IMG/VR virus record: IMGVR_UViG_3300009103_000003
Span: 32,001-96,000 of that record
DNA length: 64,000 bases
Reading direction: 5' to 3' (one strand)
Origin: a virus
Each line of letters opens with the position of its first letter. The first letter of the stretch is position 1. The notes below the pieces were generated by a model. That model had not been told where the DNA came from. It made no database searches and worked only from the letters and a program-made list of their open reading frames with translations. The position numbers were made by a program, and so were the translations under genes. Below are positions 1 through 64,000 of this stretch, piece after piece.

Positions 1-1
1 T

Positions 2-475
2 GTAATCCTAAGCGATACCCAAAAAGATTTCTCCAAGCCTTACGCTCTGCCCGGAGCAGATGTGACTGTTACCTACGATAGGTCCCAGTCCGTAGCCGAT
101 ATCCAATCGTATCTGCTGAATAAGGCCATGAGAGTTGTGTGCAACAACCCACTCTCTAAGCACTTCTTTCCTGCGTATCCGATGACCGGTCTTAGCTATG
201 GGGACAGCCGCCTGTCTCCAACTGAGGTGCGGACTTATTTAGAGGAATTTTTCAAGACTCTGTACCCCAATAAACCTTTGGAGCTATACGATATATCCGC
301 CCTCTTAGCTAAAAGAGGCGTCGGGTACGTACAGTTTCCTCAGTACGTAGCCTTCCTAGTTCACGATGAAAACCGGGTGGTTCGGATCGTCAGAAGCGAG
401 GATGTTATTTATCTGAATAAACGGTTCCATATTATGGAAGACACAACAGGCGTTGTGATTAACAAGGTGAGATAA
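2..475 (+). CDS. 5'-truncated baseplate protein, C-terminal part (baseplate J/wedge-like by context)
   Basis: The frame is open from the window start (VILSDTQKDF...) to TAA at 475, so the GTG at 62 is probably internal. It lies directly upstream of the giant baseplate/tail genes. Function rests on context only. Confidence 0.5.
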   Translation, partial: VILSDTQKDFSKPYALPGADVTVTYDRSQSVADIQSYLLNKAMRVVCNNPLSKHFFPAYPMTGLSYGDSRLSPTEVRTYLEEFFKTLYPNKPLELYDISALLAKRGVGYVQFPQYVAFLVHDENRVVRIVRSEDVIYLNKRFHIMEDTTGVVINKVR

Positions 476-477
476 GG

Positions 478-3400
478 ATGCCGGTACCTGCGTCACCAAA
501 ATTTGACATCCTTGATTGGAACATTCGGGCCGATAGCACGACGTACGCTGACGACCGCCTTTTGTCTGACTCGGTAGATCCCATTACGCAATATGCGTTT
601 ATTTCCGATCTAGCCAATATAGTAAATGAGGATGGGTTCACGACGCTCCGTTCGGACGCCGCAACCAACGTAGCTAATACGACAGTAAAAACAATTCTTC
701 AGGTGTCTGACGAGCTACCACAGCCTGTTCCACAGAATTTCACATTTGAATTTGACGTTTACCTTTCGGACGACATCCCAAAAACATTCGCGGATGTTAA
801 TCACCGTGTCTTTATTGGGGCGATAAACCAGCAGGGTTATACAGCAGGGTTTATTTTCTCTTACGACGGGATTGCTCTGGCGGCATACCCAGAAGATCCA
901 ACCCACACAATTCTTGGTGGGACAAAAGATCTTATATTTGATGATAACGGGGAGTTCGTTAGCGGTATCAATATACGAGCCGTTATTGATGGGGAGAACG
1001 GCAGGATAGGTATTTACACCTCTACCGCAGATGATGCGTACGCCTTAGATCCGGACATCACCGAAGCGGTTCTCACCTATAGCTTGGCCGCTAAAAAGTC
1101 TACGGGGCTATACAACGACTGTGTCTACTTACAAACAAGTGCACCGTCAGCCCTAAAACTACAGGAAACCAACCCCGGTGACGTGTTTACCGAGGGGGAG
1201 GCTTCTCAGGTTACGATTGGGTCTCTTCGGTTGGCTGGTTACAAGGCGATTCCCGAGGACCGCCCTATAGCAAGCGCCTCTACGGAGTACCAAACCATTG
1301 TTGGTCAGTCCATCCAGTTTGCGGGTAACAATAGTTATGACCCCTCTGGTAAGAATATTGACTACAACTGGGAACTAGATATTTACCCAGAAGGAAGTAA
1401 CGCCTCGATTCAGGGCGCAGCGTACTCCGTTGCCTCCATAGAAATCCCTGGCGTTCCTGACCCAGAGGTCGTTGTTACGCTCACTTACAAGCGGCCCACA
1501 AAACGCGCAGACGGCTACAAAGTGATTTTGGTGGAAGGGCCACTAGAGTCTAATTTGACCATGTCCTGGGATAGCTCCAAAGGCGAGCTTCTTGTTTCGC
1601 TGGGAAGGAACGAGAACGGGGATGTGGTTACTTCTGCCGCCGACCTTGTAAATGCGTTCCGAAACAGTCTCGCCCCAGGGTATGACATAGAGATTGCTGG
1701 CGGCACAACCCAGATAAATTTCAGCCAACCAGTGGCTAGTGCCCAAGACGATATTTTTGAGACGAACGAGATAGTCTCCGAGCAGGTAACCTATCCAGGG
1801 ATATTCCGGGCGGACCTAACCGCAGTGTCATCAACAGGGACTGAGAAGCTGGTAGCGGGAGAGTTTACATTTACCGGTGGTAACGGCTCATCCCTAATGA
1901 ACCCCATCTTCATTCCTGATAAGCCTGGGACGTACGTTGTATCCCTAAAAGTGCATAACGGCACAAGAGCAAGCCTCCCCGTTACAGAGACTTTTAATGC
2001 GGCGATAACAAATCAGCTTCTGTCCCATAGGCCTAACTCGGATTACCTGTGGAAATACATAGGCGACTTTTGGAAATTGGTACCCGATAAACACCAAATA
2101 ACATCTATCTGGTCTGCCATGACACAGGCAGTCTCATCTGATTTAGTGACTGCTTGGCAAAACGATTACGCAAAAGCCATTCGAGATGTTTCGAGAAGGT
2201 ACCAAAGACGTTGGATACACTATGACGCGAAGGTGGACATCCCGAAAGGGTATACGGCCTCTATCATCCAACCCAACTCTCTGGGTAAAGCCACTGTCGA
2301 TATTCTGGACGTTATTCAAGGGTCCCGAACAGACACCGCTACCACTCAGGAAGAGCACGCGATTGCCCCAATCTCTGTTGGCAAGGCGCTTCTCCGAACA
2401 ACTCTCCATACCCCATCAGTAGTTGATGTTGTGGGCGTCACAGAGGCCGCTGGAGTTGCGTCACCCAAGTGGTCGATAACCACATCCGGAAAAGACTTTC
2501 CGTCGTTTGAGGTCCTTGCAGAGCGTCGAGGAGGGTACTTTGTAGCAGACCCTGACGAGTTTATTCAGCAGACCCCTGCAAGAAGCACTGTGTTTACGGA
2601 CCCAACCTACCCCATAACGAATAAGCTTGATGTCGCCAGGGATTCTATTCGTCTTTATGATGAACTTGGTGAGAACCCGAGACTTGTGCGTGTTTCGGAT
2701 ACGACCCCTGGGCAGGTGCAAAATACAGTACGCCTTCAGGAGGGGACCGGGTACGGTGAGATTGAGGACCAGATAGTCGATGGCTTTGCTAGAAAGTGGG
2801 ACCATCTGAGAGAGACTAAAAACGTCTACCTACAACAGTCACCATATATATTACTTGGTGATGAGATACTGCTAGATGAGTACAACCTTGGTTTGGGGGA
2901 TTATCTAAACCTTGTTGTAATTGACCCTTATCTTTCTGAGGAAGTAGATGTTTCCTTGCCCATCCTAGCGGTCGGCGGGCAGTGTATTTTTGTTGAGTGG
3001 TATCCGTTACTGGCCGCACTATTCGCGCAGTCTGTTGTTGTGAATAAGGAGCAGGTGTGGACCGAGTCGGATTTGGTCAATCTCTCCATAGTGCCAAAAT
3101 CTTTTGTTATGAGTCGGCGCTTGAATACCGTGCCTGACTTAGTCAGCATTCCAAAGCTCGGGATCACGACGATAAACCCGTCTCTTGAAGAGAATATTGA
3201 CTACTCGATTCTACAAAGTCAGATCTTTATTACTGATTGGTTTGCGGGGACATTGGCAACCGTAGCAGGCTCTGAAAGAGTCTACCCAGAATCAGGAACA
3301 TTGACGCATACGCTGCTTAGTGCGGCGTTCCAAAATGCAGGCTCACTAGCATTTTTAGCAGAAGATAGCCTGGGGATTGATACCCTGTGCCTCGGCGCGG

Positions 3401-6400
3401 GGGACTCATCTGTTTACAAAATCGTGGAGTACCACACAGACGGGTCACTGTCCTTAGACCGACCAATGGAGCATTCCGCCACAGGCTTGTACTATTGGGC
3501 ACCCAGGTTTGGAGCGTACAACCCCGCCCCTAATATGTTTTGGGCGGAAGTGTCTTACTTCGATAACTGGAAGACCATTGAAAACAACTTCGGTCTCTAT
3601 GTTGGATTCCCCAAGGAGCTACTTGAGGAGTACGACGAAAACCTAGATTACCTCTCGGTAACCAAGTCGATTTGGTTTGCCTTTTTAAGCGGCCCACACT
3701 TCGACAACCTTCAGCTTGGGATTCAGTCGTTCTTTGACCTCCCGTACTCAGAGGTACGAGGGCAGATTACCTACATAGAGGAACCCACAGAGTTCGAAGA
3801 TGGTCGAATTTTTATTACTGACGAGAACGGTAGAGGCCACACATATTTTTATCCAAAACGGGCTAATATAGCCACCAACCCAAATACCGGTGAGCCCTAC
3901 GCGGCCCTCGAATATCCTCTTTACTGGGATTTAATCCAGGAGGACGGGGTTTATTACCAACTAATAGATGGGGATAAGTTTGAGGTCGATCCAGGTGTTT
4001 TAGCGACTATGGAGAGCGCTAAGGTAGCGGCTTACGCGAAGCTTGTGGACGTTGTTAAGGTTGAAGATTACATCTCAGACCCGGACCTAGTAGGCCGACA
4101 ATTTAGTGGGACCGTATCAACCTATATCGATGAATATGGCAACACCCACATCGTTGACCAAGAACCTTCTCGGGTGGAGAAATACCACAAGTTTATTGTT
4201 GACGTTCCTATGGATGTCACGCAGTCCACAGCGGTTTTCCCTCTAGTCAAGAAGTTCCTCAACGAAGCAAAGCCTGCTTACACAGACTTTATCTTAGTTG
4301 GGTCTTTACAGCTTTCTGATGAGATAAGTTGTATCGATAATCTTCTTTTGAAGCCCACGCTTACTCTGCACGACACTCCGCACACATCCCCATTTTGGGC
4401 CAAGGCGGATGGAACCAAGACTACTGACGAAGGGGTTCAGTATTTAGATGTGCCGAAGGGGTGGCCTCTCACTAATGAGAGAGAAGAACTGCTGTGGCCC
4501 AAGCAAAAAACAATCGATAAGATTGCCTCAATAGACTATTCGGGCTTACTTGCCCAAGCGGTCTTGGAGCACGCACCACAAAACTTTCACGTAAGAATCA
4601 CTCCTGGCGATTACTATATTGTTTTTGGTCAGGAGAACGAACTTGTGTGGAACACTTTTGAGTATGGCGTATGCGTAGTGCCGCCTCAAGGGAACGTCCC
4701 ACCATACCAAATGAACTGGGCAACCCTCACTGACTTAGGGGCTGCTTTACACGAGTTCCCCCCAACTAATAGGAGCATAGGGTTCTTTCTCCCAGGAGAC
4801 CCAAACTTTCATATTTATGACACCACAAGCCGCTTCCTCACCCCGGAGAATAACTTCTACGGCATAGATGGCGTGCGTATCTCTATCACTCGACGCGTCC
4901 CAATTGCTGGGACAAACATGAATCTACTAACGCTTAATAACCAGAATATTAAGTTTTATATGTTTGATGATACTGCCGCTAATATGCTGGCAGCGTTCCC
5001 ACCCATGATTACGTACTGGGATAATAGCGACGTTTTTGAGAAGTATGAAGCGGGGTACTGTGAAGGGGTTCTGGACGATTACTCTGGTGATGGTTCATGG
5101 AACTTCAATAGAGCCACCTTGGATATGGTCAATACGGTTAATTCGGATATTGATGTAGTCAGATCTAGGCTCATGGTTCCCGTTAAAAAGGATACTTCCG
5201 CAGCACAAGAGGATATTGAGTTCGAAGTGGGTGAGCCCATAGCCATCCACATCAACGGAAATCTTGCTACGCCATCTATATGGGACGAAGCTCCCCCAGT
5301 TCTGCTCCACATAGGCGCAGGGAACCATCCCAAAATCCCCGCGTTCGATCCCGGTGACGCAACCAAAGGGATTTTCTCTCCCCAATTCGACCACCCAAAC
5401 ACCTACCTACTTCTCGGCTTTGATCGGTCTGATACAGATGACAAACACCTGTGGGACGAGCACTCATCGAATAAAGATTACAATGCTTACGGCGATGAGA
5501 GCAGGCTCGATGTAATAACTGAGTTGTATGATGCAACGGTTGGGCCGGTCCCACCACCAGTGATAACTTTAGTAGGTACCAGAAGTGGTGCTATTGCTGA
5601 GATCGTCACTCCGCTAGGGGATGATGTTGTTAGGCGGGCGAACCCAAACCACACGGCTTTCCCTGGAATGGTCGTTCCGCCCCTTTACCCATACTTCCTA
5701 CTAGAAACGATATGGCAGCAGGACAAACTCATCGAGTACGGGCCTGCCTCAGATCCATGCTTGTTTTTGACCAAGTACCTTCCAGTGGATTCAGGCGTTG
5801 GGCCTTACCCAAATGGAACGGGAGGGATAACCCTTGAAGACTGGTGGAGAGCGGCCCCGACCTTTGATGGGGGCTACGCAGAGACCAGTGCCTTATTTGG
5901 CGGTATTATTAGTAATATTACGGCTGGCGGGGGAATGGGCGCTGATCCGGAAGTGTCCACCATCCATTCCCACCATTTAGCAATAGGCGACGTTGTTCCT
6001 ATTTGGAACACCGATCAAACAACGATTGCCCCTGGCACAGTTCAGCTAGATGGGGATTACGTAGTCTCCAACATTATTTCCGCAAGCTCTTTTGCGGTGA
6101 CCTCTGCATCACCAGTAGAGGCCGGTACTTTTGGGTATGTGGGCCACAGCCCTACTTTCCATGAGATGTCTGAAAGACATGAAAAAGAATTACAGCAACA
6201 CCCCTACCGACCTTTTGATCCTGTTGGGGAACAGTTTATTCCTAGTAATAGCCCTGGGGCGTACTCAGATTGGCAGACCGTATTAAACCCGAGCATCGAA
6301 AAGTTGGTTTACGGGTACAAGGATGAGGGCGCTTTAAACGCAGGAAACTCTATAAATATTCAGGACTGGGAGTATTCACCCGCCGTAACTACCTACTTAC

Positions 6401-7011
6401 AGAATATTCATTACGGAATGAAGGTTCGCCCGAGGAAGGAATACCACCTTACTCATGGATTCACTGAGTTCTTCATTCCGGCTCCAACGATTAAGATGAT
6501 TATGCCCTCGTCTGCTGCGTATGACATCAGAATTTGTGGGTTTTATTTCTGTAATGATGATCCCTCGCGGGTTAATATCCCGACAAAGGTCCCAGATGAG
6601 TATGGGGACCCTTTACAGCAAGAGGGTGTAATTGGAGGCTCCTGGGTGTTCTTTAGACATACAGAAACTGGTATTGAGATCCCTGTAAGTGAGTATCACT
6701 TTGAGCAGGGCGAGAACCCTGGGCAGATTATCTCTTTTCTCGGGAAAGACCGGGATGGCGAGAAGTTTTATATCAAAGGCGGTCCCGGCCAACCGAGTGA
6801 CGGGCACGTGCTTGAATTACACGTCCCAGAGGACCTTCCTGGGTTTGGTTATTATGATATTATTGTGCGTAATTACCGGCCATATCAGATGAAGGTTAAT
6901 GGTGACTGGCACTATCACATGGACGAGGACTCTGTCTTAAAGGCTTTCTACCACTCAGAAGAGGGCTGGGGGATTGCGTCTTGGGGTACAAGCCCATTTG
7001 GAGGAGTATAA
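478..7011 (+). CDS. Giant baseplate wedge/tail structural protein (2177 aa) with a PKD/Ig-like domain
   Basis: Long acidic ORF. PKD-like signatures SYDPSGKNIDYNWEL and FIPDKPGTYVVSLKVHNG. Wedge-like segments (WSAMTQAVSSDL..AWQ; FLSGPHFDNLQLG; FLNEAKPAYTDF). Ends in GWGIASWGTSPFGG. Confidence 0.6.
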   Translation: MPVPASPKFDILDWNIRADSTTYADDRLLSDSVDPITQYAFISDLANIVNEDGFTTLRSDAATNVANTTVKTILQVSDELPQPVPQNFTFEFDVYLSDDIPKTFADVNHRVFIGAINQQGYTAGFIFSYDGIALAAYPEDPTHTILGGTKDLIFDDNGEFVSGINIRAVIDGENGRIGIYTSTADDAYALDPDITEAVLTYSLAAKKSTGLYNDCVYLQTSAPSALKLQETNPGDVFTEGEASQVTIGSLRLAGYKAIPEDRPIASASTEYQTIVGQSIQFAGNNSYDPSGKNIDYNWELDIYPEGSNASIQGAAYSVASIEIPGVPDPEVVVTLTYKRPTKRADGYKVILVEGPLESNLTMSWDSSKGELLVSLGRNENGDVVTSAADLVNAFRNSLAPGYDIEIAGGTTQINFSQPVASAQDDIFETNEIVSEQVTYPGIFRADLTAVSSTGTEKLVAGEFTFTGGNGSSLMNPIFIPDKPGTYVVSLKVHNGTRASLPVTETFNAAITNQLLSHRPNSDYLWKYIGDFWKLVPDKHQITSIWSAMTQAVSSDLVTAWQNDYAKAIRDVSRRYQRRWIHYDAKVDIPKGYTASIIQPNSLGKATVDILDVIQGSRTDTATTQEEHAIAPISVGKALLRTTLHTPSVVDVVGVTEAAGVASPKWSITTSGKDFPSFEVLAERRGGYFVADPDEFIQQTPARSTVFTDPTYPITNKLDVARDSIRLYDELGENPRLVRVSDTTPGQVQNTVRLQEGTGYGEIEDQIVDGFARKWDHLRETKNVYLQQSPYILLGDEILLDEYNLGLGDYLNLVVIDPYLSEEVDVSLPILAVGGQCIFVEWYPLLAALFAQSVVVNKEQVWTESDLVNLSIVPKSFVMSRRLNTVPDLVSIPKLGITTINPSLEENIDYSILQSQIFITDWFAGTLATVAGSERVYPESGTLTHTLLSAAFQNAGSLAFLAEDSLGIDTLCLGAGDSSVYKIVEYHTDGSLSLDRPMEHSATGLYYWAPRFGAYNPAPNMFWAEVSYFDNWKTIENNFGLYVGFPKELLEEYDENLDYLSVTKSIWFAFLSGPHFDNLQLGIQSFFDLPYSEVRGQITYIEEPTEFEDGRIFITDENGRGHTYFYPKRANIATNPNTGEPYAALEYPLYWDLIQEDGVYYQLIDGDKFEVDPGVLATMESAKVAAYAKLVDVVKVEDYISDPDLVGRQFSGTVSTYIDEYGNTHIVDQEPSRVEKYHKFIVDVPMDVTQSTAVFPLVKKFLNEAKPAYTDFILVGSLQLSDEISCIDNLLLKPTLTLHDTPHTSPFWAKADGTKTTDEGVQYLDVPKGWPLTNEREELLWPKQKTIDKIASIDYSGLLAQAVLEHAPQNFHVRITPGDYYIVFGQENELVWNTFEYGVCVVPPQGNVPPYQMNWATLTDLGAALHEFPPTNRSIGFFLPGDPNFHIYDTTSRFLTPENNFYGIDGVRISITRRVPIAGTNMNLLTLNNQNIKFYMFDDTAANMLAAFPPMITYWDNSDVFEKYEAGYCEGVLDDYSGDGSWNFNRATLDMVNTVNSDIDVVRSRLMVPVKKDTSAAQEDIEFEVGEPIAIHINGNLATPSIWDEAPPVLLHIGAGNHPKIPAFDPGDATKGIFSPQFDHPNTYLLLGFDRSDTDDKHLWDEHSSNKDYNAYGDESRLDVITELYDATVGPVPPPVITLVGTRSGAIAEIVTPLGDDVVRRANPNHTAFPGMVVPPLYPYFLLETIWQQDKLIEYGPASDPCLFLTKYLPVDSGVGPYPNGTGGITLEDWWRAAPTFDGGYAETSALFGGIISNITAGGGMGADPEVSTIHSHHLAIGDVVPIWNTDQTTIAPGTVQLDGDYVVSNIISASSFAVTSASPVEAGTFGYVGHSPTFHEMSERHEKELQQHPYRPFDPVGEQFIPSNSPGAYSDWQTVLNPSIEKLVYGYKDEGALNAGNSINIQDWEYSPAVTTYLQNIHYGMKVRPRKEYHLTHGFTEFFIPAPTIKMIMPSSAAYDIRICGFYFCNDDPSRVNIPTKVPDEYGDPLQQEGVIGGSWVFFRHTETGIEIPVSEYHFEQGENPGQIISFLGKDRDGEKFYIKGGPGQPSDGHVLELHVPEDLPGFGYYDIIVRNYRPYQMKVNGDWHYHMDEDSVLKAFYHSEEGWGIASWGTSPFGGV

Positions 7012-7014
7012 GCG

Positions 7015-10000
7015 ATGGCTACTCTAGTTATTTTACATTCAGGAACTGGTGGCCAATCAAACAGCGGCACTCCCAACTCTGTTCTATACAACGAACGCGC
7101 AACCATTGGCTCCCTGGGGGAGCGTTGCAAGGTTTGGCTCGACCGAGATAATGATCCAGCTAATCCTACGGAAGCGTTTGGCATTGCCTTGGGTGAGTTT
7201 GATTTAGACTCATCTTCTTGGGATTTGTTTGGTCCGGACGGAGACCCCGTACAGCTTGTGCCAGGATCGGGGAACCCGACTTCCAGTGGTACATTCGCAT
7301 CACCCCAGGAATTCGAGCCAACCACGCCCGGTCGCTGGCTTGTGCGCGTCAGCGCCCAGCCTTGGATTCAAGATCCAAACCCTCCTGGAAATCTTATTCT
7401 GGGAGATGCACAAGAGTTTACAGTTCTTTTTGAGATCCAAGACCCCAATGTAATTGGTAACCCAAATGCAGAGCATCCCGGACCAAATGCCGGTGACTGG
7501 TCCGCAGGCACATCTGTAATCGCCGCAAATGAGACTATTGAGTACGACGTAGACGAGGGCTGGTCCCGAAGCGTTGAGCGCTACCTAAACACCGTCTCCA
7601 AGGGTCTTGGCGGTAGACGTATAGCGACTGGGGTCAACCAATCCACAGTCGGGGGGAACCCCATCGCTGTACCAACAGACATTGGTAGAGCAGTAACCTT
7701 CACTGCTGAGGCGCAGGAAAGGTGGCTTAAGACTGACGCGAGCTTGGAGGATTTCCAGAACTACGTTATTCAGTTTGAATACATTGATGCCACTATGTCA
7801 GAAGCGGTGATTCAAGAGTCGCCCATCTTTCTGACCCTGCATGACCAAGTAGGCTTTGGTGAGCGCAGCTATCTTTTGGTTGATGGGCTGATCCCCTTTG
7901 ACACTGACACCATAAATGGTGGTGCTGCTGCCGCTGTAGGCGACCGTGTTTATCTTAGTGACACAGGGGAGCTAACAACAGATCTCGCCCAAATCGCTGC
8001 CTACCCAGCAAACCCGGCAAAAGTCCGCGTGGTTGGCGAGGTTGTGACCGTTGGCTCTGATACCCCAGTCATCTCGGACCACCCTGGGTCGATCTGGTTT
8101 CATGGGTCAACCCCTATGCTCCCCGGATTAGTTACTGGCCCATTAGCCAGCCAACACGACCATATTGTCCGATGGGATGGGACTACGGGCCAAAAACTCA
8201 AAGACAGCGATGTTCAACTGGACCAGACCGGAACACTCGCGACCTTCCAGCCAACAACGAACGCAATAACCCAGTTTCATTTATTTCCGGGCACTATCCT
8301 AGGAACCCCCGCTGGTGTTTTCATTGATGGTGCTGCCGATGATGGTGCTGGCGTACCGATGACCAAGGTCGGTATAAATACAGACTTACCGGAATCTTAT
8401 CTACACATTGCTGGCACGGGTAATAACGACCAACCATTTTTCATGCTATCTGAAGGGGTTACCGACAGATGGCTTCTTGAGGGTGATTTTGGTGCCGGGT
8501 CCTCTCATTCTGTGGTCTGCAAGTCCGCCTCTTTGACCAATATTATGACTTGGCAAACCACCGCCAAGGGGCGTGTGGGAGTAGGTACAACCGTTCCCCT
8601 GACAAAGTTTCACGTGCAACATCAGGGCACGGGTCCAGACGGTGAGCCCGCTGCAATCATGATTGAGGCGACCACCCCAACACCCGGCTCTGGCGCTATT
8701 GGCACCAAGCTAATCATGAAGGCGAACACAGACGCTGGGACTACGCCGAATAGCTGCTCGATTATTTTTGCAGATGATACGCTCGCTGCGGGCGCGGGCC
8801 AGATTAAATACGATAATAAGTATTCTGGAGGCACCCCACATCTTGATGACCTCATGACCTTTACGGTCTACAGGGGCGGGGTTGGGCCTTTTGACGCCTT
8901 CCATGTGAATAGTTACGGGGCTTCCGTGTGGGCAAGCATTGTCTCCCCACCCGTGTTGGCTGACGCAGCGCACAGCTTCAAGGTTAACGGAAATAGCCTT
9001 TTTGATGGCGAGATCGTGGGCTCAGGGAGTGCACAGGTCGCTGTTGATGTTATTGCTGGTAATGATGTGGCCGCAGCAGGGGATGTTTTTGCTGGTGGTA
9101 CTGGCGTGTTTGGTGGTCAAGGTGCCTTTGGCGCTGGCGGTATCTCTGGTACCAAGGCTCTTACCGTAAATGGTGACCTTAAAGTTACCGGGGTCATCGA
9201 CCCAACAGCTTTGATCTTTACGGAAGAAGACCCGAACAACGTAGCTATTGCGGCTGGTGAGGCGGGTCTTATTGTATCAGATGGTAGCGCCTACGCGGGC
9301 GCTCCTACAGGAGCTAACAAGCTTTACTACAAAGACTCTGCTGGTGCCCTCACGCAACTAGGTGGCGGTGGAGGCGGTGGAGGTATCGCAGGTCCCGCAG
9401 CATCCACTAACCATGCGATAACCCGATGGGACGGTGTCAATGGTAATGCGCTACACGATAGTGGTGTAACTCTTGAAAGCGCCCCGAACCCAGGCGGTGA
9501 ACTTGATTGGATCATTAAATCCGGTGACGATGGCTACAATGGGCCGTGGCCCCAAAACCTCACAATCCGGGCCCACCACAATGTTTTTAATGGTGTCTTA
9601 GCGAGCGCGTCTGACCTCCAACTCTTTGGGGGAGATAATCTCGGGAACACTTCCGAACAGGCAGGCAACGTAGAGATCAAATCAGGGTCAGGCATAACTG
9701 GCGGAAAAACGTATGTGTATGGCGGCACCGGTACTCCCTGGGGAGCGGGTCTCGGAACCCTAGGAGGCAGTGTTAAAATAGAAGCTGGCCTGGGGGACAA
9801 CGGTGGAGAAGTAGAGATATATGGTGGCCATGGGGTCGATCCAGCCGGGTCGGGCGGTAATATCAATATACACGCCGGGAAAGCGGATTTTGCTCCAGGG
9901 GAGTTGTACCTACATGCTGGCGATGTAAACACTGCTGGGAGCAACGCCAATGGCGGTAATGTTGAGATCTCTGGTGGTGTAGCAGATGACGCTGCCGGGA

Positions 10001-11403
10001 GCAACGCCAGTGGCGGTGATGTAAGAATCTATGGTGGTAATGGCGCTGGTTTTGGCGGCACCCTGCTAAACGGCGGTAAGGCAACAGTTGCTGGTGGTGA
10101 CGCATTCAGGGGCGGCTCTGTCAGTATTCATGGTGGCGCAGGCATAGGTGGCGCAGGAAGCACTGATGGTGAGGTGAACATAGGCACTACGTCTGTCCAC
10201 TCCCAGATGAGATGGACGCAAGCGGCCACTGGGCCAGTGGGACTAGAGCAGAAAACTGGGATGATCGGGATCAACTGTATCGCTGATGATCCAGCTATCC
10301 TTCCGAACTTCAAGCAGCTTCTACTTCCCGGCGATGCCCTCGCCAACAGGCTAACGGTCAAAGGCTCTATTACGGTTACTGGCCTTGTAGACCCTGCTGG
10401 GGTTGTATTCAAAGGTCAAGCCGGAAACCCGGCAGAGGGAATAGCCCCACAGGATGTCCAGAACTCCACGCTGTGGTTGGATAATAATTACAATCTCATG
10501 ATAGGCACCAACCAAGTAGGGGTTGGGCTCGCTCAAGGTGAGAATGTTTGGCAAACAGCGCTGAACTGCACTGTCTATAACTGGACAGAGGGGACCGTTG
10601 GTTCGAATGACGGACCTGAATGGTTTGATGGTGGCGGCAACAAGTACACTGTTCACTATGGTAGTTTCGGTGCGCATTCAGACAGCAACAAGAACGGCCA
10701 CGGTCAGGCGGCGGTTCTCCCATATGGGTGTGATATTATTGGTGTAACCTACAGGTATAACCATCCAAACGCGCTTCAAATAGCAGGAGAGGGTCGGGTC
10801 CTTTTGAGGGTTGGAGTTCTCCCAAACTCCCAAACCATATCGTCGTCCGCCCAAGACTTAGGTGACAACACGGTTTGGGCACCTGGGAGTGAGGTTCAAT
10901 GGAATGCGAGTAATAACGGGACTCACCCACAATCGGTAGTATCTGGTTTACGGATTCCGGTTCTTTCCGGGCAGTCTATTGTGATGCAGGTTATGGAAGA
11001 AGATATTACTATGGAGCAATTAGGTGAGATCTCTTGCGTAATATGGCTTCGAGGTCAGAGTCAGGCACCTGTTGGTGCGGGCCACCTTGTTCCAAGAGCG
11101 ATTACTACTGAGTCGGGCAACCCGGACTCCCCTTATGTTATTCAACCAGAGGATGAGCTTCTTCTGGCTGATTTAAGCAGCAGAGCGTCCGATGTGGTGA
11201 TTCAGCTTCCTAGTGCGACTGCGACAGGGAGAACGCTCACCATTAAAGATAGTAAAGGCCTTGTTTCGGAGAAACACAGCGTTGTGGTAATACCCGATGT
11301 GCGGACAAAGCAAACTATTGATGGCGCAACTCATATGAGATTTACACAACAGTACAGTTCTGCCACCTTCACTGCTGATGGTAATAACTGGGTAATACTG
11401 TAA
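7015..11403 (+). CDS. Tail fibre protein (1462 aa) with Gly-rich beta-helical repeats
   Basis: About 11 GG-x-hydrophobic-x-hydrophobic-x-(G/A)G repeats and two GP...RWDG..G modules. The C-terminus has a typical fibre domain (VIQLPSATATGRTLTIKD...TIDG...ADGNNWVIL). Confidence 0.75.
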   Translation: MATLVILHSGTGGQSNSGTPNSVLYNERATIGSLGERCKVWLDRDNDPANPTEAFGIALGEFDLDSSSWDLFGPDGDPVQLVPGSGNPTSSGTFASPQEFEPTTPGRWLVRVSAQPWIQDPNPPGNLILGDAQEFTVLFEIQDPNVIGNPNAEHPGPNAGDWSAGTSVIAANETIEYDVDEGWSRSVERYLNTVSKGLGGRRIATGVNQSTVGGNPIAVPTDIGRAVTFTAEAQERWLKTDASLEDFQNYVIQFEYIDATMSEAVIQESPIFLTLHDQVGFGERSYLLVDGLIPFDTDTINGGAAAAVGDRVYLSDTGELTTDLAQIAAYPANPAKVRVVGEVVTVGSDTPVISDHPGSIWFHGSTPMLPGLVTGPLASQHDHIVRWDGTTGQKLKDSDVQLDQTGTLATFQPTTNAITQFHLFPGTILGTPAGVFIDGAADDGAGVPMTKVGINTDLPESYLHIAGTGNNDQPFFMLSEGVTDRWLLEGDFGAGSSHSVVCKSASLTNIMTWQTTAKGRVGVGTTVPLTKFHVQHQGTGPDGEPAAIMIEATTPTPGSGAIGTKLIMKANTDAGTTPNSCSIIFADDTLAAGAGQIKYDNKYSGGTPHLDDLMTFTVYRGGVGPFDAFHVNSYGASVWASIVSPPVLADAAHSFKVNGNSLFDGEIVGSGSAQVAVDVIAGNDVAAAGDVFAGGTGVFGGQGAFGAGGISGTKALTVNGDLKVTGVIDPTALIFTEEDPNNVAIAAGEAGLIVSDGSAYAGAPTGANKLYYKDSAGALTQLGGGGGGGGIAGPAASTNHAITRWDGVNGNALHDSGVTLESAPNPGGELDWIIKSGDDGYNGPWPQNLTIRAHHNVFNGVLASASDLQLFGGDNLGNTSEQAGNVEIKSGSGITGGKTYVYGGTGTPWGAGLGTLGGSVKIEAGLGDNGGEVEIYGGHGVDPAGSGGNINIHAGKADFAPGELYLHAGDVNTAGSNANGGNVEISGGVADDAAGSNASGGDVRIYGGNGAGFGGTLLNGGKATVAGGDAFRGGSVSIHGGAGIGGAGSTDGEVNIGTTSVHSQMRWTQAATGPVGLEQKTGMIGINCIADDPAILPNFKQLLLPGDALANRLTVKGSITVTGLVDPAGVVFKGQAGNPAEGIAPQDVQNSTLWLDNNYNLMIGTNQVGVGLAQGENVWQTALNCTVYNWTEGTVGSNDGPEWFDGGGNKYTVHYGSFGAHSDSNKNGHGQAAVLPYGCDIIGVTYRYNHPNALQIAGEGRVLLRVGVLPNSQTISSSAQDLGDNTVWAPGSEVQWNASNNGTHPQSVVSGLRIPVLSGQSIVMQVMEEDITMEQLGEISCVIWLRGQSQAPVGAGHLVPRAITTESGNPDSPYVIQPEDELLLADLSSRASDVVIQLPSATATGRTLTIKDSKGLVSEKHSVVVIPDVRTKQTIDGATHMRFTQQYSSATFTADGNNWVIL

Positions 11404-11425
11404 AGAAGATGGTTAGTAGGAGGCG

Positions 11426-12085
11426 ATGATGCTTTTATCAGATAAATTAGAACCAACGATCAATGTCGCGATTGGTGTATACGAGAACGGCAAGCTGATC
11501 GACCAAAGATTGAGCCACAATGTCGTCACCAACACGGGAAGAAACTGGCTCACCTTATTGGTTGGTTCTGATGACTACAGTACAGACCCGCCAAGCCCCC
11601 ACACTACGTCAAAAATTGGCTATATGGGGTTTGGGTGCGGTGGAGCATTACAGAGTAATACGCTATTCGCCACAGGCCAAACTGAGTTGGTTACGGTCAC
11701 CTCCCTGCAAGATCCTGTGCCTCTCCAAATAGTTGGTGGGCAACGCTTTTACCTGAAGCAGGTGGATAATCAGGCCAATAATAGTATTTATTTTCCAGGT
11801 GATTTTAGAACAAGATTTATTGTCGATGTGGCGGAAGCTGAGTTATCCTTTGCAGGAAATATTACAAGAGTATCCAACGTGCCCGTTGGAACCTCTGTTC
11901 CAATTTCTGAAGCGGGCTTGTATCTTACGGATGCTAATGCGACATTTACACATGAAGCGGTCCCCCCTATTTCTGGGGAGGCTGATCCAGCCCAGCCCAA
12001 TTATTTGGTGGCGTATAATATTTTTGATCCGATCAGCGTTACCCCAAATGTTGTTCTTAGGGTTGAGTGGGAACTGCGTTTCTAG
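11426..12085 (+). CDS. Tail-fibre/baseplate-associated protein (219 aa)
   Basis: GGAGG SD. The pattern HNVVTNTGRNWL...GYMGFGCG...ISEAGLY...VEWELRF resembles tail collar/fibre anchor proteins. It sits between two fibre genes. Confidence 0.55.
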   Translation: MMLLSDKLEPTINVAIGVYENGKLIDQRLSHNVVTNTGRNWLTLLVGSDDYSTDPPSPHTTSKIGYMGFGCGGALQSNTLFATGQTELVTVTSLQDPVPLQIVGGQRFYLKQVDNQANNSIYFPGDFRTRFIVDVAEAELSFAGNITRVSNVPVGTSVPISEAGLYLTDANATFTHEAVPPISGEADPAQPNYLVAYNIFDPISVTPNVVLRVEWELRF

Positions 12086-12097
12086 AGAGGTTTAAAC

Positions 12098-15000
12098 ATG
12101 TCTTATAAGTATTTTGGGAAACTAGTAGGGACGACGCAGGCGGCGGATTCCCAAAAAGATACCTCCCCGGCTAACACAACTACCCCCTTCAACCCCCAGG
12201 CTCCCGCCACAAAGTTCATGGCTTATGGTGAGGACGCCACAAGCGCCGCGTTCAATAGAGCCTTTAGCGCCCTCTCGACAAATATCGATCACATTAAGGG
12301 CGCTCTCGATGCGCCCGCGCTGCGGCAGGAGGTGCTCTCCCCGCTCCGCACATCCTCGGATAATCCGACTACCGGTATTGGCTTCCAGAGCTTGTCTGCG
12401 CATGACTCAGTAAGTAATCCAGACGGTATTAGCTCTAATCAAGAGTTTGTAGATCTCGCGGCTACGAATGGCGACCCGAATGGTGCCCCACCTGTGTGGG
12501 TTTACGTTGGCCTTCACAAAGAAGACCTCAGAAAATATTTCCGTTTATATGGGGCTAAAGAAGACGAGACCATTTATGGGTCTCGAACAGACATCTCTAG
12601 CAAGATAATCCTACGACCGAACTCAGCCAAAGTGTCTGCTGGCGCAGTAGTTGATTACTTCCCGGCAACAACTTACTGGGGTGATGATAAGCAAGGGCTC
12701 CCCTACAAGATTCCGCCGATTTCGGACATCCAGACAGGCCTCGCCCCCTACAACGGCTCCTCGTCATCTCAGCCTATTTTTAAATGGAGCACGGATGGCT
12801 TGCTCATTAGATCTTCCGGAGCCTCCTTCAGCGACTTATTCCTTCGCCCAGGATGCTATGTCGAGGTCGTGAATGATGGTGATCCGACTTCACCGAATTC
12901 AAGCAACAATGGTTTGTACCAAATTGCGCATGTCTCACATAGTGACGATGTAGGTGTTGGGGCTGTTGGTGGGGATAAAGCGGTACTTACTCGTGGTAAT
13001 CTTACCAAAGTCACCGTTGGCGACTACACGACCTACGAGCCTGGGGATTTGGTTTGTTGGAAGTCATACCCTGACCATAACAATGCGGCCTCTGCACCAG
13101 AGGACCGGACTAACTACGCTCACGTAGTAAGAATTATCCCTCGCGAAGATGTCACCCCCTACGCTGATGTGGGAGACATCCCCGGCGATCTGTACCTAGC
13201 AAAGATCGGTGCATCCGAAGACTTTCTTGGTGGCAAGGCTGATGTTCAAGGTTTCCAGTCGGGAGGTCGTAGATCTTATGGTGATGTAGGCCTACCTGAC
13301 GCAGAAGAAGGCGCACACGAAAATTGGGTGATGCCTAAAAAACAGCCGACCGTAGATGGTACGTACCTTTTCCGGTACAACGGGATGGCATGGGAATACG
13401 AAGAGGTCTCGGAAGTAGTCGCTCCCAGCGCACCGGTTTCCTTTTTGTTGGATAAGAAGCCTGGGCAGTTGATTCCCTGTAATCCCCTAGGATTTCTGCT
13501 CAACCCAACGCTTGTGTTTGAACCGGGTCAGCGCCCTGTTCGCGGGGATTATTACGCACACTGCCACACGCTTACCACCGTTGGGGAGCAACTCCGTTCC
13601 AAGGGCGCTTCTGCTGTGCGCGGGAGCTTTGAGGACCCCGGCGTGGCCGAACGCTTTAACCAAGGTGATATGCGAGCCATTACTGACTTGGCTCGTCATA
13701 TGCGGATGGGTTACTCGCAATGGAAACCGCCTGCTCAAGGCAACTCCCAGTTTGCAGACTACTTCACTCCCACCCGAATGACCTTGGGGTCAGACCTTTG
13801 GTATTTGGAGATGGAAGCTGTAGGTGGCGGTGCCCCAGATTACGAGACTACATCAAGAACTCAGGGGTTCAACGAAGGGGATACATGTGTTCCACTGATT
13901 CACCCTGACGGGGTGAAGACAGCCACAGGGACAATCGTATCCCTTGGTGGCAACTTTGTTCTTCTTCGAATGGTTGGCGACTCCACGCAAGGTTACACCC
14001 ATAACTTTTCCACCGTAGATACTGGACAAATTATTCTCGGGGAAGCTGAAACGACTAGTGAAGGCTGGTTTGGTGGAGCCTCGTCAAGCCACACTATTGG
14101 CGCTACCACGTATAAGGTAAAGCAGGTTTGGAGCGGAAGTAAGGCGGTTTCTCAGTCTGGGAACACCTACACACCAACCATAGGTTTAAACGCCGCTTTC
14201 CATAATGATTATGACGCCAACCCGTACGCCCGAGGCCAACACGCCCAAGGTCACTGGATTCACTACCTCAATGGCTCCGATACGTTTACGCTCCCCCAAG
14301 GGGGGATTGGTAATCATTTACGTCTAGGAAAACCGCTGACGGTGCTGGCTAACGACGATCTTGTTGGTGGCGCTACACAGAGCGGGTTTCGTGTACGAGG
14401 CCAAAGCGATGCTGTCAGCGGAAGGTCTGTAAGCCTTATTGAGTTTGTTGGTCGCGACATGAACGCAGCCTTGGGTGCTTCTGTTGAGCTTCACTCGCAC
14501 CAAACAGCGTATACAGGAAATAATACCAACACACATGCCTCTCCGGGGTATAGCCGGTCCCTAACGTTCTTTGACGAGTGCACACTTACTGATCCATACA
14601 ACTTCCAGCTTGGTCGAGGAGCTTACTCAGGAATCCCACTTACTTCTCCGGATGCAGCCGCAGATTACCGAGAGATCTCCAAGCCAGGGGCCGATGGTGA
14701 AGGTTACTTGGTTCACGGAGGCACGTCCCGAGCGTTTAGCGGGAGATCTATGCCTGAGGAGACGGTTCAGGTTACTGAGCACCGGGTCAGTGCGCTTGGC
14801 TCCACGATGGGCCCTTCAATAGCAGAGGCTGTTGAAGCAGCAATTCCGGGCAGTCACAACCCCGACTTAACTGGCACGTATCAAATGGACCAGTTTGGTG
14901 TGTGGTCTAACGGACTCCTGCATGGCGGGGCACTCTCGTGGTGGGAGAACGATCAAGATGTTCGCGGCGGGGTGTACGGCTATGGAGCAAACGACAAGGA

Positions 15001-18000
15001 CATAATTGACGTCCAGGAGGCGTGGTATCTCAGGGGCGGGGCAAAGGTTTTTATCCCGGAGACCCGCATTAGCGTTCCCGCTGGTTCTGCGAGCGGCACC
15101 TATTTTCTATATCTCCGATTTGGCAACAGCGCTTCCGTAGCAGCGGAGGCCACTCGTTATGTCATCCTAGATGAAGGAACAGCAACAGCTTCAGACCAAA
15201 GCAACTATCACTGGGACTCGGCGGACACTATTCTGTTAGGCGCAATGGCTTATGACGGGGCCAATGACACCATTGTGCAACTGGTTGAATGCCAGCAAAG
15301 AGTGGCTCGACAAGATAAAAAGGGGCACATATACGTTGGTAATGCGGGCCACGAGCTTTGGTCTGGGGGTGCTCCCGCCCAACACGCCATGGGCATGTAC
15401 CCAGGAACGCAGACGCACTTCAAGTCTCTTGGTGAAGCATTGGCCGCACTGAAGGTGTGGGAGTGGCTTCGCAGCCAGCACACAGATAATGGAAATGAGC
15501 AGGGTCGAGCATTTTGGACTATTGAGGTGGTTTCTTGGACCATCGAGGTAGAGGATGATGCTCGCGGACTCTCGTATCCCTATGAGATACCTTGTGATGG
15601 ACTAACAATCCAAGGAGCCCCCTTAAGAGGCGCACCAGACTTCACCCCCAGACCAGTTATTTATTGGGGGTTTGATCCAGGAGCGCCAATAAAAGAACAG
15701 AACCTCATCACACTAAATCATAGAAGTGGGCTCACCTTTAGGAACCTTAGTTTCACGTGGCGAAAAGCTGTTGGCATGGATAATGTCGCAGTAAATGCTG
15801 TTGCACCAGCAGACCCGCTGTACGCGGATCATCCTGGGGTGAACCTATTTATTAACAGAGTGGTATCCACTAATGTTAATGAGTCTTATGGAAGGATATT
15901 CCCCATTCCGGTTCCTTACGGGCTAGATCCGGTCTCTGGAGGGCTTTACGGCAATGGGGGTGGCACAGACATCCTTATTGAGAACGTTCATCTTAGGGGC
16001 GGTACCGGGTTCTTCTTCCACACAGATATTCCCAATATGGATAACCTCACCATCAGGGACTGTACCGCAACAGAAATCACAAATACTTTTGTGACGCTTA
16101 GTCCCTCCACCCAAGACCCGATGCAGGGCGCTGGTGGCACAATCGATATTGGTTATCACAGAAATGTTATTATCGAGAACTGTAAAGCAAGCTGCTATGA
16201 GACATCCAACCCAACTACGGGCGTTGAGATTCTCTATTGTGATGCCATTCGTTTGGATTGCGTTGTCGATTTCCGAGTATCCAACTGCACAATAACTGGT
16301 TTTGGAAGGGGTGTTCACTGCGATACCAACTATGGTACTGCGGCTCCTTACGGAAACCAGATGGTTGACTCTTGCGGCATCATCGAGAACTGCAACTTAA
16401 ACCAGCAGTGGTATAGCGGTATTGCTTGGTTCACGTCTGGTGTAATAAGCGCTGTGCACAATGAAGGCGGCGTCGTAATTACCGGTAATGTGATTAAAGA
16501 TTGGGCCAGAGAAAGGTCTGGTGGAAACCCATCTGGGTGGGATCTATACGCTACAAGACCTGCCATAGTTACAATTGCCCACGATACACGCATCGAAGGA
16601 AACCATCTTTTCCGGATGCAGGCACCTGGAACAGACTGGGACGCGATTCCTACGTCAAATGTAGACCTTCACTACGGGATCGTGGCTGGCGGGTTCGGCC
16701 TGTACGGGCCGGGAACTCCGAGAGCACACAACGTTCAGGTTTTGAGCAATAAAGCCTCTTGGCTCCCAGGCCATAACTTCATATCTCTATCAAGCACCTT
16801 TGGCGGGGTTGTTTCCGGCAATATCGAGGACTGTGGCGAAAGAACCAACACGGGTAGTGTGTACGACTGGAATAACATCCACTTTCACGAGACTCTCTAC
16901 ACCCCCAATGTTGTTCCCGGAAATCACTCGTTTCACGGCATAGACCTCAGCAATATCACAATCAGTGATAATGTTTTTGCTAGTAGACCCGAGTACGGTG
17001 GTTGGCTCACGGGCTATTGGCCATGCGGGGAGATTCGGAATACGGGTAATATTTGGGGCGGGTATAACCTACATGGTACTAAAAACGATTATGGGTGGAG
17101 TGCTTACTGCGAAGCATTTAACCACCAAATTATAGGGAACCACTTCTCAGGCATTTCGTTGTATCTAATGGAAGCCGAAGGCATTTCGTACAGGACACAG
17201 GTTCATGACAACCAGTTCGGTGCCCTACGAAGCGCTATTTATATTTCAACAGGTACCCACGAACATCAAGGGGGGTCGATTTATTGTTCGGCTAACTACA
17301 CCGCTCCCATGGGAAGCTCTCGGGGTTGGCAGAACAACATCAGCATTTGCAACAACATGACCGGTGGTGGCGGAATCTTTGTCGCGGAAGACGCAATACT
17401 CCCAGGCTATCCATACAACATTGACCAGCCAGCGAGCAGCGCCGCTACTGAGTTATCTGAGAACCGAAAGGTTGCTCCACGACACCAGTATTTAACTATT
17501 CGTGGCAACGACCTCATGGATCTTCGCGACCAAACAATTGATGGTTACGAGCAGTGCTGGGAACAAACCATGAGCAAGTTCACCCATAACGGGGGATACA
17601 TCAGTGTTGGTGGTTTTTTTAGGGAAGTCAGTATCACTGACAACCTCTGTGGTGGGATTAATTTAGGGTCTACGGAATATGTCGTAGACGGTGAGTTTTA
17701 TGGGCCATTCCCAAACTGCGACTACCCTGATCTACAACACCCGATTGGGATGGTAGACATGACTGTTAACCAGCTTCCGGGCTGGGGGCAGATTAGCGGT
17801 AACCACCTGCATGGGAACAGCATCCAATCAAGAGGGCACTCAGTCCATATTACAAATAATATGGCTGTGCATGAGATCATGCACAACACACGCCCTGCGT
17901 ACCCGCTTGAAGGGACACTCAACTATACAGATACCACCATGAGCAACTCCCAAGCTGACCAGTGTCGCATTTCTGGGAATGACTTCATCCTTCCTCTAGC

Positions 18001-19666
18001 GTTTCATGAGGAGGAGCTATTTGGTTTCCCCACAGATTACTGGGGTACAGGTATTTGGGTGTCCTCCGGTGATAATGTAGAAATCTCCAATAATACTAAT
18101 GTGAAAATTATTAGTGGTTGGAACCTAAAAAAGGCAAAGATTCTCCATAACAATATGTCGTGCTCCCGGTCTGGTTCGTGGGGCGCTCAATGGTATGGGG
18201 ACTACGTTGATATGTCTGGCGACGGGGTTGTCGATACATTCACTCCGGGCCGATACGGTATCGTTCTTGGGTATCATGGCATGATCAGGCTTCGAGGCTA
18301 TTGCAGTGACCCTGAGTTAGGTGGGAACAATCTACTCTCTGGCTTAGGTGGCGGCGGGCTACAGCATGGCTTTGCCCATAATCTCGCAGGGGCTGCTTCA
18401 TTAAATAGGTTGCCTGGGGATAGTTTTAACAACCCAGACCCCTCCACTGATGGGGGGATACACGCCATCTCCCCACTCATCACCGGATTTACTCATGATG
18501 AGCGACCAATTGTGCCGCCACCAGACTTCCCACCACAGAACAACGCCAACCCGACCGTAGAGGAGCAGTGGTACCACATACATCAAGGGTGGGTGAACTA
18601 TTGGACTGGTACAATCAAAGTCGGCCTTGACCGTTGGGGTGTGGGGAGAATGGACCGGGCACGCATCCACGACAACGTATTTATGTCGTTAGAATTCGAT
18701 GGTTTCAACGACTGGCCTGATCGACACGAAGCGGCAATGGACTGGTCTGTCACGAGTAATGTTGCTTATCAGAACCAGTGGTGGAGTTCTATATGGAGCC
18801 AGCGGGCTATTAACGATCCTAATGAGTGGTACGTCGGGCGCGGGTGGTTCAATGTATATACCCAAGGCCTAGTACTGAGCGGGAACACCGCTTGGGCAGG
18901 TATGCTGGTTGGTCCGCCTCACCAATACTACGATGATGGCGGGTACTTTACACTGACCCCTGATCTCGATTCTGGCGCGTATGCCTCGATTACGGGTAAT
19001 CGATTTCCTGGTGGCGGTGACATGCACGGATACTACGGGTCCCAGTACTGGAATCCAGATTACTTGCGCACCAAACAACGGGTTAATATCACTAGTGGCG
19101 CTGTTACTATGGCGGCGAATAACTACGCTGACTGGAACGTTATTTACGGGAAAGACACGGAAGATAATACCGGTTGGGGTGATGGGCGTTCCTGCGATGG
19201 CTACTTACCAATTGCAATGATAGGTCAGGGCGGATCTCTAGTTGAAAACGAGCACCCTGGGCATGCTCGTCGTAAAATCCAAGTTGGTCGCGATCCATAT
19301 ATGTACCCTGGCTCCGGTGGGATAGGCACTACGCACCAGTTCCACTTCCGACACCACGCGGGCGTTACGTCCATTGGCGAGCTTGGTGATAAAATCATGC
19401 ATATGGATTACTCGATGCCCAAAAATGGCTTCTGGATTAACGACGCCCTCGGCGGAAACCCTTCTGCCGAACAAGGAGCGCGAGAGAACTGTCTCGCCAT
19501 TGGTATTGCAGGCGTTTACAACCCCCCAGGTGACCCAACAATCAATGGGAACGGCTCTGCTGGGTGGCGAGAAGGTTGGTACAACATCAATAGTCCACAG
19601 GCACTGCCGCTCATAGGGGCGACAAACTTCTGGATTGGTCATGAGAACCCCCAATTGAACGGGTAG
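12098..19666 (+). CDS. Giant tailspike / receptor-binding protein with right-handed parallel beta-helix (putative polysaccharide depolymerase), 2522 aa
   Basis: N-terminal anchor (AYGEDATSAAFNRA). After FKSLGEALAAL come many pectate-lyase-like repeats (LTFRNLSF, ILIENVHL, LTIRDC, VIIENC, ITGNVI, IEGNHL, ISDNVF, IIGNHF, ISGNHL). Confidence 0.7.
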   Translation: MSYKYFGKLVGTTQAADSQKDTSPANTTTPFNPQAPATKFMAYGEDATSAAFNRAFSALSTNIDHIKGALDAPALRQEVLSPLRTSSDNPTTGIGFQSLSAHDSVSNPDGISSNQEFVDLAATNGDPNGAPPVWVYVGLHKEDLRKYFRLYGAKEDETIYGSRTDISSKIILRPNSAKVSAGAVVDYFPATTYWGDDKQGLPYKIPPISDIQTGLAPYNGSSSSQPIFKWSTDGLLIRSSGASFSDLFLRPGCYVEVVNDGDPTSPNSSNNGLYQIAHVSHSDDVGVGAVGGDKAVLTRGNLTKVTVGDYTTYEPGDLVCWKSYPDHNNAASAPEDRTNYAHVVRIIPREDVTPYADVGDIPGDLYLAKIGASEDFLGGKADVQGFQSGGRRSYGDVGLPDAEEGAHENWVMPKKQPTVDGTYLFRYNGMAWEYEEVSEVVAPSAPVSFLLDKKPGQLIPCNPLGFLLNPTLVFEPGQRPVRGDYYAHCHTLTTVGEQLRSKGASAVRGSFEDPGVAERFNQGDMRAITDLARHMRMGYSQWKPPAQGNSQFADYFTPTRMTLGSDLWYLEMEAVGGGAPDYETTSRTQGFNEGDTCVPLIHPDGVKTATGTIVSLGGNFVLLRMVGDSTQGYTHNFSTVDTGQIILGEAETTSEGWFGGASSSHTIGATTYKVKQVWSGSKAVSQSGNTYTPTIGLNAAFHNDYDANPYARGQHAQGHWIHYLNGSDTFTLPQGGIGNHLRLGKPLTVLANDDLVGGATQSGFRVRGQSDAVSGRSVSLIEFVGRDMNAALGASVELHSHQTAYTGNNTNTHASPGYSRSLTFFDECTLTDPYNFQLGRGAYSGIPLTSPDAAADYREISKPGADGEGYLVHGGTSRAFSGRSMPEETVQVTEHRVSALGSTMGPSIAEAVEAAIPGSHNPDLTGTYQMDQFGVWSNGLLHGGALSWWENDQDVRGGVYGYGANDKDIIDVQEAWYLRGGAKVFIPETRISVPAGSASGTYFLYLRFGNSASVAAEATRYVILDEGTATASDQSNYHWDSADTILLGAMAYDGANDTIVQLVECQQRVARQDKKGHIYVGNAGHELWSGGAPAQHAMGMYPGTQTHFKSLGEALAALKVWEWLRSQHTDNGNEQGRAFWTIEVVSWTIEVEDDARGLSYPYEIPCDGLTIQGAPLRGAPDFTPRPVIYWGFDPGAPIKEQNLITLNHRSGLTFRNLSFTWRKAVGMDNVAVNAVAPADPLYADHPGVNLFINRVVSTNVNESYGRIFPIPVPYGLDPVSGGLYGNGGGTDILIENVHLRGGTGFFFHTDIPNMDNLTIRDCTATEITNTFVTLSPSTQDPMQGAGGTIDIGYHRNVIIENCKASCYETSNPTTGVEILYCDAIRLDCVVDFRVSNCTITGFGRGVHCDTNYGTAAPYGNQMVDSCGIIENCNLNQQWYSGIAWFTSGVISAVHNEGGVVITGNVIKDWARERSGGNPSGWDLYATRPAIVTIAHDTRIEGNHLFRMQAPGTDWDAIPTSNVDLHYGIVAGGFGLYGPGTPRAHNVQVLSNKASWLPGHNFISLSSTFGGVVSGNIEDCGERTNTGSVYDWNNIHFHETLYTPNVVPGNHSFHGIDLSNITISDNVFASRPEYGGWLTGYWPCGEIRNTGNIWGGYNLHGTKNDYGWSAYCEAFNHQIIGNHFSGISLYLMEAEGISYRTQVHDNQFGALRSAIYISTGTHEHQGGSIYCSANYTAPMGSSRGWQNNISICNNMTGGGGIFVAEDAILPGYPYNIDQPASSAATELSENRKVAPRHQYLTIRGNDLMDLRDQTIDGYEQCWEQTMSKFTHNGGYISVGGFFREVSITDNLCGGINLGSTEYVVDGEFYGPFPNCDYPDLQHPIGMVDMTVNQLPGWGQISGNHLHGNSIQSRGHSVHITNNMAVHEIMHNTRPAYPLEGTLNYTDTTMSNSQADQCRISGNDFILPLAFHEEELFGFPTDYWGTGIWVSSGDNVEISNNTNVKIISGWNLKKAKILHNNMSCSRSGSWGAQWYGDYVDMSGDGVVDTFTPGRYGIVLGYHGMIRLRGYCSDPELGGNNLLSGLGGGGLQHGFAHNLAGAASLNRLPGDSFNNPDPSTDGGIHAISPLITGFTHDERPIVPPPDFPPQNNANPTVEEQWYHIHQGWVNYWTGTIKVGLDRWGVGRMDRARIHDNVFMSLEFDGFNDWPDRHEAAMDWSVTSNVAYQNQWWSSIWSQRAINDPNEWYVGRGWFNVYTQGLVLSGNTAWAGMLVGPPHQYYDDGGYFTLTPDLDSGAYASITGNRFPGGGDMHGYYGSQYWNPDYLRTKQRVNITSGAVTMAANNYADWNVIYGKDTEDNTGWGDGRSCDGYLPIAMIGQGGSLVENEHPGHARRKIQVGRDPYMYPGSGGIGTTHQFHFRHHAGVTSIGELGDKIMHMDYSMPKNGFWINDALGGNPSAEQGARENCLAIGIAGVYNPPGDPTINGNGSAGWREGWYNINSPQALPLIGATNFWIGHENPQLNG

Positions 19667-19683
19667 TAACGATTCGTAGGTAA

Positions 19684-19715
19684 GAAAAAGCAAACCCGTT
19701 AAGGTCTGCTTTTTC
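19684..19715. terminator. Probable bidirectional intrinsic terminator
   Basis: GAAAAAGCA-A-ACC-CGTTAA-GGT-C-TGCTTTTTC is an inverted repeat with A/T runs at both ends. It lies between convergent genes ending at 19666 and 19746. Confidence 0.65.
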
Positions 19716-19745
19716 AGTTGGGCCGTCGTTGGAGCCCAGGTTATT

Positions 19746-20036
19746 TTACGACTGTGCAGGAGCCACGGAGGCTTCAGCACTGAGGCTAACCGCAGGTGCG
19801 GTTTCCTCGGCTACCTCGGCCTGCGTTTCCGCAGCAACCATGGCAGCAGCCTTGCGAGCAGCAAGAGCCTGTTTGGCGTTTCCGCCGATTTTGGCAATGC
19901 CGTTGCCAGCGCCCTTGAGGGCAGCGTCCAGGATGGAAACACCAACCTGGATTGCATAAGCGGCGACGACGAGAGTACCCATTGCCTTCAGCTTGTCAGT
20001 AGCGGTGGGCTTAGGGGTTCGTTTGAAAATACTCAT
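19746..20036 (-). CDS. Hypothetical Ala-rich protein with one hydrophobic segment (96 aa)
   Basis: Start re-called to the ATG at 20036 (MSIFKR), which has an AAGGAGG SD. Hydrophobic stretch LVVAAYAIQVGVSIL. Confidence 0.7.
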   Translation of the reverse strand: MSIFKRTPKPTATDKLKAMGTLVVAAYAIQVGVSILDAALKGAGNGIAKIGGNAKQALAARKAAAMVAAETQAEVAEETAPAVSLSAEASVAPAQS

Positions 20037-20160
20037 AACAGTTTCCTCCTTAAGGAAAAGTCTCAGTAGTGGCGGGGAATCCGTCACATCAGTTAGTTCG
20101 GAGAGGGAGATAATCCCTTCCTTCACTATTCTTATCCCCAAAAGAAGGGTCATTTTTGCA

Positions 20161-20502
20161 CTATTTTGGTGCTTTTAAATAGAACCCAAATCCGTGGATA
20201 TTACCGATTGGGATTCCCTTACTTCTTAGCCTCGCTATTGCAGATCTCACAGCCGGAACTTTTACACCTAGCCTTTTTGCTAGCTCGGTCGCCCCTATCG
20301 GATGTGGGTGACCAGAGCTATTTACGTGGTGGTGTTCGAGAAGTTCGTGAAGTATTTTAAGTAATAAGCCCTTAATGTACATTCCGGAACCATAAAGATC
20401 TCCGTGTGTATCTGATAAGGGGACACCGACATCGATGCGCACCACCCCAAGATTCTCGGAGAGGTGCTTTATAGTAATTTGTGGATTAGCTTTCTCATAC
20501 AA
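20161..20502 (-). CDS. Winged helix-turn-helix DNA-binding protein
   Basis: C-terminal PIGATELAKRLGVKVPAVRSAIARLRSKGIPI...GFGFYL matches the BirA/HTH_11-type wHTH pattern. Confidence 0.7.
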   Translation of the reverse strand: MYEKANPQITIKHLSENLGVVRIDVGVPLSDTHGDLYGSGMYIKGLLLKILHELLEHHHVNSSGHPHPIGATELAKRLGVKVPAVRSAIARLRSKGIPIGNIHGFGFYLKAPK

Positions 20503-20511
20503 GTAGCTACC

Positions 20512-20670
20512 TCATTTTGAAAGATTGTTAGCGTCTTCTGCTTCGCCTAAACAGAACCCACAGCAGGCCGCATGACAGTCTGCAAGTGGGTTATCATCTG
20601 GTGTATGGCGGTCTTCCCACTCATCTTCTGTGAATGGTTTGTCGCATACCCAACACAGGGTATCAGTCAT
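20512..20670 (-). CDS. Small Cys/His-rich protein (52 aa), possible zinc binder
   Basis: Start re-called to the ATG at 20670 with a GGAG SD, just after a terminator. Contains CWVC and CHAACCGFC. Confidence 0.6.
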   Translation of the reverse strand: MTDTLCWVCDKPFTEDEWEDRHTPDDNPLADCHAACCGFCLGEAEDANNLSK

Positions 20671-20684
20671 AATATCTCCGACAT

Positions 20685-20727
20685 AAAAAAAGAGCCCCCC
20701 ACACATCCGAAGATATGCAGGGGGCTC
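20685..20727 (-). terminator. Intrinsic terminator with a C-UUCG-G tetraloop
   Basis: On the minus strand: GAGCCCCCTGCATATC-TTCG-GATGTGTGGGGGGCTC followed by T7, downstream of the gene ending at 20754. Confidence 0.85.
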
Positions 20728-20753
20728 ATGAAGCCCGAAGGAGGGACGGGCGC

Positions 20754-21656
20754 TTACTCTAGGTCTAGATAAGCGTTTGGTTCTGGCACACCGGCCAGAT
20801 CCGCCTTTTCCTCGCCTTCCTCAAAAACAACAGAGTTCATGAGGAATAGCAGAGCATTTCCTAGCAGATTATTAGCTGCCGTTTGTTCTTCGCGAACAGC
20901 GACAATTTGATCGCTGAGTTGCTCAAAACCGTCTTTGATTCCATTGGCCAAACCGTCAGTGAAGGCCGTCATGTTGGTCACCTTGGTATTGAGTTCTTCA
21001 ACATTGGTGACAAGCAATTGGACCGTCTTTGTTAGTTCAGCAATCATTGCGTCGTTACTAGTTGAGGTAGTTACAGCCGCCTTGTTGGAAGATGTAGACT
21101 TCGAACCCATTTGGGCTTTCTTGATCTTTTTCTTCTCTGGCTTTGCTGGCTCTGCCTTTGCAACAGGTGCAGTATCCTCAGTAACCGATACGGGGTTCTT
21201 GCGAGGACGCCCGCGCTTACGCTTCGGGGCCTCAACAGCCTCAGTCTTCTCTGCCGCCTTCTTAGGTGCGGCCTTTTTGACTGGTTCAGCAACAACCTCT
21301 TCGGGTGTGTCGATAACAACATTTGCGGGTGGCCAGTTAGGCGCACTCTTCACGTTGCCCTGCACAAACGCCTGTAGTTTTTCGATGTAGGACATGACTC
21401 CGTCTCTGAAGGCTTCATTTCCCACAGCGGCCAAGTCCACCTCAATAAACGGACGGGGGTCTCGATCCCGATCTCCGTTCTTCTCATCGTCAGGCACTAC
21501 GGTGGCCCTGTCGTAGACCCAAGACACGAGAGTCTTAAAGTCCATTGTGTAGGCTTTGGCTGGTGCCAATTTCATTCCCACAATGGCCAACTTCCGTACT
21601 TCGGCTCTGTCCAAATTTTCGAACAACTTTTTAGAATATTTCGCTTTAGCGGCCAT
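20754..21656 (-). CDS. AT-hook-containing nucleoid-associated/DNA-binding protein (300 aa)
   Basis: AT-hook KRKRGRPRK within a histone H1-like K/A/P-rich linker (PVKKAAPKKAAEK). C-terminal heptad-like coiled coil. Confidence 0.6.
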   Translation of the reverse strand: MAAKAKYSKKLFENLDRAEVRKLAIVGMKLAPAKAYTMDFKTLVSWVYDRATVVPDDEKNGDRDRDPRPFIEVDLAAVGNEAFRDGVMSYIEKLQAFVQGNVKSAPNWPPANVVIDTPEEVVAEPVKKAAPKKAAEKTEAVEAPKRKRGRPRKNPVSVTEDTAPVAKAEPAKPEKKKIKKAQMGSKSTSSNKAAVTTSTSNDAMIAELTKTVQLLVTNVEELNTKVTNMTAFTDGLANGIKDGFEQLSDQIVAVREEQTAANNLLGNALLFLMNSVVFEEGEEKADLAGVPEPNAYLDLE

Positions 21657-21945
21657 TTCGGTCCTCCATAAGTTTCTGGTAGCAGAAAACTACTACTCCA
21701 TCTGTGTGGCCATAACAATTGCCATCACACGGCAAAGATAGCATATCTTTATGTTCCTTTATATATAGCATGATTTCATCACGCATGGGGTTAAAAGGGC
21801 TCTCAGGGACTTCATCGGTCTTATACGATAAAAGTGATTGAATTTGCTCGTTATTTGGCCCAATTGCAATACGTTTACCGTGGTCTTCCCAAGCCACCTG
21901 AAGAAGCTCTAATGGGGTTAGTTTATCTATTTGATTCATAAACAT
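21646..21945 (-). CDS. Hypothetical protein
   Basis: ORF overlapping both neighbours in a tightly packed operon. No recognised motif. Confidence 0.65.
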   Translation of the reverse strand: MFMNQIDKLTPLELLQVAWEDHGKRIAIGPNNEQIQSLLSYKTDEVPESPFNPMRDEIMLYIKEHKDMLSLPCDGNCYGHTDGVVVFCYQKLMEDRNGR

Positions 21946-22351
21946 GAACCTTTACTCCTGTAAATCCTAAAGCGGAACCGTCGTGTTTTTCTAACGTGAG
22001 CTTTAGAAAGCAGGAGTCGTCTACGCCGAGGCAATTTGAGAGGAGGTCTTCTATTACTTTTACTAAGTTTGAGACGTCCTTTCTCTTGTACTTTGTTTTC
22101 GCTTTTTTAGGCCAGCCCTTATTCACTAAAGCAGGTAAATAAAAGTCTAGATGTAACTCATATGGTGAATTTTGGTCTAGTGGCTTTGCATTGAAGTCTA
22201 TTTGTTTAGCTAGTTGCGCTGACGCTTTCGCCTTAAATTTCTTCATTTGGCTAGAAGGTCGTGGCCCACGTGTTGTGTATACATACATCTTATTTACCGA
22301 GGGAGGCAACAAGGAAATAGAAGCAGTGAAGACGGGACTACTTTTTGTCAC
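21923..22351 (-). CDS. rusA: RusA-family Holliday junction resolvase
   Basis: LPPSVN N-terminal motif and RKDVSNLVKVIEDLL...GVDDS, which matches the RusA D-x-x-N-x-x-K...D...DD pattern. Confidence 0.75.
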   Translation of the reverse strand: MTKSSPVFTASISLLPPSVNKMYVYTTRGPRPSSQMKKFKAKASAQLAKQIDFNAKPLDQNSPYELHLDFYLPALVNKGWPKKAKTKYKRKDVSNLVKVIEDLLSNCLGVDDSCFLKLTLEKHDGSALGFTGVKVHVYESNR

Positions 22352-22898
22352 GGTTCACCCGTTTATAGGAGCTACCCAATTGGGTTGCCACTATCTCCTT
22401 CTTAGGAGGATAAAACTCATTCGATGCCTCATCCTGGGTCCTATACCACAACTCTCTACCGATACGATCCATCGCTCGCTTGAACTTATCTCTCCGCTCC
22501 TGCTGCATAGCCAGCTTTGCCTTGAAGTAGGTGTAGTCCCGGAGAGCACCAACAACAGTCGGGTCTATGGACACTGCCGCCTTTCTAAGCTCAGCGTTCT
22601 TGAGAGATGTATCTGCGTGGGTTCGTAACGTCGCCTGCGCTTGGACTTGTTCGTACCTAGCCTTACTCACCATTACGAACCCAATATCGATTGCTATCTG
22701 GTCTGTAATGTAATCGTAAAAAGCTAGGAACTGATCGTACTGACTTTTTAACGCTGGAGCACCAAGCTCACTAATTGATCCTCGTATTTTTGGCTCTTTC
22801 CCTGGCGGATTAGTGTCAGGGTTGAACCCGGTTTTTCTGAGGTCTTCCTCTAGTGTAGTCCTTAGCTCCAGAAAAAGGTCTTTCTTCTTCTGGGTCAT
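22338..22898 (-). CDS. Helical/coiled-coil protein, possibly a UvsY-like recombination mediator
   Basis: Predominantly helical pattern next to RecA-like, nuclease and resolvase genes. The UvsY-like call is from context only. Confidence 0.35.
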   Translation of the reverse strand: MTQKKKDLFLELRTTLEEDLRKTGFNPDTNPPGKEPKIRGSISELGAPALKSQYDQFLAFYDYITDQIAIDIGFVMVSKARYEQVQAQATLRTHADTSLKNAELRKAAVSIDPTVVGALRDYTYFKAKLAMQQERRDKFKRAMDRIGRELWYRTQDEASNEFYPPKKEIVATQLGSSYKRVNRDKK

Positions 22899-22907
22899 AA
22901 GTTCCCC

Positions 22908-23606
22908 TTAATCAAGGTTAGGTTCGCATACGTGATAAAATTTACAGGACCGACAGGTCCACTTACTTATTTCTTGTGGTGGCGGGTCTTCTTTTTCTAC
23001 GCACGATTCGACGTAGCCCAGCACTGCTGCCACTTCCTCCCAGATCTCATTCGAGAATGCGATCTTGAATAGCCTCTGGGCTCCTGTAGCACGGTTCACA
23101 TACAGCAATTGCGTGCGCGGGATATCCAAACAAAACATATAGCAATGGATTTGCCAGATATGCTCAATCTTCGGCTGAACTAGGGTACGGTAGACTGACT
23201 CACCCACGGTCTTTATCTCTAAGACCCAATCTTCTTTTCTGAACACCCCGTCACAGTGACCATAAAGGTGTAGATCCGGAAACTCACAAGTGACTTCTTC
23301 TTCGAAGCCATCATAGTTGTTTAGGTACCCCTGAATCATTCCGTGAAGCGCGTGCCCCATATCGAAAATCATTCTGAGGTCCGCGCCCACCCTAGGCACT
23401 GGCTCCGCGCTAATGCGGTCATAGTACATCGCACGCTTGCAGCCCTTTACCGATGATGGGTGGTAATGCCCAACCCGCCTGCTCCAGGGCTTCTCATTTT
23501 CTTGCTCCAAAAGGTATTCAAACTCTTTTGCAACATTGAAGTTAATGTTGGTTTTTATATCTTCCCCACGGAGACATCGTATCGGCATATCTTCTTTGTC
23601 TTTCAT
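22908..23606 (-). CDS. Cas4-like PD-(D/E)xK exonuclease with an Fe-S cysteine set
   Basis: PSSVKGCKR (first Cys), GHCDG, VLEIKT, QIHCY and C-terminal CRSCKFYHVC. No CRISPR array or cas1/cas2 nearby. Confidence 0.85.
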   Translation of the reverse strand: MKDKEDMPIRCLRGEDIKTNINFNVAKEFEYLLEQENEKPWSRRVGHYHPSSVKGCKRAMYYDRISAEPVPRVGADLRMIFDMGHALHGMIQGYLNNYDGFEEEVTCEFPDLHLYGHCDGVFRKEDWVLEIKTVGESVYRTLVQPKIEHIWQIHCYMFCLDIPRTQLLYVNRATGAQRLFKIAFSNEIWEEVAAVLGYVESCVEKEDPPPQEISKWTCRSCKFYHVCEPNLD

Positions 23607-24364
23607 AGACCCCTCTTACTCACTTCCAAGAAGAAGTAGTAACTGATTAATGCGTAGGTTGAATTCGTTGTCTCAACCAAGGCGCAGTTATTAGCAATAA
23701 TCCAATCGACCAATCCGGTTCCTATGGAAAAAGACTTCTTGTTCTTGCAGTTTAATTCTTTTGTTTCATTTAGTTCTTCGAGAATCGCTTCTGTCAGTTC
23801 TTGTGCGGGGACGATTGCGACTTCTTGTTTATTACCGAGTTCGATAATATACACGGGCACCTTTCCCTGTTGGTATGCCTGCTTTGTAAGGAAATGCAGG
23901 TCTTTAATTACTACTGACTTTTTGGAGTGCTTTGTTGTCTTCGCCTCAATCAGAAGATCAGGCGTGACAATGTCCCGCTTGCTCCCCCAACGAGAACCAG
24001 AAGCAGGCTGTCTTTTACCGCCCACATCTTTCGCAATCCGCTCCTCTTGTTTCTTGCTTTTTTCGTGGTTGGTTAACACTGCTTTAGCCTCCAAGGTAAG
24101 GTTGTAGTACTTATCGTTATCAAAAATTTTGCTTGGAGATTTATCCCAGAGCATTTTGCCCAGAATCATTCTTACGAGTTCTAGATCCGCCTCATTTACG
24201 TAAGACAGGACCGCAAGCCCACTGTTGCTATGCGTGATGTTGTAGAGTCCTACCGTTTTTCCAACGTTCGGGGTTTTGTGCATACAAAGCCCTGGCAGAA
24301 ACGGTAAGCCCTCTACGGCATAGTTGGTGAACTTGGGTCCGATCTTTACGTAAATTTTAGCCAT
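23603..24364 (-). CDS. PD-(D/E)xK nuclease, Holliday-junction-resolvase-like, with an N-terminal extension
   Basis: QEERIAKDVGGKRQPASGS...RDIV....LIEAKTT matches the phage HJC-like pattern. Confidence 0.7.
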   Translation of the reverse strand: MAKIYVKIGPKFTNYAVEGLPFLPGLCMHKTPNVGKTVGLYNITHSNSGLAVLSYVNEADLELVRMILGKMLWDKSPSKIFDNDKYYNLTLEAKAVLTNHEKSKKQEERIAKDVGGKRQPASGSRWGSKRDIVTPDLLIEAKTTKHSKKSVVIKDLHFLTKQAYQQGKVPVYIIELGNKQEVAIVPAQELTEAILEELNETKELNCKNKKSFSIGTGLVDWIIANNCALVETTNSTYALISYYFFLEVSKRGL

Positions 24365-25415
24365 TATCCCCTGCTTCCAATAACACAGCAGCCCTTACTT
24401 CTTCACAGAGCGTGGGGGATTTTCTAAGCATTTCGACTACCCCGGCGATGCCGCCTTTGATTTTATCGTCGTAATCAAGAACATAGTAAACAGGCCCAGA
24501 GCTTTTTATTACACCTAATGACTTGGCGGTGTTCGCTAAGTCCTCAATGAGGTCAACGCCCTGATTAAACATAAAGGTGTAACCACCTTCAGCGCCCTCG
24601 GAAATGCCATGTTTGCCCTTGCTGATTTTCCATTTTATTTCCTTACCCACTTTTTGGCCACCGGTTTTAATGGTGCTTCCTGTGCGTAAGTGTAGGTCAA
24701 CGGCTTTGGCGTGCTTTAATGCAAACCCACCACCCTGTGAATACGGGAAGTATTTTGCGCTTCTTGCGTCGATGTTCGCCCTGACTGGGTTAATCATTAA
24801 GACACATGTTTTATTTGGCTCCCCGCTCTCATCAGGAGTCCTCATGGCGCTATAGAACTTCTGACAAAATGTAGACATCAAGGATGCCCAGGTCGCAATT
24901 TTAGCGTCCTCATGAAGCCCCTTCTTTACGTTGTCTTTTGTTTCACCAGAACCAAGCTCGTTGATAACCATTAGCTGGAACTTATTAGACCTAATAAGAT
25001 CTAACATAGCTGTTAAAAGCGACTCTGCTGGTTGCTCTAAGGCTTCCTCGCTACCGATATCGATAAACATGAGGTTGCCGACTTCCGGGTCAATCCCACA
25101 CATCTCCATGAAGGGGATGTCTGGCTTGTACCCAAAACTCATCCAAGCAACGTTAGCGCTATCACCATAATCTCGCTGTACTTGCGCAATGACTAGGTTG
25201 GATAGAAAATCCTTACCAGCCCCGTCTGGCCCAAACAGTTGGTGCATAGACCCCGCAGGGAAACCACCCTTCAGAGCCATGTCAAGGCTGAGAATTCCTG
25301 TCGGAAGTCTAGTCAAGAATGGCGCTGAGACCTCGGACATTTTGGAAATCTTAGCGGCCCCGCCAAGGCTTTTCTGAATGCCTTTTATTAATTTTGATAA
25401 ATCGTCTTTAGCCAT
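24357..25415 (-). CDS. recA: RecA/UvsX-like recombinase with non-canonical ATPase motifs
   Basis: PTGILSLDMALKGGFPAG, FGPDGAGKD, GGFALKHAKAVDL, YTFMFNQGVD...DL, and SGPVY match the RecA layout. Confidence 0.85.
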   Translation of the reverse strand: MAKDDLSKLIKGIQKSLGGAAKISKMSEVSAPFLTRLPTGILSLDMALKGGFPAGSMHQLFGPDGAGKDFLSNLVIAQVQRDYGDSANVAWMSFGYKPDIPFMEMCGIDPEVGNLMFIDIGSEEALEQPAESLLTAMLDLIRSNKFQLMVINELGSGETKDNVKKGLHEDAKIATWASLMSTFCQKFYSAMRTPDESGEPNKTCVLMINPVRANIDARSAKYFPYSQGGGFALKHAKAVDLHLRTGSTIKTGGQKVGKEIKWKISKGKHGISEGAEGGYTFMFNQGVDLIEDLANTAKSLGVIKSSGPVYYVLDYDDKIKGGIAGVVEMLRKSPTLCEEVRAAVLLEAGDNG

Positions 25416-25739
25416 TTACTCCTCCGATGGTGGGGCGTCTCGCAGTTCGATCAGTCTATCTATTTCCTCAATATCCTCTTCGAGCACACTCATATCGTCA
25501 CTGACGGTTTTGGCTCGATCAAACTCTGAATAGGCCATGTCGCTTAACCCATCGCTTGCATCGGATAAGTGCCGATATTCAATCTGAAGCTCTTGGAGCT
25601 TCCGGTTTTTTGAGGACCTCAGAACATCCAGAGCCTCACCAGAGGCCACCTTTTCCATGGCTTCAGTTTCATCTGACACCATTCCTGACATAATTAGGTC
25701 GTCTACCAAGGCTTTCGGTATTGCGTATTTTGTTTTCAT
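25416..25739 (-). CDS. Hypothetical acidic coiled-coil protein
   Basis: Start re-called to the ATG at 25739 (GGAGGG SD, overlapping the upstream stop). Confidence 0.65.
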   Translation of the reverse strand: MKTKYAIPKALVDDLIMSGMVSDETEAMEKVASGEALDVLRSSKNRKLQELQIEYRHLSDASDGLSDMAYSEFDRAKTVSDDMSVLEEDIEEIDRLIELRDAPPSEE

Positions 25740-25990
25740 TTGTTGCCCTCCTTCGAGCAAATCTTCTCTTTGTCTTTTTTAGACAATTTTTTGAAGCCTA
25801 TCTCGTATTTGAGGGCCTCTGATTTATTATCAAACTTTATGGTCATAGCCAAGGAAACCGGCCTTCGGCTTCGTGTATATTTAGCCCCACAAGCCCTAGT
25901 GTTGTGGTCTTCTATGCGTCTCTCTACGTTAGTTGTAATACCCGCATAGAGAGAGTTGTCAGAACATCTGACCGCATAGAAGAACCACAT
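25736..25990 (-). CDS. GIY-YIG nuclease family protein (UPF0213/YhbQ-like)
   Basis: WFFYAVRCSDNSLYAGITTNVERRIEDHN...GAKYTRSRRPV...ALKYE. Confidence 0.9.
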   Translation of the reverse strand: MWFFYAVRCSDNSLYAGITTNVERRIEDHNTRACGAKYTRSRRPVSLAMTIKFDNKSEALKYEIGFKKLSKKDKEKICSKEGNK

Positions 25991-25992
25991 AT

Positions 25993-26061
25993 CTAGTGGT
26001 GGTCCCTTAGATAAATAATTACTGCTGCTCCAACAAAGGCACCAATAGTAAATTCAAGCAT
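25993..26061 (-). CDS. Predicted 22-aa single-pass membrane microprotein (MLEFTIGAFVGAAVIIYLRDHH)
   Basis: Not in the ORF track. It fills the gap between two genes exactly and has a GGGGGAG SD before the ATG. Confidence 0.5.
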   Translation of the reverse strand: MLEFTIGAFVGAAVIIYLRDHH

Positions 26062-26069
26062 TGCTCCCC

Positions 26070-26588
26070 CTACTTCCTGGGTAGTGTGTTAGTGGTTGTG
26101 AACCTCGGCAGTCTTCTACTTTCATCAAATATTAGCAAGCATGAAGGCGCTGGCGCAGAGGCCGGTGCTCCCTCAAACCTGATCCTACCCTCGATTAGTC
26201 GGACCTCAGCGGCCTTCATAGCCCACCGATGCCACCACTTAGTATCAGACCTACAGAAGGTCAGAACCACCACTACAAGCCCATTGAGGGATTCCTCGTA
26301 AGCCTTTTGAATCCACTTACCAATGTCCCTTCCATACGGAGGGTTCAACCAAACCGCAGCACCAGTTGGGTCACAACCAGTTTCTACTATCACACTTCCC
26401 CAGGACTCTTTTAGGGAGTCTTGCTCGCTGGTGATATACAGAGCGCTTTTCGCATTGTTGGGGGAGGCAGCAGCATCCATGACAAAGAAGAACTCCTCAT
26501 TCAAGGCATCAAACAGCGCCTGTGGCGTTGCCCAATCCTGCCTATCAGAGGAGAAAAGTTGTTCTTCGTTCCAACTAGTTTTGCTCAT
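26070..26588 (-). CDS. Phage DNA N6-adenine methyltransferase (phage Dam-like family); specificity unknown
   Basis: DWATPQALFDAL, MDAAAS, WLNPPYG (motif IV NPPY), DTKWW, GRIRF, APAPS. Confidence 0.9.
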   Translation of the reverse strand: MSKTSWNEEQLFSSDRQDWATPQALFDALNEEFFFVMDAAASPNNAKSALYITSEQDSLKESWGSVIVETGCDPTGAAVWLNPPYGRDIGKWIQKAYEESLNGLVVVVLTFCRSDTKWWHRWAMKAAEVRLIEGRIRFEGAPASAPAPSCLLIFDESRRLPRFTTTNTLPRK

Positions 26589-26835
26589 TTTCTGGTTCCC
26601 AATTAAAGTAATACCTTGGGTGGTGCTGGAACTGCAACGTGCCTAGTTCTTGAGTGTCCTTTTTTGTAACCACAATAAAAGGAGCCAAGAAGCTTTGGAC
26701 AAGGAAGTCCTCCTGAAGTTCTTGAGTGTCCCACGTTTTACCGTAGCTACTTTCTAGACCTTCTCGATTTTGAGGATTTCCGTTTATTTTTTCTACGAGC
26801 GCTCTTCGAGCTTTTTCTGTTTTGTCTACTACCAT
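26575..26835 (-). CDS. Hypothetical protein
   Basis: Protein-like ORF (WDTQELQEDF.V.SFLAPF...GTLQFQHHPRYYF) within the operon. Confidence 0.7.
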   Translation of the reverse strand: MVVDKTEKARRALVEKINGNPQNREGLESSYGKTWDTQELQEDFLVQSFLAPFIVVTKKDTQELGTLQFQHHPRYYFNWEPENEQN

Positions 26836-27544
26836 TACTGTTTGCTCCTATCGCGGGGGCGGTTCTTGCTCTTTCTAATGCCACCCGAAGGATATCCTGG
26901 GGGCCAACAGAAATCGGCTTTGGTGGAGGGGGCGGTGGGCCCAACTCAATCTCATCTTTATCATTAATAAAGTACCCCCGAGAACGCCACACAGGCCCGA
27001 TGAGAGGCAGGTCGTCACACTTATGGTGCTCGTGCCAGTCCCTCTGTCGGGTCCGTTTGTGCATATCCTCGAACTGTTCTTCACCAAACTCTTGCTTGGC
27101 TTGGGCCATGTAGTCAGCCCAGTCCTTAGAGTAGTCCGTAACCGCTGGCTGTCTAAGCCCGATAGGGAAGTGCATCCCAGGAGCAAAAACATACATATGG
27201 TACTGGTTAGCGGTATCCACTAACGCGTACTGGGCGGGGTAGAGTTCCATGGCCCAACAAGCGGTTCCACACAACTCTGATTTAATTCTATAGAAGTCTC
27301 GCCAGTCACTCCACGGTTCTCGCGTGTTTAGCTTTAGCGATAACTCCACTAACGGAGGCCATCCCTCAGGAGATGGGTAGTCATAGACGTAGACTTGGCA
27401 CTTATCGTTGACCCAGGTTTCCGCAGTCTCAGCGCCTGTTGGTTTATATCCATTTACAATCGGCTTACCGGGCCAAAGTGGCTCCCAGTAATCATCTGAA
27501 ACAGTCTCATGGCCTAGGCAGGAATCCGCCTCATTCGCCTTCAA
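26747..27544 (-). CDS. Conserved phage hypothetical protein with a basic S/R/K-rich tail
   Basis: TTG start at 27544 with GGAGG 6 nt upstream. The core WRDFYRIKSELCG...MELYPA...LVDTANQYH resembles a recurrent phage family of unknown function. Confidence 0.65.
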   Translation of the reverse strand: MKANEADSCLGHETVSDDYWEPLWPGKPIVNGYKPTGAETAETWVNDKCQVYVYDYPSPEGWPPLVELSLKLNTREPWSDWRDFYRIKSELCGTACWAMELYPAQYALVDTANQYHMYVFAPGMHFPIGLRQPAVTDYSKDWADYMAQAKQEFGEEQFEDMHKRTRQRDWHEHHKCDDLPLIGPVWRSRGYFINDKDEIELGPPPPPPKPISVGPQDILRVALERARTAPAIGANSNGSRQNRKSSKSARRKNKRKSSKSRRSRK

Positions 27545-27758
27545 CTTTCGCCTCCGCAAGGTCAAGTCCGTTGGTTACGAAATTAAATGCTGCCACGACT
27601 TCTTCTTTATAGGGCGGTCTGCCCCATGTGTTTTGATACTCCTTAACGACCTTGTCCATAGCATCACCAAGGATGTCTGCGGGACCATCGCCGTTGTAGA
27701 GTTCTGTCTTTTGGAGGCTGATACCCCCACCATTATTTGAAATTGACCACCATCCCAT
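27531..27758 (-). CDS. Hypothetical protein
   Basis: GGAGG SD before the ATG; 75 aa in the operon. Confidence 0.7.
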   Translation of the reverse strand: MGWWSISNNGGGISLQKTELYNGDGPADILGDAMDKVVKEYQNTWGRPPYKEEVVAAFNFVTNGLDLAEAKVEGE

Positions 27759-27767
27759 GGGGTCCTC

Positions 27768-27953
27768 CTATTCTTCAGAGTCTAGTTGTTCTAAGGTTTG
27801 AATCTCGAAGTGGGAAACCTCTCCGGTAGATTCACACGTTACAGACGCCACAGTTTCCTCATGGCGTATTCTTTCTAATGCGTACACGAGGGCTTGCTTC
27901 GGGTTATTCGCCTTTAGCTCCTCCTCAATAATTATTCGGTAATGATGCTTCAT
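27768..27953 (-). CDS. Hypothetical protein
   Basis: ATGA overlap with the upstream gene; 61 aa. Confidence 0.6.
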   Translation of the reverse strand: MKHHYRIIIEEELKANNPKQALVYALERIRHEETVASVTCESTGEVSHFEIQTLEQLDSEE

Positions 27954-28510
27954 TGTTCGCCCTCTACGATGTTCACGATATGTTCAAATAGCAGTTTGCA
28001 ATGGGCTGCTTTATCAAACCGTCTACGAGGCCCCTGTGTGAAGAACTCTAGAGGCATTGTTTTTGTCACTAGAGCAGCCTGAGACGCGACGGCGTTTATG
28101 CTGTCTACGGTAGTTCCCAAACTTGGTTCTCTTGGGCTTATATATCTAGCGCATAATAGCCCTAGAACCTTCCAGAAACCCGCACGAAGATGCAATGCCT
28201 CCCGACGCAACTGCCCCCTCTCACGAGAAGGCTTGGTCATAAAACCAAAGTCGTCGCCCATGGCTTCAGCAAACCCATCGAGAAAACGACTGCACGCCAC
28301 TGTAAGGCGAGCAATATCTTCCTGGTTAGACGGGGGCGCAACCTCAAATATGTCACAGTCACCCACCCAGGATAGCTCTACGTAATGTCTAAGTGAGTTA
28401 CGTGTTACTATTCGCTTGGAGCGTCCGGTAATGGACGGGTGTTTTTCTACACCACCATTCTCGACAAGAATCGGTGAGGTCTCCAGAACATCCACAATTT
28501 CCTCAATCAT
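27950..28510 (-). CDS. Hypothetical protein
   Basis: Start re-called to the ATG at 28510, an ATGA overlap with the stop of the small zinc-ribbon gene. Confidence 0.65.
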   Translation of the reverse strand: MIEEIVDVLETSPILVENGGVEKHPSITGRSKRIVTRNSLRHYVELSWVGDCDIFEVAPPSNQEDIARLTVACSRFLDGFAEAMGDDFGFMTKPSRERGQLRREALHLRAGFWKVLGLLCARYISPREPSLGTTVDSINAVASQAALVTKTMPLEFFTQGPRRRFDKAAHCKLLFEHIVNIVEGEQ

Positions 28511-28635
28511 CCCTTCGACCATACTTCCCCGCATTCCCCTCGACAGACAAATTCTTCGTCAGTTTCTTCGAGAGTCCCGCAGTGACAGTTTGGGCATTCG
28601 TCTCCTGCTTCCATCAATTCGTCTCCTGCTTCCAT
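28507..28635 (-). CDS. 42-aa zinc-ribbon protein (MEAGDELMEAGDECPNCHCGTLEETDEEFVCRGECGEVWSKG)
   Basis: Not in the ORF track. TGATG coupling to the polymerase stop and ATGA coupling to the next gene. CPNC...CRGEC motif. Confidence 0.7.
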   Translation of the reverse strand: MEAGDELMEAGDECPNCHCGTLEETDEEFVCRGECGEVWSKG

Positions 28636-28637
28636 CA
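28596..28637. repeat. Perfect 21-bp tandem duplication (ATTCGTCTCCTGCTTCCATCA x2)
   Basis: Read directly at 28596-28616 and 28617-28637. Confidence 0.95.
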
Positions 28638-30518
28638 CTTACACTCCGACCAGTTAGCGCCATACTTACCTGAGGTCTCTAGCGGAACCGCTAGATCAAA
28701 CGAGAAAGGCTGCGCCATAAGGTTCGAAATCCTGTCGTTGAATTCTTTATCTTCTACGAACTCATCCGGTACCTCGAACACGATTTCATCGTGAACTTGG
28801 ATAACCATCTTCGCCCCAGAGGCTTCGATGAGCGGGTCTTCCCACAATCGAATCATCGCCATTCTAGTAATATCCGCTGCGGTTCCCTGGATGGGTGAGT
28901 TCTTTACTTGACGCTCTGCGTTACCTCTATCAGAACTAATATTTGAGTTCAGCCCAGGCACCTGCCTACGCCGACCCAAAATAGTCGTGCAGTACTCCAA
29001 TTCTGTTGCTTCTTTAATGGCGTACTTGAAATACTTGGTGATTTTTGGGAACGCTGCGAAGTACTGTCTAATGAGCAGCTTCGCTTCATCGTTTGAACAT
29101 CCAAGAGTCCCGGCCAATCGACCAGACCCTTGTCCATACATAAGACCAAAGTTGATGGCCTTTGCACCTTTTCTATGGCCTAGAAGCTTCTTGTCATAAT
29201 CCGACAGTGCTTCACCATTATCATCCTTCTCTCGCGCAACCATGATGTCTTCATAAGGCACTTTGAACATTTTGGCGGCTGTGCTGGTGTGTACATCCTG
29301 ACCGCTCTTGATCGCCTTTATTAATGACGGGTCGCCAGAGAAGTGTGCTAATATCCGCATTTCAAGCTGCGCATAATCCGCAGCGTATAGCTTTGCCATA
29401 CCCGAGCTTACATATGCGCTTCTAATATACTGCGGTTGGTTTTGCAGGTTTGGTTCCGACGAGCTTAGTCTTCCGGTTCTTGCGCCTGTTTGGTTGAAGG
29501 TTGCGTGTATTCTATTGTCCGTATGAATACGGTCCAACAGGTTCGTAATATATGTCGATAATTTCTTGTCCTGATCTCGGTACCTAAGGAGCTTGGTTGC
29601 GTACTCGCAGCCTCCCCGTTTCCACACTTCAAGGGCCGCAGCGTTAAGTTGTGGGCTTCCCTTTTCCGTGTATGAGACGGGTTTATAGTTCAAGGTCTTA
29701 AAGAAAAACTCACCCATCTCCTTAGTGGAGTTTAGGTTTACAAGCTTCCCCATCGCCCTCCCAAACCATTTCTGTATACCCAGGAGTTCTTCCTCTATTT
29801 TGGGAGCCTGCTCCAACAACGCTTCTTTATCAATTCTGACACCCACCCTCTCCATCTCCCAGAGGATCTTGGTGAAGGGGACCTCGGTCTTGAAATAGTA
29901 ATCCCACAGAGTGGGGTGCTCTGCGTGGCCGGTTTCCATATCCAGCAATAACTCCCTTAGCTGGAAGAATAATAGATATGTAGCGTAGGCATCCAGCGAG
30001 GCGTAGTTTGTTACAATTTCCTCGTTTTCTGGGTCTAGCAAGAGATCCTGTAGGGACCGCTTTCTCATTTGTGTCCCGAAAACATTTTTGAATGGGACCA
30101 TATTGATATCTAGGTAATCCCTTGAGAGGGATTTGAGGTCATGCCCTTTTGTGTCGTCCACGAGGGCGTGCATAACCATTGTGTCGTAGACACGGTAGTG
30201 CTCTCGTATGCAGTGCCTGTTTAGGTCAATGCCCACGTTTAGCAGCATCCACTGGTCAAAGTTTGCGTTGTGCGCAATGAGCTTCAACTCTGGATTTTCT
30301 AGCATATCCTTAAAGTAGGGGAACACTTCTGGGTAGATTGCATAGCGACTTTCCCCATTACTTAGAGCTAAAATAACGGCGCAGTCTCTTGAGCGAGACA
30401 ACCCAGTTGTCTCTGTATCAAACGCGAGTATTACCGCGTCCTCATATTCTTCAATAACTTGTTGTGCTTGCTCCGGTGTCCGGACAGACACTGGGGTCGG
30501 TAATACGCGAAACATCAT
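28635..30518 (-). CDS. polA: Family A DNA polymerase with a 3'-5' exonuclease domain
   Basis: ExoI FDTETTG, ExoII AHNANFD, ExoIII YASLDA. TGRLSSSEPNLQN, motif A ADYAQLEMRILAH, motif B RKGAKAINFGLMYG, motif C QVHDE. Start re-called to 30518 (AAGGAGG SD). Confidence 0.95.
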   Translation of the reverse strand: MMFRVLPTPVSVRTPEQAQQVIEEYEDAVILAFDTETTGLSRSRDCAVILALSNGESRYAIYPEVFPYFKDMLENPELKLIAHNANFDQWMLLNVGIDLNRHCIREHYRVYDTMVMHALVDDTKGHDLKSLSRDYLDINMVPFKNVFGTQMRKRSLQDLLLDPENEEIVTNYASLDAYATYLLFFQLRELLLDMETGHAEHPTLWDYYFKTEVPFTKILWEMERVGVRIDKEALLEQAPKIEEELLGIQKWFGRAMGKLVNLNSTKEMGEFFFKTLNYKPVSYTEKGSPQLNAAALEVWKRGGCEYATKLLRYRDQDKKLSTYITNLLDRIHTDNRIHATFNQTGARTGRLSSSEPNLQNQPQYIRSAYVSSGMAKLYAADYAQLEMRILAHFSGDPSLIKAIKSGQDVHTSTAAKMFKVPYEDIMVAREKDDNGEALSDYDKKLLGHRKGAKAINFGLMYGQGSGRLAGTLGCSNDEAKLLIRQYFAAFPKITKYFKYAIKEATELEYCTTILGRRRQVPGLNSNISSDRGNAERQVKNSPIQGTAADITRMAMIRLWEDPLIEASGAKMVIQVHDEIVFEVPDEFVEDKEFNDRISNLMAQPFSFDLAVPLETSGKYGANWSECK

Positions 30519-30540
30519 ACCCTCCTTGTATGAAGTAGAC

Positions 30541-30590
30541 TGGGAAAGGCGCACCGGCCCCCCGAAAGAGACCGGTGAGCGCCTCGCCCA
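30541..30590 (-). promoter_or_regulatory. Long RNA hairpin (UUCG loop) in the polymerase leader
   Basis: Minus strand TGGG-CG-AGGCGC-TC-ACCGG-TCTCT-TTCG-GGGGG-CCGGT-GCGCCT-TT-CCCA, lying between the SSB-like stop and the polA SD. No strong U-tract follows. Confidence 0.6.
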
Positions 30591-30606
30591 GTAACTGTTA
30601 ATTCAT

Positions 30607-31758
30607 TTAGAAGGGGATACTGTCGTCATCCTCTTCATCGTGCTTTGTAAGAAAGAACTCTTCCAAAGTTGCCTGAGCGGCATCATCGAATGGATTTTCT
30701 ACGCCCATGATTTTCGCTTGTTCTTCGAGGTCCATTTTCCCCAGGAACTTGTCGAAATCAAATCGTTTGAGCATCCAGTCTTTGACTTCAACGGAGTTGT
30801 CGGCAGGACCGAACTTCAGCACTTCGATAGCCTGACCCTTTCCTGCGGGAACCGCACGAATAACTAGGTCAAGTGGCGCAGAGGCATCAATACGCTGCGC
30901 TTTACCGCAACCATCAACCCAATCACCTTTATAACCGTCCTGCTTTACGCACTCATACATTTGTACTGCTCGAACATTGCTGTCGCAATGAGGGCAGGCC
31001 ACGTTCTGGTTTCTTAGGGTATGCTCACTATCACGATCAATAGTATCTTCACGGTGGTCCGCGATGACCTCATTGCATTCAGGGCATGCATATGCATACA
31101 CGCTGATCTCACCTTCGTTACAGTTTGCACACTTGTCGGAAAGCCCCATGAGTGTGTTCATGAAGTTCTTATGTGCCCACGGGCTGAGCGACCAGTGCAG
31201 CTTCCTACCAAAAACCTTGTCGTACTTTTGGTACTCAACAGGATCTAGGCTTCGGCCATGCTTGTCTGCTCCAAGAGAGCGCTCATATACGTGGTACTCC
31301 CGGTTGGCTCGTGACATCTTGGGAACCTTATAGTGGTCCTCAAGTACACACACGGTTGTGGCCAATTTCTCATCAAGAGACAACCAATCCCCGTTACCGT
31401 TTTCGAGAGCAAAATGGTTCAAGCAACAAGGCAGATCACGTTCAGTGAAATCCCCATGCCCGTCACCCCAATAGTTGGCAATAATCTGCCGCTTACCCTT
31501 CGGGGTAGTAATCCACTTGTATCGGTAAGAATACCAACCACCGTTTGTGGGCTCTGGAATTAGGCGGATTCTGGTAGGCGTGGACGTAGGATTGAAATAC
31601 TCCATCCGTTGTTTCCATGCTGGGGGCTCGTAAGAATCCCCACCACCGCCACCACCAAAATTACTTCCCTGGCTAGGCTTAGTTTGCTTTAGAAGACGTT
31701 GCCGCTGCTCGGCCTGCATCTTCTTGTACTCATCATTGTAGTTGATTTTATCACTCAT
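30607..31758 (-). CDS. Putative single-stranded DNA-binding protein (gp32-like) with a zinc-ribbon insertion
   Basis: Located between primase and polymerase. N-terminal TRIRLIP and acidic C-terminus ending EEDDDSIPF, typical of SSB tails. Contains CANC, CPEC and CPHC. Confidence 0.55.
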   Translation of the reverse strand: MSDKINYNDEYKKMQAEQRQRLLKQTKPSQGSNFGGGGGGDSYEPPAWKQRMEYFNPTSTPTRIRLIPEPTNGGWYSYRYKWITTPKGKRQIIANYWGDGHGDFTERDLPCCLNHFALENGNGDWLSLDEKLATTVCVLEDHYKVPKMSRANREYHVYERSLGADKHGRSLDPVEYQKYDKVFGRKLHWSLSPWAHKNFMNTLMGLSDKCANCNEGEISVYAYACPECNEVIADHREDTIDRDSEHTLRNQNVACPHCDSNVRAVQMYECVKQDGYKGDWVDGCGKAQRIDASAPLDLVIRAVPAGKGQAIEVLKFGPADNSVEVKDWMLKRFDFDKFLGKMDLEEQAKIMGVENPFDDAAQATLEEFFLTKHDEEDDDSIPF

Positions 31759-32746
31759 AATAAAAGGATCTCCTCCAGTTAATCGGTGTTAATGCTGTCT
31801 CTATCGCAGCGTGCACCTGTTGCATTGTTAAGTCGTCGGGTGACTTGTCATTGTGGTCCCTATAATTAGCTACACATGTCTCTACTCCCGCCAACTGCTC
31901 ACTAGTTATCCGGTGCGTTGCCTTTCGTCCAGCCGCATCGTTGTCAAGAAACAACACAACACTATTTGCTATTCGAGATAGTAGTGCTTCCTGTTCCCTG
32001 CTTAGATACGAACCTATCAAAGCCACCGTGTACGGATACCCGCTTTGGACCACCCAAAGCGCGGCTTTGAAACCCTCGCATACGACAACAGGCATGTCAA
32101 TGTCTGTATTTGTATACATTCGAGTTTCGTAAAACTTCTCCAGTCCCCAAAGAACAGACTTCTTATCGAAGCTGTAGTCGGCAACTACATCAGCAAGTTC
32201 CTTCTTGTAAATTTTATATCTCGGCCAACCACCAGTCACGGATCTCCCACTCAGAGCAACCAAGTCTCCTAAGTGATTTCTGATTGGGTAGATCACCCGT
32301 TTCCTGGTTCGGTCAAAACCAATCTCATATTCTCTAATAATATCCTCATTAAAACCAGATTCTAATAAGGATTTTGGGAGGTACGAGAACATTCCTAAAG
32401 TTGCTTCTGGAAGAACCTTCCAAGAGAACTTCGGGGAAAGCGTCTTCTTTTGAGGGAACGCGCTCTCTATATGTGTTTTGACAGTGTCTATTAGGGAGTT
32501 GGGGACAGCCAGCTTCTTGAGAAGCCCTGTTAAACTCCACCCCTCATTACACGTATGACAAAAAGAAGCCCCCGGAAACTTATTGTTTGTCGGAGGACCG
32601 CAGTATACGTAGAAGGAGGGTTTAGACTCTTTACCGGATTTATGAAACGGACAGTAAGCAGCTATATTTTTCTGTGTTGACTGCTGGTGGTCCGCAAACC
32701 TGATATGGCTTTGTAAGATCGAGACGATCTCATCCCGGTACTCCAT
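31751..32746 (-). CDS. dnaG: DnaG-type DNA primase
   Basis: Zinc finger CPFH...KPSF...FCHTC, RVIYPIRN..G..VALSGR, and TOPRIM VVCEG and FLDNDAAG. Confidence 0.92.
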   Translation of the reverse strand: MEYRDEIVSILQSHIRFADHQQSTQKNIAAYCPFHKSGKESKPSFYVYCGPPTNNKFPGASFCHTCNEGWSLTGLLKKLAVPNSLIDTVKTHIESAFPQKKTLSPKFSWKVLPEATLGMFSYLPKSLLESGFNEDIIREYEIGFDRTRKRVIYPIRNHLGDLVALSGRSVTGGWPRYKIYKKELADVVADYSFDKKSVLWGLEKFYETRMYTNTDIDMPVVVCEGFKAALWVVQSGYPYTVALIGSYLSREQEALLSRIANSVVLFLDNDAAGRKATHRITSEQLAGVETCVANYRDHNDKSPDDLTMQQVHAAIETALTPINWRRSFYYE

Positions 32747-32749
32747 AGA

Positions 32750-34165
32750 TTATATTCCGAGATCATCGTCAAGTTCATCACGTTCCCTACTGATTTCCAT
32801 TAAAGGACTAGCGACCGAGGAGTCCTCACCATTACCAGAGATAGAGTCTGGTATATTTGGAGTGTTCTCGGCCTCATCTTCCCAAACATCGTGCAATTGG
32901 TGCAGTGTGTCATGGGCGTAGGAAAAGTTTTCCGCCGCGATTGCGTTGATTGTGAAACCTTCACAGGTTGTTTCTCTTGCAGCCGCTAGGTGAAGGGAAA
33001 GCTCCTCTCGGCGCTTGTGATAAACCAATTTAATTCCTACGTCACAATCCATCCCAGCTTGGCTGTTCATTGATAATGATGCAGTGCCGCGTGACTTTTG
33101 GTACTTCAATCCGGCTCGCTCGTTCTCCTGCAAAATAGACAGGATTGGAATGCCGGTTTGTTTAGCGATTTGCTTGAGCCGCCTATTCACAATGGACAAG
33201 TTCTTCCAGTCCAGCGCGTTAGCGCCTGACCCTGGAAGCTCCAGCATGTACGATGAGTCCAACATGACAAAGTGCGGGCGAAACATTTCAACCTTTCGCC
33301 TAATATCATCTGGACCACCAACAGAGCCGTCTGGTCGGTCTGCTTGAGTGAACCAAACCTCACCTGGGAAGCTTGGGTCGCAAATCTGTTCTAGCTTGTC
33401 TAAGAATTGTGTTGTCTCAGCAGAGGAAAGTTCATTGGCTTTTAATTTTGTGTAATTGACCTTGGCCAAGATGCATGACAATCGTCGTCGCACCACCGGC
33501 CATGTCATCTCTTTCGAGTAGATTAGGACTTTTCTTCCGGTCTCTAGGACATGCGCCGCAACATACAAGCCGAACCATGTTTTCATGCTTTTAGGGATTG
33601 CCCAAACCATGATGTAATCACCGGGTTGTATTCCCTGTGTGGCCATGTTCATTTGTGCCCAGGGCCATGGGATACCGGTCATCCCGGAGGTGTTCGAGAT
33701 CCTATGCAGTTCATCTAGGGTTTCTTGGAAGGCCACCTTGGAAAAACAAACATCGTTCTCCGCAGAGCTTTGCTCAAGAAGTTGCCCAAGCTGATAGTGC
33801 AGATCAGAGACGGTGGTAATACCATTTCCAGGCTCAGTATCCGATAGATACCGTTGGACCGCGTTCTCTGTGTCTCTTCGAAGATGGGAGTCTCTAACTT
33901 TTCCACATAGGTCTAGAAAGTTCTCCACTGGTTTAGGAAGATCCAAAGATGGGAAAGATTCCCGTAAAGATTCTTCGCTTGGTACGTGCCCGAAATTTTT
34001 GGGTCTTTTATAGTGCGCATCAATGGTGGCCCACAGATTCTTGGCCTCCATTCCGCCAAAGGTGCGGAAATCTACGCCTTCTTTTTGTGCTGATTCAAAA
34101 AGATCTGATGGGCTTTCACCGCGCACAATTGACGATATTAGCTGTAATTCCCAATTCGATGCCAT
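32750..34165 (-). CDS. dnaB: DnaB-like replicative helicase
   Basis: MTGIPWPW..MN.ATQGIQPGD, Walker A-like AIPKSMKT, YSKEM, Walker B MLDSSY, IPIL..LQ.N, and DCD. Adjacent to primase. Confidence 0.85.
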   Translation of the reverse strand: MASNWELQLISSIVRGESPSDLFESAQKEGVDFRTFGGMEAKNLWATIDAHYKRPKNFGHVPSEESLRESFPSLDLPKPVENFLDLCGKVRDSHLRRDTENAVQRYLSDTEPGNGITTVSDLHYQLGQLLEQSSAENDVCFSKVAFQETLDELHRISNTSGMTGIPWPWAQMNMATQGIQPGDYIMVWAIPKSMKTWFGLYVAAHVLETGRKVLIYSKEMTWPVVRRRLSCILAKVNYTKLKANELSSAETTQFLDKLEQICDPSFPGEVWFTQADRPDGSVGGPDDIRRKVEMFRPHFVMLDSSYMLELPGSGANALDWKNLSIVNRRLKQIAKQTGIPILSILQENERAGLKYQKSRGTASLSMNSQAGMDCDVGIKLVYHKRREELSLHLAAARETTCEGFTINAIAAENFSYAHDTLHQLHDVWEDEAENTPNIPDSISGNGEDSSVASPLMEISRERDELDDDLGI

Positions 34166-34180
34166 GAGACCCCCTGTGTC

Positions 34181-34477
34181 CTAGAAATCAATAATTCCAG
34201 CAGGGGGCTCCCCACTAGATGGTTTTTCTTTATCTACCACGGTTCCCACCGTAGGGGCATAAGCCTTTTCCACAGCGAGGATTAATGCAACCGCAGCTTC
34301 CGCGACAGCTTCATCATCTTCAAGTCCTTCTACGGAGACTTCTCCCGCAGGTTTCCCTGACACGCCATAACCGATCTTCGCAGAAACAAGCACTGCATCG
34401 CTTTGCATACTTGTGTTTGTGATTTGGATGGTATGGGCGTGCAGGGAATTTATCGAACATGTAATTAAGTCTGCCAT
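34181..34477 (-). CDS. Hypothetical protein
   Basis: Operon ORF; no recognised motif. Confidence 0.65.
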   Translation of the reverse strand: MADLITCSINSLHAHTIQITNTSMQSDAVLVSAKIGYGVSGKPAGEVSVEGLEDDEAVAEAAVALILAVEKAYAPTVGTVVDKEKPSSGEPPAGIIDF

Positions 34478-34480
34478 AGA

Positions 34481-34951
34481 TTACTCCTCTTCTGGGAAGT
34501 ACCCTGCGCAGAGTCTTGTTTTAATATCGACCGCATGTCCAGCGACAGCCTTCATAATGTGCTCTCGGGAGGAATCCCAAGCCAAATCGTAAGCCATGCT
34601 ATGTGCGGTGCGAATGCTTTCCTCATTCTGGTCACACTTAAGCGTGACGCTTGAGAAGATCTCTACACTAAAGGGGATTTTGTCCCATGTACCTTTTGGT
34701 GGATAGTACACGGCGTCGGACATTTTTGTAGCCACGCTTGCGGTTACTGAAGCAACCGTCGCGTCCGTGTCTGTTGACACAAGAGATGTTACTGGGATTT
34801 GTTCTTCCATTCGTTCGTCCTCGCTTTGAAGGTTCTCTTTCGAACCCCAACTTTTTACTGTTGTTCTTCTAAGGGTGGCGAACCCCTCCACCAAACTAGG
34901 TAGAGGGGCTGCACTATCAGGTAGGGACTTCTTTTTCTTGTACCCAGCCAT
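34481..34951 (-). CDS. Hypothetical protein
   Basis: Operon ORF with TGATG coupling; no recognised motif. Confidence 0.65.
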   Translation of the reverse strand: MAGYKKKKSLPDSAAPLPSLVEGFATLRRTTVKSWGSKENLQSEDERMEEQIPVTSLVSTDTDATVASVTASVATKMSDAVYYPPKGTWDKIPFSVEIFSSVTLKCDQNEESIRTAHSMAYDLAWDSSREHIMKAVAGHAVDIKTRLCAGYFPEEE

Positions 34952-35379
34952 CAGACCACTTTCAGTACAATTTCTTTTGGCCCCAGAACTCGCGCTGAGC
35001 CGAATTCCTCTTTTTGCCCGCCCTCTACGTCTGCATGGGCGATCTTACCGGCAACAAGGAGTTGCTCAATAACCTTCGGGTCTATCTTCTTCACCACCCC
35101 TGGCATTGCCAGAACCTCTGGATTTACCTTTGTGGCGTCATAAGTCTTTGTTTTGGGACGAGCCGTTCTGGTGAATGGCCCAATGGATAGCTTGCTGGAC
35201 CCCTCAATATTTCGAACCAGTTGCTTTGCCTCTACAAGATGCGCATTGTACTGATCCATCAATGGGATAAAGATGTCCACGAATTGTGGGTTCTCTTTGA
35301 AAAATTCGTGAACTGCGTCACGGGCTTTTTCAAACTCTGCTACCACCCTACGTACTTCCTTTTGTTCTGTGAAATTCAT
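34951..35379 (-). CDS. Hypothetical protein
   Basis: Operon ORF with TAATG coupling; no recognised motif. Confidence 0.7.
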   Translation of the reverse strand: MNFTEQKEVRRVVAEFEKARDAVHEFFKENPQFVDIFIPLMDQYNAHLVEAKQLVRNIEGSSKLSIGPFTRTARPKTKTYDATKVNPEVLAMPGVVKKIDPKVIEQLLVAGKIAHADVEGGQKEEFGSARVLGPKEIVLKVV

Positions 35380-36050
35380 TATTCGATGCTCCTTTTTTCT
35401 GCTAAAATTTTAGATATCTTGACGGCCTGTTTTGCGTGACCAACTGTCTTATTCCACATACCCCCGACATTCTGCGCGGGGTTTCGGTACAATTGGTTCA
35501 TTGAGTAAGTCACCATGGCAGGGACTCGATATTCTCTCGTGTCGCCGTGTATGGTTGCCTCAACAACCCTACCCAAAGACTCGTCGTAAGACCCGTCGAT
35601 GCGCAGAGCTTTATGTGCCGCAGACCCGCAGCACAAAATTATTTCTGGTTGTATTTTATGTATTTCCCCGGACAACCTAGGCGAGCAAGCAACCTGCTCT
35701 TTTGCTGTTGGGGCGGGTAACATTTCGACAGCCCTACCACCCAGTCTTTGGGTTGGACAGGCTACAACGGAGGTTACCCATAGATACTTTGTTCTTATTA
35801 TCGGATAATCTTCTGCCACAAAACGCAGCACTTGCTGAAGGACCTTGCCTTCCCCGCCGCTCATAATGTCACCACTGCAAGCTGCGGCAAAACTCACTCT
35901 GTCTAAGAGGATAACCACTGATGCATCTATACTCCCCTTTCCGGTTATTAGATGTTTTCTGTTTTTATGTAGTCTGCACTCTTCGCAGTTATTGAATTTA
36001 TGAAGATACGATTTAAGATCATCCTTCGACGGTTTTGAATGATAGTCCAT
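35379..36050 (-). CDS. Uracil-DNA glycosylase family 4-like protein (Fe-S cysteines kept, catalytic motifs altered)
   Basis: CEECRLHKNRKHLITGKG, VTSVVACP, QVACSPRL..EI..IQPEIILCCG..A. Start re-called to 36050 (GAGGA SD). Confidence 0.75.
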   Translation of the reverse strand: MDYHSKPSKDDLKSYLHKFNNCEECRLHKNRKHLITGKGSIDASVVILLDRVSFAAACSGDIMSGGEGKVLQQVLRFVAEDYPIIRTKYLWVTSVVACPTQRLGGRAVEMLPAPTAKEQVACSPRLSGEIHKIQPEIILCCGSAAHKALRIDGSYDESLGRVVEATIHGDTREYRVPAMVTYSMNQLYRNPAQNVGGMWNKTVGHAKQAVKISKILAEKRSIE

Positions 36051-37416
36051 GACTAACGATTCCTCGCTTAAGTGCGCGGCACATGTTAGTGGCTGGTCCG
36101 AAATAACGATCATCCACCACGAGAACAATGGGGTCCTTCTTGCCGTTGAACTGGCGCTCCACTCGTCCCTTCCCTTGCTGGAAAGCTCCCCACGCCTTGA
36201 ACGGTGTGGTGAATATGAGGGTATCCAATTCGGCAACATCCAGGCCCTCCTTAGCAATCTGGAACGTGGCGAAAGTTACATCTGACTCTCGAATAACACT
36301 AGTGCGTTCTTCACCGGAGGTGTCCCCAGTTACGACGCCGCACGTATACCTTTTCATACGCGTATTGTCGAGGAATTTTGTTTGTAGAATTTCAGGATGC
36401 GCTTTGCTGTGCGCCAACACTAAAATTTTTCGTCCTTTGCTTAACGCATTTTCGACAAGGGCAATGATTCCTCGATTTCGATCATCGTCTTTTGCCAAAT
36501 AGGTATACATTTTCGGCGCTGAAAATTCGCCTGTTCGATCCCGCACCAAGCCCTCATTTACTGGTTGCCGGGTGTCGAACTGCACAAAGTAGATCTTTGC
36601 CTCTAGGTCTCCCGTTAAATCTGTGTGGAAGATCTTGCCTATATGTGAGTAGTACACGTCCTCTAGCCCGTCCTCCCTGTTAGGGGTGGCGGTGAGTCCG
36701 AACCTATTACCTATGAACAAGTTAGCTGTTTGACTAAATGTGCTGGCACTAAGGTGGTGGACCTCATCAAAGATGACTGTGCCAAATCGCTTACGGACCT
36801 CTATGTCGATAGAGTTACTTCTTGCCGCCAAAGTTTGTATCATCGCTAATACAAGCGGTTTATCCCAATCTTCTTTAGGGCCCTGGACAATGCCAATATC
36901 ATCTTCGTCCATGTCAAGAAATTGACAAGCACGGTCCTTCCACTGCTCCAGAAGACCTTTATTGTTTACGATTACTATCGCAGGGTAGCCCCTCTCTGCT
37001 ATCTTTTTGAGAGCTAGAACGGTCTTCCCTTTACCACAGGCAAGGTTCAAGACCCCGTGCTCCGCTTCGGAAAATGCCGCCCACGCCTCCTTTTGTGCGG
37101 CATCCCTGGGCACGATATCACCCTTAAAGGTGACAGGTTCCCACTCCAACTCAATAGCGGGGACCGACCAGTTACCCAGCCGCTCAACCCACTCCTCCTC
37201 AGAGAAGAGGTGCCTAGCAACGACAACATGGTATTGCTCCTGATGAGCTAAAAAGATAGTTTTGACTTCTCCGGTGCGGGCGTTCTCTGTCTTTACCGTT
37301 GCTGCTCGAATAAAGGCGTCCCGATTACCAATCATGGATTTAGGGACCCACATGCTTGCTGAGCAGAACGCCTCATCTCTGACCAGTCGCCCTCCATCAA
37401 TTTCGGGGAGATACAT
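36019..37416 (-). CDS. Superfamily 2 DEAD/DEAH helicase (UvsW/XPB-like)
   Basis: Motif I LACGKGKT, II FDEVHH, III LTATP, V EGLDV..LD, VI QQGKGRVER. Confidence 0.92.
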   Translation of the reverse strand: MYLPEIDGGRLVRDEAFCSASMWVPKSMIGNRDAFIRAATVKTENARTGEVKTIFLAHQEQYHVVVARHLFSEEEWVERLGNWSVPAIELEWEPVTFKGDIVPRDAAQKEAWAAFSEAEHGVLNLACGKGKTVLALKKIAERGYPAIVIVNNKGLLEQWKDRACQFLDMDEDDIGIVQGPKEDWDKPLVLAMIQTLAARSNSIDIEVRKRFGTVIFDEVHHLSASTFSQTANLFIGNRFGLTATPNREDGLEDVYYSHIGKIFHTDLTGDLEAKIYFVQFDTRQPVNEGLVRDRTGEFSAPKMYTYLAKDDDRNRGIIALVENALSKGRKILVLAHSKAHPEILQTKFLDNTRMKRYTCGVVTGDTSGEERTSVIRESDVTFATFQIAKEGLDVAELDTLIFTTPFKAWGAFQQGKGRVERQFNGKKDPIVLVVDDRYFGPATNMCRALKRGIVSHGLSFKTVEG

Positions 37417-37420
37417 ATTA

Positions 37421-37843
37421 CTACTCCAATATCTGCGTTATCCGATTCCTCAGAAAGTGAATAAAACTATCTGACTGTCTATCAGGATTGATATACTCAG
37501 AAAAGAGGGTAATCAATTGTTCTATCTTTTCATCTGATACATCGGAGTCACTAAGGTATTTACTAAGTTCGCTGTTGGCTGCTGCCGAGCCTGAAGATAG
37601 ACTGCGCCTATCTTCATATAACGAGGCAATAACCTCTCTTCCCTCATCTGAATCTAGTGATACCCCTATAACCTTTAATATATGAAACAAGGAGTCATTA
37701 GTCGGTAATACGCTACCGTTCTCTATATTTCTTAAAGTTTCTCGACTTAGGGAGCAATCCCTAGCAAGGGCTCTGCTGGAGCCATAACCAGCAGAAACCC
37801 TCAAGCTTTTGATGACGCTCCCAGTCCTATAAGACTGGTTCAT
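37421..37843 (-). CDS. XRE-family helix-turn-helix regulator
   Basis: IKSLRVSAG...RALARDCSLSRETLRNIENG...P matches the XRE HTH pattern. Confidence 0.8.
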   Translation of the reverse strand: MNQSYRTGSVIKSLRVSAGYGSSRALARDCSLSRETLRNIENGSVLPTNDSLFHILKVIGVSLDSDEGREVIASLYEDRRSLSSGSAAANSELSKYLSDSDVSDEKIEQLITLFSEYINPDRQSDSFIHFLRNRITQILE

Positions 37844-38121
37844 GCATTCTCCTCTTTATCTTCTTCATCAGATGCTTCTTGTGATACATCACTTACTGAT
37901 GTATCTGCTTGTTCATCAGATGAGGAACTAACATTGATTTTTGGAACGCTGATTGTCAACGTAGTGCTAGGTCGGTTATCATCATTAGGGGATAAACTGC
38001 GAGCCAGGGCACTGGCCGCTTCTCTAAGGCCATCAATGCCCGCATCAATTAAGACATCTTTGAGTTCTTGGCGCTTACGTGGTACTTCCACTTTGAGTGT
38101 ACATCTTTTATTATTGTCCAT
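37840..38121 (-). CDS. Hypothetical protein with an acidic tail; first gene of the leftward operon
   Basis: GGAGG SD and ATGA coupling to the XRE gene. Confidence 0.7.
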   Translation of the reverse strand: MDNNKRCTLKVEVPRKRQELKDVLIDAGIDGLREAASALARSLSPNDDNRPSTTLTISVPKINVSSSSDEQADTSVSDVSQEASDEEDKEENA

Positions 38122-38218
38122 GTCTACGACCTCCGGGTCAGGGTTATTGTGTTAGAAAAACTTTGGGGCTTCTCGATTTGCTTATACCAAAAACAGCCGA
38201 GTCCTTGTGGGAGAGAAA
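38122..38218. promoter_or_regulatory. Divergent promoter region between the replication and structural blocks
   Basis: 97-bp non-coding gap between divergent genes. The minus strand has TGGTATAAG (extended -10-like); no convincing -35. Confidence 0.5.
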
Positions 38219-39217
38219 ATGAAAGAATTACCAGCAGTTCTGGACCATTACGATGATGGAGGCTTGCTTCTTCGGAAAGAATTTAGTGAGCGTGGTGTCC
38301 CGAATATCATAAAAGTTGCCGCCGATATGTCTAACGCGCACTCTCGCCAAGAGAGTGATTACGCCCTTGTTGTAGACACTCCTCGCGGTAAAGCGCATAA
38401 ATTACCGATTATTGATGCTGGAAATGCATTGGCTTCTGCGATGTATTTCTCGGAGCATGGCAACACTTTGCCGCATGACCTTCAAAAGGAGGCCGCCCAA
38501 AAACTAAGCGACGCTTTAGTTTCTTTTGGGTTCACTCCCCCTGAAGATCTGACCAAGACTGCCGCTATGGAGCTTGGTTATAGCGGGGAGGCCGAGGACC
38601 AGAGCCTTGAGTCTCTTTTTGGGGTATCTAAGGACAATCAGTGGGAGGTCGTCAAAGACGCTTTTGACTCCTGCTCTCCTCGCGGGAAGCGCCGACTAAT
38701 GCTTCAGGTCAAAGAGGCCGGGGTGTTCAATGGTCTGTTCTCCGATGAGATGGAAGATTACGGTCGCGCCGAACTGGGTTCTGACTTTAGGGTTGGGATC
38801 GACACTAGGAGACTGGCAGTCATGGAGGGCGATGGTATCGCTGAATTAGAAGCTATTTTGGTGAAGTCTGCTTCCGCAGATCCCGAACAATTGGCTGTAG
38901 ATTTAGCTGACTTCGATATCCGGCATAGTATTACGCATATGTATAACGGGGTAATACTAGACCCCTATCAAACGGTTTACGGTACAACCGTAGAAAAAAC
39001 CGCATCTAGTGTACAACCGCTTGAAATTGGTGGTCGTGAGTATGCACCAAGTGATATTGTCTCTTGGGCAGAAGACGGCGGGTCTGATCGACTGGTCGAT
39101 TCTTTTGGTGAGACATTCGCACAGGAGTTTACTTCTGACCCCGTAGCAGTGTTAGATAGTCTACCTGTTACCCATAAACAAGCGATTGCACGGATGATTG
39201 ATGAGCCTAACCGCTGA
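38219..39217 (+). CDS. Acidic putative head/scaffold protein with repeated K-x-A-[A/S] motifs
   Basis: Start re-called to the ATG at 38219 (GGGAG SD). Contains IKVAA, QKEAA, TKTAA, VKSAS and EKTAS. Confidence 0.6.
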   Translation: MKELPAVLDHYDDGGLLLRKEFSERGVPNIIKVAADMSNAHSRQESDYALVVDTPRGKAHKLPIIDAGNALASAMYFSEHGNTLPHDLQKEAAQKLSDALVSFGFTPPEDLTKTAAMELGYSGEAEDQSLESLFGVSKDNQWEVVKDAFDSCSPRGKRRLMLQVKEAGVFNGLFSDEMEDYGRAELGSDFRVGIDTRRLAVMEGDGIAELEAILVKSASADPEQLAVDLADFDIRHSITHMYNGVILDPYQTVYGTTVEKTASSVQPLEIGGREYAPSDIVSWAEDGGSDRLVDSFGETFAQEFTSDPVAVLDSLPVTHKQAIARMIDEPNR

Positions 39218-39869
39218 ACAGCCGATACCAGATAATGGTCCACAGACACCTAGGCAGGCGTTCACGAATCGTCAAACGCACCCCCTTGTTCTCAATCTTA
39301 TGCTCCTCAAGGAGTTTGGTAGTGACTACCTAGGGTGGGAGCCGGAAACTTGCTGGCTTGAGATTAGTAGGACCTGGGGGACTACGATCTCCGAGATCAA
39401 TAAGAATAAAATCCAGGCCATCCGGACTTGCCATGTCACAGATGACCCATACGAAAGGTGGGAAGTGTTTGAGTTGGTTTCCACGGGGCTCATGGGGCTT
39501 CCTCCCAAGTTTGACTTGGTCCAGCGACCCACCCCTCATAGGGCGGCGTTTGCGTTAGATGTCTTAGGACAGGTTCGAGAGAGTAAGCTACCAAACGCAG
39601 AGGTGTATAAGTATGTTGCCGCAGTGTTAATGGATAATGGGGTTATGTATGGGCCGGGACCACTAGAGCCCTGCAATCAATACCTTACAAAGTTCGTTGA
39701 CTCTGGTAAGCAGGCCAATATTAAGCGGGCGGTATCTTTGCGTAAGAGGCCGACATTTAACGGCAAGAATGAGGATGATACACAAATTATGAAATCAACA
39801 TCTATAAAAGATTTCTTGGAATCAACCTCAAGAACATTATTAGTGCAGCTAAAGAAGCTGTTGCCGTAG
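39201..39869 (+). CDS. Hypothetical protein (head module)
   Basis: ORF directly upstream of the portal-like gene. Confidence 0.7.
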   Translation: MSLTAEQPIPDNGPQTPRQAFTNRQTHPLVLNLMLLKEFGSDYLGWEPETCWLEISRTWGTTISEINKNKIQAIRTCHVTDDPYERWEVFELVSTGLMGLPPKFDLVQRPTPHRAAFALDVLGQVRESKLPNAEVYKYVAAVLMDNGVMYGPGPLEPCNQYLTKFVDSGKQANIKRAVSLRKRPTFNGKNEDDTQIMKSTSIKDFLESTSRTLLVQLKKLLP

Positions 39870-39879
39870 GGGTGGATAA

Positions 39880-41892
39880 ATGGATTATGGTTCTCAACGA
39901 TACGGTCTAAGTTCTTCAGGCGCACGCGCTAAATCGGTTGGGCGACCTGAGTCATTTTACCCCAGCCCCTTTTTTGATGTTGCCAAAAACTACATCCCCA
40001 AAACCATTAAAGAGTGTTTTGACTGGTGTCATTACTATCAATTAACAAACCCTCTTGTTAATGCAGTAACTCAGAAGTTGGCCACCTATCCAATCACGGA
40101 CTTGGTGTACGAGGATGACAATGAGGGTGTTACCAAGATCTATAAAGACTTGTTTGAGAAGCAGTTTCTCATGCGGTCTTTTCTTATCGAAATCAATTTA
40201 GATAGGTACACATACGGGAACTCGTTTATCTCTGTAGCGTTCCCGTTCACCAAGCTCCTCAAATGCTCTAACTGTGGCCATGAATCCCCAGCAAGAAGTT
40301 CTGGATACAAATGGAAAGGATTCAAGTTCCATTTGGATTGCAAAGAGTGCGCCCATTACGGACCAGCCAAGGCCACTGACGAGCCCCTTAAGTCACCAAG
40401 GCAGATTAGACTTATTCGGTGGAACCCAAAGCATATTACCATAAAATATAATGAGATCACTGGGCGGTATCTCTACTACTACACCATGCCTAGAACGCTC
40501 AGGAATGACATCACCTTGGGTAAGCCGGATGTCTTAGAGACAATCCCGCAGGCGTTCATTGACGCCATTAGGAAAAAGAAGTCCATACTCTTGGACAACG
40601 ATAAAATTTTCCACACCAGAAGACCCTCTATTTCGAGAGAGCCCTCAGATAGTGGGTGGGGCGCACCGCTGATACTTCCCGTCCTGAAGGACATCTTCTT
40701 TCTTCAGGTGCTCAGAAAAGCCCAGGAAGCTGTGGCGATGGAGCACGTTGTTCCTATGCGAGTGATGTTCCCCCAAATCACTACGGATGGGAACAACCCT
40801 TATGCCCAAATTAATATGAAGGACTGGCAGAAAGAGGTGCAGGTCCAAATTAAACGCTGGCGGCAAGACAACAACCATATTCCGGTTATGCCTCTACCAA
40901 TTGGGTACCAGATGATTGGGGGGCAGGGCAGGTCCCTGCTGCTACACCAAGAGTTACGAATTTACTCCGATCAAATCATCGCTGGTATGGGCGTCCCAAC
41001 TGGGTTCTTTTATGGCGAAGCCCAGTACTCTGGGGCCTCGGTAAATCTAAGAGCCTTAGAAAACGAATTTCTCGGTAACCGACAAGACATGCTCAGATGC
41101 GTGGAGTTTGTCCGTGACCGCGTTGCGCATTTCTTAAACCTCCCCCAGATTGAGCTTAAGTTCAAGCCCTTCAAGATGGCGGATGATATTCAGAGGGCCA
41201 GCTTTGATATGAACTTGGCTAACGCTGGGATGATTAGCCGAAGAACCTTCTTACAGTCTCGTGATTTCAATTTTGATAATGAGCAAGAACTCATGTCCAA
41301 AGAAAATGAAATGATGGGACGTTCGCAAAGGGAGCAGCAGATTAGGCAGACCGAATCTCAGGGAGAAGCCATGCTTATTCAGACTCGATACCAAATAGAG
41401 TCTCAGAATATGCAGCAGGAAAATCAGGCGCAAATGCAGCAGCAGTATGGGCCCCCTCCCGGTGAAGAAGGGCAACAGCAGGGGCAGGGACAGCCGCAAC
41501 AGCAGGGGCAACCACAAGAGCAACAGGGTGGTGAGCAACAACCCCAAGGCGCTGAGGCACAGCAACAGGGCGCTGCCCCGGAGCAACAGGGTGAACAACC
41601 GCCACCGGAGCAACAGGGTGCTGGTGAAGTGGTTCAAGGTGCAGCACAAAGCCCTCTACAGGCAAACCAAAGCCCGATGGTGGACTTGTTTGCGCAAGCC
41701 AAGCGCCTCACCTCTGAGTTAAAAAAGATGAATGAGGTAGATAGGTACCGGGCGCTGGCACAGATTCGTGCCAGCAACCCGGATTTGTATATGTTGGTGA
41801 ACAACGCTCTGTCAGGTCAAGGCGTTCAGCCTATGCGACCATTACCAGAGAAATTACCACCAAGATCAGGACCGGGCAGTGCACAGATTTAA
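39880..41892 (+). CDS. Portal-like protein with a CxxC zinc-ribbon insertion and Gln-rich C-terminal region
   Basis: NPLVNAVTQKLATYP, NLDRYTYGNSF, LIRWNPKHI, WGAPLILPVL, IIAGMGVP.GFFYG and FKPFKMADD follow the usual portal layout. Terminase is in the same block. Confidence 0.65.
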   Translation: MDYGSQRYGLSSSGARAKSVGRPESFYPSPFFDVAKNYIPKTIKECFDWCHYYQLTNPLVNAVTQKLATYPITDLVYEDDNEGVTKIYKDLFEKQFLMRSFLIEINLDRYTYGNSFISVAFPFTKLLKCSNCGHESPARSSGYKWKGFKFHLDCKECAHYGPAKATDEPLKSPRQIRLIRWNPKHITIKYNEITGRYLYYYTMPRTLRNDITLGKPDVLETIPQAFIDAIRKKKSILLDNDKIFHTRRPSISREPSDSGWGAPLILPVLKDIFFLQVLRKAQEAVAMEHVVPMRVMFPQITTDGNNPYAQINMKDWQKEVQVQIKRWRQDNNHIPVMPLPIGYQMIGGQGRSLLLHQELRIYSDQIIAGMGVPTGFFYGEAQYSGASVNLRALENEFLGNRQDMLRCVEFVRDRVAHFLNLPQIELKFKPFKMADDIQRASFDMNLANAGMISRRTFLQSRDFNFDNEQELMSKENEMMGRSQREQQIRQTESQGEAMLIQTRYQIESQNMQQENQAQMQQQYGPPPGEEGQQQGQGQPQQQGQPQEQQGGEQQPQGAEAQQQGAAPEQQGEQPPPEQQGAGEVVQGAAQSPLQANQSPMVDLFAQAKRLTSELKKMNEVDRYRALAQIRASNPDLYMLVNNALSGQGVQPMRPLPEKLPPRSGPGSAQI

Positions 41893-42107
41893 CTTACACT
41901 TACCAATACGGCAGATCGCTCATCACATCGGTCGCACCGCCCCTTTTGGAAAAACGAGGAGGTACTATCGTTGTGCTTGAGGCATTTGGAGCATACCCAA
42001 AGATTTGCGTTCTCCCAATCAAGGAAGTAATTGCACGTGCCACAGTTCCGTGGTTCCCGGCAGAACCCTTGCTTGAGAAAGCATTTTATGGGTCGCTTGA
42101 TTTTCAC
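41889..42107 (-). CDS. Small Cys-rich (multi-CxxC) protein, antisense to the structural block
   Basis: GTG start; CGTC, CSKC and CDRC plus two further Cys. Confidence 0.6.
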   Translation of the reverse strand: MKIKRPIKCFLKQGFCREPRNCGTCNYFLDWENANLWVCSKCLKHNDSTSSFFQKGRCDRCDERSAVLVSVS

Positions 42108-42110
42108 AAG

Positions 42111-42248
42111 CTAATCTTTACTACCGGAAAGAGCATCCTCAACCGCGTTAGCGAAGTCCTCACAGGAACTGGCGCTACATGTAGTAATCGGCTCAGGAGA
42201 TTTAATAGAAGAACTATGGTTATACAACGGCTTCCAGAATTGGTTCAT
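42111..42248 (-). CDS. 45-aa hypothetical protein (MNQFWKPLYN...DALSGSKD)
   Basis: Not in the ORF track. AAGGAG SD before the ATG; stop lies 3 nt before the next minus-strand start. Confidence 0.55.
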   Translation of the reverse strand: MNQFWKPLYNHSSSIKSPEPITTCSASSCEDFANAVEDALSGSKD

Positions 42249-42329
42249 AATGAACTCCTTTTGTTATGGGGCCCTATTGCCCAATGTTCTTATACCTAAC
42301 TAATACACCGTGTTAGCACGGAGGGACTA

Positions 42330-45300
42330 ATGTCGAATGTTTTAGATCCCCAGAGGGTGATGAAGACCCTCGAAGACGGGACGATAAACGAAATCAAAAA
42401 GTTTTTTCCTTTGGTTGGGAAGAAACATACGCTGATCGCCAAGGATGTCTATATTGGCGACCCAGTAGACATTGATGACGTTTCTAGTCAGAAAAAAGCA
42501 AGGCTTCGTGGGAGAACCTGGGCGCAGGGTGTCTTCGCAGACTTTAGTTTAGTCAACAACGAAACCGGCAAAGTAATTAGCACTGCTAATAAGCTAAAGG
42601 TTCTTAACCTACCAAAAATAACGCGAAGGTACAGCTACATTGTAGATGGTACCGAATACCAAGCAGACAACCAGTGGCGACTCAAGTCGGGCGTATATGC
42701 TCGTCGCAAAGCCAATGGCGATCTAGAATCCCAATTCAACCTAGCCCAAGGGCGCGGATTTAGACTAGGATTTGACCCCAAAAAGCGGCGATTCCTTATG
42801 TCCTACGGGACCTCCAACATCCAGCTTCTTCCGGTATTGCAAGCGCTCGGCGTCAAAGACGAAGACATACAAGCTGCCTGGGGTAACGAGCTATATACCG
42901 CTTCACTGGCCTCAAAAAAGCGGGGAGAGCTTGTGAAGCTTTCCAAGGCATTGGATAAGAAAGCTGGAGCAACGAACGACTCAGAGGCTGTGCCGGTAAT
43001 ACAAGCAGCCCTTAAAGAAACAAAACTTCTACCAGAAACAACTGCGATAACTCTCGGAGCCCCCCATACAACAGTTTCTGGTGATGCTCTGTTGGCGTCC
43101 TCCACAAAACTCCTAAACATAAACAAGGGAACCGAACAAGTCGATAACCGAGACGCGCTCCAGTTTAAGGAGCTTTGGGCCATTAACGACCATATCCCGG
43201 AACGAATCGAGAACTCAAAGCGTCGCATCACTTACAAGATGATGAACAATCTCGACCGTAAGGATAATGTGAGGGGGATTGTTACTGGGGACATTTTCAA
43301 TGTACCTATCAAGGCATTTTTTACCTCCACTTCCCTGTCCCAGCAGTCCTCCCAGGTTAACCCTGTAGATATGGTTGGGGGCTTCCTGAGAACCACAATT
43401 ATGGGGACCGGAGGCATTCAAAGCGACTCTGCTATCTCTGAGGAAGCTAAGCTGATTGATTCCAGCTTTCTCGGGTTTATTGATCCGGTGCACACCCCAG
43501 AAGGAAAGCGCTCCGGGATTAGTGGCCATCTTTCGCTAGGCGTACGTAAAAAGGGTACCGTCCCGCTTATCAAGGTATTCGACGTAAAGGCCGGTAAGTA
43601 CGCAGATAAATCACCATCAGAACTAACTTTGGGTAACGTAGCTTTCCCGGACCAATACGAGTTTACCAAAGGTAAATCTCCGAGGCCTATTGGGGACACC
43701 GCCACCGTTATCCCTTCCGGGGGAGGGGACCCGAGCAGGGTTGCATCATCTGACGTGGACTACATTCTTCAGTCTCCGAAACAGATGTTTTCCATCACAG
43801 CTAACCTTGTTCCCTTCCTCCCTTCGGATCAGGCAAACCGGGCAGGTATGGCAACCCGCCATATCGAACAGGCAATCTCCCTAACCAAAGCCGAAGAACC
43901 GCTGGTACAGGTTATCTCAGGCAACCCCAGTGAAAGATATGCTACCTGGGAAAAGATTGTGGGTGAGTTCTTCTCCCACCCCGCACCAGTAAGTGGTTTT
44001 GTTGACTCTGTCTCCAGTTCAAAGATTGTCGTAAAAAACAAGGACGGCAAGAAGCACGAAGTGCAGCTATATGACAACTTCCCGCTAAACGACAAGAAGG
44101 CGTATATTAGCAGTAATGCCTTAGTTAAGAAGGGGGACAAGGTATCTGAGGGGCAGATCATTGCGGACACGAACTTCACCAAGGGCGGAACGCTATCCCT
44201 AGGAACCAACCTGCTTATTGGCTATCTGCCTTACAAGGGGCTGGTTTTTGAGGACGGTATCGTCATCAGTGAGTCTGCGTCAAAAAAACTAACAAGCTCC
44301 CACTTACATAAAGAACGTTCATATGTAGATAAGAATATGGTGGTTGGGCTCAAGAAGTTTAGGGCTAATTACCCAGGCTCCATCTCCGAAGAAAACGCCA
44401 GCAAGCTTGACGCAGATGGGGTTATCAAAAAGGGGCAGACAGTTGACCCTGGGGACACCATCACCACGGTCCTTCAAAAAACAGAACCCTCAAAAGAACA
44501 GCTTCTTCTGAAGGGAATCCATAAGTCCCTTGTTAGGCCGTATAAAAACAAGTCCCTTGTTTGGGACAAACCTTACAGGGGCGAAGTCACCGACGTGGTT
44601 CGCAACGGGCGTGAGATTGTGGTCTATGTCAAGACCGAGGAGCCCGCAGACATTGGGGATAAGCTATCCGGAAGGCACGGCAATAAAGGGGTTATTACCG
44701 CAGTAATACCGGACGAAGAAATGCCGAAAGACTCGGAGGGTAACGCTCTACAGATAATCGTGAACCCGTCAGGGGTTCCGGGAAGAATCAATCCGGGGCA
44801 GGTCCTTGAGACTGCTTTGGGGAATGTTGCCCATAAAAACGGCGAGCCCTACGCAGTGGAGAACTTCCAATCAGATGACCGTAAGAAGGTTGTTCGCGTA
44901 AAGGCTCACACACGGACTATCCAAACAAAGTCTGGGCCTAAGACCGTAGAGGTTAAGGAACATGAACGAGAACTTGGTTACCGGGATGTTGTTGACGCTG
45001 CCCTAAAAAGCGCGAAGGTATCTGAGACAAGAGAATTGTTCGACCCACAGACAGGGAAAAGCCTCGGCTCCGTGCTCGTGGGACATCAGTATGTCCTCAA
45101 GCTAATGCACCAAGTAGACAAAAAGCTGAGTGCTCGTTCCCACGGATATGGGCATGATTACGACGCCAACCTAGTCCCAAAAAGCGGGGGGAAGTCTGGC
45201 GGTGCCCAAAGATTCGGTGAGCTTGGGCTCTACGCAATGTTGGCACACGGAGCCACGGCAAACATCCGAGACGCGTTAACATATAAAGGGGATAAGCAGC

Positions 45301-48300
45301 AGGACGAGGTTTGGACAGCAGTCCAGACTGGGGCTATTTTACCAACCCCTAAACCATCCTTTGCGTACGAAAAGTTTCTCGCCTACATGAATGCGTTAGG
45401 GCTAAATGTTGAAAAAGACGGCAATGGCCTAATCGTCTCACCACTTACAGACAAACAGATCAAGAGTATGTCTAACGGTGAAATAAAAGACGGAAGCCGA
45501 GTCATTCGTGGGAAGGACCTCAAGCCTGAGAAAGGTGGCCTATTTGATGAAACGATCACGGGCGGTCCCGGAGGCAAGAACTGGGCACATATCGCTCTCG
45601 CAGAGTCGCTCCCAAACCCTGTTTTCGAGAAAGGAATCCGCTCAGTTTTAGGGATAACCGGTAAAGAATATGATGCTGTAATAGCAGGTAAGTCCGGGTT
45701 CAATGCTGAGGGAGAGTTGGTGCCAGCCGGGGACGGCGTACTTACTGGGCCCGCTGCAATGGCCGCTCGACTAAAAAGTATCGACGTAGAGAGCGAACTA
45801 GCCTCAGCAAAAGAGGCGATAAAGACAGTCAGGCGAAATGACCTGGATAAGGTCAACAAGAAGATCAAGTATTGCCTGATGCTTCAAAAGAACAAAATCA
45901 GCCCACAAGAGGCATACGTTATTGATAACGTCCCGCTTCTTCCTCCGCTATTTCGACCCATCACAGCTATGGAGGGGGGAGACCTAAATATTGATGGTGT
46001 GAATATGCTCTATAGAGACATCGCACTGCTCAATAAGAAGCTGAAGGAGGCCCAAGGAGTCTTGCCAGAAGAAGCAATAATGAAACTTCGGGAAGATCTA
46101 TACTCCGCAACAGAAGCACTGATGGGCGTTCAGACCATGACTCAGGGAGGGCTGACGACAGACGGTCAACCCAGACCTCCTGGGATTCTGCATATCCTAG
46201 CTGGTAGATCCTCACCTAAGCAGAGCTACTTTCTACAAAGACTGGTAGACCGGAGACAAGACATAAGTATGCGTTCGGTCATTGTCCCTGACATGAACCT
46301 GCACTTAGATGAACTGGGTCTGCCTAGAAAAGGGGCGATGAAGATCTTCCGACCATTTGTGGTTCGGGAACTTGTTAAGATGGGGTACACACCCCTAAAA
46401 GCCAGGACTGAAGTAGAGAAGAACACAAGCCTAGCAAACAAGGCGCTGGACATTGCGGTTGAGAAGCGGCCCGTTATGTTCAAGCGAGATCCCGTTCTGC
46501 ACAAGTTTGGGATTATGGCGTTCAAGGCACGCCTTCATGACGAGTCAGCAATCCATATTCACCCACTTGTTGTTGGTGGGTTCAATGCTGATTTTGATGG
46601 AGACACGATGGCAGTGTTTGTCCCTGTATCGCAAGAAGCAGTGGATGAGTCATATAAGATGATGCCATCAAAGAACCTGTTTAACCCGGCTACCGGGCAC
46701 GTGATGTACCAACCAACTCTTGAGGGACAGTTGGGACTTTACCTCCTCTCTCGATGGGGGAAGAAGTCATCTAAGGCATTCAAGAACTCGAAAGAGGCCA
46801 TTGCTGACGCCAAAGAAGGAAACATCAGCATGACTGATGTCATCCAGGTAGGTGACATTAAAACAACTGCGGGAAGATTATTATTCAATAATATGCTCCC
46901 AAAGAAAGTCCAATCCGATAAATTCCTCACAGACCCGAAAGCTATCGTTGATAAGAAAACCCTTCAGGGGGTTCTTAGGGATGTGGCCACCAAAACCCCG
47001 CAAGAATTCGCGCAAACAGCGGATAGGGTCAAAGACCTTGGTTTTGGCCACGCATACAACATCGGGTTCTCGTTCGCTCTTTCAGACTTCGCACCTTTGC
47101 GGGACATTCGCGAAAAGCACATGACCCTCGCAAAAAAGAAAGAGGCGGTTATTCGAAAGCAGTTATCGATGAAGATGTTGTCCAAAGAAGCTGCCAACGA
47201 TAAAATTGTAAAACTATATGAATCCGCAGATTCGGCCATGACCGCTGATGCTACTGCTTTACTAGATAAGGGCGGGAACAAGCTTAAGCTTATGGAGGCT
47301 GCGGGGGTTAAGCCCTCATGGTCACAGCTTAAACAAATGATCATGGCACCGATGCTAGTTGAAAACGCGCAGGGAAGGGTCATACCTGTTCCCGTGACTA
47401 GCTCCTATTCAGAGGGGCTGAAGTCCTCGGACTACTGGGTAACTACATCGGGCGCTCGTGCGGGCCTTATCAAAAAGGTCCAGTCCGTTCAGAAGCCTGG
47501 GGCGCTTAATAAGCAGATCGCTAATACAACAATATCATACGTAATAAACAATGATGACTGTGGGACTGGGAAGGGGATATCCTTACCGGTATTTGATTCA
47601 GATTTAGTTGACCGGTTTACCGCGAAATCGATTTCAACCGCAGGATTGAAGGTATCTTCCGGGACTCTTATCACCCCTAATCTTCTCTCTAAAATGAAGG
47701 CGTCCAAGGTGGACAGGGTGGTTGTCAGGTCCCCTCTTAAGTGTGAGCAGTCCAAGGGGCTGTGTTCCAAGTGTTACGGTATTACCGATAATGGGGCTCC
47801 CATAGCTAAGGGAACCAATATCGGATTAATTGCCGGGACGTCAATTGGTGAACGTGGGACACAACTTTCTATGAAGGCTTTCCATACTGGCGGTGTAGCT
47901 GGGGGAGGAAGCTCGGTTGTTGGTGGTATTGACCGGGTCTCACAATTGCTGAAGATGCCTGCACTATTGGCTGGCTCTGCGACACTGTCTCCGGTTTCTG
48001 GAGAGGTGACCTCCGTAACAAAGAGTGAGATTGGTGGCCACGATGTGGTTATCGGCAACCAAGAGGCGTACATCCCCGGCAATCTATCGGTTTCCGTAAA
48101 GAAGGGCGAGAAGGTACGCAGAGGTCAACAAATTTCTAGTGGGGTCATTAACCCGCACGATCTTCTTGAGAAGACAAACATTGAGACAGTTCAGCGGTAT
48201 CTTGCGGATGAGATTCACAAGGTCTACGCGAAAGAGGGCATCAAGAAGAGAAACGTTGAGGTGGTAACAAAGGCTTTAACGAATCTGGGCAGGGTAATGG

Positions 48301-48605
48301 ACCCCGGCGACTCCTCTAAGTTTATTCGGGGTGACTACATTTCGCTTTCTCATGCAAGCGCTGTGAACAAAACTTTGAAAAACCCCATAAAAACATTACC
48401 TGTACTGCGTGGTGTAGAGACCCTGCCGCTAGATCAGACCACAGACTGGTTGGCGAGACTACAATACAGAAAACTAAAAGAGACGTTTATTAGGGCCGCA
48501 AATGAGGGGTGGGAGAGTGATATTCACGGCCTCCACCCAGCGCCTGGACTAGCCTATTCTGCTGAGTTTGGTAGGAAGGGTAAAACTACAGGGGGGCCCT
48601 ACTAA
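42330..48605 (+). CDS. rpoBC: DNA-directed RNA polymerase, beta and beta-prime fused in one 2091-aa chain
   Basis: Beta motifs: YIVDGTE, TPEG, FEDGIVISES, GDKLSGRHGNKG, PSGVPGRINPGQ, YVLKL.H.VDKKL.ARS, GGAQRFGE. Beta-prime motifs: KPEKGGLF, RDPVLH, catalytic FNADFDGD, bridge helix GARAGL, CEQSKGLCSKCYG, trigger loop GERGTQLSMKAFHTGG. Confidence 0.97.
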   Translation: MSNVLDPQRVMKTLEDGTINEIKKFFPLVGKKHTLIAKDVYIGDPVDIDDVSSQKKARLRGRTWAQGVFADFSLVNNETGKVISTANKLKVLNLPKITRRYSYIVDGTEYQADNQWRLKSGVYARRKANGDLESQFNLAQGRGFRLGFDPKKRRFLMSYGTSNIQLLPVLQALGVKDEDIQAAWGNELYTASLASKKRGELVKLSKALDKKAGATNDSEAVPVIQAALKETKLLPETTAITLGAPHTTVSGDALLASSTKLLNINKGTEQVDNRDALQFKELWAINDHIPERIENSKRRITYKMMNNLDRKDNVRGIVTGDIFNVPIKAFFTSTSLSQQSSQVNPVDMVGGFLRTTIMGTGGIQSDSAISEEAKLIDSSFLGFIDPVHTPEGKRSGISGHLSLGVRKKGTVPLIKVFDVKAGKYADKSPSELTLGNVAFPDQYEFTKGKSPRPIGDTATVIPSGGGDPSRVASSDVDYILQSPKQMFSITANLVPFLPSDQANRAGMATRHIEQAISLTKAEEPLVQVISGNPSERYATWEKIVGEFFSHPAPVSGFVDSVSSSKIVVKNKDGKKHEVQLYDNFPLNDKKAYISSNALVKKGDKVSEGQIIADTNFTKGGTLSLGTNLLIGYLPYKGLVFEDGIVISESASKKLTSSHLHKERSYVDKNMVVGLKKFRANYPGSISEENASKLDADGVIKKGQTVDPGDTITTVLQKTEPSKEQLLLKGIHKSLVRPYKNKSLVWDKPYRGEVTDVVRNGREIVVYVKTEEPADIGDKLSGRHGNKGVITAVIPDEEMPKDSEGNALQIIVNPSGVPGRINPGQVLETALGNVAHKNGEPYAVENFQSDDRKKVVRVKAHTRTIQTKSGPKTVEVKEHERELGYRDVVDAALKSAKVSETRELFDPQTGKSLGSVLVGHQYVLKLMHQVDKKLSARSHGYGHDYDANLVPKSGGKSGGAQRFGELGLYAMLAHGATANIRDALTYKGDKQQDEVWTAVQTGAILPTPKPSFAYEKFLAYMNALGLNVEKDGNGLIVSPLTDKQIKSMSNGEIKDGSRVIRGKDLKPEKGGLFDETITGGPGGKNWAHIALAESLPNPVFEKGIRSVLGITGKEYDAVIAGKSGFNAEGELVPAGDGVLTGPAAMAARLKSIDVESELASAKEAIKTVRRNDLDKVNKKIKYCLMLQKNKISPQEAYVIDNVPLLPPLFRPITAMEGGDLNIDGVNMLYRDIALLNKKLKEAQGVLPEEAIMKLREDLYSATEALMGVQTMTQGGLTTDGQPRPPGILHILAGRSSPKQSYFLQRLVDRRQDISMRSVIVPDMNLHLDELGLPRKGAMKIFRPFVVRELVKMGYTPLKARTEVEKNTSLANKALDIAVEKRPVMFKRDPVLHKFGIMAFKARLHDESAIHIHPLVVGGFNADFDGDTMAVFVPVSQEAVDESYKMMPSKNLFNPATGHVMYQPTLEGQLGLYLLSRWGKKSSKAFKNSKEAIADAKEGNISMTDVIQVGDIKTTAGRLLFNNMLPKKVQSDKFLTDPKAIVDKKTLQGVLRDVATKTPQEFAQTADRVKDLGFGHAYNIGFSFALSDFAPLRDIREKHMTLAKKKEAVIRKQLSMKMLSKEAANDKIVKLYESADSAMTADATALLDKGGNKLKLMEAAGVKPSWSQLKQMIMAPMLVENAQGRVIPVPVTSSYSEGLKSSDYWVTTSGARAGLIKKVQSVQKPGALNKQIANTTISYVINNDDCGTGKGISLPVFDSDLVDRFTAKSISTAGLKVSSGTLITPNLLSKMKASKVDRVVVRSPLKCEQSKGLCSKCYGITDNGAPIAKGTNIGLIAGTSIGERGTQLSMKAFHTGGVAGGGSSVVGGIDRVSQLLKMPALLAGSATLSPVSGEVTSVTKSEIGGHDVVIGNQEAYIPGNLSVSVKKGEKVRRGQQISSGVINPHDLLEKTNIETVQRYLADEIHKVYAKEGIKKRNVEVVTKALTNLGRVMDPGDSSKFIRGDYISLSHASAVNKTLKNPIKTLPVLRGVETLPLDQTTDWLARLQYRKLKETFIRAANEGWESDIHGLHPAPGLAYSAEFGRKGKTTGGPY

Positions 48606-49963
48606 TGCAGGACGCTTACGGTAAATCAGCAGAAGCCTCACTTGGCCCAGCTAACATATGGCTAGCCAAAGTAACTAATGTCAACATGCGGGAGTGGACC
48701 ATCGATGTGGAGGGGGTGTACACCCTCAAGCCCCTGCCAGGGGTTCCTTTTGCGTCCCCCTACTGTCATCGAGACCATGCCGGGGGTGTTAACTATATCC
48801 CCGAGGTCGATTCACTTTGTTATATAGCCGAGTGCATGGATGGGACCACCTTTGCCTTTGCCTTTGTTCTAAACTCAGTGACAACTGCACCTGCTGAGTT
48901 TGACGAGGAAGAGGAGAAGTATGACGAGACCTCTGCCACTGTAGACCCCAGCTTTCGCGGTAACCGGATGCCATTAGAGCCCGGTGATATTATGTTGGGC
49001 ACTGTAGACGAAAATCAGATCGTTGTTCGGAGAGGGGGCATGATCCAGATTGGATCAACCGGGCTAGCACAAAGACTCTATATCCCTGTAGAGAATACGA
49101 TTCGGGATTACTTTCAGCGCTACCAAGGCATTAGCCCTGTGGGGGAGATTGAGTGGGGACACGCTGTTCTAGTGAACGGGGAAGATCCATCAGGGGGAAC
49201 AGGGAGTATCCCCACATCTAATTATTTTTTAGATGATGGGCAGAAGAACGCCTTGAAGACAGCAGAAGAAACCCCTGTCCTTGTCCGCTATAACATTAAA
49301 GACCTTTGCCAAGAGGATGTCAGCAAAGGGAAGTACACCATTGAGTTGCGGGCAGGGCGACTAACCGACGAGACTTTAGATACCGAGGTGGACGCCGAGC
49401 ACATATTTGCCAACGCAGATCTCCACAAAACCAAAAAAATCTTAGGTACCGGTATCGCACCGGAAGATAAAGGTATTGTAAGTATTACTATTTATAGTCA
49501 CGATGATGGTGATAATAAAGATAAAGTTACTTACGCCTTCCAACTAAACAGAGATGGCGATAATTTTGTATTTACAAAGGGCAGCATTCATTACGAAGTA
49601 GAGAAAGATTTTAATGCTGTTATTCAAGGGGACACCCAGGTTTCTTGGGGTGAGGGCTCCGAAGAAGGCGAGGGAGACTCCTATTTACAGCTTTTGAATT
49701 CGAATGAATTTAAGATGGCCTGTAAGAAGGTTGTTATGGAAGTTGTGAATGGTGTGGAGTTCTCCTGCAAAGACATGAACATAAAAGCCAGTAATAATGT
49801 TGATATTGGGGACGGTGCCGATAATATGGTTTGTCGCACTGAGTCCCTTGAGACTTTTATGAAGTCTGCTTTCCAGTGTGTGACTGCCTGGGGACCTAGC
49901 GGCCCCATGATTCCGTCATTCACCCCGGATGTTGGCTCCAAGAAAGTAAAGGTGAAGCCATAA
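48605..49963 (+). CDS. Baseplate hub/spike-like protein (gp5/GpV-type OB-fold N-terminus)
   Basis: LAKVTNVN...TIDV...VPFASPY...GGVNYIPEV.S.C resembles the spike OB fold. The C-terminus has short beta-repeat-like segments. Confidence 0.5.
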   Translation: MQDAYGKSAEASLGPANIWLAKVTNVNMREWTIDVEGVYTLKPLPGVPFASPYCHRDHAGGVNYIPEVDSLCYIAECMDGTTFAFAFVLNSVTTAPAEFDEEEEKYDETSATVDPSFRGNRMPLEPGDIMLGTVDENQIVVRRGGMIQIGSTGLAQRLYIPVENTIRDYFQRYQGISPVGEIEWGHAVLVNGEDPSGGTGSIPTSNYFLDDGQKNALKTAEETPVLVRYNIKDLCQEDVSKGKYTIELRAGRLTDETLDTEVDAEHIFANADLHKTKKILGTGIAPEDKGIVSITIYSHDDGDNKDKVTYAFQLNRDGDNFVFTKGSIHYEVEKDFNAVIQGDTQVSWGEGSEEGEGDSYLQLLNSNEFKMACKKVVMEVVNGVEFSCKDMNIKASNNVDIGDGADNMVCRTESLETFMKSAFQCVTAWGPSGPMIPSFTPDVGSKKVKVKP

Positions 49964-50448
49964 TGCCTTTAGCCACAACAGCCATAACAATGGACTCAAA
50001 GGTCCAAGACATAGTTAATGGGCTTCCCCAATCAGAAGAGGAACTCCAAAGCTGGAATGCCGCAGAGGAATGGGGCGAGGTAGCTGAGGCGTTTTTTGCT
50101 GGTGGGGTGTCCCCTGCGTGGACACCTGCGGGCCTTGCTCTAGGAAAGGCGGCTTGGATCGCCACCGCCTTAGGGGTTATGGCCTCCCCACAAGAAATGT
50201 CTGCGGCGGCGATGGAGGCCGCTTTTCCTGTGTTTGCGGCACTAGCTGCTGTTCCCGGTAATGTGCTTCCACCCATTCCCGCAATACAAGCGCCACCGGC
50301 AGCGCCACTGAGCTTGGCACCTTTGGCAGCATTACCACCATCAGAATCTACACTGCCTTCAACAACTGCTCTTCACGGTATATTATTAGCTTGGGCCATA
50401 ACTGGCACACAAACAATTCCACCGGCATCACCAGTGCCTTGGTCTTAA
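49963..50448 (+). CDS. Ala/Pro-rich small structural protein adjacent to the spike
   Basis: TAATG-coupled ORF, 161 aa; function unknown. Confidence 0.55.
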   Translation: MPLATTAITMDSKVQDIVNGLPQSEEELQSWNAAEEWGEVAEAFFAGGVSPAWTPAGLALGKAAWIATALGVMASPQEMSAAAMEAAFPVFAALAAVPGNVLPPIPAIQAPPAAPLSLAPLAALPPSESTLPSTTALHGILLAWAITGTQTIPPASPVPWS

Positions 50449-50459
50449 GGGGTAAAAAA

Positions 50460-52463
50460 ATGGAACTCGTAAGAAAATTGCAACGACCGACGTTTGAAAA
50501 AACAGCGTCTAAATTTATTTTGGGTGATAACCCAAACACTCACCCAAGTGAGCTACTCGCCCATTTGTATAAGCAGCACTCATACCTGGGCCAGTATAAG
50601 GTCAATATGTCTATTGAGGGGCAAGATCAGAGCCTCGGATATATGTATGGTGTGTTCACGGTATCACACTCCCCCGAAGTCCCCGCAGGCCCTGGGACAC
50701 AGAGAATGGGTGAGGTGGTCAGGGAAGGTGAGCAAGAACCGACTTCTGAAGAAAAAAAGACCGCCCTCCGCATCCCAATTATTGTGGAAAATAAAAAGGC
50801 GTATTCTTTTGATGTATTCATCTCCCCGGACGGACGCTTCTTGCCTCTGAATGAGCAGCGGGTGTCTGCTGCACTGTTTGATATGAACCCATACTTGCCC
50901 GCACCCAGCCCTTCCGCAGTTGGTGGTGGCGGCAGTGGTGCAAACTTCAGCCCTACTGAGCCTGCGGGCGCATTAGGGGGTTCTGCCTCAGCGGTAAATC
51001 AAACCGTAAAGCAGGCCTCGGTGTTGGATTCAATCCTCCCAAATATTCACTCACAAGAAGTAGCAGCATTTCTGGAGAAGCTGGCTGGTGACCAGTCTTT
51101 ACGGGACGCTGTTCAATTAAACCCCGCGTTTAGCAAGGCTGTTGTTAAACTCGCAGAAAGCGCTGATAAGCCTCAGGTCACCCCTTCTGAGGAAGTCAAA
51201 GAGCTTGATGAGTTTGACGCAACCGTTATCGCGAAAACAGACGGTGGTTACACCATTAAGATGGCCTCTGCTGACGGGTCTGCGCAGGACGTATTTATTT
51301 CAAATGTGGATGGTCAGAGCATCCCAATTGAGGTTCGGCAGAGCGTAATCAATGATGGTTACACGCTTGTGGTGCCTGAAGACAATCGTGAACTGGTCTC
51401 TGTGGAAAAGACCGCAAGCCTCAAAACCGTGGATTCCAACGGTATTTACTCCGTGATGACTAAGACCGGTAAGGCACAAAGAGCCGCAGTGGTTAACGAT
51501 ATCGTTTCTCTTGATGGTCGCAAGATGGACCTGTGTCTGGTGGTTGGTGACTCCGGTGCTGCCTTTCAAGACAAGGTGGCGGGCGTTCATTGTGGCGATT
51601 TAGACCTCGGAGCCCTACGTGGCTCGGAGCCATCGGGCGGGGGCGTCTTCGTTCTCAAAGAAGCAGGTGTCGTAACGGAACCTGTTACCGTACTAAATAA
51701 AGTTGTTACGGATGATGCTACGTCATATCTGTACGAGCACCCACTTCATGGGAAGGGAACGCTCAAGATTGCGAGCGTCTTAAAGCCGCTAAACACAAGC
51801 GGTAACGATTATCTAATCCCCGACACAGCAACTTTTGTCCCGCTCACTTTTGGCGGCAGATACGCTACCGACGCAGTGTCGATGGACAAAATTGCCTCCA
51901 GACAAGACCGGATGATGGAAGTTTGTCTCCGCTCAGACGGGTCTGAGTTCTCATTTAGCGGTAGACCTGTAGACGGCCTGATTAAAAGTGCTGGGCTGAA
52001 TGCTGTTGAGTCTCTTTTGTTGTTAGGCGTCCTTGGTGATACCCCCTCAGGGGCAATGCGGAAGCTTGCGTCTGCGGCTCAAAAATTCGAGACTTCTTTT
52101 GTTGCGGCCCGTGTATTGGGGCCTAACACGAAAGAAAAGGTTGCGGCTGATGGAGAAGCCGAGAGACTTGCAGAGGTTATCAATATTGACCTTATAAAAG
52201 AGTCCTCTGCTTTAACAGGCTCGGAGACCGTTGACTCTGTTTTATCCCTGAACTTCGTTACCCCGGAGAATATCCAGGGGTATGTTGACGCGATCCCGGT
52301 TCTAGAAGAGGCGGGCTCCAAGTTGGCTGAGATGCTTGTTGGGGTTCGGTTGGGGCTGTCAGATGTACCAGAGGCGGCGGTATCGACTTCTTTGCGTGGT
52401 ATCGAGCGGGCAGTGCAGGGTCTGAAGAAACTTCAGATTCGAGCAAGCGTCTCAATGGCGTAA
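50460..52463 (+). CDS. Putative head/core protein with at least eight K-x-A-[A/S] motifs
   Basis: Start re-called to the ATG at 50460. Contains EKTAS x2, VKQAS, IKMAS, LKIAS, DKIAS, RKLAS and EKVAA. Confidence 0.6.
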   Translation: MELVRKLQRPTFEKTASKFILGDNPNTHPSELLAHLYKQHSYLGQYKVNMSIEGQDQSLGYMYGVFTVSHSPEVPAGPGTQRMGEVVREGEQEPTSEEKKTALRIPIIVENKKAYSFDVFISPDGRFLPLNEQRVSAALFDMNPYLPAPSPSAVGGGGSGANFSPTEPAGALGGSASAVNQTVKQASVLDSILPNIHSQEVAAFLEKLAGDQSLRDAVQLNPAFSKAVVKLAESADKPQVTPSEEVKELDEFDATVIAKTDGGYTIKMASADGSAQDVFISNVDGQSIPIEVRQSVINDGYTLVVPEDNRELVSVEKTASLKTVDSNGIYSVMTKTGKAQRAAVVNDIVSLDGRKMDLCLVVGDSGAAFQDKVAGVHCGDLDLGALRGSEPSGGGVFVLKEAGVVTEPVTVLNKVVTDDATSYLYEHPLHGKGTLKIASVLKPLNTSGNDYLIPDTATFVPLTFGGRYATDAVSMDKIASRQDRMMEVCLRSDGSEFSFSGRPVDGLIKSAGLNAVESLLLLGVLGDTPSGAMRKLASAAQKFETSFVAARVLGPNTKEKVAADGEAERLAEVINIDLIKESSALTGSETVDSVLSLNFVTPENIQGYVDAIPVLEEAGSKLAEMLVGVRLGLSDVPEAAVSTSLRGIERAVQGLKKLQIRASVSMA

Positions 52464-52466
52464 CAC

Positions 52467-53243
52467 ATGAAGCAACCGAATGAATACTGGTTAAAGTACA
52501 TGCTTCTGTTCTCTGGGTTATCCCAAGAACAGATTGCCGAGTCGGCGTGCATGTTCGGGATGCCAGATCCTTCGGTTTCTTACTTGGGCTCGTTAGCTGA
52601 CAAGCTTCAGGAGACGAAGCCTCCTAGGTTCGATATAGCTAACAGCGCAAGTAAGGCCTGGGTAAGACGCCAACGGATTATGTCTATGGCTGTGGGGCAG
52701 AAGTACGCCTTACAGGCTAGGGAGATTCTAGGTGATACGAAAATTAGGCCGATAGTTGAGACCTTAATTATTAGCGACGCCTCCCTAGAGGATATTAGTA
52801 AGTATACTCAGGAGTTAACCGGAACCAAGTTACCAAAGAAGTCGATAGATATGTATCGACACTATTTTTGGAACAGGCAGCTTCTCTCCTCTAAGGAATG
52901 GTTAGATTTTTTAGACACCTACCCTAATGGGGACATCCTTAAGAAATGCTACAAGCAGGGGCTTGAATACGCATTATGGCGCATAGGGTATCGGGTAGAG
53001 TTATCTCAACAGGATGTTCTCCGTGGAGTTTTCCATGAATCGGCTATGCGATTTTTTGAGACATCCTCATCCCCAAATAATCGTGATACGGCAATGACAG
53101 CCAAGATGTGGGCTGAGAATATCTTTAAGGCAACCGAGGAGCTAAACAGAACCGGTGATGAGGTTAGGCAGGTTCTGGATGAATTGAAGAATGTGGCTAT
53201 AAAGCTCGGGAAAAGAGATATTAGCAGTATTGAGGATCTATAA
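52467..53243 (+). CDS. Hypothetical helical protein, possible N-terminal HTH
   Basis: SGLSQEQIAE and SLEDISKY are HTH-like segments; coiled C-terminus. Confidence 0.55.
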   Translation: MKQPNEYWLKYMLLFSGLSQEQIAESACMFGMPDPSVSYLGSLADKLQETKPPRFDIANSASKAWVRRQRIMSMAVGQKYALQAREILGDTKIRPIVETLIISDASLEDISKYTQELTGTKLPKKSIDMYRHYFWNRQLLSSKEWLDFLDTYPNGDILKKCYKQGLEYALWRIGYRVELSQQDVLRGVFHESAMRFFETSSSPNNRDTAMTAKMWAENIFKATEELNRTGDEVRQVLDELKNVAIKLGKRDISSIEDL

Positions 53244-53590
53244 TGACGGGTGGTAATGTTTTTAATGGCGGTATGCCGATATCTGGCTTTGAGCTTGTCA
53301 CGTTCACGGAAGCGAAAACGCCAGTCATGGGTGTTCGTGCCGAATATTACCAATATGAAAATGGGGTCAAGTTCCATTTTTGGGGTGACCCTGAGTTTCC
53401 CGAAACATTTGAGACCAGCCTCATGGAGGCCTTCGCCGCTTTTCCTAAAGAAAACATTATCGTTGAATACGTGCCCGAGGTGGATAGCTGGTATGGCGAA
53501 GTAAAAAATGTAAACACACTAACTTCGTCGCTCATTGAGCGAATTGTTAGCAAAATAGCGACGGCGGTAGAGAACAATGGCAAAGAATGA
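53243..53590 (+). CDS. Hypothetical protein
   Basis: TAATG-coupled ORF, 115 aa. Confidence 0.65.
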   Translation: MTGGNVFNGGMPISGFELVTFTEAKTPVMGVRAEYYQYENGVKFHFWGDPEFPETFETSLMEAFAAFPKENIIVEYVPEVDSWYGEVKNVNTLTSSLIERIVSKIATAVENNGKE

Positions 53591-55391
53591 AAAACAATCT
53601 TATACGGGCACCCTTGCCAAAGTAGCTCCCGCCTTCGGTCTGAAGGCCATTCTTGGTGATTTACCCAAAGCATCTCTTGAGCACGCTACAGAAGCGAAGC
53701 TTCGCGGAAATAAGGCCAAACTAAAAGACCTCTTGGTTCAGGGCATGAAGGGTCGTGGCGTGGGCAGGGCCACCGGCGCAGCAGTTGGGATTGCAACAGC
53801 CCCTCTTTTCTTGAAGGGCCTGGATTTCGTTAGCTCTAAAGACAAGAAAAAACAGCGACTCGGACTCGCCCTACTGGGCTCTACCGCTGCTGCTTACCAA
53901 GGGCAGAAAGGCTTCATTGAAGGTTACAGGTCTGCCAAGGCAGGCGGAACACCTAGCAAGCTACTGGCAGCAAGACAGGGTGCTATTATTGGGGGGACAC
54001 GCATTGCGTATAAAACCCCCTCAGCGATCCTGCTTGGCCTAAGCATTGCGCAGGGAAGGAAGAAGAGTAAGAGTGGTGGCGGGCCGTTAGCTAAGTATAT
54101 CACCCCAGCCCTATCCGGTGCTGCCATCGGCGCTTTGTCCCGTGGCGCAGAAAACATCGCTGTTCAGAAAGGCATGGGTGGAGCAAAACTCACCTCACAA
54201 GTATTTAAGAAAGCATTACCAGCGGCTGGTGGTGGAGCAGTAGGCGGTCTTGTTGGAGGGGTCGTCTTATCCGCAGCAGTCGATGGTGCTATGAAAGCCT
54301 TGAAAAGCGGGAAAGAGAAGAAGGCCGCAGCGGTTACGGGAACAGCGCTTGGTGTAAAGGGCTTGGCCAGCTTGCTCGGTATTCATGGAGCCACAAAGGG
54401 GGCTATGGGGTACGGCGGCGCTGGGCGTTTGACTGCGAAAATTCCTTGGCTTGGTAAGCGGGTGCAGGGGGGTATGCAAAACCTCAAGACTCGCCAGCTT
54501 GCCATTGGGATCAGAGAAGGACTCGCAGGGAGAACAAACGCAGGGTTCCGCGCAAATGTCGGCCTGGGGATGACTATTCCGGAGCTTAAGTTCAACCGAG
54601 AGGTTGGGATAAAGCTTGGACAACTTCTTCGAGGTGTTCCTCCAGAGTTTAGGCCGAAGGCGTTAGCATTTGTTCAAAAGCAAATTACCCCAATAATGAA
54701 GAAAACCAAGGGCGGGGACCCTGTCCCAGTATTCAACCAATTGGGAAAAGCAATTGAGCAGGCAACGGGTAAGGACCCGCTCTTCAAGAGGACTGGCTTG
54801 GCTGGGGCATGGAATTCCGTGATGCACGGGGGACGTGGGGCGTACACCCAAAAGGGTCACGCAGTCCGCAGATTACCTAAAGCGTTAGCACAAGATCCAA
54901 AAAGCAAGGGTCTCGCTGGAGACTTAGTTCTGAGTGGTGGCGGTGTTGGGGGGATGGCCGCTTTACTGTCTGGCGCTGTTCCAGGGGCAGCGGTTATACC
55001 TGCAACAGTCATGGCGTCTCATGCAGCAATGAGCGGATTAAAAGGGTTGGCTGTCCGCACTAAAGCAATTCAGAACAAGGCTGGCGAGTCTGCTGCCCAA
55101 GGTATTCGAGAAGCATTCTTGCCTGGGATGAGGAAGGGCCTCGGGACGAAAACTATGGAGAAGGTGCTAGATTACGGGGTCTCGCCTGCGTCCCGCGATT
55201 TCGGGAAAATGATTGGTGCCCTCGCCAGAAGAGGCGCGGAGACAGGACGCCAAGCTTTCTACGGCGGTGCGCAAGGAAAACTCAACAGAGTGTTTTCTCC
55301 GAAGAGACTATCATTTTCTGACGCTGCAACTATGCCGATGCTGGCTGGTGCAGGGGCGGCAGGCCTATACAAAGCTAATAGAGAGCGCTAA
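53577..55391 (+). CDS. Basic Gly/Ala-rich protein with glycine-zipper hydrophobic segments (putative internal virion/ejection protein)
   Basis: Multiple GxxxG hydrophobic stretches (GRATGAAVGIA, LSGAAIGAL, GGGAVGGLVGGVVL, GGVGGMAALLSG). Very Lys/Arg-rich. Confidence 0.55.
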   Translation: MAKNEKQSYTGTLAKVAPAFGLKAILGDLPKASLEHATEAKLRGNKAKLKDLLVQGMKGRGVGRATGAAVGIATAPLFLKGLDFVSSKDKKKQRLGLALLGSTAAAYQGQKGFIEGYRSAKAGGTPSKLLAARQGAIIGGTRIAYKTPSAILLGLSIAQGRKKSKSGGGPLAKYITPALSGAAIGALSRGAENIAVQKGMGGAKLTSQVFKKALPAAGGGAVGGLVGGVVLSAAVDGAMKALKSGKEKKAAAVTGTALGVKGLASLLGIHGATKGAMGYGGAGRLTAKIPWLGKRVQGGMQNLKTRQLAIGIREGLAGRTNAGFRANVGLGMTIPELKFNREVGIKLGQLLRGVPPEFRPKALAFVQKQITPIMKKTKGGDPVPVFNQLGKAIEQATGKDPLFKRTGLAGAWNSVMHGGRGAYTQKGHAVRRLPKALAQDPKSKGLAGDLVLSGGGVGGMAALLSGAVPGAAVIPATVMASHAAMSGLKGLAVRTKAIQNKAGESAAQGIREAFLPGMRKGLGTKTMEKVLDYGVSPASRDFGKMIGALARRGAETGRQAFYGGAQGKLNRVFSPKRLSFSDAATMPMLAGAGAAGLYKANRER

Positions 55392-55393
55392 TC

Positions 55394-57163
55394 ATGAGTC
55401 TGGGCGATTACTTAACCAAATCTGCGGAAGAAGCTCCCCCCAAGCATGGGACAGGGATTCCTTCGCTCAAAGAATGGTTCAAGCCCTACGATCATCAAGC
55501 AAGCGCAATTGACCGCCTGTTCGCTAACAAAGGGAAGATGATTCTCGCCCATGAGATGGGTACCGGTAAAACCGTTACCAGTATCTATGGGTTTGAGAAA
55601 ATGAAGCATGAAGGTAAGGCGAAAAAAGCTCTTGTCATTGTGCCTTCCGGTCTTCGAGACAACTTCGCCAAAAACGGTATTGAGAAGTTCACCAATAGTA
55701 CTTGGCAGGCGATTGGTTCTTCCTCTGAGAAGTCTAAGAAGGCTGGGTATATCAGGCCTGGGGAAGAGTCCGACAAAGATTACACAGTAATAAGCTATGC
55801 GATGTTTCGGCGTGATCCAATTGGGTACATGAAGCGAACAGGCGCAGATACGATTATCGCGGACGAGTTCCACAAGACTAGGAATGAACGGGCTAGCACA
55901 TACCAAGCCCTGGCCTCTGCTCGTGTGTTGGCTACAAACTTCATGGGGCTGACCGCCTCGATGATTAATAATAATCCTTCGGAGTTGGCGACCCTGCTTA
56001 CCTTATCGGAGGGGAGGCGGGACCTAACACCAAGGCAATTTAAGCGCCGATATACCCAAACGATTGGATTCACCAAAGGATTTAATGACGGTCGTAAAAA
56101 GATCGTTGGGATGAAAAATGTTGATGAGCTACGGGAGCGGACAGGGACAAAAGTAGACTACGTCGAAACCAAGGACTTGAAAGGCAAGACGATGCCTAAA
56201 AAAGATATTGAGACAGTCCCTGTCCCAATGTCTAAGGAACAGTATCGACTGTATCAACTGTCACTAAACAAGCTCGGCCCAGTTAAGAAGTATATAACCA
56301 AGAAAGACCCAAACATCACTGTGCGAGAAGCCAAGATGATTTTTGGGCAGATTTCACAAGCCCGACAAGTCGCTAACTCTCTCCAAACTGGGCGAAGTGA
56401 TGTGACCCTTGCCGAGTCATCCAGAAGAACTCCGAAGGTGAACAGGCTCCTAAACGACACAGAAAAACACTTGGCAGATAAGTCAGACAACAAGGTTGTT
56501 TTATATTCGAACCTTGTTCGTGGTGGGGTGGATGTTCTATCTGCCGGGTTAAAAGAACGAGGAATCCCCCACTCTGTATTCGTTGGTAAAGGCACAGAGG
56601 TGGGTGGTAATAAGGTTACAGCCGTCTCCAGACAGGCTGGAGTTCAGGAGTATAAGGCCGGGAAAAAGCGGGTAATCGTCATCAGTGGTGCTGGGGCTGA
56701 GGGGCTCGATCTTAAGAACTCAACGGCATTTTTCTCTTTAGATGGGCACTTCAATCCACAACGCGTTTTACAAGCAGAGGGTAGGGCTAGAAGACTTGGT
56801 GGGCAAAAACATCGCGCATTAGAGGACCGCATTGTGAATGTAAGGCGCTACCAGAGTGTCGCGCCAGACAGTGCAAAGCCTGGGTTTATTGGTCGAGTGT
56901 TTGGGAAGACCACCCCAAGAACAACAGATCAATGGATGGATAGCGTTGCTAGCCGGAAGTACCAGCAGCAAGAGCAATTCTATAAAGCCTATAAGCAGAA
57001 AAAGCATCTGTATAAATACACAGACCAAAGCGGGAAAACTAGATATGTCTACGCCAAAAAAACCAAACAAAAATCCCCTGGACTCTTTTCTCGGATCTTC
57101 TCTAGAAAGCGAACTCCTGAAGCTAGCCCAATCCAAGCCCCCAAACCTACGACTGTCGGATAG
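55394..57163 (+). CDS. SNF2-family ATPase/helicase
   Basis: YDHQASAI, AHEMGTGKT, VIVPSGL, IIADEFH, LTAS, KVVLYS, SGAGAEGLDL, FNP...QAEGRARRLG. Confidence 0.93.
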   Translation: MSLGDYLTKSAEEAPPKHGTGIPSLKEWFKPYDHQASAIDRLFANKGKMILAHEMGTGKTVTSIYGFEKMKHEGKAKKALVIVPSGLRDNFAKNGIEKFTNSTWQAIGSSSEKSKKAGYIRPGEESDKDYTVISYAMFRRDPIGYMKRTGADTIIADEFHKTRNERASTYQALASARVLATNFMGLTASMINNNPSELATLLTLSEGRRDLTPRQFKRRYTQTIGFTKGFNDGRKKIVGMKNVDELRERTGTKVDYVETKDLKGKTMPKKDIETVPVPMSKEQYRLYQLSLNKLGPVKKYITKKDPNITVREAKMIFGQISQARQVANSLQTGRSDVTLAESSRRTPKVNRLLNDTEKHLADKSDNKVVLYSNLVRGGVDVLSAGLKERGIPHSVFVGKGTEVGGNKVTAVSRQAGVQEYKAGKKRVIVISGAGAEGLDLKNSTAFFSLDGHFNPQRVLQAEGRARRLGGQKHRALEDRIVNVRRYQSVAPDSAKPGFIGRVFGKTTPRTTDQWMDSVASRKYQQQEQFYKAYKQKKHLYKYTDQSGKTRYVYAKKTKQKSPGLFSRIFSRKRTPEASPIQAPKPTTVG

Positions 57164-57305
57164 CAACGTAAAATGTGACGGGTGCAGTAGCTTTGCTTAC
57201 AAATCTGGGAGAAGCTGGCGGGGTGATGGTGATTGCTCTAAATACGGCGGCTCTCCTGTCCGGGCAGACTTCGTATGCGATGACTTTGAACCGGTGCAGG
57301 AGTAG
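57045..57305 (+). CDS. Small Cys4 metal-binding protein overlapping the SNF2 3' end
   Basis: ATG at 57045 with GGGA upstream. LESELLKLAQ...KCDGC...GDCSKY...VCDDF. The stop lies 2 nt before the next gene. Confidence 0.6.
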   Translation: MSTPKKPNKNPLDSFLGSSLESELLKLAQSKPPNLRLSDSNVKCDGCSSFAYKSGRSWRGDGDCSKYGGSPVRADFVCDDFEPVQE

Positions 57306-57307
57306 TT

Positions 57308-58570
57308 ATGGATTTGCCTCTCATATTAACCAACTATAGAGCGGAGCTAGAAAAGACCGCCGCCACAGCAGCCCTCAAAGCTATTCGTGCGCTGGTTAAT
57401 GCGGGGAAGATAGGTAAGGCTGAAGCTTTGGCGACAAACCTCATCTCCAAGGGGGCGCTCAAAACATCGAAACAGGGCTCACAACTTAGATTCCTAGGGT
57501 CTGGTAGCGAGGGACCTGCGCACCTAGTCATTGGCGCTAAAGACGCACCAAGCAAGGTACTTGTACGAAAAATGCTAGACCCGAGAGGGGCCATCTTCAG
57601 TAAAGAACAGGCTGCTACCAAGTTCAACACCCTACGCCGCTTGAGAGCTAATCCGGCTGCTGATGGCGGACATAAACTATCCAAAGGCAGCGACTCCTTT
57701 GCGAAGCTGGTGAGTAATAAGCTCCACAAAACCCCAACAGGGGGGAGGTACTATCATTCAGAGTATGTGCCTGGGAAAGACCTTTACCAGACTGCGATGC
57801 AAGCGCGGGGGCTACCAAAAGCCACAAAGGCTGGGCTTCCAGGGCTTCATGATGCCTCTGTTTTGGCCGGTAAATCTCATCTAGGAAAGCGCCCCGGCTC
57901 TACGATCAAAGACGCGCTTAAAGGAAGAGCGTCTAGAACTAACCGAGCCCTAGAACAATCCAACGCAACAAACATCATGGTGACCCCTTCCGGGAAACCC
58001 AAGATTGTGGATTTTTATGTCTCCCCCAAAGACAGTTTTCATGCCCAATCTGCCGTTAGAGCCTCGACCAGTACTCGCACAGTTAAGGGAGGGGGGAAAG
58101 CGCCCTCCCCAGCCCTGGTTAAAAAACCGAGCCCCGGAATTCTTGCTCGTCACAGAGCAGCGGCGTGGCGTGACCGCGTCCCAGGCGCAAACACGACCGT
58201 GGCAGATGTCCCCGCAGCAGGAGGCCTCCGCAGTGCTGATACAGTCAACACCTTGAGAGGGCTTGGTCCCGGCTCCCCCAGAGCAGGAGCCACAACCAAG
58301 GGCCGGTGGACAGGAAAGCAACCTCAGGGGTCAGGACCACCAAGGTCAGCAGAATATGAAAAGATGATGCTTGACGAGGTTGGTTCTCGCAACCAAAGGA
58401 TGCTTAGGGCCATGCATAACAGGGTCGCAACAGGGGCCACCAACCCTGCGAGCCCTAAAGCCCTGTCTGGAGTCGCCTTCCCCCCGATAAATCCCTTCGG
58501 GGCGACAGTTCCGAAGGGGCTTCCATTTGCCAAGACACAACCCGCACGTACCCCCCTAAGGAGTCGTTAG
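57308..58570 (+). CDS. Protein-kinase-like (Ser/Thr or atypical) protein with a basic low-complexity tail
   Basis: Gly-loop FLGSGSEGPAHL, VLVRK, SEYVPGKDL, LHD...ATNIMV and GKPKIVDF occur in kinase order. Confidence 0.6.
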   Translation: MDLPLILTNYRAELEKTAATAALKAIRALVNAGKIGKAEALATNLISKGALKTSKQGSQLRFLGSGSEGPAHLVIGAKDAPSKVLVRKMLDPRGAIFSKEQAATKFNTLRRLRANPAADGGHKLSKGSDSFAKLVSNKLHKTPTGGRYYHSEYVPGKDLYQTAMQARGLPKATKAGLPGLHDASVLAGKSHLGKRPGSTIKDALKGRASRTNRALEQSNATNIMVTPSGKPKIVDFYVSPKDSFHAQSAVRASTSTRTVKGGGKAPSPALVKKPSPGILARHRAAAWRDRVPGANTTVADVPAAGGLRSADTVNTLRGLGPGSPRAGATTKGRWTGKQPQGSGPPRSAEYEKMMLDEVGSRNQRMLRAMHNRVATGATNPASPKALSGVAFPPINPFGATVPKGLPFAKTQPARTPLRSR

Positions 58571-58617
58571 ATGAAGACACGACTTGTGGCTAAGAAAAAT
58601 GGGAGGCTAAAAGCCTC

Positions 58618-58854
58618 TCACTCTTCCAGGCCCGCAGCTTCACGGACCTTGGCAGGGATTCTGCATGTGACGTCTTTGGGATATCTTTCTATAAAAGCTA
58701 GGGCCTCTGGCTTCGTTGGGGTGCCCATGAAACAGCGAATACTGAGCCATTCATTGAGCTTATCATCTACGGGCAAGCCATCATCGAATAGAGCCAAAAG
58801 CTTCTCAGGTATCGGGGTAATTTCCATCCCTTCTTTTGAGTTTGGAATATACAT
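58618..58854 (-). CDS. Hypothetical protein (antisense island)
   Basis: GGAGG SD before the ATG; protein-like composition. Confidence 0.6.
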   Translation of the reverse strand: MYIPNSKEGMEITPIPEKLLALFDDGLPVDDKLNEWLSIRCFMGTPTKPEALAFIERYPKDVTCRIPAKVREAAGLEE

Positions 58855-58887
58855 AGTTAGCCTCCTATCATCCTTCTTATGCCAGAT

Positions 58888-59127
58888 TCAGTCCCGTCTC
58901 TTGCCATACCAGATTGTTATTTTCCCGTATTTCGCGTTAATACGTACTCGGCCCTTGGGGCCTAAGGCATCTCTAAGGAAGGCGTCTAGTAATTTTTTAG
59001 CTTGTGGGTCTAGTGGGGCCCACACGGTAAGCGTGTAGGTTTTCCCATGACTCTCGTACGACAACAGATCGTTACCGATAGCTCTGGAAAGTGAGGCAAT
59101 AACTCTTTTGAAGGCTACGTCATCCAT
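58888..59127 (-). CDS. Hypothetical protein (antisense island)
   Basis: Protein-like 79-aa ORF. No SD; its start shares a CATG with a possible terminase start. Confidence 0.5.
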   Translation of the reverse strand: MDDVAFKRVIASLSRAIGNDLLSYESHGKTYTLTVWAPLDPQAKKLLDAFLRDALGPKGRVRINAKYGKITIWYGKRRD

Positions 59128-60763
59128 GATTAAAGTTCACGATAGTGACAACCCAGAATGGACACCGTTATCGATGTTCCCGTCTGAGTTCGTTAGCTCA
59201 TTTGTGAATATTGCCTCAGGCGGGCACCTGAGCAAATTCAGTTTTAAAGGACGGCAGTACCTTCTACCCATTTACGACACTCCTGCTCGTAGGGTTTTGC
59301 TCTTGTGCGGTCGTCAGGTAGAGAAAAGTACGACCCTTGGGAATACTATGCTGACGCACACAATGCTTCAACACCATTTCCGAGCTTTGTTTGTGAGCCC
59401 TACCCAGCAGCAAACTGAAACGTTCTCTAGGGATAGGATTGCAACCCCAATTGAGGTGTCGCCCCACTTGCAAGTTTTCACTAGGGGTGACCACACAAAA
59501 AATAACGTTTTATATAAGAAATTTATTACCGGGTCCGATCTGACCATGCGGTATGCATTTCTGCACGCTGACCGCGTTCGCGGTATTTCCGCTGACATGT
59601 TATTGCTGGATGAGATTCAGGACATCCTCACAGAGGTTATCCCAGTAATCGAAGAAGCCCTGTCTCACTCCCCTATCAAGCTTCTTAGGTATTCTGGGAC
59701 ACCCAAGAGTGTTGATAACACGATTAGTTATTACTGGAACCAGTTCTCTACAATGAATGAGTGGGTCATCCCTTGTGATAGCTGCAATAAGTGGAACGTT
59801 ATAGGGATAGACAACGTCGGCCCAGAGTTCCTTATGTGCTCGAAATGTCACTCAAAAATACATCCGGACCACCCTAAGGCTCAATGGGCTTCGATGCGTT
59901 CTCCCCAGTGGTTGAGCAACCCCCCAATTGCTGAGCCATTCGAGGGATACAGAATCCCGCAAGTTATTACCCCCTGGGTGAGTTGGGATGAAATTTCGGA
60001 TAAGAGAAAGAGGTATTCTAAGGCGCAATTCTACAATGAGTGCCTGGGGTTACCATACGATTCCGGTTCCAAGCCTCTTACGAAAGAGAGCCTTATGGCT
60101 TGCTGTGACCCAGGAAGGTCTATGAAGCAAGTGGAGCAGTTTGCCCTAAGAAATAAAGTGTTCATGGGCATTGACTGGGGAACGGCTGAAAATTCCTACA
60201 CGGTCATGACTGTGGGTGCGTATATAAAAGATCGGTTCCACGTCCTTTTATTCAAACGTTTTGAGGGTGAGGAAGCTGAGCCAGAAAAGATGATGAGCAC
60301 TATTAGTAGTTATATTGATCGTTTTAAGGTAGACACAGTTGGTGTAGACTACGGTGGTGGGTTTGACAGAAATGACAAACTTATTAGAACATTTGGGATT
60401 CGCCGGATAGCAAGGTATCAGTACGTAAACACAAAAAAGATTTATTTTGATAAGAGCCTTCACCGATTTATGGTGAACAGGACAGAGGCCTTAATGGCTA
60501 TTATTAACGCTATAAACAGAGGTGACGAATTTGTCTTCCCCAAGTGGGAAGAGATTGAGTTTCCTTTTGGAAGCGATATGTTATCTGTGTTCACAGAGTA
60601 TAATGAGGCTAGGCGCACAACGGTGATCCAGAGAACGCCGGGAACAACTGATGATACATTGCACTCATTGGCGTATTGTTTTTTGGCATCTATGATAAAG
60701 CACCCAAGACCTGATATTATCACCCCAATAGGGGATCGGGAAGAAGGGGCTAGAAGAGGTTAA
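59126..60763 (+). CDS. terL: Terminase large subunit (GpA-like)
   Basis: RQYLLPIYD, CGRQVEKST (Walker A variant), LLLDEIQD, YSGTP, CDSC..CSKC, FYNECLGLPY, nuclease MGIDWG, and DDTLHSL. Exact start uncertain (59108/59126/59174). Confidence 0.9.
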   Translation: MIKVHDSDNPEWTPLSMFPSEFVSSFVNIASGGHLSKFSFKGRQYLLPIYDTPARRVLLLCGRQVEKSTTLGNTMLTHTMLQHHFRALFVSPTQQQTETFSRDRIATPIEVSPHLQVFTRGDHTKNNVLYKKFITGSDLTMRYAFLHADRVRGISADMLLLDEIQDILTEVIPVIEEALSHSPIKLLRYSGTPKSVDNTISYYWNQFSTMNEWVIPCDSCNKWNVIGIDNVGPEFLMCSKCHSKIHPDHPKAQWASMRSPQWLSNPPIAEPFEGYRIPQVITPWVSWDEISDKRKRYSKAQFYNECLGLPYDSGSKPLTKESLMACCDPGRSMKQVEQFALRNKVFMGIDWGTAENSYTVMTVGAYIKDRFHVLLFKRFEGEEAEPEKMMSTISSYIDRFKVDTVGVDYGGGFDRNDKLIRTFGIRRIARYQYVNTKKIYFDKSLHRFMVNRTEALMAIINAINRGDEFVFPKWEEIEFPFGSDMLSVFTEYNEARRTTVIQRTPGTTDDTLHSLAYCFLASMIKHPRPDIITPIGDREEGARRG

Positions 60764-60765
60764 AC

Positions 60766-61851
60766 ATGGAAGACTTAGAATCGTATTTGCTAAACAAGGA
60801 TGATACAGGGGTGACTCGCTCAGAGTTACGTCACTTTGGGAAGCAGGCAGCAGTCCGCTACATTCAGAACGAAACCCCCTTGAATGACTCAATCAGTGAG
60901 TTTGCGAAGGAGGCTGGTCTTAGTCTTGAACAAATTAAGCGCGTGGCGGAATACGCAAATAATGATACCTTCGCGACCATGTTTAAGCTTGGGTTTGCCA
61001 AGAACATCACTTTTCCTATGGCCGATGCAATCGCTGTTTCACAAACAATCAATGCGCCGAAGGTGAAGACCGCGTCTGTGAATAAGCCCCACATCCCCCA
61101 AAGAATGAAGTACGTCCCTGGTCAAGAGGGCGTTGATTTAGAGAATATTTTTGGTTCGGGCGAAGAACTAGAGAAGACCGCCCAGTACGCGGACCCTGAC
61201 ATTAGTGAGGCCACAAGAAATTTTTTGGATGCTCATACAACCAATAAGAATGCTGAGGCCACCAAAGAAGCGCTAGGGGACGTTTTTGAAATCAGAATGT
61301 CTGCGTTAGGCGACTTGTGTAAAGAAGCCTCCCGCGCAGGGAACAGTGCTGGCATTATTGGTTATGCCATTGAGGCGGCGTCTCCGTCTGAGGGGCTACT
61401 ATCAGTAATCTCCGAGTCGCTCGGTGACTTAGTTGAATTTGGTCACGGCCCAGAACTAGAAAAGCTTGGGATGAGCATGATGATGCCAAACCCAATAAGC
61501 GGTCTGACTCAAGAGCTTGAGGGGACTGCACAAAAACTAACAATGACCCAACAAGCTGTTGTGAAAACACAGATGGCCATGCAGGAATTGCTAACAATTC
61601 TTCGGGGCCCGGATATGTCTGGCGGGGCCGCGCAGGTATTCGGAGGCGGAACGCCTTCCCCTGAGCCGCCCATGGGACCACCTCCTATGGGTGCCCCTAG
61701 GCCAGAGATGGCTCCAGTTGGCAGTCCTCAGGCGGCACCCCCACCAATGGGAGCAGCCCCTGAGACCGCTCCACCAACGGGCGGGCCTTCTCCGCAGCCG
61801 GGACCTCCCGGTATGCCTCCGCAAGGACCCCAAGGCCCAGGATTGGTGTAA
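60766..61851 (+). CDS. Putative scaffold/head protein with K-x-A motifs and a Pro-rich C-terminus
   Basis: GKQAA, VKTAS, EKTAQ and CKEAS; helical core; PPMG-type low-complexity tail. Confidence 0.55.
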   Translation: MEDLESYLLNKDDTGVTRSELRHFGKQAAVRYIQNETPLNDSISEFAKEAGLSLEQIKRVAEYANNDTFATMFKLGFAKNITFPMADAIAVSQTINAPKVKTASVNKPHIPQRMKYVPGQEGVDLENIFGSGEELEKTAQYADPDISEATRNFLDAHTTNKNAEATKEALGDVFEIRMSALGDLCKEASRAGNSAGIIGYAIEAASPSEGLLSVISESLGDLVEFGHGPELEKLGMSMMMPNPISGLTQELEGTAQKLTMTQQAVVKTQMAMQELLTILRGPDMSGGAAQVFGGGTPSPEPPMGPPPMGAPRPEMAPVGSPQAAPPPMGAAPETAPPTGGPSPQPGPPGMPPQGPQGPGLV

Positions 61852-62459
61852 TGAATAGGTTTGAGAAACAAGCTGCCAAAGACCGACTAGGCGCGGCATT
61901 CAACAAACATTTTGTTGAGGGTCACCCGGACAACTTGGTTCTTGGTCGCCAATCCAAACTTAGTCGAGGAGTGGGGAACGTTCTCTATGGGCCCGCGTCT
62001 TTTTTAGCTGCTAGCCCAGGCCGTATGGCGCATAATACTTTGGGTGGGCTTCTCTTTGGGGCAAAAGAGGGGAACCCGTTGAGCCCTATGTATGGGAAAC
62101 GACTAAAGGCTGTTGGTGGGCTCGACGGTCTACAGAATATTTCAAAAGCAGAGTACGATGAAATTAAGCAGGGCCTCCAAAAAGGTAAGGCGTATAAAGG
62201 TCGTATCTCCGGTCATGCCCTACCACAGTTTTACAAGAGGAAATATACTCCTGGTGGACTTGTAGGGTTTGCGCAGAAGCACCCACTTCTTGCTGGTGGT
62301 GGCGCTCTTCTTGCGTATTACTTAGCGAAGAGCCCGGAAAACCGGCAAATGGCCAGTGCAATGATGCCCAAAATGAACTCAGATATTTCACCAGAAACTA
62401 TCCGACAATGGAAAGAGCCTGACGTGGTTAGCCCATTCCAAAGACGGGCATGGGGTTGA
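61851..62459 (+). CDS. Basic Gly-rich protein (putative internal virion protein)
   Basis: Starts MNRFEKQAA; hydrophobic LLAGGGALLAYYL. Confidence 0.6.
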   Translation: MNRFEKQAAKDRLGAAFNKHFVEGHPDNLVLGRQSKLSRGVGNVLYGPASFLAASPGRMAHNTLGGLLFGAKEGNPLSPMYGKRLKAVGGLDGLQNISKAEYDEIKQGLQKGKAYKGRISGHALPQFYKRKYTPGGLVGFAQKHPLLAGGGALLAYYLAKSPENRQMASAMMPKMNSDISPETIRQWKEPDVVSPFQRRAWG

Positions 62460-62461
62460 TA

Positions 62462-63124
62462 ATGGAACAAGATAAAAAAGATCGGCTTATTCAAAAACTT
62501 GCTGCACAGCAGTCGCTTCCAGGCATGAAGCCCAAGGCAAAGGACGTCCTCAAGAATTGGGGGAAAAGTGTCGGTAAAGAAGTAGCAGATCCAAAAGCTC
62601 TGGGCTCAGCGTTAAGAAAGGCCCTTTCCCAAGGCGCTGTTTTGGGTGGTGGGGTTCTTGCGGCTAAGTACTTTAAGAAGAAGCCAACCCTGATGAAAAA
62701 GCTTCTTGGTGAAGGCACTCCTGGCCGGAAGGCTCTGGCGTTTGGTGCGGGAGCCGCTGGTATCGCTGGTGGCTTAAAAGCTGTTGAGGGACTTGGGGAT
62801 GCTGTGTCTAATCCATTGAAGAAAAAGAAGTATTTCAATAATATGATGGACGAAAACCCCTCTCTGAAGAAAGAGCCAAAAAGGGACGTAGAGCGCATTT
62901 TTAGAACGCTCTATAAGTTCAATCCGACAATGGCCAGCGACCCACTAGTCGCAGGGTCTTTCATGAGAAGATCCTTACAGTTCAAGGACGAGGGAATCCA
63001 GCCTGTAGATGTTAAGACGTTGGCGGAAATCTCGAAGTCACTGAAGGACTCCAAGCGAGGCGATGGGCTTCTTAGCGGAGCTTTTGCTGGAACCGGTGCG
63101 GAACTTCTGAGCTACGCAGGATAG
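62462..63124 (+). CDS. Basic Gly-zipper protein (putative internal virion protein)
   Basis: N-terminal IQKLAA; GAVLGGGVLAA and ALAFGAGAAGIAGG. Start is 62462 or 62450. Confidence 0.65.
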   Translation: MEQDKKDRLIQKLAAQQSLPGMKPKAKDVLKNWGKSVGKEVADPKALGSALRKALSQGAVLGGGVLAAKYFKKKPTLMKKLLGEGTPGRKALAFGAGAAGIAGGLKAVEGLGDAVSNPLKKKKYFNNMMDENPSLKKEPKRDVERIFRTLYKFNPTMASDPLVAGSFMRRSLQFKDEGIQPVDVKTLAEISKSLKDSKRGDGLLSGAFAGTGAELLSYAG

Positions 63125-63130
63125 GTAGAG

Positions 63131-63751
63131 ATGGCGCAAGTTGAAACCTCACAAGATTACCCAGTTTCGAGATTCTTAACGAGTCCCGCTGGGAAAGCTT
63201 TGGGTTCTGCGGCAGCAACCGGTGGCCTCATGCTTGCCCTTAGAAAGGGGATGCGGTCCAAGGCTGCTAAGAAAATTCTTGAGAATAAGACTCTACAAAG
63301 CCTTGGGGTCAGGAACACTGCTGGTCCAAGCAATAAGGCAATCGCAACAACGGCTGCTTTGTCTGGGGGCCTAAGTGGTATCTTCGCCAATATGGAAAGA
63401 GACATCTATGCAAAAGCCCTCAAGAGTAAGCTTGAGTCAGGGCGAGGCGGGTTCACAAGACAAGAAAAAAACCTGCTTGTTGGTAAGGCGGCTGATGAGG
63501 GGAGCCTGGGTGGTCAAAAAGGTTTCTCCGAGTACTACATAACCCCAAAAACTCACGCTGTGGGTCGCGCCGCTATGGGCTTGCTGTTTGGTGGCCCAAC
63601 GGGGGCTGTCACGGAAGGCCTGTCCGGAGGCGTTGGAACAACGGCCAGCAGACATATGTGGGCCAGGGCATTATCAGCCAGAGCCAAGCGCGGAGACAAG
63701 CTAACCAAGGGAGAAGAGAGCCTCCTCAGAACTTTGGGAGGGAGGCAGTAA
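63131..63751 (+). CDS. Basic Gly-zipper protein (putative internal virion protein)
   Basis: LGSAAATGGLMLAL, AALSGGLSGIF and AAMGLLFGGPTGAV. Confidence 0.65.
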   Translation: MAQVETSQDYPVSRFLTSPAGKALGSAAATGGLMLALRKGMRSKAAKKILENKTLQSLGVRNTAGPSNKAIATTAALSGGLSGIFANMERDIYAKALKSKLESGRGGFTRQEKNLLVGKAADEGSLGGQKGFSEYYITPKTHAVGRAAMGLLFGGPTGAVTEGLSGGVGTTASRHMWARALSARAKRGDKLTKGEESLLRTLGGRQ

Positions 63752-63752
63752 G

Positions 63753-64000
63753 ATGCTGAAGCTACTTACATTTCCTGGGTCAGATGACGAAGGAAATATC
63801 TTTGTTCAGGCGATTAACCCGTCTGACAGTTTGGTTAAGGTTGCGTCTCATGACGCGCTCCACCCAGAAATTCAATCTTACATAGGTGGGCTTAAGTCCA
63901 TGGACACTCACCTATATGTTTTGGTTAATGCCCTAGGGGCTGGTGAGTATTACGGCAGTAATATTAATGGGGATTTCTTCGAAGAGAAGGAGCTGAACCC
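63753..64000 (+). CDS. 3'-truncated ORF, possible prohead/capsid maturation protease
   Basis: Not in the ORF track. MLKLLTFPGS...LVKVASH...LVNALGAGEYYGSNINGDFFEEKELN; the N-x-N-G-D-x-F...EL segment resembles the N-terminal motif of prohead proteases. Catalytic residues would lie beyond the window. Confidence 0.4.
   Translation, partial: MLKLLTFPGSDDEGNIFVQAINPSDSLVKVASHDALHPEIQSYIGGLKSMDTHLYVLVNALGAGEYYGSNINGDFFEEKELN

What the first reader, a model, noticed from the sequence alone, without database searches (positions are those of the whole stretch)
38219..64000. Recurrent K-x-A-[A/S] peptide tag across unrelated head-block proteins: candidate capsid-targeting or maturation-cleavage system for an injected payload
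Seen directly: 38219 (IKVAA, QKEAA, TKTAA, VKSAS, EKTAS); 50460 (EKTAS x2, VKQAS, IKMAS, LKIAS, DKIAS, RKLAS, EKVAA); 53577 (EKKAA); 57308 (ELEKTAA); 60766 (GKQAA, VKTAS, CKEAS, also LEKTAQ); 61851 (FEKQAA); 62462 (QKLAA); 63753 (VKVAS). Near-matches are LTKSAE (SNF2), ELLKLAQ (57045) and YGKSAE (48605). In the kinase, SNF2, 50460, 61851 and 62462 proteins it lies within ~20 residues of the N-terminus. A rough composition estimate gives under one hit per 668 aa versus eight in the 50460 protein, and I found only about three in ~6400 aa of tail proteins. Established: T4 gp21 and phiKZ gp175 cleave many head proteins at short shared motifs, and T4 internal proteins carry a cleaved N-terminal capsid-targeting sequence. 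Inference: this phage uses a Lys-x-Ala code, perhaps read by the protease-like ORF at 63753, to load or process a payload of a kinase, a SNF2 ATPase and membrane-active proteins. The motif is not enriched in the RNAP or terminase.
Basis: partly seen in the sequence, partly recalled or inferred. Interest (0 to 1): 0.9.

Follow-up and report, generated by a model that had tools for sequence, protein, structure and literature searches.

The report
Lys-x-Ala cleavage code of phage head proteins
A short Lys-x-Ala-(Ser/Ala) tag recurs far more often than chance in this 181-kb marine phage's head proteins and in hundreds of relatives. It is most likely the cutting signal of the phage's own head-maturation protease, a specificity not described before, and it lets one predict which proteins are packed inside the capsid.

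Summary
K-x-A-[A/S] occurs 34 times in the 28-ORF head block, against 12.3±3.4 in shuffles (z=6.4). Reversed and permuted control motifs are flat, and the rest of the genome is at chance. A position matrix trained only on distant relatives finds 28 high-scoring sites in 10.5 kaa of head block and none in 17 kaa of tail or large virion proteins.

The same enrichment holds in Salmonella phage Arash, Vibrio phage D69, Bacillus phage G and 80 metagenomic loci (1518 observed, 436 expected). Sites sit at aligned positions in orthologues:
- the N-terminus of the major capsid protein;
- the N-terminus of the protease, and the end of its catalytic domain;
- an acidic scaffold-like protein;
- short N-terminal leaders on an SNF2 helicase, a weakly kinase-like protein, two small basic proteins and a sigma factor.

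The ORF starting at 63753 folds like the T4 gp21 prohead protease. Its own K-x-A sites fall in disordered linkers.

Best reading (about 0.7): K-x-A is the P3-P1 cleavage motif of a gp21/assemblin-fold protease, working like the T4 and phiKZ systems but with Ala, not Glu, at P1. Cleavage itself is untested. The refined motif is [L/M/F]-[E/V/T]-K-[T/L/V]-A-[S/A]-A. I call it a new variant of a known kind.

The parts
38207..39217 (+). Acidic 336-aa protein of unknown family (pI 4.6) with five K-x-A-[A/S] sites. Predicted multiply cut internal or core protein.
   Evidence: 5 sites vs 0.28 expected (p=1e-5). No Pfam or PHROG hit.
39880..41892 (+). Portal protein (context). No high-scoring site.
   Evidence: 32% identity to Arash gp204 portal, E 3e-96; no site.
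42330..48605 (+). Single-chain beta-beta' RNA polymerase (context). No motif enrichment and no N-terminal tag here, but the Arash and D69 orthologues begin with K-[S/K]-A-S.
   Evidence: Rpb2 and Rpb1 domains in one 2091-aa ORF; alignment.
48605..49963 (+). 452-aa protein with K7-S-A|E near its N-terminus. Weak candidate leader.
   Evidence: Matrix score below 2.5. Conservation not tested.
50460..52463 (+). 667-aa conserved head-block protein with eight K-x-A-[A/S] sites and about nine matrix sites. The first site gives a 16-residue N-terminal leader ending FEKTA|S.
   Evidence: K and A are kept in 49-53 of 56 homologues at sites 14, 436, 477 and 535, although flanks are only 40-56% identical. 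AF2 model: sites 184, 317 and 560 lie in or at segments with pLDDT below 50, and site 14 lies in the unstructured N-terminus. Start at 50460 agrees with homologues and the database gene call.
55394..57163 (+). SNF2-family helicase with an 11-residue N-terminal leader (SLGDYLTKSA|E).
   Evidence: Pfam SNF2-rel_dom, E 4e-20. Leader K-x-A kept in 11 of 16 orthologues. The Arash orthologue gp217 was detected in virions (PMC10585845).
57308..58570 (+). 420-aa protein, weakly protein-kinase-like, with an 18-residue leader ending ELEKTA|A.
   Evidence: score 5.4; 3 of 3 orthologues. Atlas structural hits to Pkinase have TM of only 0.3-0.4. No HRD or DFG motif.
59108..60763 (+). Large terminase (context and negative control). 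No site.
   Evidence: PHROG 675, E 5e-72.
60766..61851 (+). 361-aa acidic protein, orthologue of Arash gp220 (7 sites) and D69 0268. It has 3-4 sites and a Pro-rich C-terminal tail.
   Evidence: Site GK.AA is kept in 42 of 50 orthologues and K[TV]A in 39 of 50.
61851..62459 (+). Small basic protein (pI 10.1) with an 8-residue leader MNRFEKQA|A. Internal-protein candidate.
   Evidence: (14 of 17 orthologues).
62450..63124 (+). Small basic protein (pI 10.0) with leader ending LIQKLA|A. The leader is kept only in close relatives.
   Evidence: (13 of 40).
63753..64000 (+). Start of the 561-aa prohead protease-scaffold fusion, which runs on to window coordinate 65438, beyond the window end. Protease domain is about residues 32-228. 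Own sites are K29-V-A|S, K229-V-A|S and K259-M-A|A. Further parts of the system lie past the window end (genome coordinate = window + 32000). (a) 65531-66139: acidic scaffold-like protein (pI 4.1) with six matrix sites. (b) 66381-67232 and 67235-67585: small acidic proteins with YVEKLA|S and NTKLA|S. (c) 68215-69420: major capsid protein with KEKIA|A at residues 23-28. Upstream of the window, the sigma factor at genome 11304-12275 has leader ..EFLKYA|G.
   Evidence: Protease: PHROG 18299, E 5e-9. Foldseek top hit is T4 gp21 5JBL, prob 1.0, TM 0.62. K29, A31, H104 and S160 are invariant and K229 and A231 are >=90% conserved in 62 homologues. The sites lie in linkers with pLDDT below 50. Parts beyond the window: (scaffold-like EK.A in 30 of 31 orthologues; YVEKLASAVDF in 14 of 14; capsid K-x-A in 30 of 31). 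Sigma leader.

Best explanation
K-x-A, with S/A/G preferred after it, L/M/F at P5, E/V/T at P4 and T/L/V at P2, is the substrate recognition and cleavage motif of the phage's prohead maturation protease (561-aa ORF starting at 63753). That protein is a serine protease with the T4 gp21/herpesvirus-assemblin fold, fused to a helical scaffold-like C-terminal half. By analogy with T4 gp21 (L/I-x-E) and phiKZ gp175 (S/A/G-x-E), the three-residue motif occupies P3-P1 and the cut follows Ala. Inside the assembled prohead the protease would do four things. (1) Free itself at K29-x-A31 and at K229-x-A231, the end of its catalytic domain. (2) Trim about 27 residues from the major capsid protein. (3) Chop the acidic scaffold-like and core proteins (65531, 38207, 60766, perhaps 50460) into short pieces. 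(4) Remove 8-18-residue N-terminal leaders from cargo proteins: the SNF2 helicase, the 57308 protein, two small basic proteins and, upstream of the window, a sigma factor. Those leaders would act like T4 capsid-targeting sequences. Shown here: the enrichment, its restriction to head genes, its conservation, the protease fold, and the linker position of the protease's own sites. Inferred: that cutting occurs, which bond is cut, that the leaders target cargo into the head, and that cargo is ejected into the host.
For: Enrichment and controls. A matrix trained on relatives whose protease is <=50% identical finds sites scoring >=3 bits at 28 in the head block, 0 in 17,173 aa of tail or large proteins and 3 in 27,058 aa of other proteins. 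Family-wide enrichment: Arash gp220, gp223, gp225; D69; phage G protease gp19, portal gp14 and gp7; 80 IMG/VR loci at 3.5-fold, with the reversed motif at 0.88. Aligned conservation at canonical processing positions. At the protease N-terminal site K and A are invariant, while the next residue may be S, A, G, E, F, D, N, T, Y, K or R. That pattern is expected if the bond after Ala is cut and specificity lies on the non-prime side. Protease identity: PHROG 18299 and Foldseek hit to T4 gp21. The protease's own sites fall exactly in disordered linkers. The acidic proteins after the protease resemble scaffolds in three phages. The known T4 and phiKZ/SPN3US systems work this way (PMC5694885, PMC10052503). 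RNAP, sigma and helicase are abundant in Arash virions (PMC10585845).
Against: There is no experimental neo-N-terminus for any member of this clade. The Arash supplement holds no peptide lists, and its coverage figures are not interpretable. Arash gp220, gp223 and gp225, which carry many sites, are still detected in virions, so they are not simply degraded and expelled. Several sites in the 50460 protein lie in confidently folded strands or helices (267, 436, 477, 535) and may not be accessible. The window's own RNAP carries no tag although it is the expected cargo. The catalytic residues H104 and S160 are inferred from invariance only; there was no Pfam or PDB sequence match. The related loci share ancestry, so the pooled counts are not independent events.
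Confidence: 0.7

Rival explanations
1. K-x-A-(S/A) is a short docking motif that binds the scaffold, portal or protease and recruits proteins into the prohead, but it is not itself cut. Processing, if any, happens elsewhere.
For: Single N-terminal copies on cargo-like proteins. Multi-site proteins persist in Arash virions. Some sites lie in folded elements.
Against: The motif sits at the classic autoprocessing positions of the protease, in disordered linkers, and at the capsid protein N-terminus. It occurs 6-10 times in scaffold-like proteins, which a docking role does not need. The P3-x-P1 architecture and variable P1' match the cleavage motifs of homologous proteases (PMC5694885).
Confidence: 0.13
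2. The pattern is a by-product of composition or of repeated Ala-rich helical modules in acidic head proteins, with no sequence-specific reader.
For: Arash gp223 and D69 0271 contain repeated units (..VELVKEAS.. and ..LEKAAAV..), so some counts are not independent. Substrate proteins are Ala-rich.
Against: Shuffles that keep each protein's composition give z=6.4. Reversed and permuted motifs are flat. There are preferences at P5, P4 and P2, and information drops off outside P7-P2'. Single sites are conserved in non-repetitive proteins such as the SNF2 helicase, capsid protein, protease and sigma factor.
Confidence: 0.04
3. The conserved Lys is the point: the motif marks lysines for a modification, for example by the Ubl-E2-E1-JAB operon this genome carries or by capsid cross-linking, rather than a protease site.
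For: Lys is invariant.
Against: The motif tracks the protease family across very different phages (Arash, D69, phage G), and I did not test those for a Ubl operon. Its positions, at N-terminal leaders, the protease domain boundary and scaffold-like proteins, are those of proteolysis. No known Ubl system reads a K-x-A motif (my own knowledge).
Confidence: 0.04

Closest known systems
T4 gp21 prohead protease with its L/I-x-E sites and the capsid-targeting sequences of internal proteins IPI-III and Alt
   Same: Same fold (Foldseek 5JBL). Three-residue P3-x-P1 motif. It cuts the capsid protein N-terminus, shreds scaffold and core proteins, and removes 10-20-residue N-terminal leaders from small basic internal proteins and enzymes (PMC5694885).
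   Different: P1 is Ala and P3 is Lys instead of Glu and Leu/Ile. There is no detectable sequence similarity (no Pfam or PDB sequence hit). The protease is fused to a 330-residue helical C-terminal half and has a Cys-x-x-Cys...Cys insertion. The predicted cargo includes an SNF2 helicase and a sigma factor.
phiKZ gp175 / SPN3US gp245 (MEROPS S80) with S/A/G-x-E sites, inner-body and ejection proteins, and virion RNAP
   Same: Large phage. Many head proteins share one motif. Multiple cuts occur within propeptides. The protease processes itself. An RNA polymerase is packaged in the head (PMC10052503, PMC5694885; for this clade only the Arash proteome, PMC10585845).
   Different: Cleavage there is after Glu. 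The RNAP there is multi-subunit and split, whereas here it is a single-chain beta-beta' enzyme plus a sigma factor. The propeptides predicted here are mostly short (8-40 residues).
Herpesvirus assemblin (MEROPS S21), consensus (V/L/I)-x-A|S at release and maturation sites
   Same: Small Ala at P1 and Ser preferred at P1'. An N-terminal protease domain is followed by a release-type site (K229-V-A-S232 here) and a scaffold-like C-terminal part. Same superfamily fold (HSV-1 protease appears at rank 32). The consensus is from my own knowledge.
   Different: P3 is Lys here, not a hydrophobic residue. The catalytic third residue is unknown. The structural match is far weaker than to gp21. No C-terminal maturation site near the scaffold end was shown.

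Membership tests
gp21/assemblin-fold prohead serine proteases (MEROPS clan SH: S21, S77, S78, S80) | Herpesvirus-protease-like fold of the catalytic domain | tested here: met
   AF2 model (residues 40-220 mostly pLDDT above 80). Foldseek top three hits are T4 gp21 5JBL chains, prob 1.0, target TM 0.62; the next hits are noise.
gp21/assemblin-fold prohead serine proteases (MEROPS clan SH: S21, S77, S78, S80) | Conserved catalytic His and Ser, plus Asp/His/Glu as third residue | tested here: inconclusive
   H104 and S160 are invariant in 62 homologues, 56 residues apart. D168 is invariant and D182 is >=90% conserved. No residue-level superposition on gp21 was possible.
gp21/assemblin-fold prohead serine proteases (MEROPS clan SH: S21, S77, S78, S80) | Sequence match to a curated family model | tested here: inconclusive
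   No Pfam hit at E<=0.01 and no PDB profile hit. PHROG 18299 'head maturation protease' matches at E 5e-9.
gp21/assemblin-fold prohead serine proteases (MEROPS clan SH: S21, S77, S78, S80) | Gene sits between the terminase/portal and the scaffold and major capsid genes | tested here: met
   Order is TerL 59108, protease 63753, acidic scaffold-like 65531, capsid protein 68215. Arash, D69 and phage G have the same order.
T4 gp21 (S77) / phiKZ gp175 (S80) specificity class | Cleavage C-terminal to Glu at x-x-E motifs shared by head proteins | tested here: not met
   The motif scan of the head block shows no enriched x.E motif. The top motifs are EK.A and K.AS.
T4-type capsid-targeting-sequence / internal-protein system | Short N-terminal leader ending in the protease motif, on small basic proteins and enzymes encoded with the head genes | tested here: met
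   Leaders of 8-18 residues on 61851 (pI 10.1), 62450 (pI 10.0), SNF2 and 57308, and on the sigma factor upstream. They are conserved in orthologues.
T4-type capsid-targeting-sequence / internal-protein system | The leader is sufficient for packaging, is removed in the head, and the cargo is ejected into the host | not testable with these tools
   Only indirect support: the Arash virion proteome contains RNAP, sigma and helicase (PMC10585845).
Herpesvirus assemblin-type substrates | Ala at P1 and Ser at P1', with a release site at the end of the protease domain | tested here: inconclusive
   Sequence pattern: K229-V-A-S232 lies in a disordered linker right after the last strand of the domain. 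P1' S scores +2.0 bits and A +1.0 in a matrix not conditioned on P1'. The scissile bond itself is not determined.

The most novel reading that the evidence does not exclude
This is the first phage prohead protease family with an assemblin-like Ala|Ser scissile bond, set by a Lys at P3. Its readable code shows that a widespread clade of about 180-kb marine phages (and Arash, Vibrio D69 and phage G) packages and injects a complete bacterial-type transcription starter kit: single-chain beta-beta' RNAP, sigma factor, SNF2 helicase and a kinase-like enzyme, together with T4-like basic internal proteins.
Probability: 0.35. Interest if true: 0.72.

Novelty: new variant of a known kind. Interest (0 to 1): 0.62.

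Why it matters
Prohead-protease cleavage codes are known in detail only for T4 and the phiKZ group, and both cut after Glu. A third, chemically different code (Lys-x-Ala) would have three uses.

- It gives a purely sequence-based way to list capsid-internal and probably ejected proteins in an almost unstudied clade. The protease alone has 1186 database homologues at E<=1e-5, many on contigs of 170-200 kb.
- It predicts mature protein ends for cryo-EM and proteomics of three cultured phages: Arash, D69 and phage G.
- It adds a data point on how specificity evolved in the fold shared by phage and herpesvirus proteases.

The leaders could also serve as packaging tags for foreign proteins, as the T4 targeting sequence does.

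Tried and rejected
- Megablast of the region against 50,697 phage records gave no match.
- PHROGs and Pfam gave nothing for most head-block ORFs.
- A profile search of the protease alignment against PDB sequences gave no hit.
- The 50460 protein has no informative match. Foldseek returned only sliding-clamp hits with TM below 0.11, and the Atlas returned no usable hit. Its fold and role remain unknown.
- Mycobacteriophage I3, whose protease is 28% identical, shows no clear K-x-A enrichment. It has only LKHA|E at the matching N-terminal position, so the code may not extend to Bixzunaviruses.
- The Arash supplement holds a feature table only, with no peptides. The 'coverage' values in its Table 2 are implausible for the peptide counts and were not used as evidence for or against cleavage.
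- Literature searches found only Glu-type motifs for phage prohead proteases. The phage G paper names gp19 a maturation protease but gives no motif.
- 'Membrane-active cargo' is rejected. Only 53577 has hydrophobic Gly/Ala segments, and its K-V-A-P is not conserved.
- 'Kinase' is downgraded to a weak lead.
- Caveat on my own ORF calls: they take the longest ORF greedily, so some N-termini are over-extended. For example, 50391 should start at 50460, and the sigma factor near its residue 28.
Full report
**Setting.** The window is bases 32001-96000 of a single 181,199-bp virus record. I called 215 ORFs with a greedy longest-ORF rule. The finding covers a plus-strand block. It contains the portal (39880), a single-chain beta-beta' RNA polymerase (42330; Pfam Rpb2 and Rpb1 domains), an SNF2 helicase (55394) and the large terminase (59108; PHROG 675). 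A 561-aa ORF starts at 63753; its N-terminal part matches PHROG 18299 'head maturation protease' (E 5e-9). Just beyond the window lie small acidic proteins and the major capsid protein (window coordinates 68215-69420; PHROG 2522, and 27% identity to the Arash capsid protein).

- the 38207 protein has 5 K.A[AS] where 0.28 are expected;
- the 50391/50460 protein has 8 vs 0.70;
- the 60766 protein has 3 vs 0.31;
- the protease has 3 vs 0.43.

Shuffling every protein 500 times gives 12.3±3.4 for the 28-ORF head block, against 34 observed (z=6.4). The other 187 ORFs give 46 vs 39.0±7.0. Seven control motifs, including the reversed motif, Arg for Lys, permuted order, and Gly or Ser for Ala, show nothing. 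A scan of all gapped two- and three-residue motifs ranks EK.A and K.AS first and second in the head block only.

**Refining the motif.** I collected 80 IMG/VR loci around protease homologues that are 31-79% identical. From those at <=50% identity I built a position matrix, using proteins chosen for excess K.A regardless of the next residue. The preferences are:
- P7: E
- P5: M, F, L
- P4: E, V, T
- P3: K
- P2: T, L, V
- P1: A
- P1': S (+2.0 bits), A (+1.0)
- P2': A

Little information lies outside this span. Applied to the window's genome, sites scoring >=3 bits number 28 in 10,551 aa of head block. There are 0 in 17,173 aa of tail or large virion proteins, 3 in 27,058 aa of everything else, and 1 in an upstream cassette.

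**Relatives.** The nearest named phages are very distant, with about 20 shared genes at 25-40% identity. They are Salmonella phage Arash and Vibrio phages D69, D148 and D181; Bacillus phage G and the Bixzunavirus mycobacteriophages share the protease.
- Arash shows the same enrichment beside its protease: gp220 7 vs 0.63, gp223 6 vs 0.79, gp225 5 vs 0.43.
- D69 shows 10 vs 0.91 in the protein after the protease (p=5e-8).
- In phage G the motif marks the protease gp19 (positions 43, 248, 274), both ends of the portal gp14, and gp7 (8 vs 1.5).
- Across the 80 loci, plus-strand ORFs carry 1518 K.A[AS] against 436 expected. After removing duplicates the ratio is 3.5, while the reversed motif is at 0.88.
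- Mycobacteriophage I3 shows no clear signal.

**Conservation at aligned positions.**
- In 120 protease homologues, 98 have K.A[ASG] at residues 28-31. The other 22 were not tallied one by one, but the 15 listed all keep K-x-A there, followed by E, F, D, N, T, Y, K, R or H.
- In a 62-sequence alignment, K29 and A31 are invariant and K229 and A231 are >=90% conserved.
- Capsid protein: KEK[I/L/M]A followed by A, E or Q in 30 of 31 orthologues. Arash and D69 have KEAG at the aligned place.
- SNF2 helicase: SLGDY-x-x-K-x-A in 11 of 16.
- 57308: LEK[T/V]AATAAL in 3 of 3.
- 60766 family: 42 of 50 and 39 of 50 at two sites.
- 61851: 14 of 17.
- Scaffold-like 65531: 30 of 31.
- 66381: YVEKLASAVDF in 14 of 14 orthologues that are otherwise only 24-65% identical.
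- In the 50460 protein, four sites keep K and A in 49-53 of 56 homologues although their flanks are 40-56% identical.
- K15-V-A-P of 53577 is not conserved (4 of 11), and I drop it.

**The reader of the code.** An AlphaFold model of the 561-aa protein (62-sequence alignment, mean pLDDT 74) has a confident N-terminal domain. Its best and only meaningful PDB matches are the three chains of the T4 gp21 prohead protease (prob 1.0, target TM 0.62). HSV-1 protease appears further down the list. H104 and S160 are invariant. The segments with pLDDT below 50 are 28-33, 219-228, 230-234, 251-264 and 476-488. These are exactly the places of K29-V-A-S, K229-V-A-S, K259-M-A-A and a conserved K483-x-A. The C-terminal 330 residues are long helices, as in protease-scaffold fusions.

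**Kinds of substrate.** Three kinds can be told apart.
- *Many sites, acidic, Ala-rich.* These are 65531 (pI 4.1, six sites, pieces of 12-76 aa), 38207 and 60766, with the counterparts of 65531 in the same position in Arash and D69. This is the profile of scaffold or core proteins that T4 gp21 shreds (PMC5694885).
- *One site near the N-terminus of a folded protein.* These are the capsid protein, the protease, the SNF2 helicase, 57308, and two basic proteins of about 200 aa (pI about 10), which resemble T4 internal proteins with their targeting leaders.
- *The 50460 protein.* It has 8-9 sites. Some lie in disordered linkers (184, 317, 560) or the unstructured N-terminus (14), and others lie in folded elements. 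Its role is unknown.

**Beyond the window.** I confirmed one. The sigma factor at genome 11304-12275 carries D-P-V-S-E-F-L-K-Y-A|G near its true start. The same leader recurs in four relatives at 68-88% identity, and in altered form (W-V-L-G-K-L-A|A) in one at 41%. In Arash, RNAP beta had the most spectra of any virion protein, and beta', sigma and the helicase were also detected (PMC10585845). That preparation listed 116 proteins, so contamination is possible.

**Mechanism and its limits.** The best reading is a maturation-cleavage code with P3 Lys and P1 Ala, cut after Ala. This is by analogy with the P3-x-P1 motifs of the homologous T4 and phiKZ/SPN3US enzymes, which all cut after Glu (PMC5694885, PMC10052503). 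The free variation of the residue after Ala supports it. Ala at P1 with Ser at P1' recalls the herpesvirus assemblin consensus (my own knowledge). Nothing here shows cleavage directly. The Arash multi-site proteins remain detectable in virions. The window's own RNAP lacks a tag, although its Arash and D69 orthologues start with K-[S/K]-A-S. A docking-only motif, a compositional artefact and a lysine-modification signal are the rivals. The second is largely excluded by the controls.

**Known or new.** I found no description of a Lys-x-Ala prohead-protease motif. The Arash and phage G papers do not discuss processing. The system works like the T4 and phiKZ ones, but it fails the 'cuts after Glu' feature of those families. 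I therefore class it as a new variant of a known kind, with interest about 0.6. It is directly testable in three cultured phages, and it yields a sequence-only predictor of head-internal cargo for a large uncultured clade.

Noticed in passing
window 42330-48605 (+): One 2091-aa ORF carries both beta (Rpb2 domains 2, 3, 6, 7) and beta' (Rpb1 domains 1, 2, 3, 5) of a bacterial-type RNA polymerase, with a weak Peptidase_M23-like stretch near residue 1900. In Arash and D69 the same enzyme is split into two genes.
   Followed up: partly
L001:753-2438 (window 63753-65438), residues 168-188: The protease domain carries an insertion with invariant C170, C173 and C184, followed by His-His. It looks like a small zinc-binding knuckle, which I do not know from gp21, gp175 or assemblin.
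   Followed up: no
protease homologues P0054, P0079, P0083, P0084, P0095, P0096, P0103, P0115: Several metagenomic homologues of the protease are 750-950 aa long and carry intein or homing-endonuclease domains (PF05203, PF14528, PF13403) inserted in the protease. Others are fused to PF18823 or a cupin.
   Followed up: no
genome 10763-19260 (L002; upstream of the window): A cassette of plus-strand ORFs with K-x-A in the first 12-40 residues: ELEKQA|M (matrix score 6.2), FLKYA|G on a sigma factor, LTKHA|K, ITKLA|E, TVKVA|A, LIKVA|A. Only the sigma leader was checked in relatives, and it is conserved.
   Followed up: partly
window 25416-25760 (-): A 114-aa ORF in the minus-strand replication block has the single best-scoring site in the genome (EAMEKVA|S, 7.2 bits) at residue 37. 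It may be chance, or a cargo protein encoded away from the head genes.
   Followed up: no
Arash 148194-148976 (L007/L004) and D69 L009:21313-22122: The acidic proteins after the protease are built of repeated units of about 35 residues (..FE-x-AVELVKEAS.. and ..LEKAAAV-x-EL..). Each unit is bounded by the motif, as if they were precursors of many small peptides.
   Followed up: partly
window 60766-61851, C-terminal ~90 residues: A long Pro/Gly/Ala-rich low-complexity tail (PPMG and GPP repeats) follows the conserved part of this Arash-gp220-like protein. It is absent from the Arash and D69 orthologues.
   Followed up: no
window 53577-55391 (+): A 604-aa protein with two Gly/Ala-rich hydrophobic segments (around residues 213 and 450). 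It is the only membrane-like protein in the block. Its K-x-A near the N-terminus is not conserved.
   Followed up: partly

Follow-up and report, generated by a model that had tools for sequence, protein, structure and literature searches.

Phages are known to package enzymes in the head and to eject these together with the DNA, as in the case of the T4 ADP-ribosyltransferase Alt, the P1 helicase-methylase DarB and the virion RNA polymerases of N4 and phiKZ. The packaging of these enzymes, which act before phage gene expression, is established experimentally, and none of them is a protein kinase; to our knowledge, injection of a protein kinase with the phage DNA has been predicted and never shown. 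An enzyme carried in the capsid could precede any phage transcription, a timing advantage that is known for ADP-ribosyltransferases and RNA polymerases and only predicted for kinases.

The kinases that come closest to such a role are domains of phage 'polyvalent proteins'; they were described by Iyer, Burroughs, Anand, de Souza and Aravind in 2017 (PMC5512222) and include the family Kinase-PolyVal (PF18762). According to that paper, these kinases lack the C-lobe, carry a Glu just ahead of strand 2 as well as a catalytic-loop insert, and are predicted to be injected. The bacterial type III effector kinases NleH1/2 and OspG (PDB 4lrj and 4q5h; PF22303), of about 160–200 residues, also lack the activation segment and the substrate-binding helices of the C-lobe, and are delivered as proteins into another cell, in this case, a eukaryotic one, via a secretion system; these effectors have an uninterrupted catalytic loop and are not strongly basic. 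The T7 kinase gp0.7 (T7K; PF27024) is made early from the injected DNA, is not known to be packaged, and combines a fuller kinase domain with a shut-off domain. The DNA-binding C-terminal part of T7K aims the kinase at nucleic-acid-binding host proteins and defence systems, and phage kinases in general are emerging as broad anti-defence weapons (PMC13645617). Finally, the bacterial Hanks-type Ser/Thr kinases PknA, PknB, PknE and StkP possess a full C-lobe, an activation loop, the HRD His, the alphaC Glu and a contiguous D-x4-N loop, and are neither basic nor viral.

Here we describe a kinase-like gene (ORF 57308-58570, plus strand, 420 aa) of an uncultured phage with a 181-kb genome. The window, that is, the whole stretch of DNA that was analysed, is 64,000 nucleotides long. 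The product of the gene is a stand-alone protein and belongs to a large, as yet unnamed family of minimal protein-kinase-like enzymes that is restricted to phages, and the best explanation of the evidence as a whole, to which we assign a probability of roughly 0.55, is a minimal active kinase that is probably packaged in the head and acts early in the host.

The gene and its product

The ORF starts with ATG, with AGGAG located 7–11 nt upstream of the start, and is followed by a hairpin that is the terminator-like end of the kinase transcription unit (Table 1). The product is extremely basic, and the median pI of the family is 10.3. A preliminary description of this DNA listed seven motifs in a kinase-like order, and all seven were located in that order: ELEKTAA, GSGSEG, VLVRK and SEYVPG (residues 13, 64, 84 and 151, respectively), followed by LHD, TNIMV and KIVDF (residues 180, 221 and 232).

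Table 1. Features of the kinase gene, its product and the adjacent DNA (positions in the window).
Feature	Position	Strand	Remarks
SNF2 helicase, upstream	55394..57163	+	Homologue of Arash virion protein gp217; matches the SNF2 module of P0052
Whole ORF	57308..58570	+	420 aa plus stop; pI 11.08; 69 K/R vs 24 D/E
N-terminal three-helix module, family-specific	57308..57457	+	Helices 3-18, 21-31, 35-47; pLDDT 95-97 from residue 21
N-terminal motif ELEKTAA, residues 13-19	57344..57364	+	K16 in 119/123 relatives, A18 in 98/123
Kinase N-lobe	57458..57775	+	Strands 58-65, 70-75, 85-90, 147-152; alphaC 99-113; hinge EYVPG
Gly-rich loop LGSGSEG (G64, G66), with invariant E68 just before strand 2	57494..57514	+	
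K88 (VRK), beta3 ATP-binding Lys	57569..57571	+	In 119/123 relatives
Hypervariable stretch at the alphaD/alphaE position, residues 157-201	57776..57910	+	pLDDT 57-84
LHD, first proposed as catalytic; non-conserved, inside the hypervariable stretch	57845-57853	+	
D202 (TIKD), aligned with the HRD Asp of PknA, after strand 198-201	57911..57913	+	123/123 relatives
Catalytic-loop insertion ALKGRASRTNRALEQS, about residues 203-218	57914..57961	+	4 K/R; short helix 212-217; pLDDT 64-79
N219-A-T-N222, with the invariant catalytic-loop Asn N222	57962..57973	+	N222 in 123/123 relatives
D235-F236, DFG-type metal-binding Asp	58010..58015	+	Invariant; followed by Y, not G
Family-specific C-terminal elements	58028..58282	+	Helices 241-256, 276-290 (W287, R288), 312-317; end LRGLGPGSPR
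Basic tail, clade-specific	58283..58567	+	pI 11.7; disordered except predicted helix 348-373 (pLDDT about 80)
Terminator-like GC-rich hairpin	58603..58617	.	Convergent junction of the kinase gene and two conserved minus-strand small genes

A kinase fold without most of the C-lobe

Taken alone, the protein produces no match in Pfam (E<=0.1), PHROGs or NCBIfam; in particular, Pkinase (PF00069) matches neither this protein (E<=0.1) nor any of 44 relatives (E<=1). The relationship becomes apparent with a profile of the 44 family sequences, which matches PknA with an E-value of 2.6e-6 over the region from the hinge to the DFG motif, placing the hinge at E152, the HRD Asp at D202, the Asn at N222 and the DFG Asp at D235. 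This depth was required for significance, given that a 4-sequence profile compared with the PDB found PknA only, at a non-significant E-value of 0.62. The AF2 model of the 420-aa protein (pLDDT 78.5, pTM 0.72) retrieves from the PDB, with Foldseek at E<=1e-3, at least 500 matches, every one of which is a protein kinase. With VIA-align, all of the top 50 matches are kinases (Z 9.2–11.9, over residues about 52–245); the best one is PknE (Z 11.9, rmsd 2.6, 139 residues), and the C-lobe-less effectors NleH1 (Z 9.4, 139 of 160 residues) and OspG (Z 9.3, 148 of 169) are covered almost in full. All ten nearest structure clusters in the ESM Atlas are Pkinase, and by features, the nearest named clusters of the Atlas include those of OspG (score 0.92). 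With the profile, the model and the fold searches all in agreement, a protein-kinase-like fold is strongly supported, and the resemblance is far beyond chance.

The alignments with kinases mostly end at residue about 236–248, with a minority extending to about 287–325 and one, by VIA-align, to 398. After D235, there is no APE motif, and the activation segment and the alphaF–alphaI part of the C-lobe are absent, with family-specific helices in their place. The preliminary description had the C-lobe replaced by a basic Pro/Gly tail; it was correct in that the canonical C-lobe is missing, but the tail is preceded by conserved helices (residues about 241–325; pLDDT 87–95 over 271–320) that end in an LRGLGPGSPR-type motif, which is the C-terminal end of many relatives. 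The pLDDT drops below 50 only from about residue 375. Of a kinase, the protein keeps the N-lobe and, from the C-lobe, just the catalytic loop and the DFG region, framed by the three-helix module on one side and the family-specific helices and basic tail on the other. The family is a natural illustration, compact at about 250 residues, of how far a kinase can be pared down.

A fold reduced to this extent could also belong to an enzyme with a non-protein substrate, either an ATPase or a small-molecule or nucleic-acid kinase (RIO/Bud32-like, or APH/choline-kinase/Kdo-kinase-like), with DNA ends, nucleotides or a cell-envelope component as possible targets. We consider this improbable. The lost part of the C-lobe is the one that binds protein substrates, but NleH and OspG, which lack it as well, are true protein kinases. 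VIA-align also detects Rio1 (Z 9.8) and APH(2'') (Z 9.3), and single relatives yield weak Pfam matches to APH and ABC1 (E 0.03–0.1), whereas the best sequence and structure matches are to Hanks-type protein kinases, namely PknA, PknB, PknE and StkP. Many relatives contain D-L-H-x-x-N in the catalytic loop, with the spacing and the His typical of APH/ChoK-type enzymes; others contain D-[IV]-R-x-x-N, as protein kinases do. The G-x-G-x-E-G form of the Gly-rich loop, which we take to resemble the RIO/Bud32 loop, and the fusion of some relatives to nucleotide or nucleic-acid enzymes (InPase, NUDIX, 2H) are compatible with a non-protein substrate, but no small-molecule-binding subdomain is visible.

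The active site

The N-lobe is the best conserved part of the protein (54–80% identity within the clade), and the Gly-rich loop in it reads G64-x-G66-x-E68-G69. E68, D202, N222 and D235, the last of which aligns with the DFG Asp of PknA, are retained in 123 of 123 relatives. The catalytic Asp had originally been placed in LHD (D182). This assignment fails because the three closest homologues read LWK, IYK and ISA at this position, so that D182 is unconserved even at short distance, and D202 is invariant instead. Another candidate for the catalytic acid, E216, is located within the insertion, 6 positions before N222, a near-canonical spacing; the equivalent position is occupied by D in P0001, by D shifted by one in P0003 and by Q in P0002, and is absent in P0005. 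Given the Q, the absence and the invariance of D202, E216 was judged less likely than D202.

The surroundings of these residues are atypical. D202 is preceded by K201, so that there is no HRD-type His, and N219 occupies the His/Arg position of the D-[LIV]-[HR]-x-x-N motif of the canonical relatives. The alphaC helix (residues 99–113) contains no conserved Glu, and K105 is conserved instead; the likeliest column for this Glu holds T104 in the window protein, and across the 123 relatives, R is the commonest residue there (63), followed by E (26), N (9) and D (8), with various others in the remainder. The earlier remark that the alphaC Glu is not obvious is therefore borne out. Judging from the PknA alignment and the secondary structure, K88, D202, N222 and D235 would converge on one ATP site, and we infer that the protein is catalytically active as a Mg-ATP phosphotransferase and most likely phosphorylates proteins.

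An insertion in the catalytic loop

The distance between D202 and N222 is 20 positions, compared with the canonical 5, which corresponds to an insertion of 15 residues. The existence of a catalytic-loop insertion, claimed in the preliminary description, is real, but its length of about 35 residues is not, because the catalytic Asp is D202 rather than D182. Among the 123 relatives, 79 have a D-to-N spacing of 5 and hence no insert, 29 have a spacing of 7, and 12 have one of at least 12; long inserts have at least 4 origins on the family tree. The region that includes D202 and the insertion (residues 157–221) is only 14–49% identical within the clade, and the confidence of the AF2 model around the insertion is moderate (pLDDT 57–79). 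The 15-residue basic insertion, together with the hypervariable stretch, probably shapes the choice of targets.

The insertion bears directly on the possibility that this is a pseudokinase, that is, a DNA-binding internal head or scaffold protein in which catalysis was lost in this clade. An interrupted loop that is contiguous in other kinases would fit such a loss, as would T104 at the likeliest alphaC position, the missing HRD His, the hypervariability and poor modelling of residues 157–221, and the strong basicity and partial disorder of the protein. However, insertions arose at least 4 times independently, and the catalytic residues were kept each time, which favours tolerance of insertion over decay: a normally contiguous catalytic loop accommodates inserts of up to 21 residues with all catalytic residues in place. 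Moreover, D202, N222, D235, E68 and K88 are present in the window protein and in all members of its clade despite sequence identities of 33–62%. With E68, D202, N222 and D235 in every one of the 123 relatives and K88 in 119, residue conservation argues against the pseudokinase alternative raised at the outset, and we regard it as unlikely, slightly more so than a non-protein substrate.

A phage-only family

The family comprises about 144 clusters at 50% identity, all from metagenomic phages, and is unseen in cultured phages, PHROGs and Pfam; one of the 44 relatives matches a PHROG 'kinase' (E 0.0076). A tblastn search of 50,697 phage records with the window protein and two distant relatives gave no match, no relative turned up in a pattern scan of 185,579 species genomes, and the family profile had no match in Salmonella phage Arash or Vibrio phage D181. 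Most members stand alone, are 270–400 aa long and possess an N-terminal three-helix module and an LRGLGPGS-type C-terminal motif of their own. The fused relatives combine the kinase with SNF2 (P0052 and P0115), M78 plus InPase (P0018), 2H/LigT (P0054) or NUDIX plus KTSC (P0127); two word-index searches for further, longer fusions added none. In P0052, the SNF2 part matches the SNF2 helicase of the window (E 3e-40), and the C-terminus matches the kinase family with a probability of 99.8%. When the three genes are compared in one set of relatives, the kinase is 33–62% identical and SNF2 and TerL are 76–82% identical; this fast evolution of the kinase fits a host-facing role.

The present family is of the C-lobe-less phage kind described in 2017 (PMC5512222), and is missed by Pfam, PHROGs and cultured-phage collections. 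Kinase-PolyVal shares with it the complete loss of the C-terminal kinase subdomain with intact ATP-binding and phosphotransfer residues, and a conserved Glu before strand 2, which corresponds to E68 of the window protein (123/123, between strands 58–65 and 70–75). In both cases, the kinases are phage-encoded and adjoin packaging and head genes, and injection together with the DNA is predicted. The fusions of the window protein's relatives to SNF2, M78, InPase, 2H and NUDIX, which resemble polyvalent proteins, are another point of likeness, with the window protein itself standing alone. For Kinase-PolyVal, an insert is described between the conserved His and Asp of the phosphotransfer loop, and the window clade may have a counterpart in the 15 residues between D202 and the His position of D-L-H-x-x-N. 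There are also differences from what is described there. The last N-lobe strand (147–152) finishes with Glu (E152; kept in 110/123, replaced by Q in 3/123), where a conserved Gln is reported (PMC5512222). Most members of the window family are stand-alone, and 79 of the 123 have no loop insert. The (pro)phages named in that account are from Verrucomicrobia, Chlamydia and Bacteroidetes, whereas the present family comes from metagenomic phages, of which some encode a fused beta-beta' RNA polymerase nearby. PF18762 has no match in the whole 181-kb genome (E<=10) or in the 44 relatives (E<=1), and is absent from the precomputed Pfam list of the fusion P0052.

The similarity to NleH1/2 and OspG is at the level of the fold only, as the window protein has no Pfam match to PF22303. 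T7K is likewise a phage-encoded enzyme of the kinase fold with an atypical DFG region, and its DNA-binding C-terminal part has a parallel in the very basic C-terminal part of the window protein. In structure, a T7K-like phage protein is matched weakly (E 2.7e-3, probability 0.6), and searches of Pfam and PHROGs with the window protein produced no match to the gp0.7 family (PF27024 and the PHROG kinase families).

Gene neighbourhood and possible delivery in the virion

The kinase gene is located near the genes for the portal, a fused virion-type (beta-beta') RNA polymerase and an SNF2 helicase, with a prohead protease encoded nearby (genome positions 95753-97438). The gene order is SNF2, kinase, TerL in the window clade; portal, kinase, fused RNA polymerase in three other loci (L012, L014 and L015); and SNF2 helicase, MuF-like minor head protein, kinase in L011. 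The SNF2 helicase of the window is homologous to gp217 of Arash (E 8e-39), and the RNA polymerase is 31% identical to that of Arash. The helicase and the RNA polymerase subunits of Arash, a distant cultured relative, are abundant in purified virions (PMC10585845). These two neighbours of the kinase are of the same type as the ejected enzymes of T4, P1, N4 and phiKZ.

An LEK-x-AA-type motif, defined post hoc from examples already seen, is found near the N-terminus of 14 of the 207 ORFs, mostly in head blocks, compared with 1.6 in shuffles. It is also present in the kinases of L011, L012 and L015, the neighbours of which miss the strict motif, and may therefore belong to the structure of the kinase itself instead of marking it for packaging. 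Together, the neighbourhood, the fusions, the N-terminal motif, the basicity and, by analogy, the proteomics of the Arash helicase and RNA polymerase make virion delivery plausible.

The same active minimal kinase could instead remain unpackaged, being made late or throughout infection and acting inside the infected cell on the phage RNA polymerase, the SNF2 helicase, portal or scaffold proteins, or host defence proteins. This is less probable, with a chance that is appreciable nonetheless. The evidence from the fold and the active site applies to it equally, the arguments for packaging are all indirect, and T7K is a precedent for a non-packaged kinase with a DNA-binding C-terminal domain (PMC13645617). 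The persistence of the N-terminal motif where the neighbours lack it is compatible with an unpackaged kinase, as is the absence of the kinase from the only relatives with virion data, the cultured phages Arash and Vibrio phage D181. Conversely, the gene is repeatedly found between the portal and the virion-type RNA polymerase or after the MuF-like head protein, the fusions resemble polyvalent proteins, and extreme basicity combined with the shared N-terminal motif is typical of internal head proteins.

If the kinase is packaged, it would be made late and loaded into the prohead, where the prohead protease may cut the N-terminal LEK-x-AA leader, which other head proteins also carry. A net charge of about +45 would hold the kinase on the packaged DNA until both leave the capsid, together with the SNF2 helicase and the fused beta-beta' RNA polymerase. 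Inside the host, DNA-proximal host proteins, or phage proteins, would then be phosphorylated by the kinase before any phage gene expression begins. In its full detail, with co-ejection of the RNA polymerase and SNF2, target choice set by the insertion and the hypervariable stretch, and LEK-x-AA as a loading or cleavage signal, this scheme is tentative and clearly less certain than early action of a packaged kinase as such. If correct, it would be the first demonstrated case of a protein kinase brought into the cell by a bacteriophage particle, with targets such as DNA-bound defence proteins phosphorylated in the first seconds of infection. The kinase is linked to the SNF2 helicase by both fusion and neighbourhood, and to the virion-type RNA polymerase by neighbourhood only; these links suggest a testable three-enzyme kit for early infection.

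A large kinase family missed by current libraries

The observation made in the preliminary description is real, after correction of the catalytic Asp and of the insertion length. The source record is a complete virus of 181,199 bp with direct terminal repeats, its bases 32001-96000 making up the window, and the kinase encoded there is an extremely basic protein (pI 11.08; 69 K/R vs 24 D/E over the whole protein) in which all the motifs originally quoted are found in the quoted order: ELEKTAA 13, GSGSEG 64, VLVRK 84, SEYVPG 151, LHD 180, TNIMV 221 and KIVDF 232. As a single sequence, it matches nothing in Pfam, PHROG or NCBIfam, and only three close homologues (62, 47 and 33% identity) were found among 5.8 billion proteins. 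At E<=1e-3, an exhaustive profile search yields representatives of 144 clusters, of which 65 pass E<=1e-10; they are mostly 270-400 residues long and all metagenomic, with names that are absent or ‘hypothetical'. No family member was found in 50,697 deposited phage genomes, in the PHROGs, or when 185,579 prokaryotic species genomes were scanned with a pattern. The family is large and is missed by current libraries.

Kinase fold

The kinase fold assignment is secure. The profile of 44 family sequences aligns with the solved Hanks-type kinases PknA (E 2.6e-6), StkP (4e-4) and PknB (2e-3), with the family hinge Y-x-x-x-E-Y-V-P-G opposite YLVMELVNG of PknA and the family consensus l-g-D-l-i-g-n-p-g-N-v-v-v-t-p-s-G-k-p-K-v-i-D-f opposite a further PknA segment (23 letters, not shown). 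Given this alignment, D202, N222 and D235 correspond to the HRD Asp, the catalytic-loop Asn and the DFG Asp, respectively. Structure prediction, which the preliminary description had proposed as a check for a kinase-like fold, bears out the assignment: the AlphaFold2 model built on the 44-sequence alignment (mean pLDDT 78.5, pTM 0.72) has at least 500 Foldseek matches in the PDB at E<=1e-3, every one a protein kinase. Independently of this, an all-against-representatives search of structures finds 162 chains at Z>=8, the best 50 of the 162 being kinases throughout; PknE comes first (Z 11.9, rmsd 2.6 A over 139 residues, model 55-236), Rio1 reaches Z 9.8, and two minimal kinases of the effector type, NleH1 (Z 9.4, 139/160 residues) and OspG (Z 9.3, 148/169), are covered almost wholly. 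For the ESM Atlas's own model of the kinase, 10/10 nearest structure clusters are Pkinase.

Active site and catalytic-loop insertion

Four residues, E68, D202, N222 and D235, are invariant in the wider family alignment (123/123 each), and K88 (119/123), G66 (118/123) and G229 (120/123) are nearly so. The Asp of LHD (D182), initially read as catalytic, is ruled out: the three closest homologues have LWK, IYK and ISA at this site, and it is D202 that is invariant. In the model, D202 is directly preceded by a short strand (198-201), like beta6 before the HRD Asp in kinases. A second acidic candidate, E216, precedes N222 by 6 residues; among other family members, P0001 has Asp there, P0003 has Asp shifted by one, P0002 has Gln and P0005 lacks the residue, and on such sequence comparison we take D202 rather than E216 as the likelier catalytic base. 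The alphaC Glu, described from the start as not obvious, has no conserved equivalent in the family: the column, T104 in the window protein, contains R in 63 of the 123 relatives, E in 26, N in 9, D in 8 and others in the remainder, and K105 is conserved instead.

The proposed insertion in the catalytic loop is present, although shorter than the ~35 residues claimed: D202 and N222 are 20 positions apart, compared with the canonical 5, so that the inserted segment amounts to 15 residues, which the model shows as a loop containing one short helix (212-217; pLDDT 64-79). The Asp and Asn lie 5 positions apart in 79 family members (D-[LIV]-[HR]-x-x-N), 7 apart in 29 (D-x-x-G-N-x-G-N) and 12-26 apart in 12, and a tree that omits the loop columns requires at least four origins for the long inserts. 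The loop is thus an insertion hot-spot that spares the catalytic residues, and in this family it is unusually insertion-tolerant. In P0003 (encoded by contig L003, 8726-10204), the loop region (residues ~205-235) reads L-G-D, 18 further residues, then L-G-D-W-A-G-N-P-E-N; this looks like a local duplication of the segment with the Asp and gives a hint of the origin of the insertion in the window clade.

Clades sharing just ~25-35% identity keep the ATP-binding and phosphotransfer residues unchanged, and within the fast-evolving clade of the window, N-lobe identity is 54-80% vs 14-49% over residues 157-221. Since these residues are invariant even in that clade, an active enzyme is favoured over the pseudokinase that was offered as an alternative, and the kinase is likely to be catalytically competent. 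The substrate is possibly not a protein, or the enzyme an ATPase, as the D-L-H-x-x-N loops of relatives and the missing substrate-binding lobe would allow; however, the best matches are protein kinases.

The missing C-lobe and the polyvalent-protein kinases

Most of the structural matches stop just past D235, with a minority reaching ~290-325; therefore, the protein lacks the canonical activation segment and helices alphaF-alphaI. The earlier statement that a basic Pro/Gly tail replaces the C-lobe is thus correct as to the absence but overlooks three conserved helices; residues 271-320 are modelled at pLDDT 87-95, and the LRGL(GPGSR) motif is the exact end of many relatives.

The longer family members are fusions, in which the kinase is joined to an SNF2 helicase (P0052, P0115), to an M78 peptidase and InPase (P0018) or to a 2H/LigT phosphoesterase (P0054), or its N-terminal half is joined to NUDIX and KTSC domains (P0127). 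The SNF2 part of P0052 aligns with the window SNF2 over the full length (E 3e-40) and its residues 1100-1299 are a complete kinase family member (hhalign probability 99.8%), so that the counterparts of two adjacent window genes make up a single polypeptide elsewhere, with their order unchanged. Such architectures were named polyvalent proteins by Iyer et al. 2017, who predicted their injection with phage or plasmid DNA and described monophyletic kinase domains that have lost the entire C-terminal subdomain with active-site residues intact, contain a Glu N-terminal to strand 2 as well as an insertion located between conserved phosphotransfer residues, and have a functional precedent in the T7 kinase (PMC5512222). 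The window family shares the C-terminal loss and the Glu before strand 2, but matches the insert only in part, has Glu rather than Gln in the last N-lobe strand, and is mostly stand-alone, with N- and C-terminal modules of its own. The whole genome has no match to the Pfam model PF18762 at E<=10, nor do 44 relatives at E<=1; in the literature library searched, a single later paper mentions the PF18762 family, and no experimental work on it was found. The window family is of a kind already predicted in 2017: kinases without a C-lobe among injected phage effectors.

Gene neighborhood

Features of the kinase and its surroundings (nucleotide positions in the window unless given as genome positions or kinase residues)
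Feature	Position	Strand	Remarks
Motif-bearing regions	window 38219-64000; genome 13-18 kb, 93-105 kb, 179-180 kb		N-terminal motif [hydrophobic]-[E/T/V]-K-x-A-[A/S], strongly enriched in very basic proteins and those of the head block
Portal gene	39880-41892	+	670 aa; Arash gp204 homologue, E 3e-90
Fused beta-beta' RNA polymerase	42330-48605	+	single chain, 2091 aa; adjoins portal gene
Several unknown genes	between RNA polymerase and 53577	+	in block
Basic Gly/Ala-rich protein	53577-55391	+	in block
SNF2 helicase	55394-57163	+	upstream of kinase
Small Cys-rich ORF	56856-57305	+	other frame; overlaps SNF2 3' end; stops 2 nt before kinase start
Kinase ORF	57308-58570	+	420 residues; ATG start; AGGAG box 7-11 nt upstream
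N-terminal three-helix module	residues 1-47	+	family-specific; model
Catalytic-loop insertion	residues ~203-218	+	4 K/R; D202-N222 spacing
C-terminal helices	residues 241-256, 276-290, 312-317	+	conserved: W287, R288, LRGLGPGSPR
Clade-specific tail	residues 326-420	+	disordered except predicted helix 348-373; pLDDT <50 only from ~375
Minus-strand small gene 1	58618-58854	-	78 aa; conserved only in L002, weakly in L003
Minus-strand small gene 2	58888-59127	-	79 aa; conserved in each of three related contigs (50-73% identity)

The kinase is the final gene of a plus-strand block and is separated from TerL (59108) by two minus-strand small genes and a hairpin; a 155-aa plus-strand ORF opposite these genes (58571-59038) is probably spurious. 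Three related contigs preserve the order SNF2, kinase, TerL, with the kinase 33-62% identical vs 76-82% for SNF2 and TerL. In more distant phages (contigs L012, L014 and L015), the portal and fused RNA polymerase genes immediately flank the kinase on either side, and in L011 the kinase comes after an SNF2 helicase and a protein bearing a ‘minor head protein and DNA pilot' domain. Judged by RNA polymerase and TerL, the closest relatives in culture are the Vibrio phages D181, D148 and D69 and the Salmonella phage Arash (~29-31% identity); the kinase family was not found in Arash or D181. The window SNF2 is homologous to gp217 of Arash (E 8e-39), and in virion mass spectrometry of that phage the RNA polymerase subunits and the helicase gp217 (38 unique peptides) are among the most abundant particle proteins (PMC10585845).

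The portal protein has no Pfam or PHROG match; a 690-aa protein (50391-52463) is portal-sized, yet is something else, and carries an FEKTAS motif. The fused RNA polymerase is kept in distant metagenomic phages (L015:7435-13653, L012:11642-20290), and its Arash counterpart consists of separate virion proteins. The small Cys-rich ORF, conserved in L002-L004 (46-58% identity), has a unique C-terminal part of ~45 residues with a four-Cys zinc-ribbon-like motif (CxxC...C...C), and ELLKLAQ lies near a possible ATG at ~57043; because there is no start codon past the SNF2 stop, the ORF is either a gene that overlaps SNF2 or an extension of the helicase reached by frameshifting. At the 3' end of L017, a 129.5-kb ENA contig, a distant family member lies within a long unannotated plus-strand gene run, with a weak AcrVA2-like Pfam match on a gene ~10 kb downstream.

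Possible packaging in the virion

Synteny, fusions, the N-terminal motif, the nearby prohead protease and basicity are indirect but consistent evidence, and it is reasonable to infer from these genomic features that the kinase may be delivered in the virion. The motif [LIVMFYT][ETVKLQ]-K-x-A-[ASEQ], defined after examples had been seen, occurs in the first 45 residues of 14 of the 207 predicted proteins of the genome, compared with a mean of 1.6 and a maximum of 6 in 200 shuffles of the N-termini and 1/157 for an internal control stretch. The matches cluster in structural blocks and include 5 of the 12 most basic proteins, and genes for a prohead protease and a major head protein lie just downstream. 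Applied unchanged to Arash, the motif picks three adjoining virion proteins (gp220, gp222 and gp223), and the motif is a candidate signal for the prohead protease or for capsid targeting. Within the kinase family, where the median pI is 10.3 and 98% of members exceed 9.5, the motif Lys is kept in 119/123 members, its median distance from the N-terminus being 16 residues, and in the P0052 fusion the motif sits at the start of the kinase module. In L011, L012 and L015, the kinase retains a similar motif although the strict form is missing from its neighbors, so the motif may be an intrinsic feature of the kinase family.
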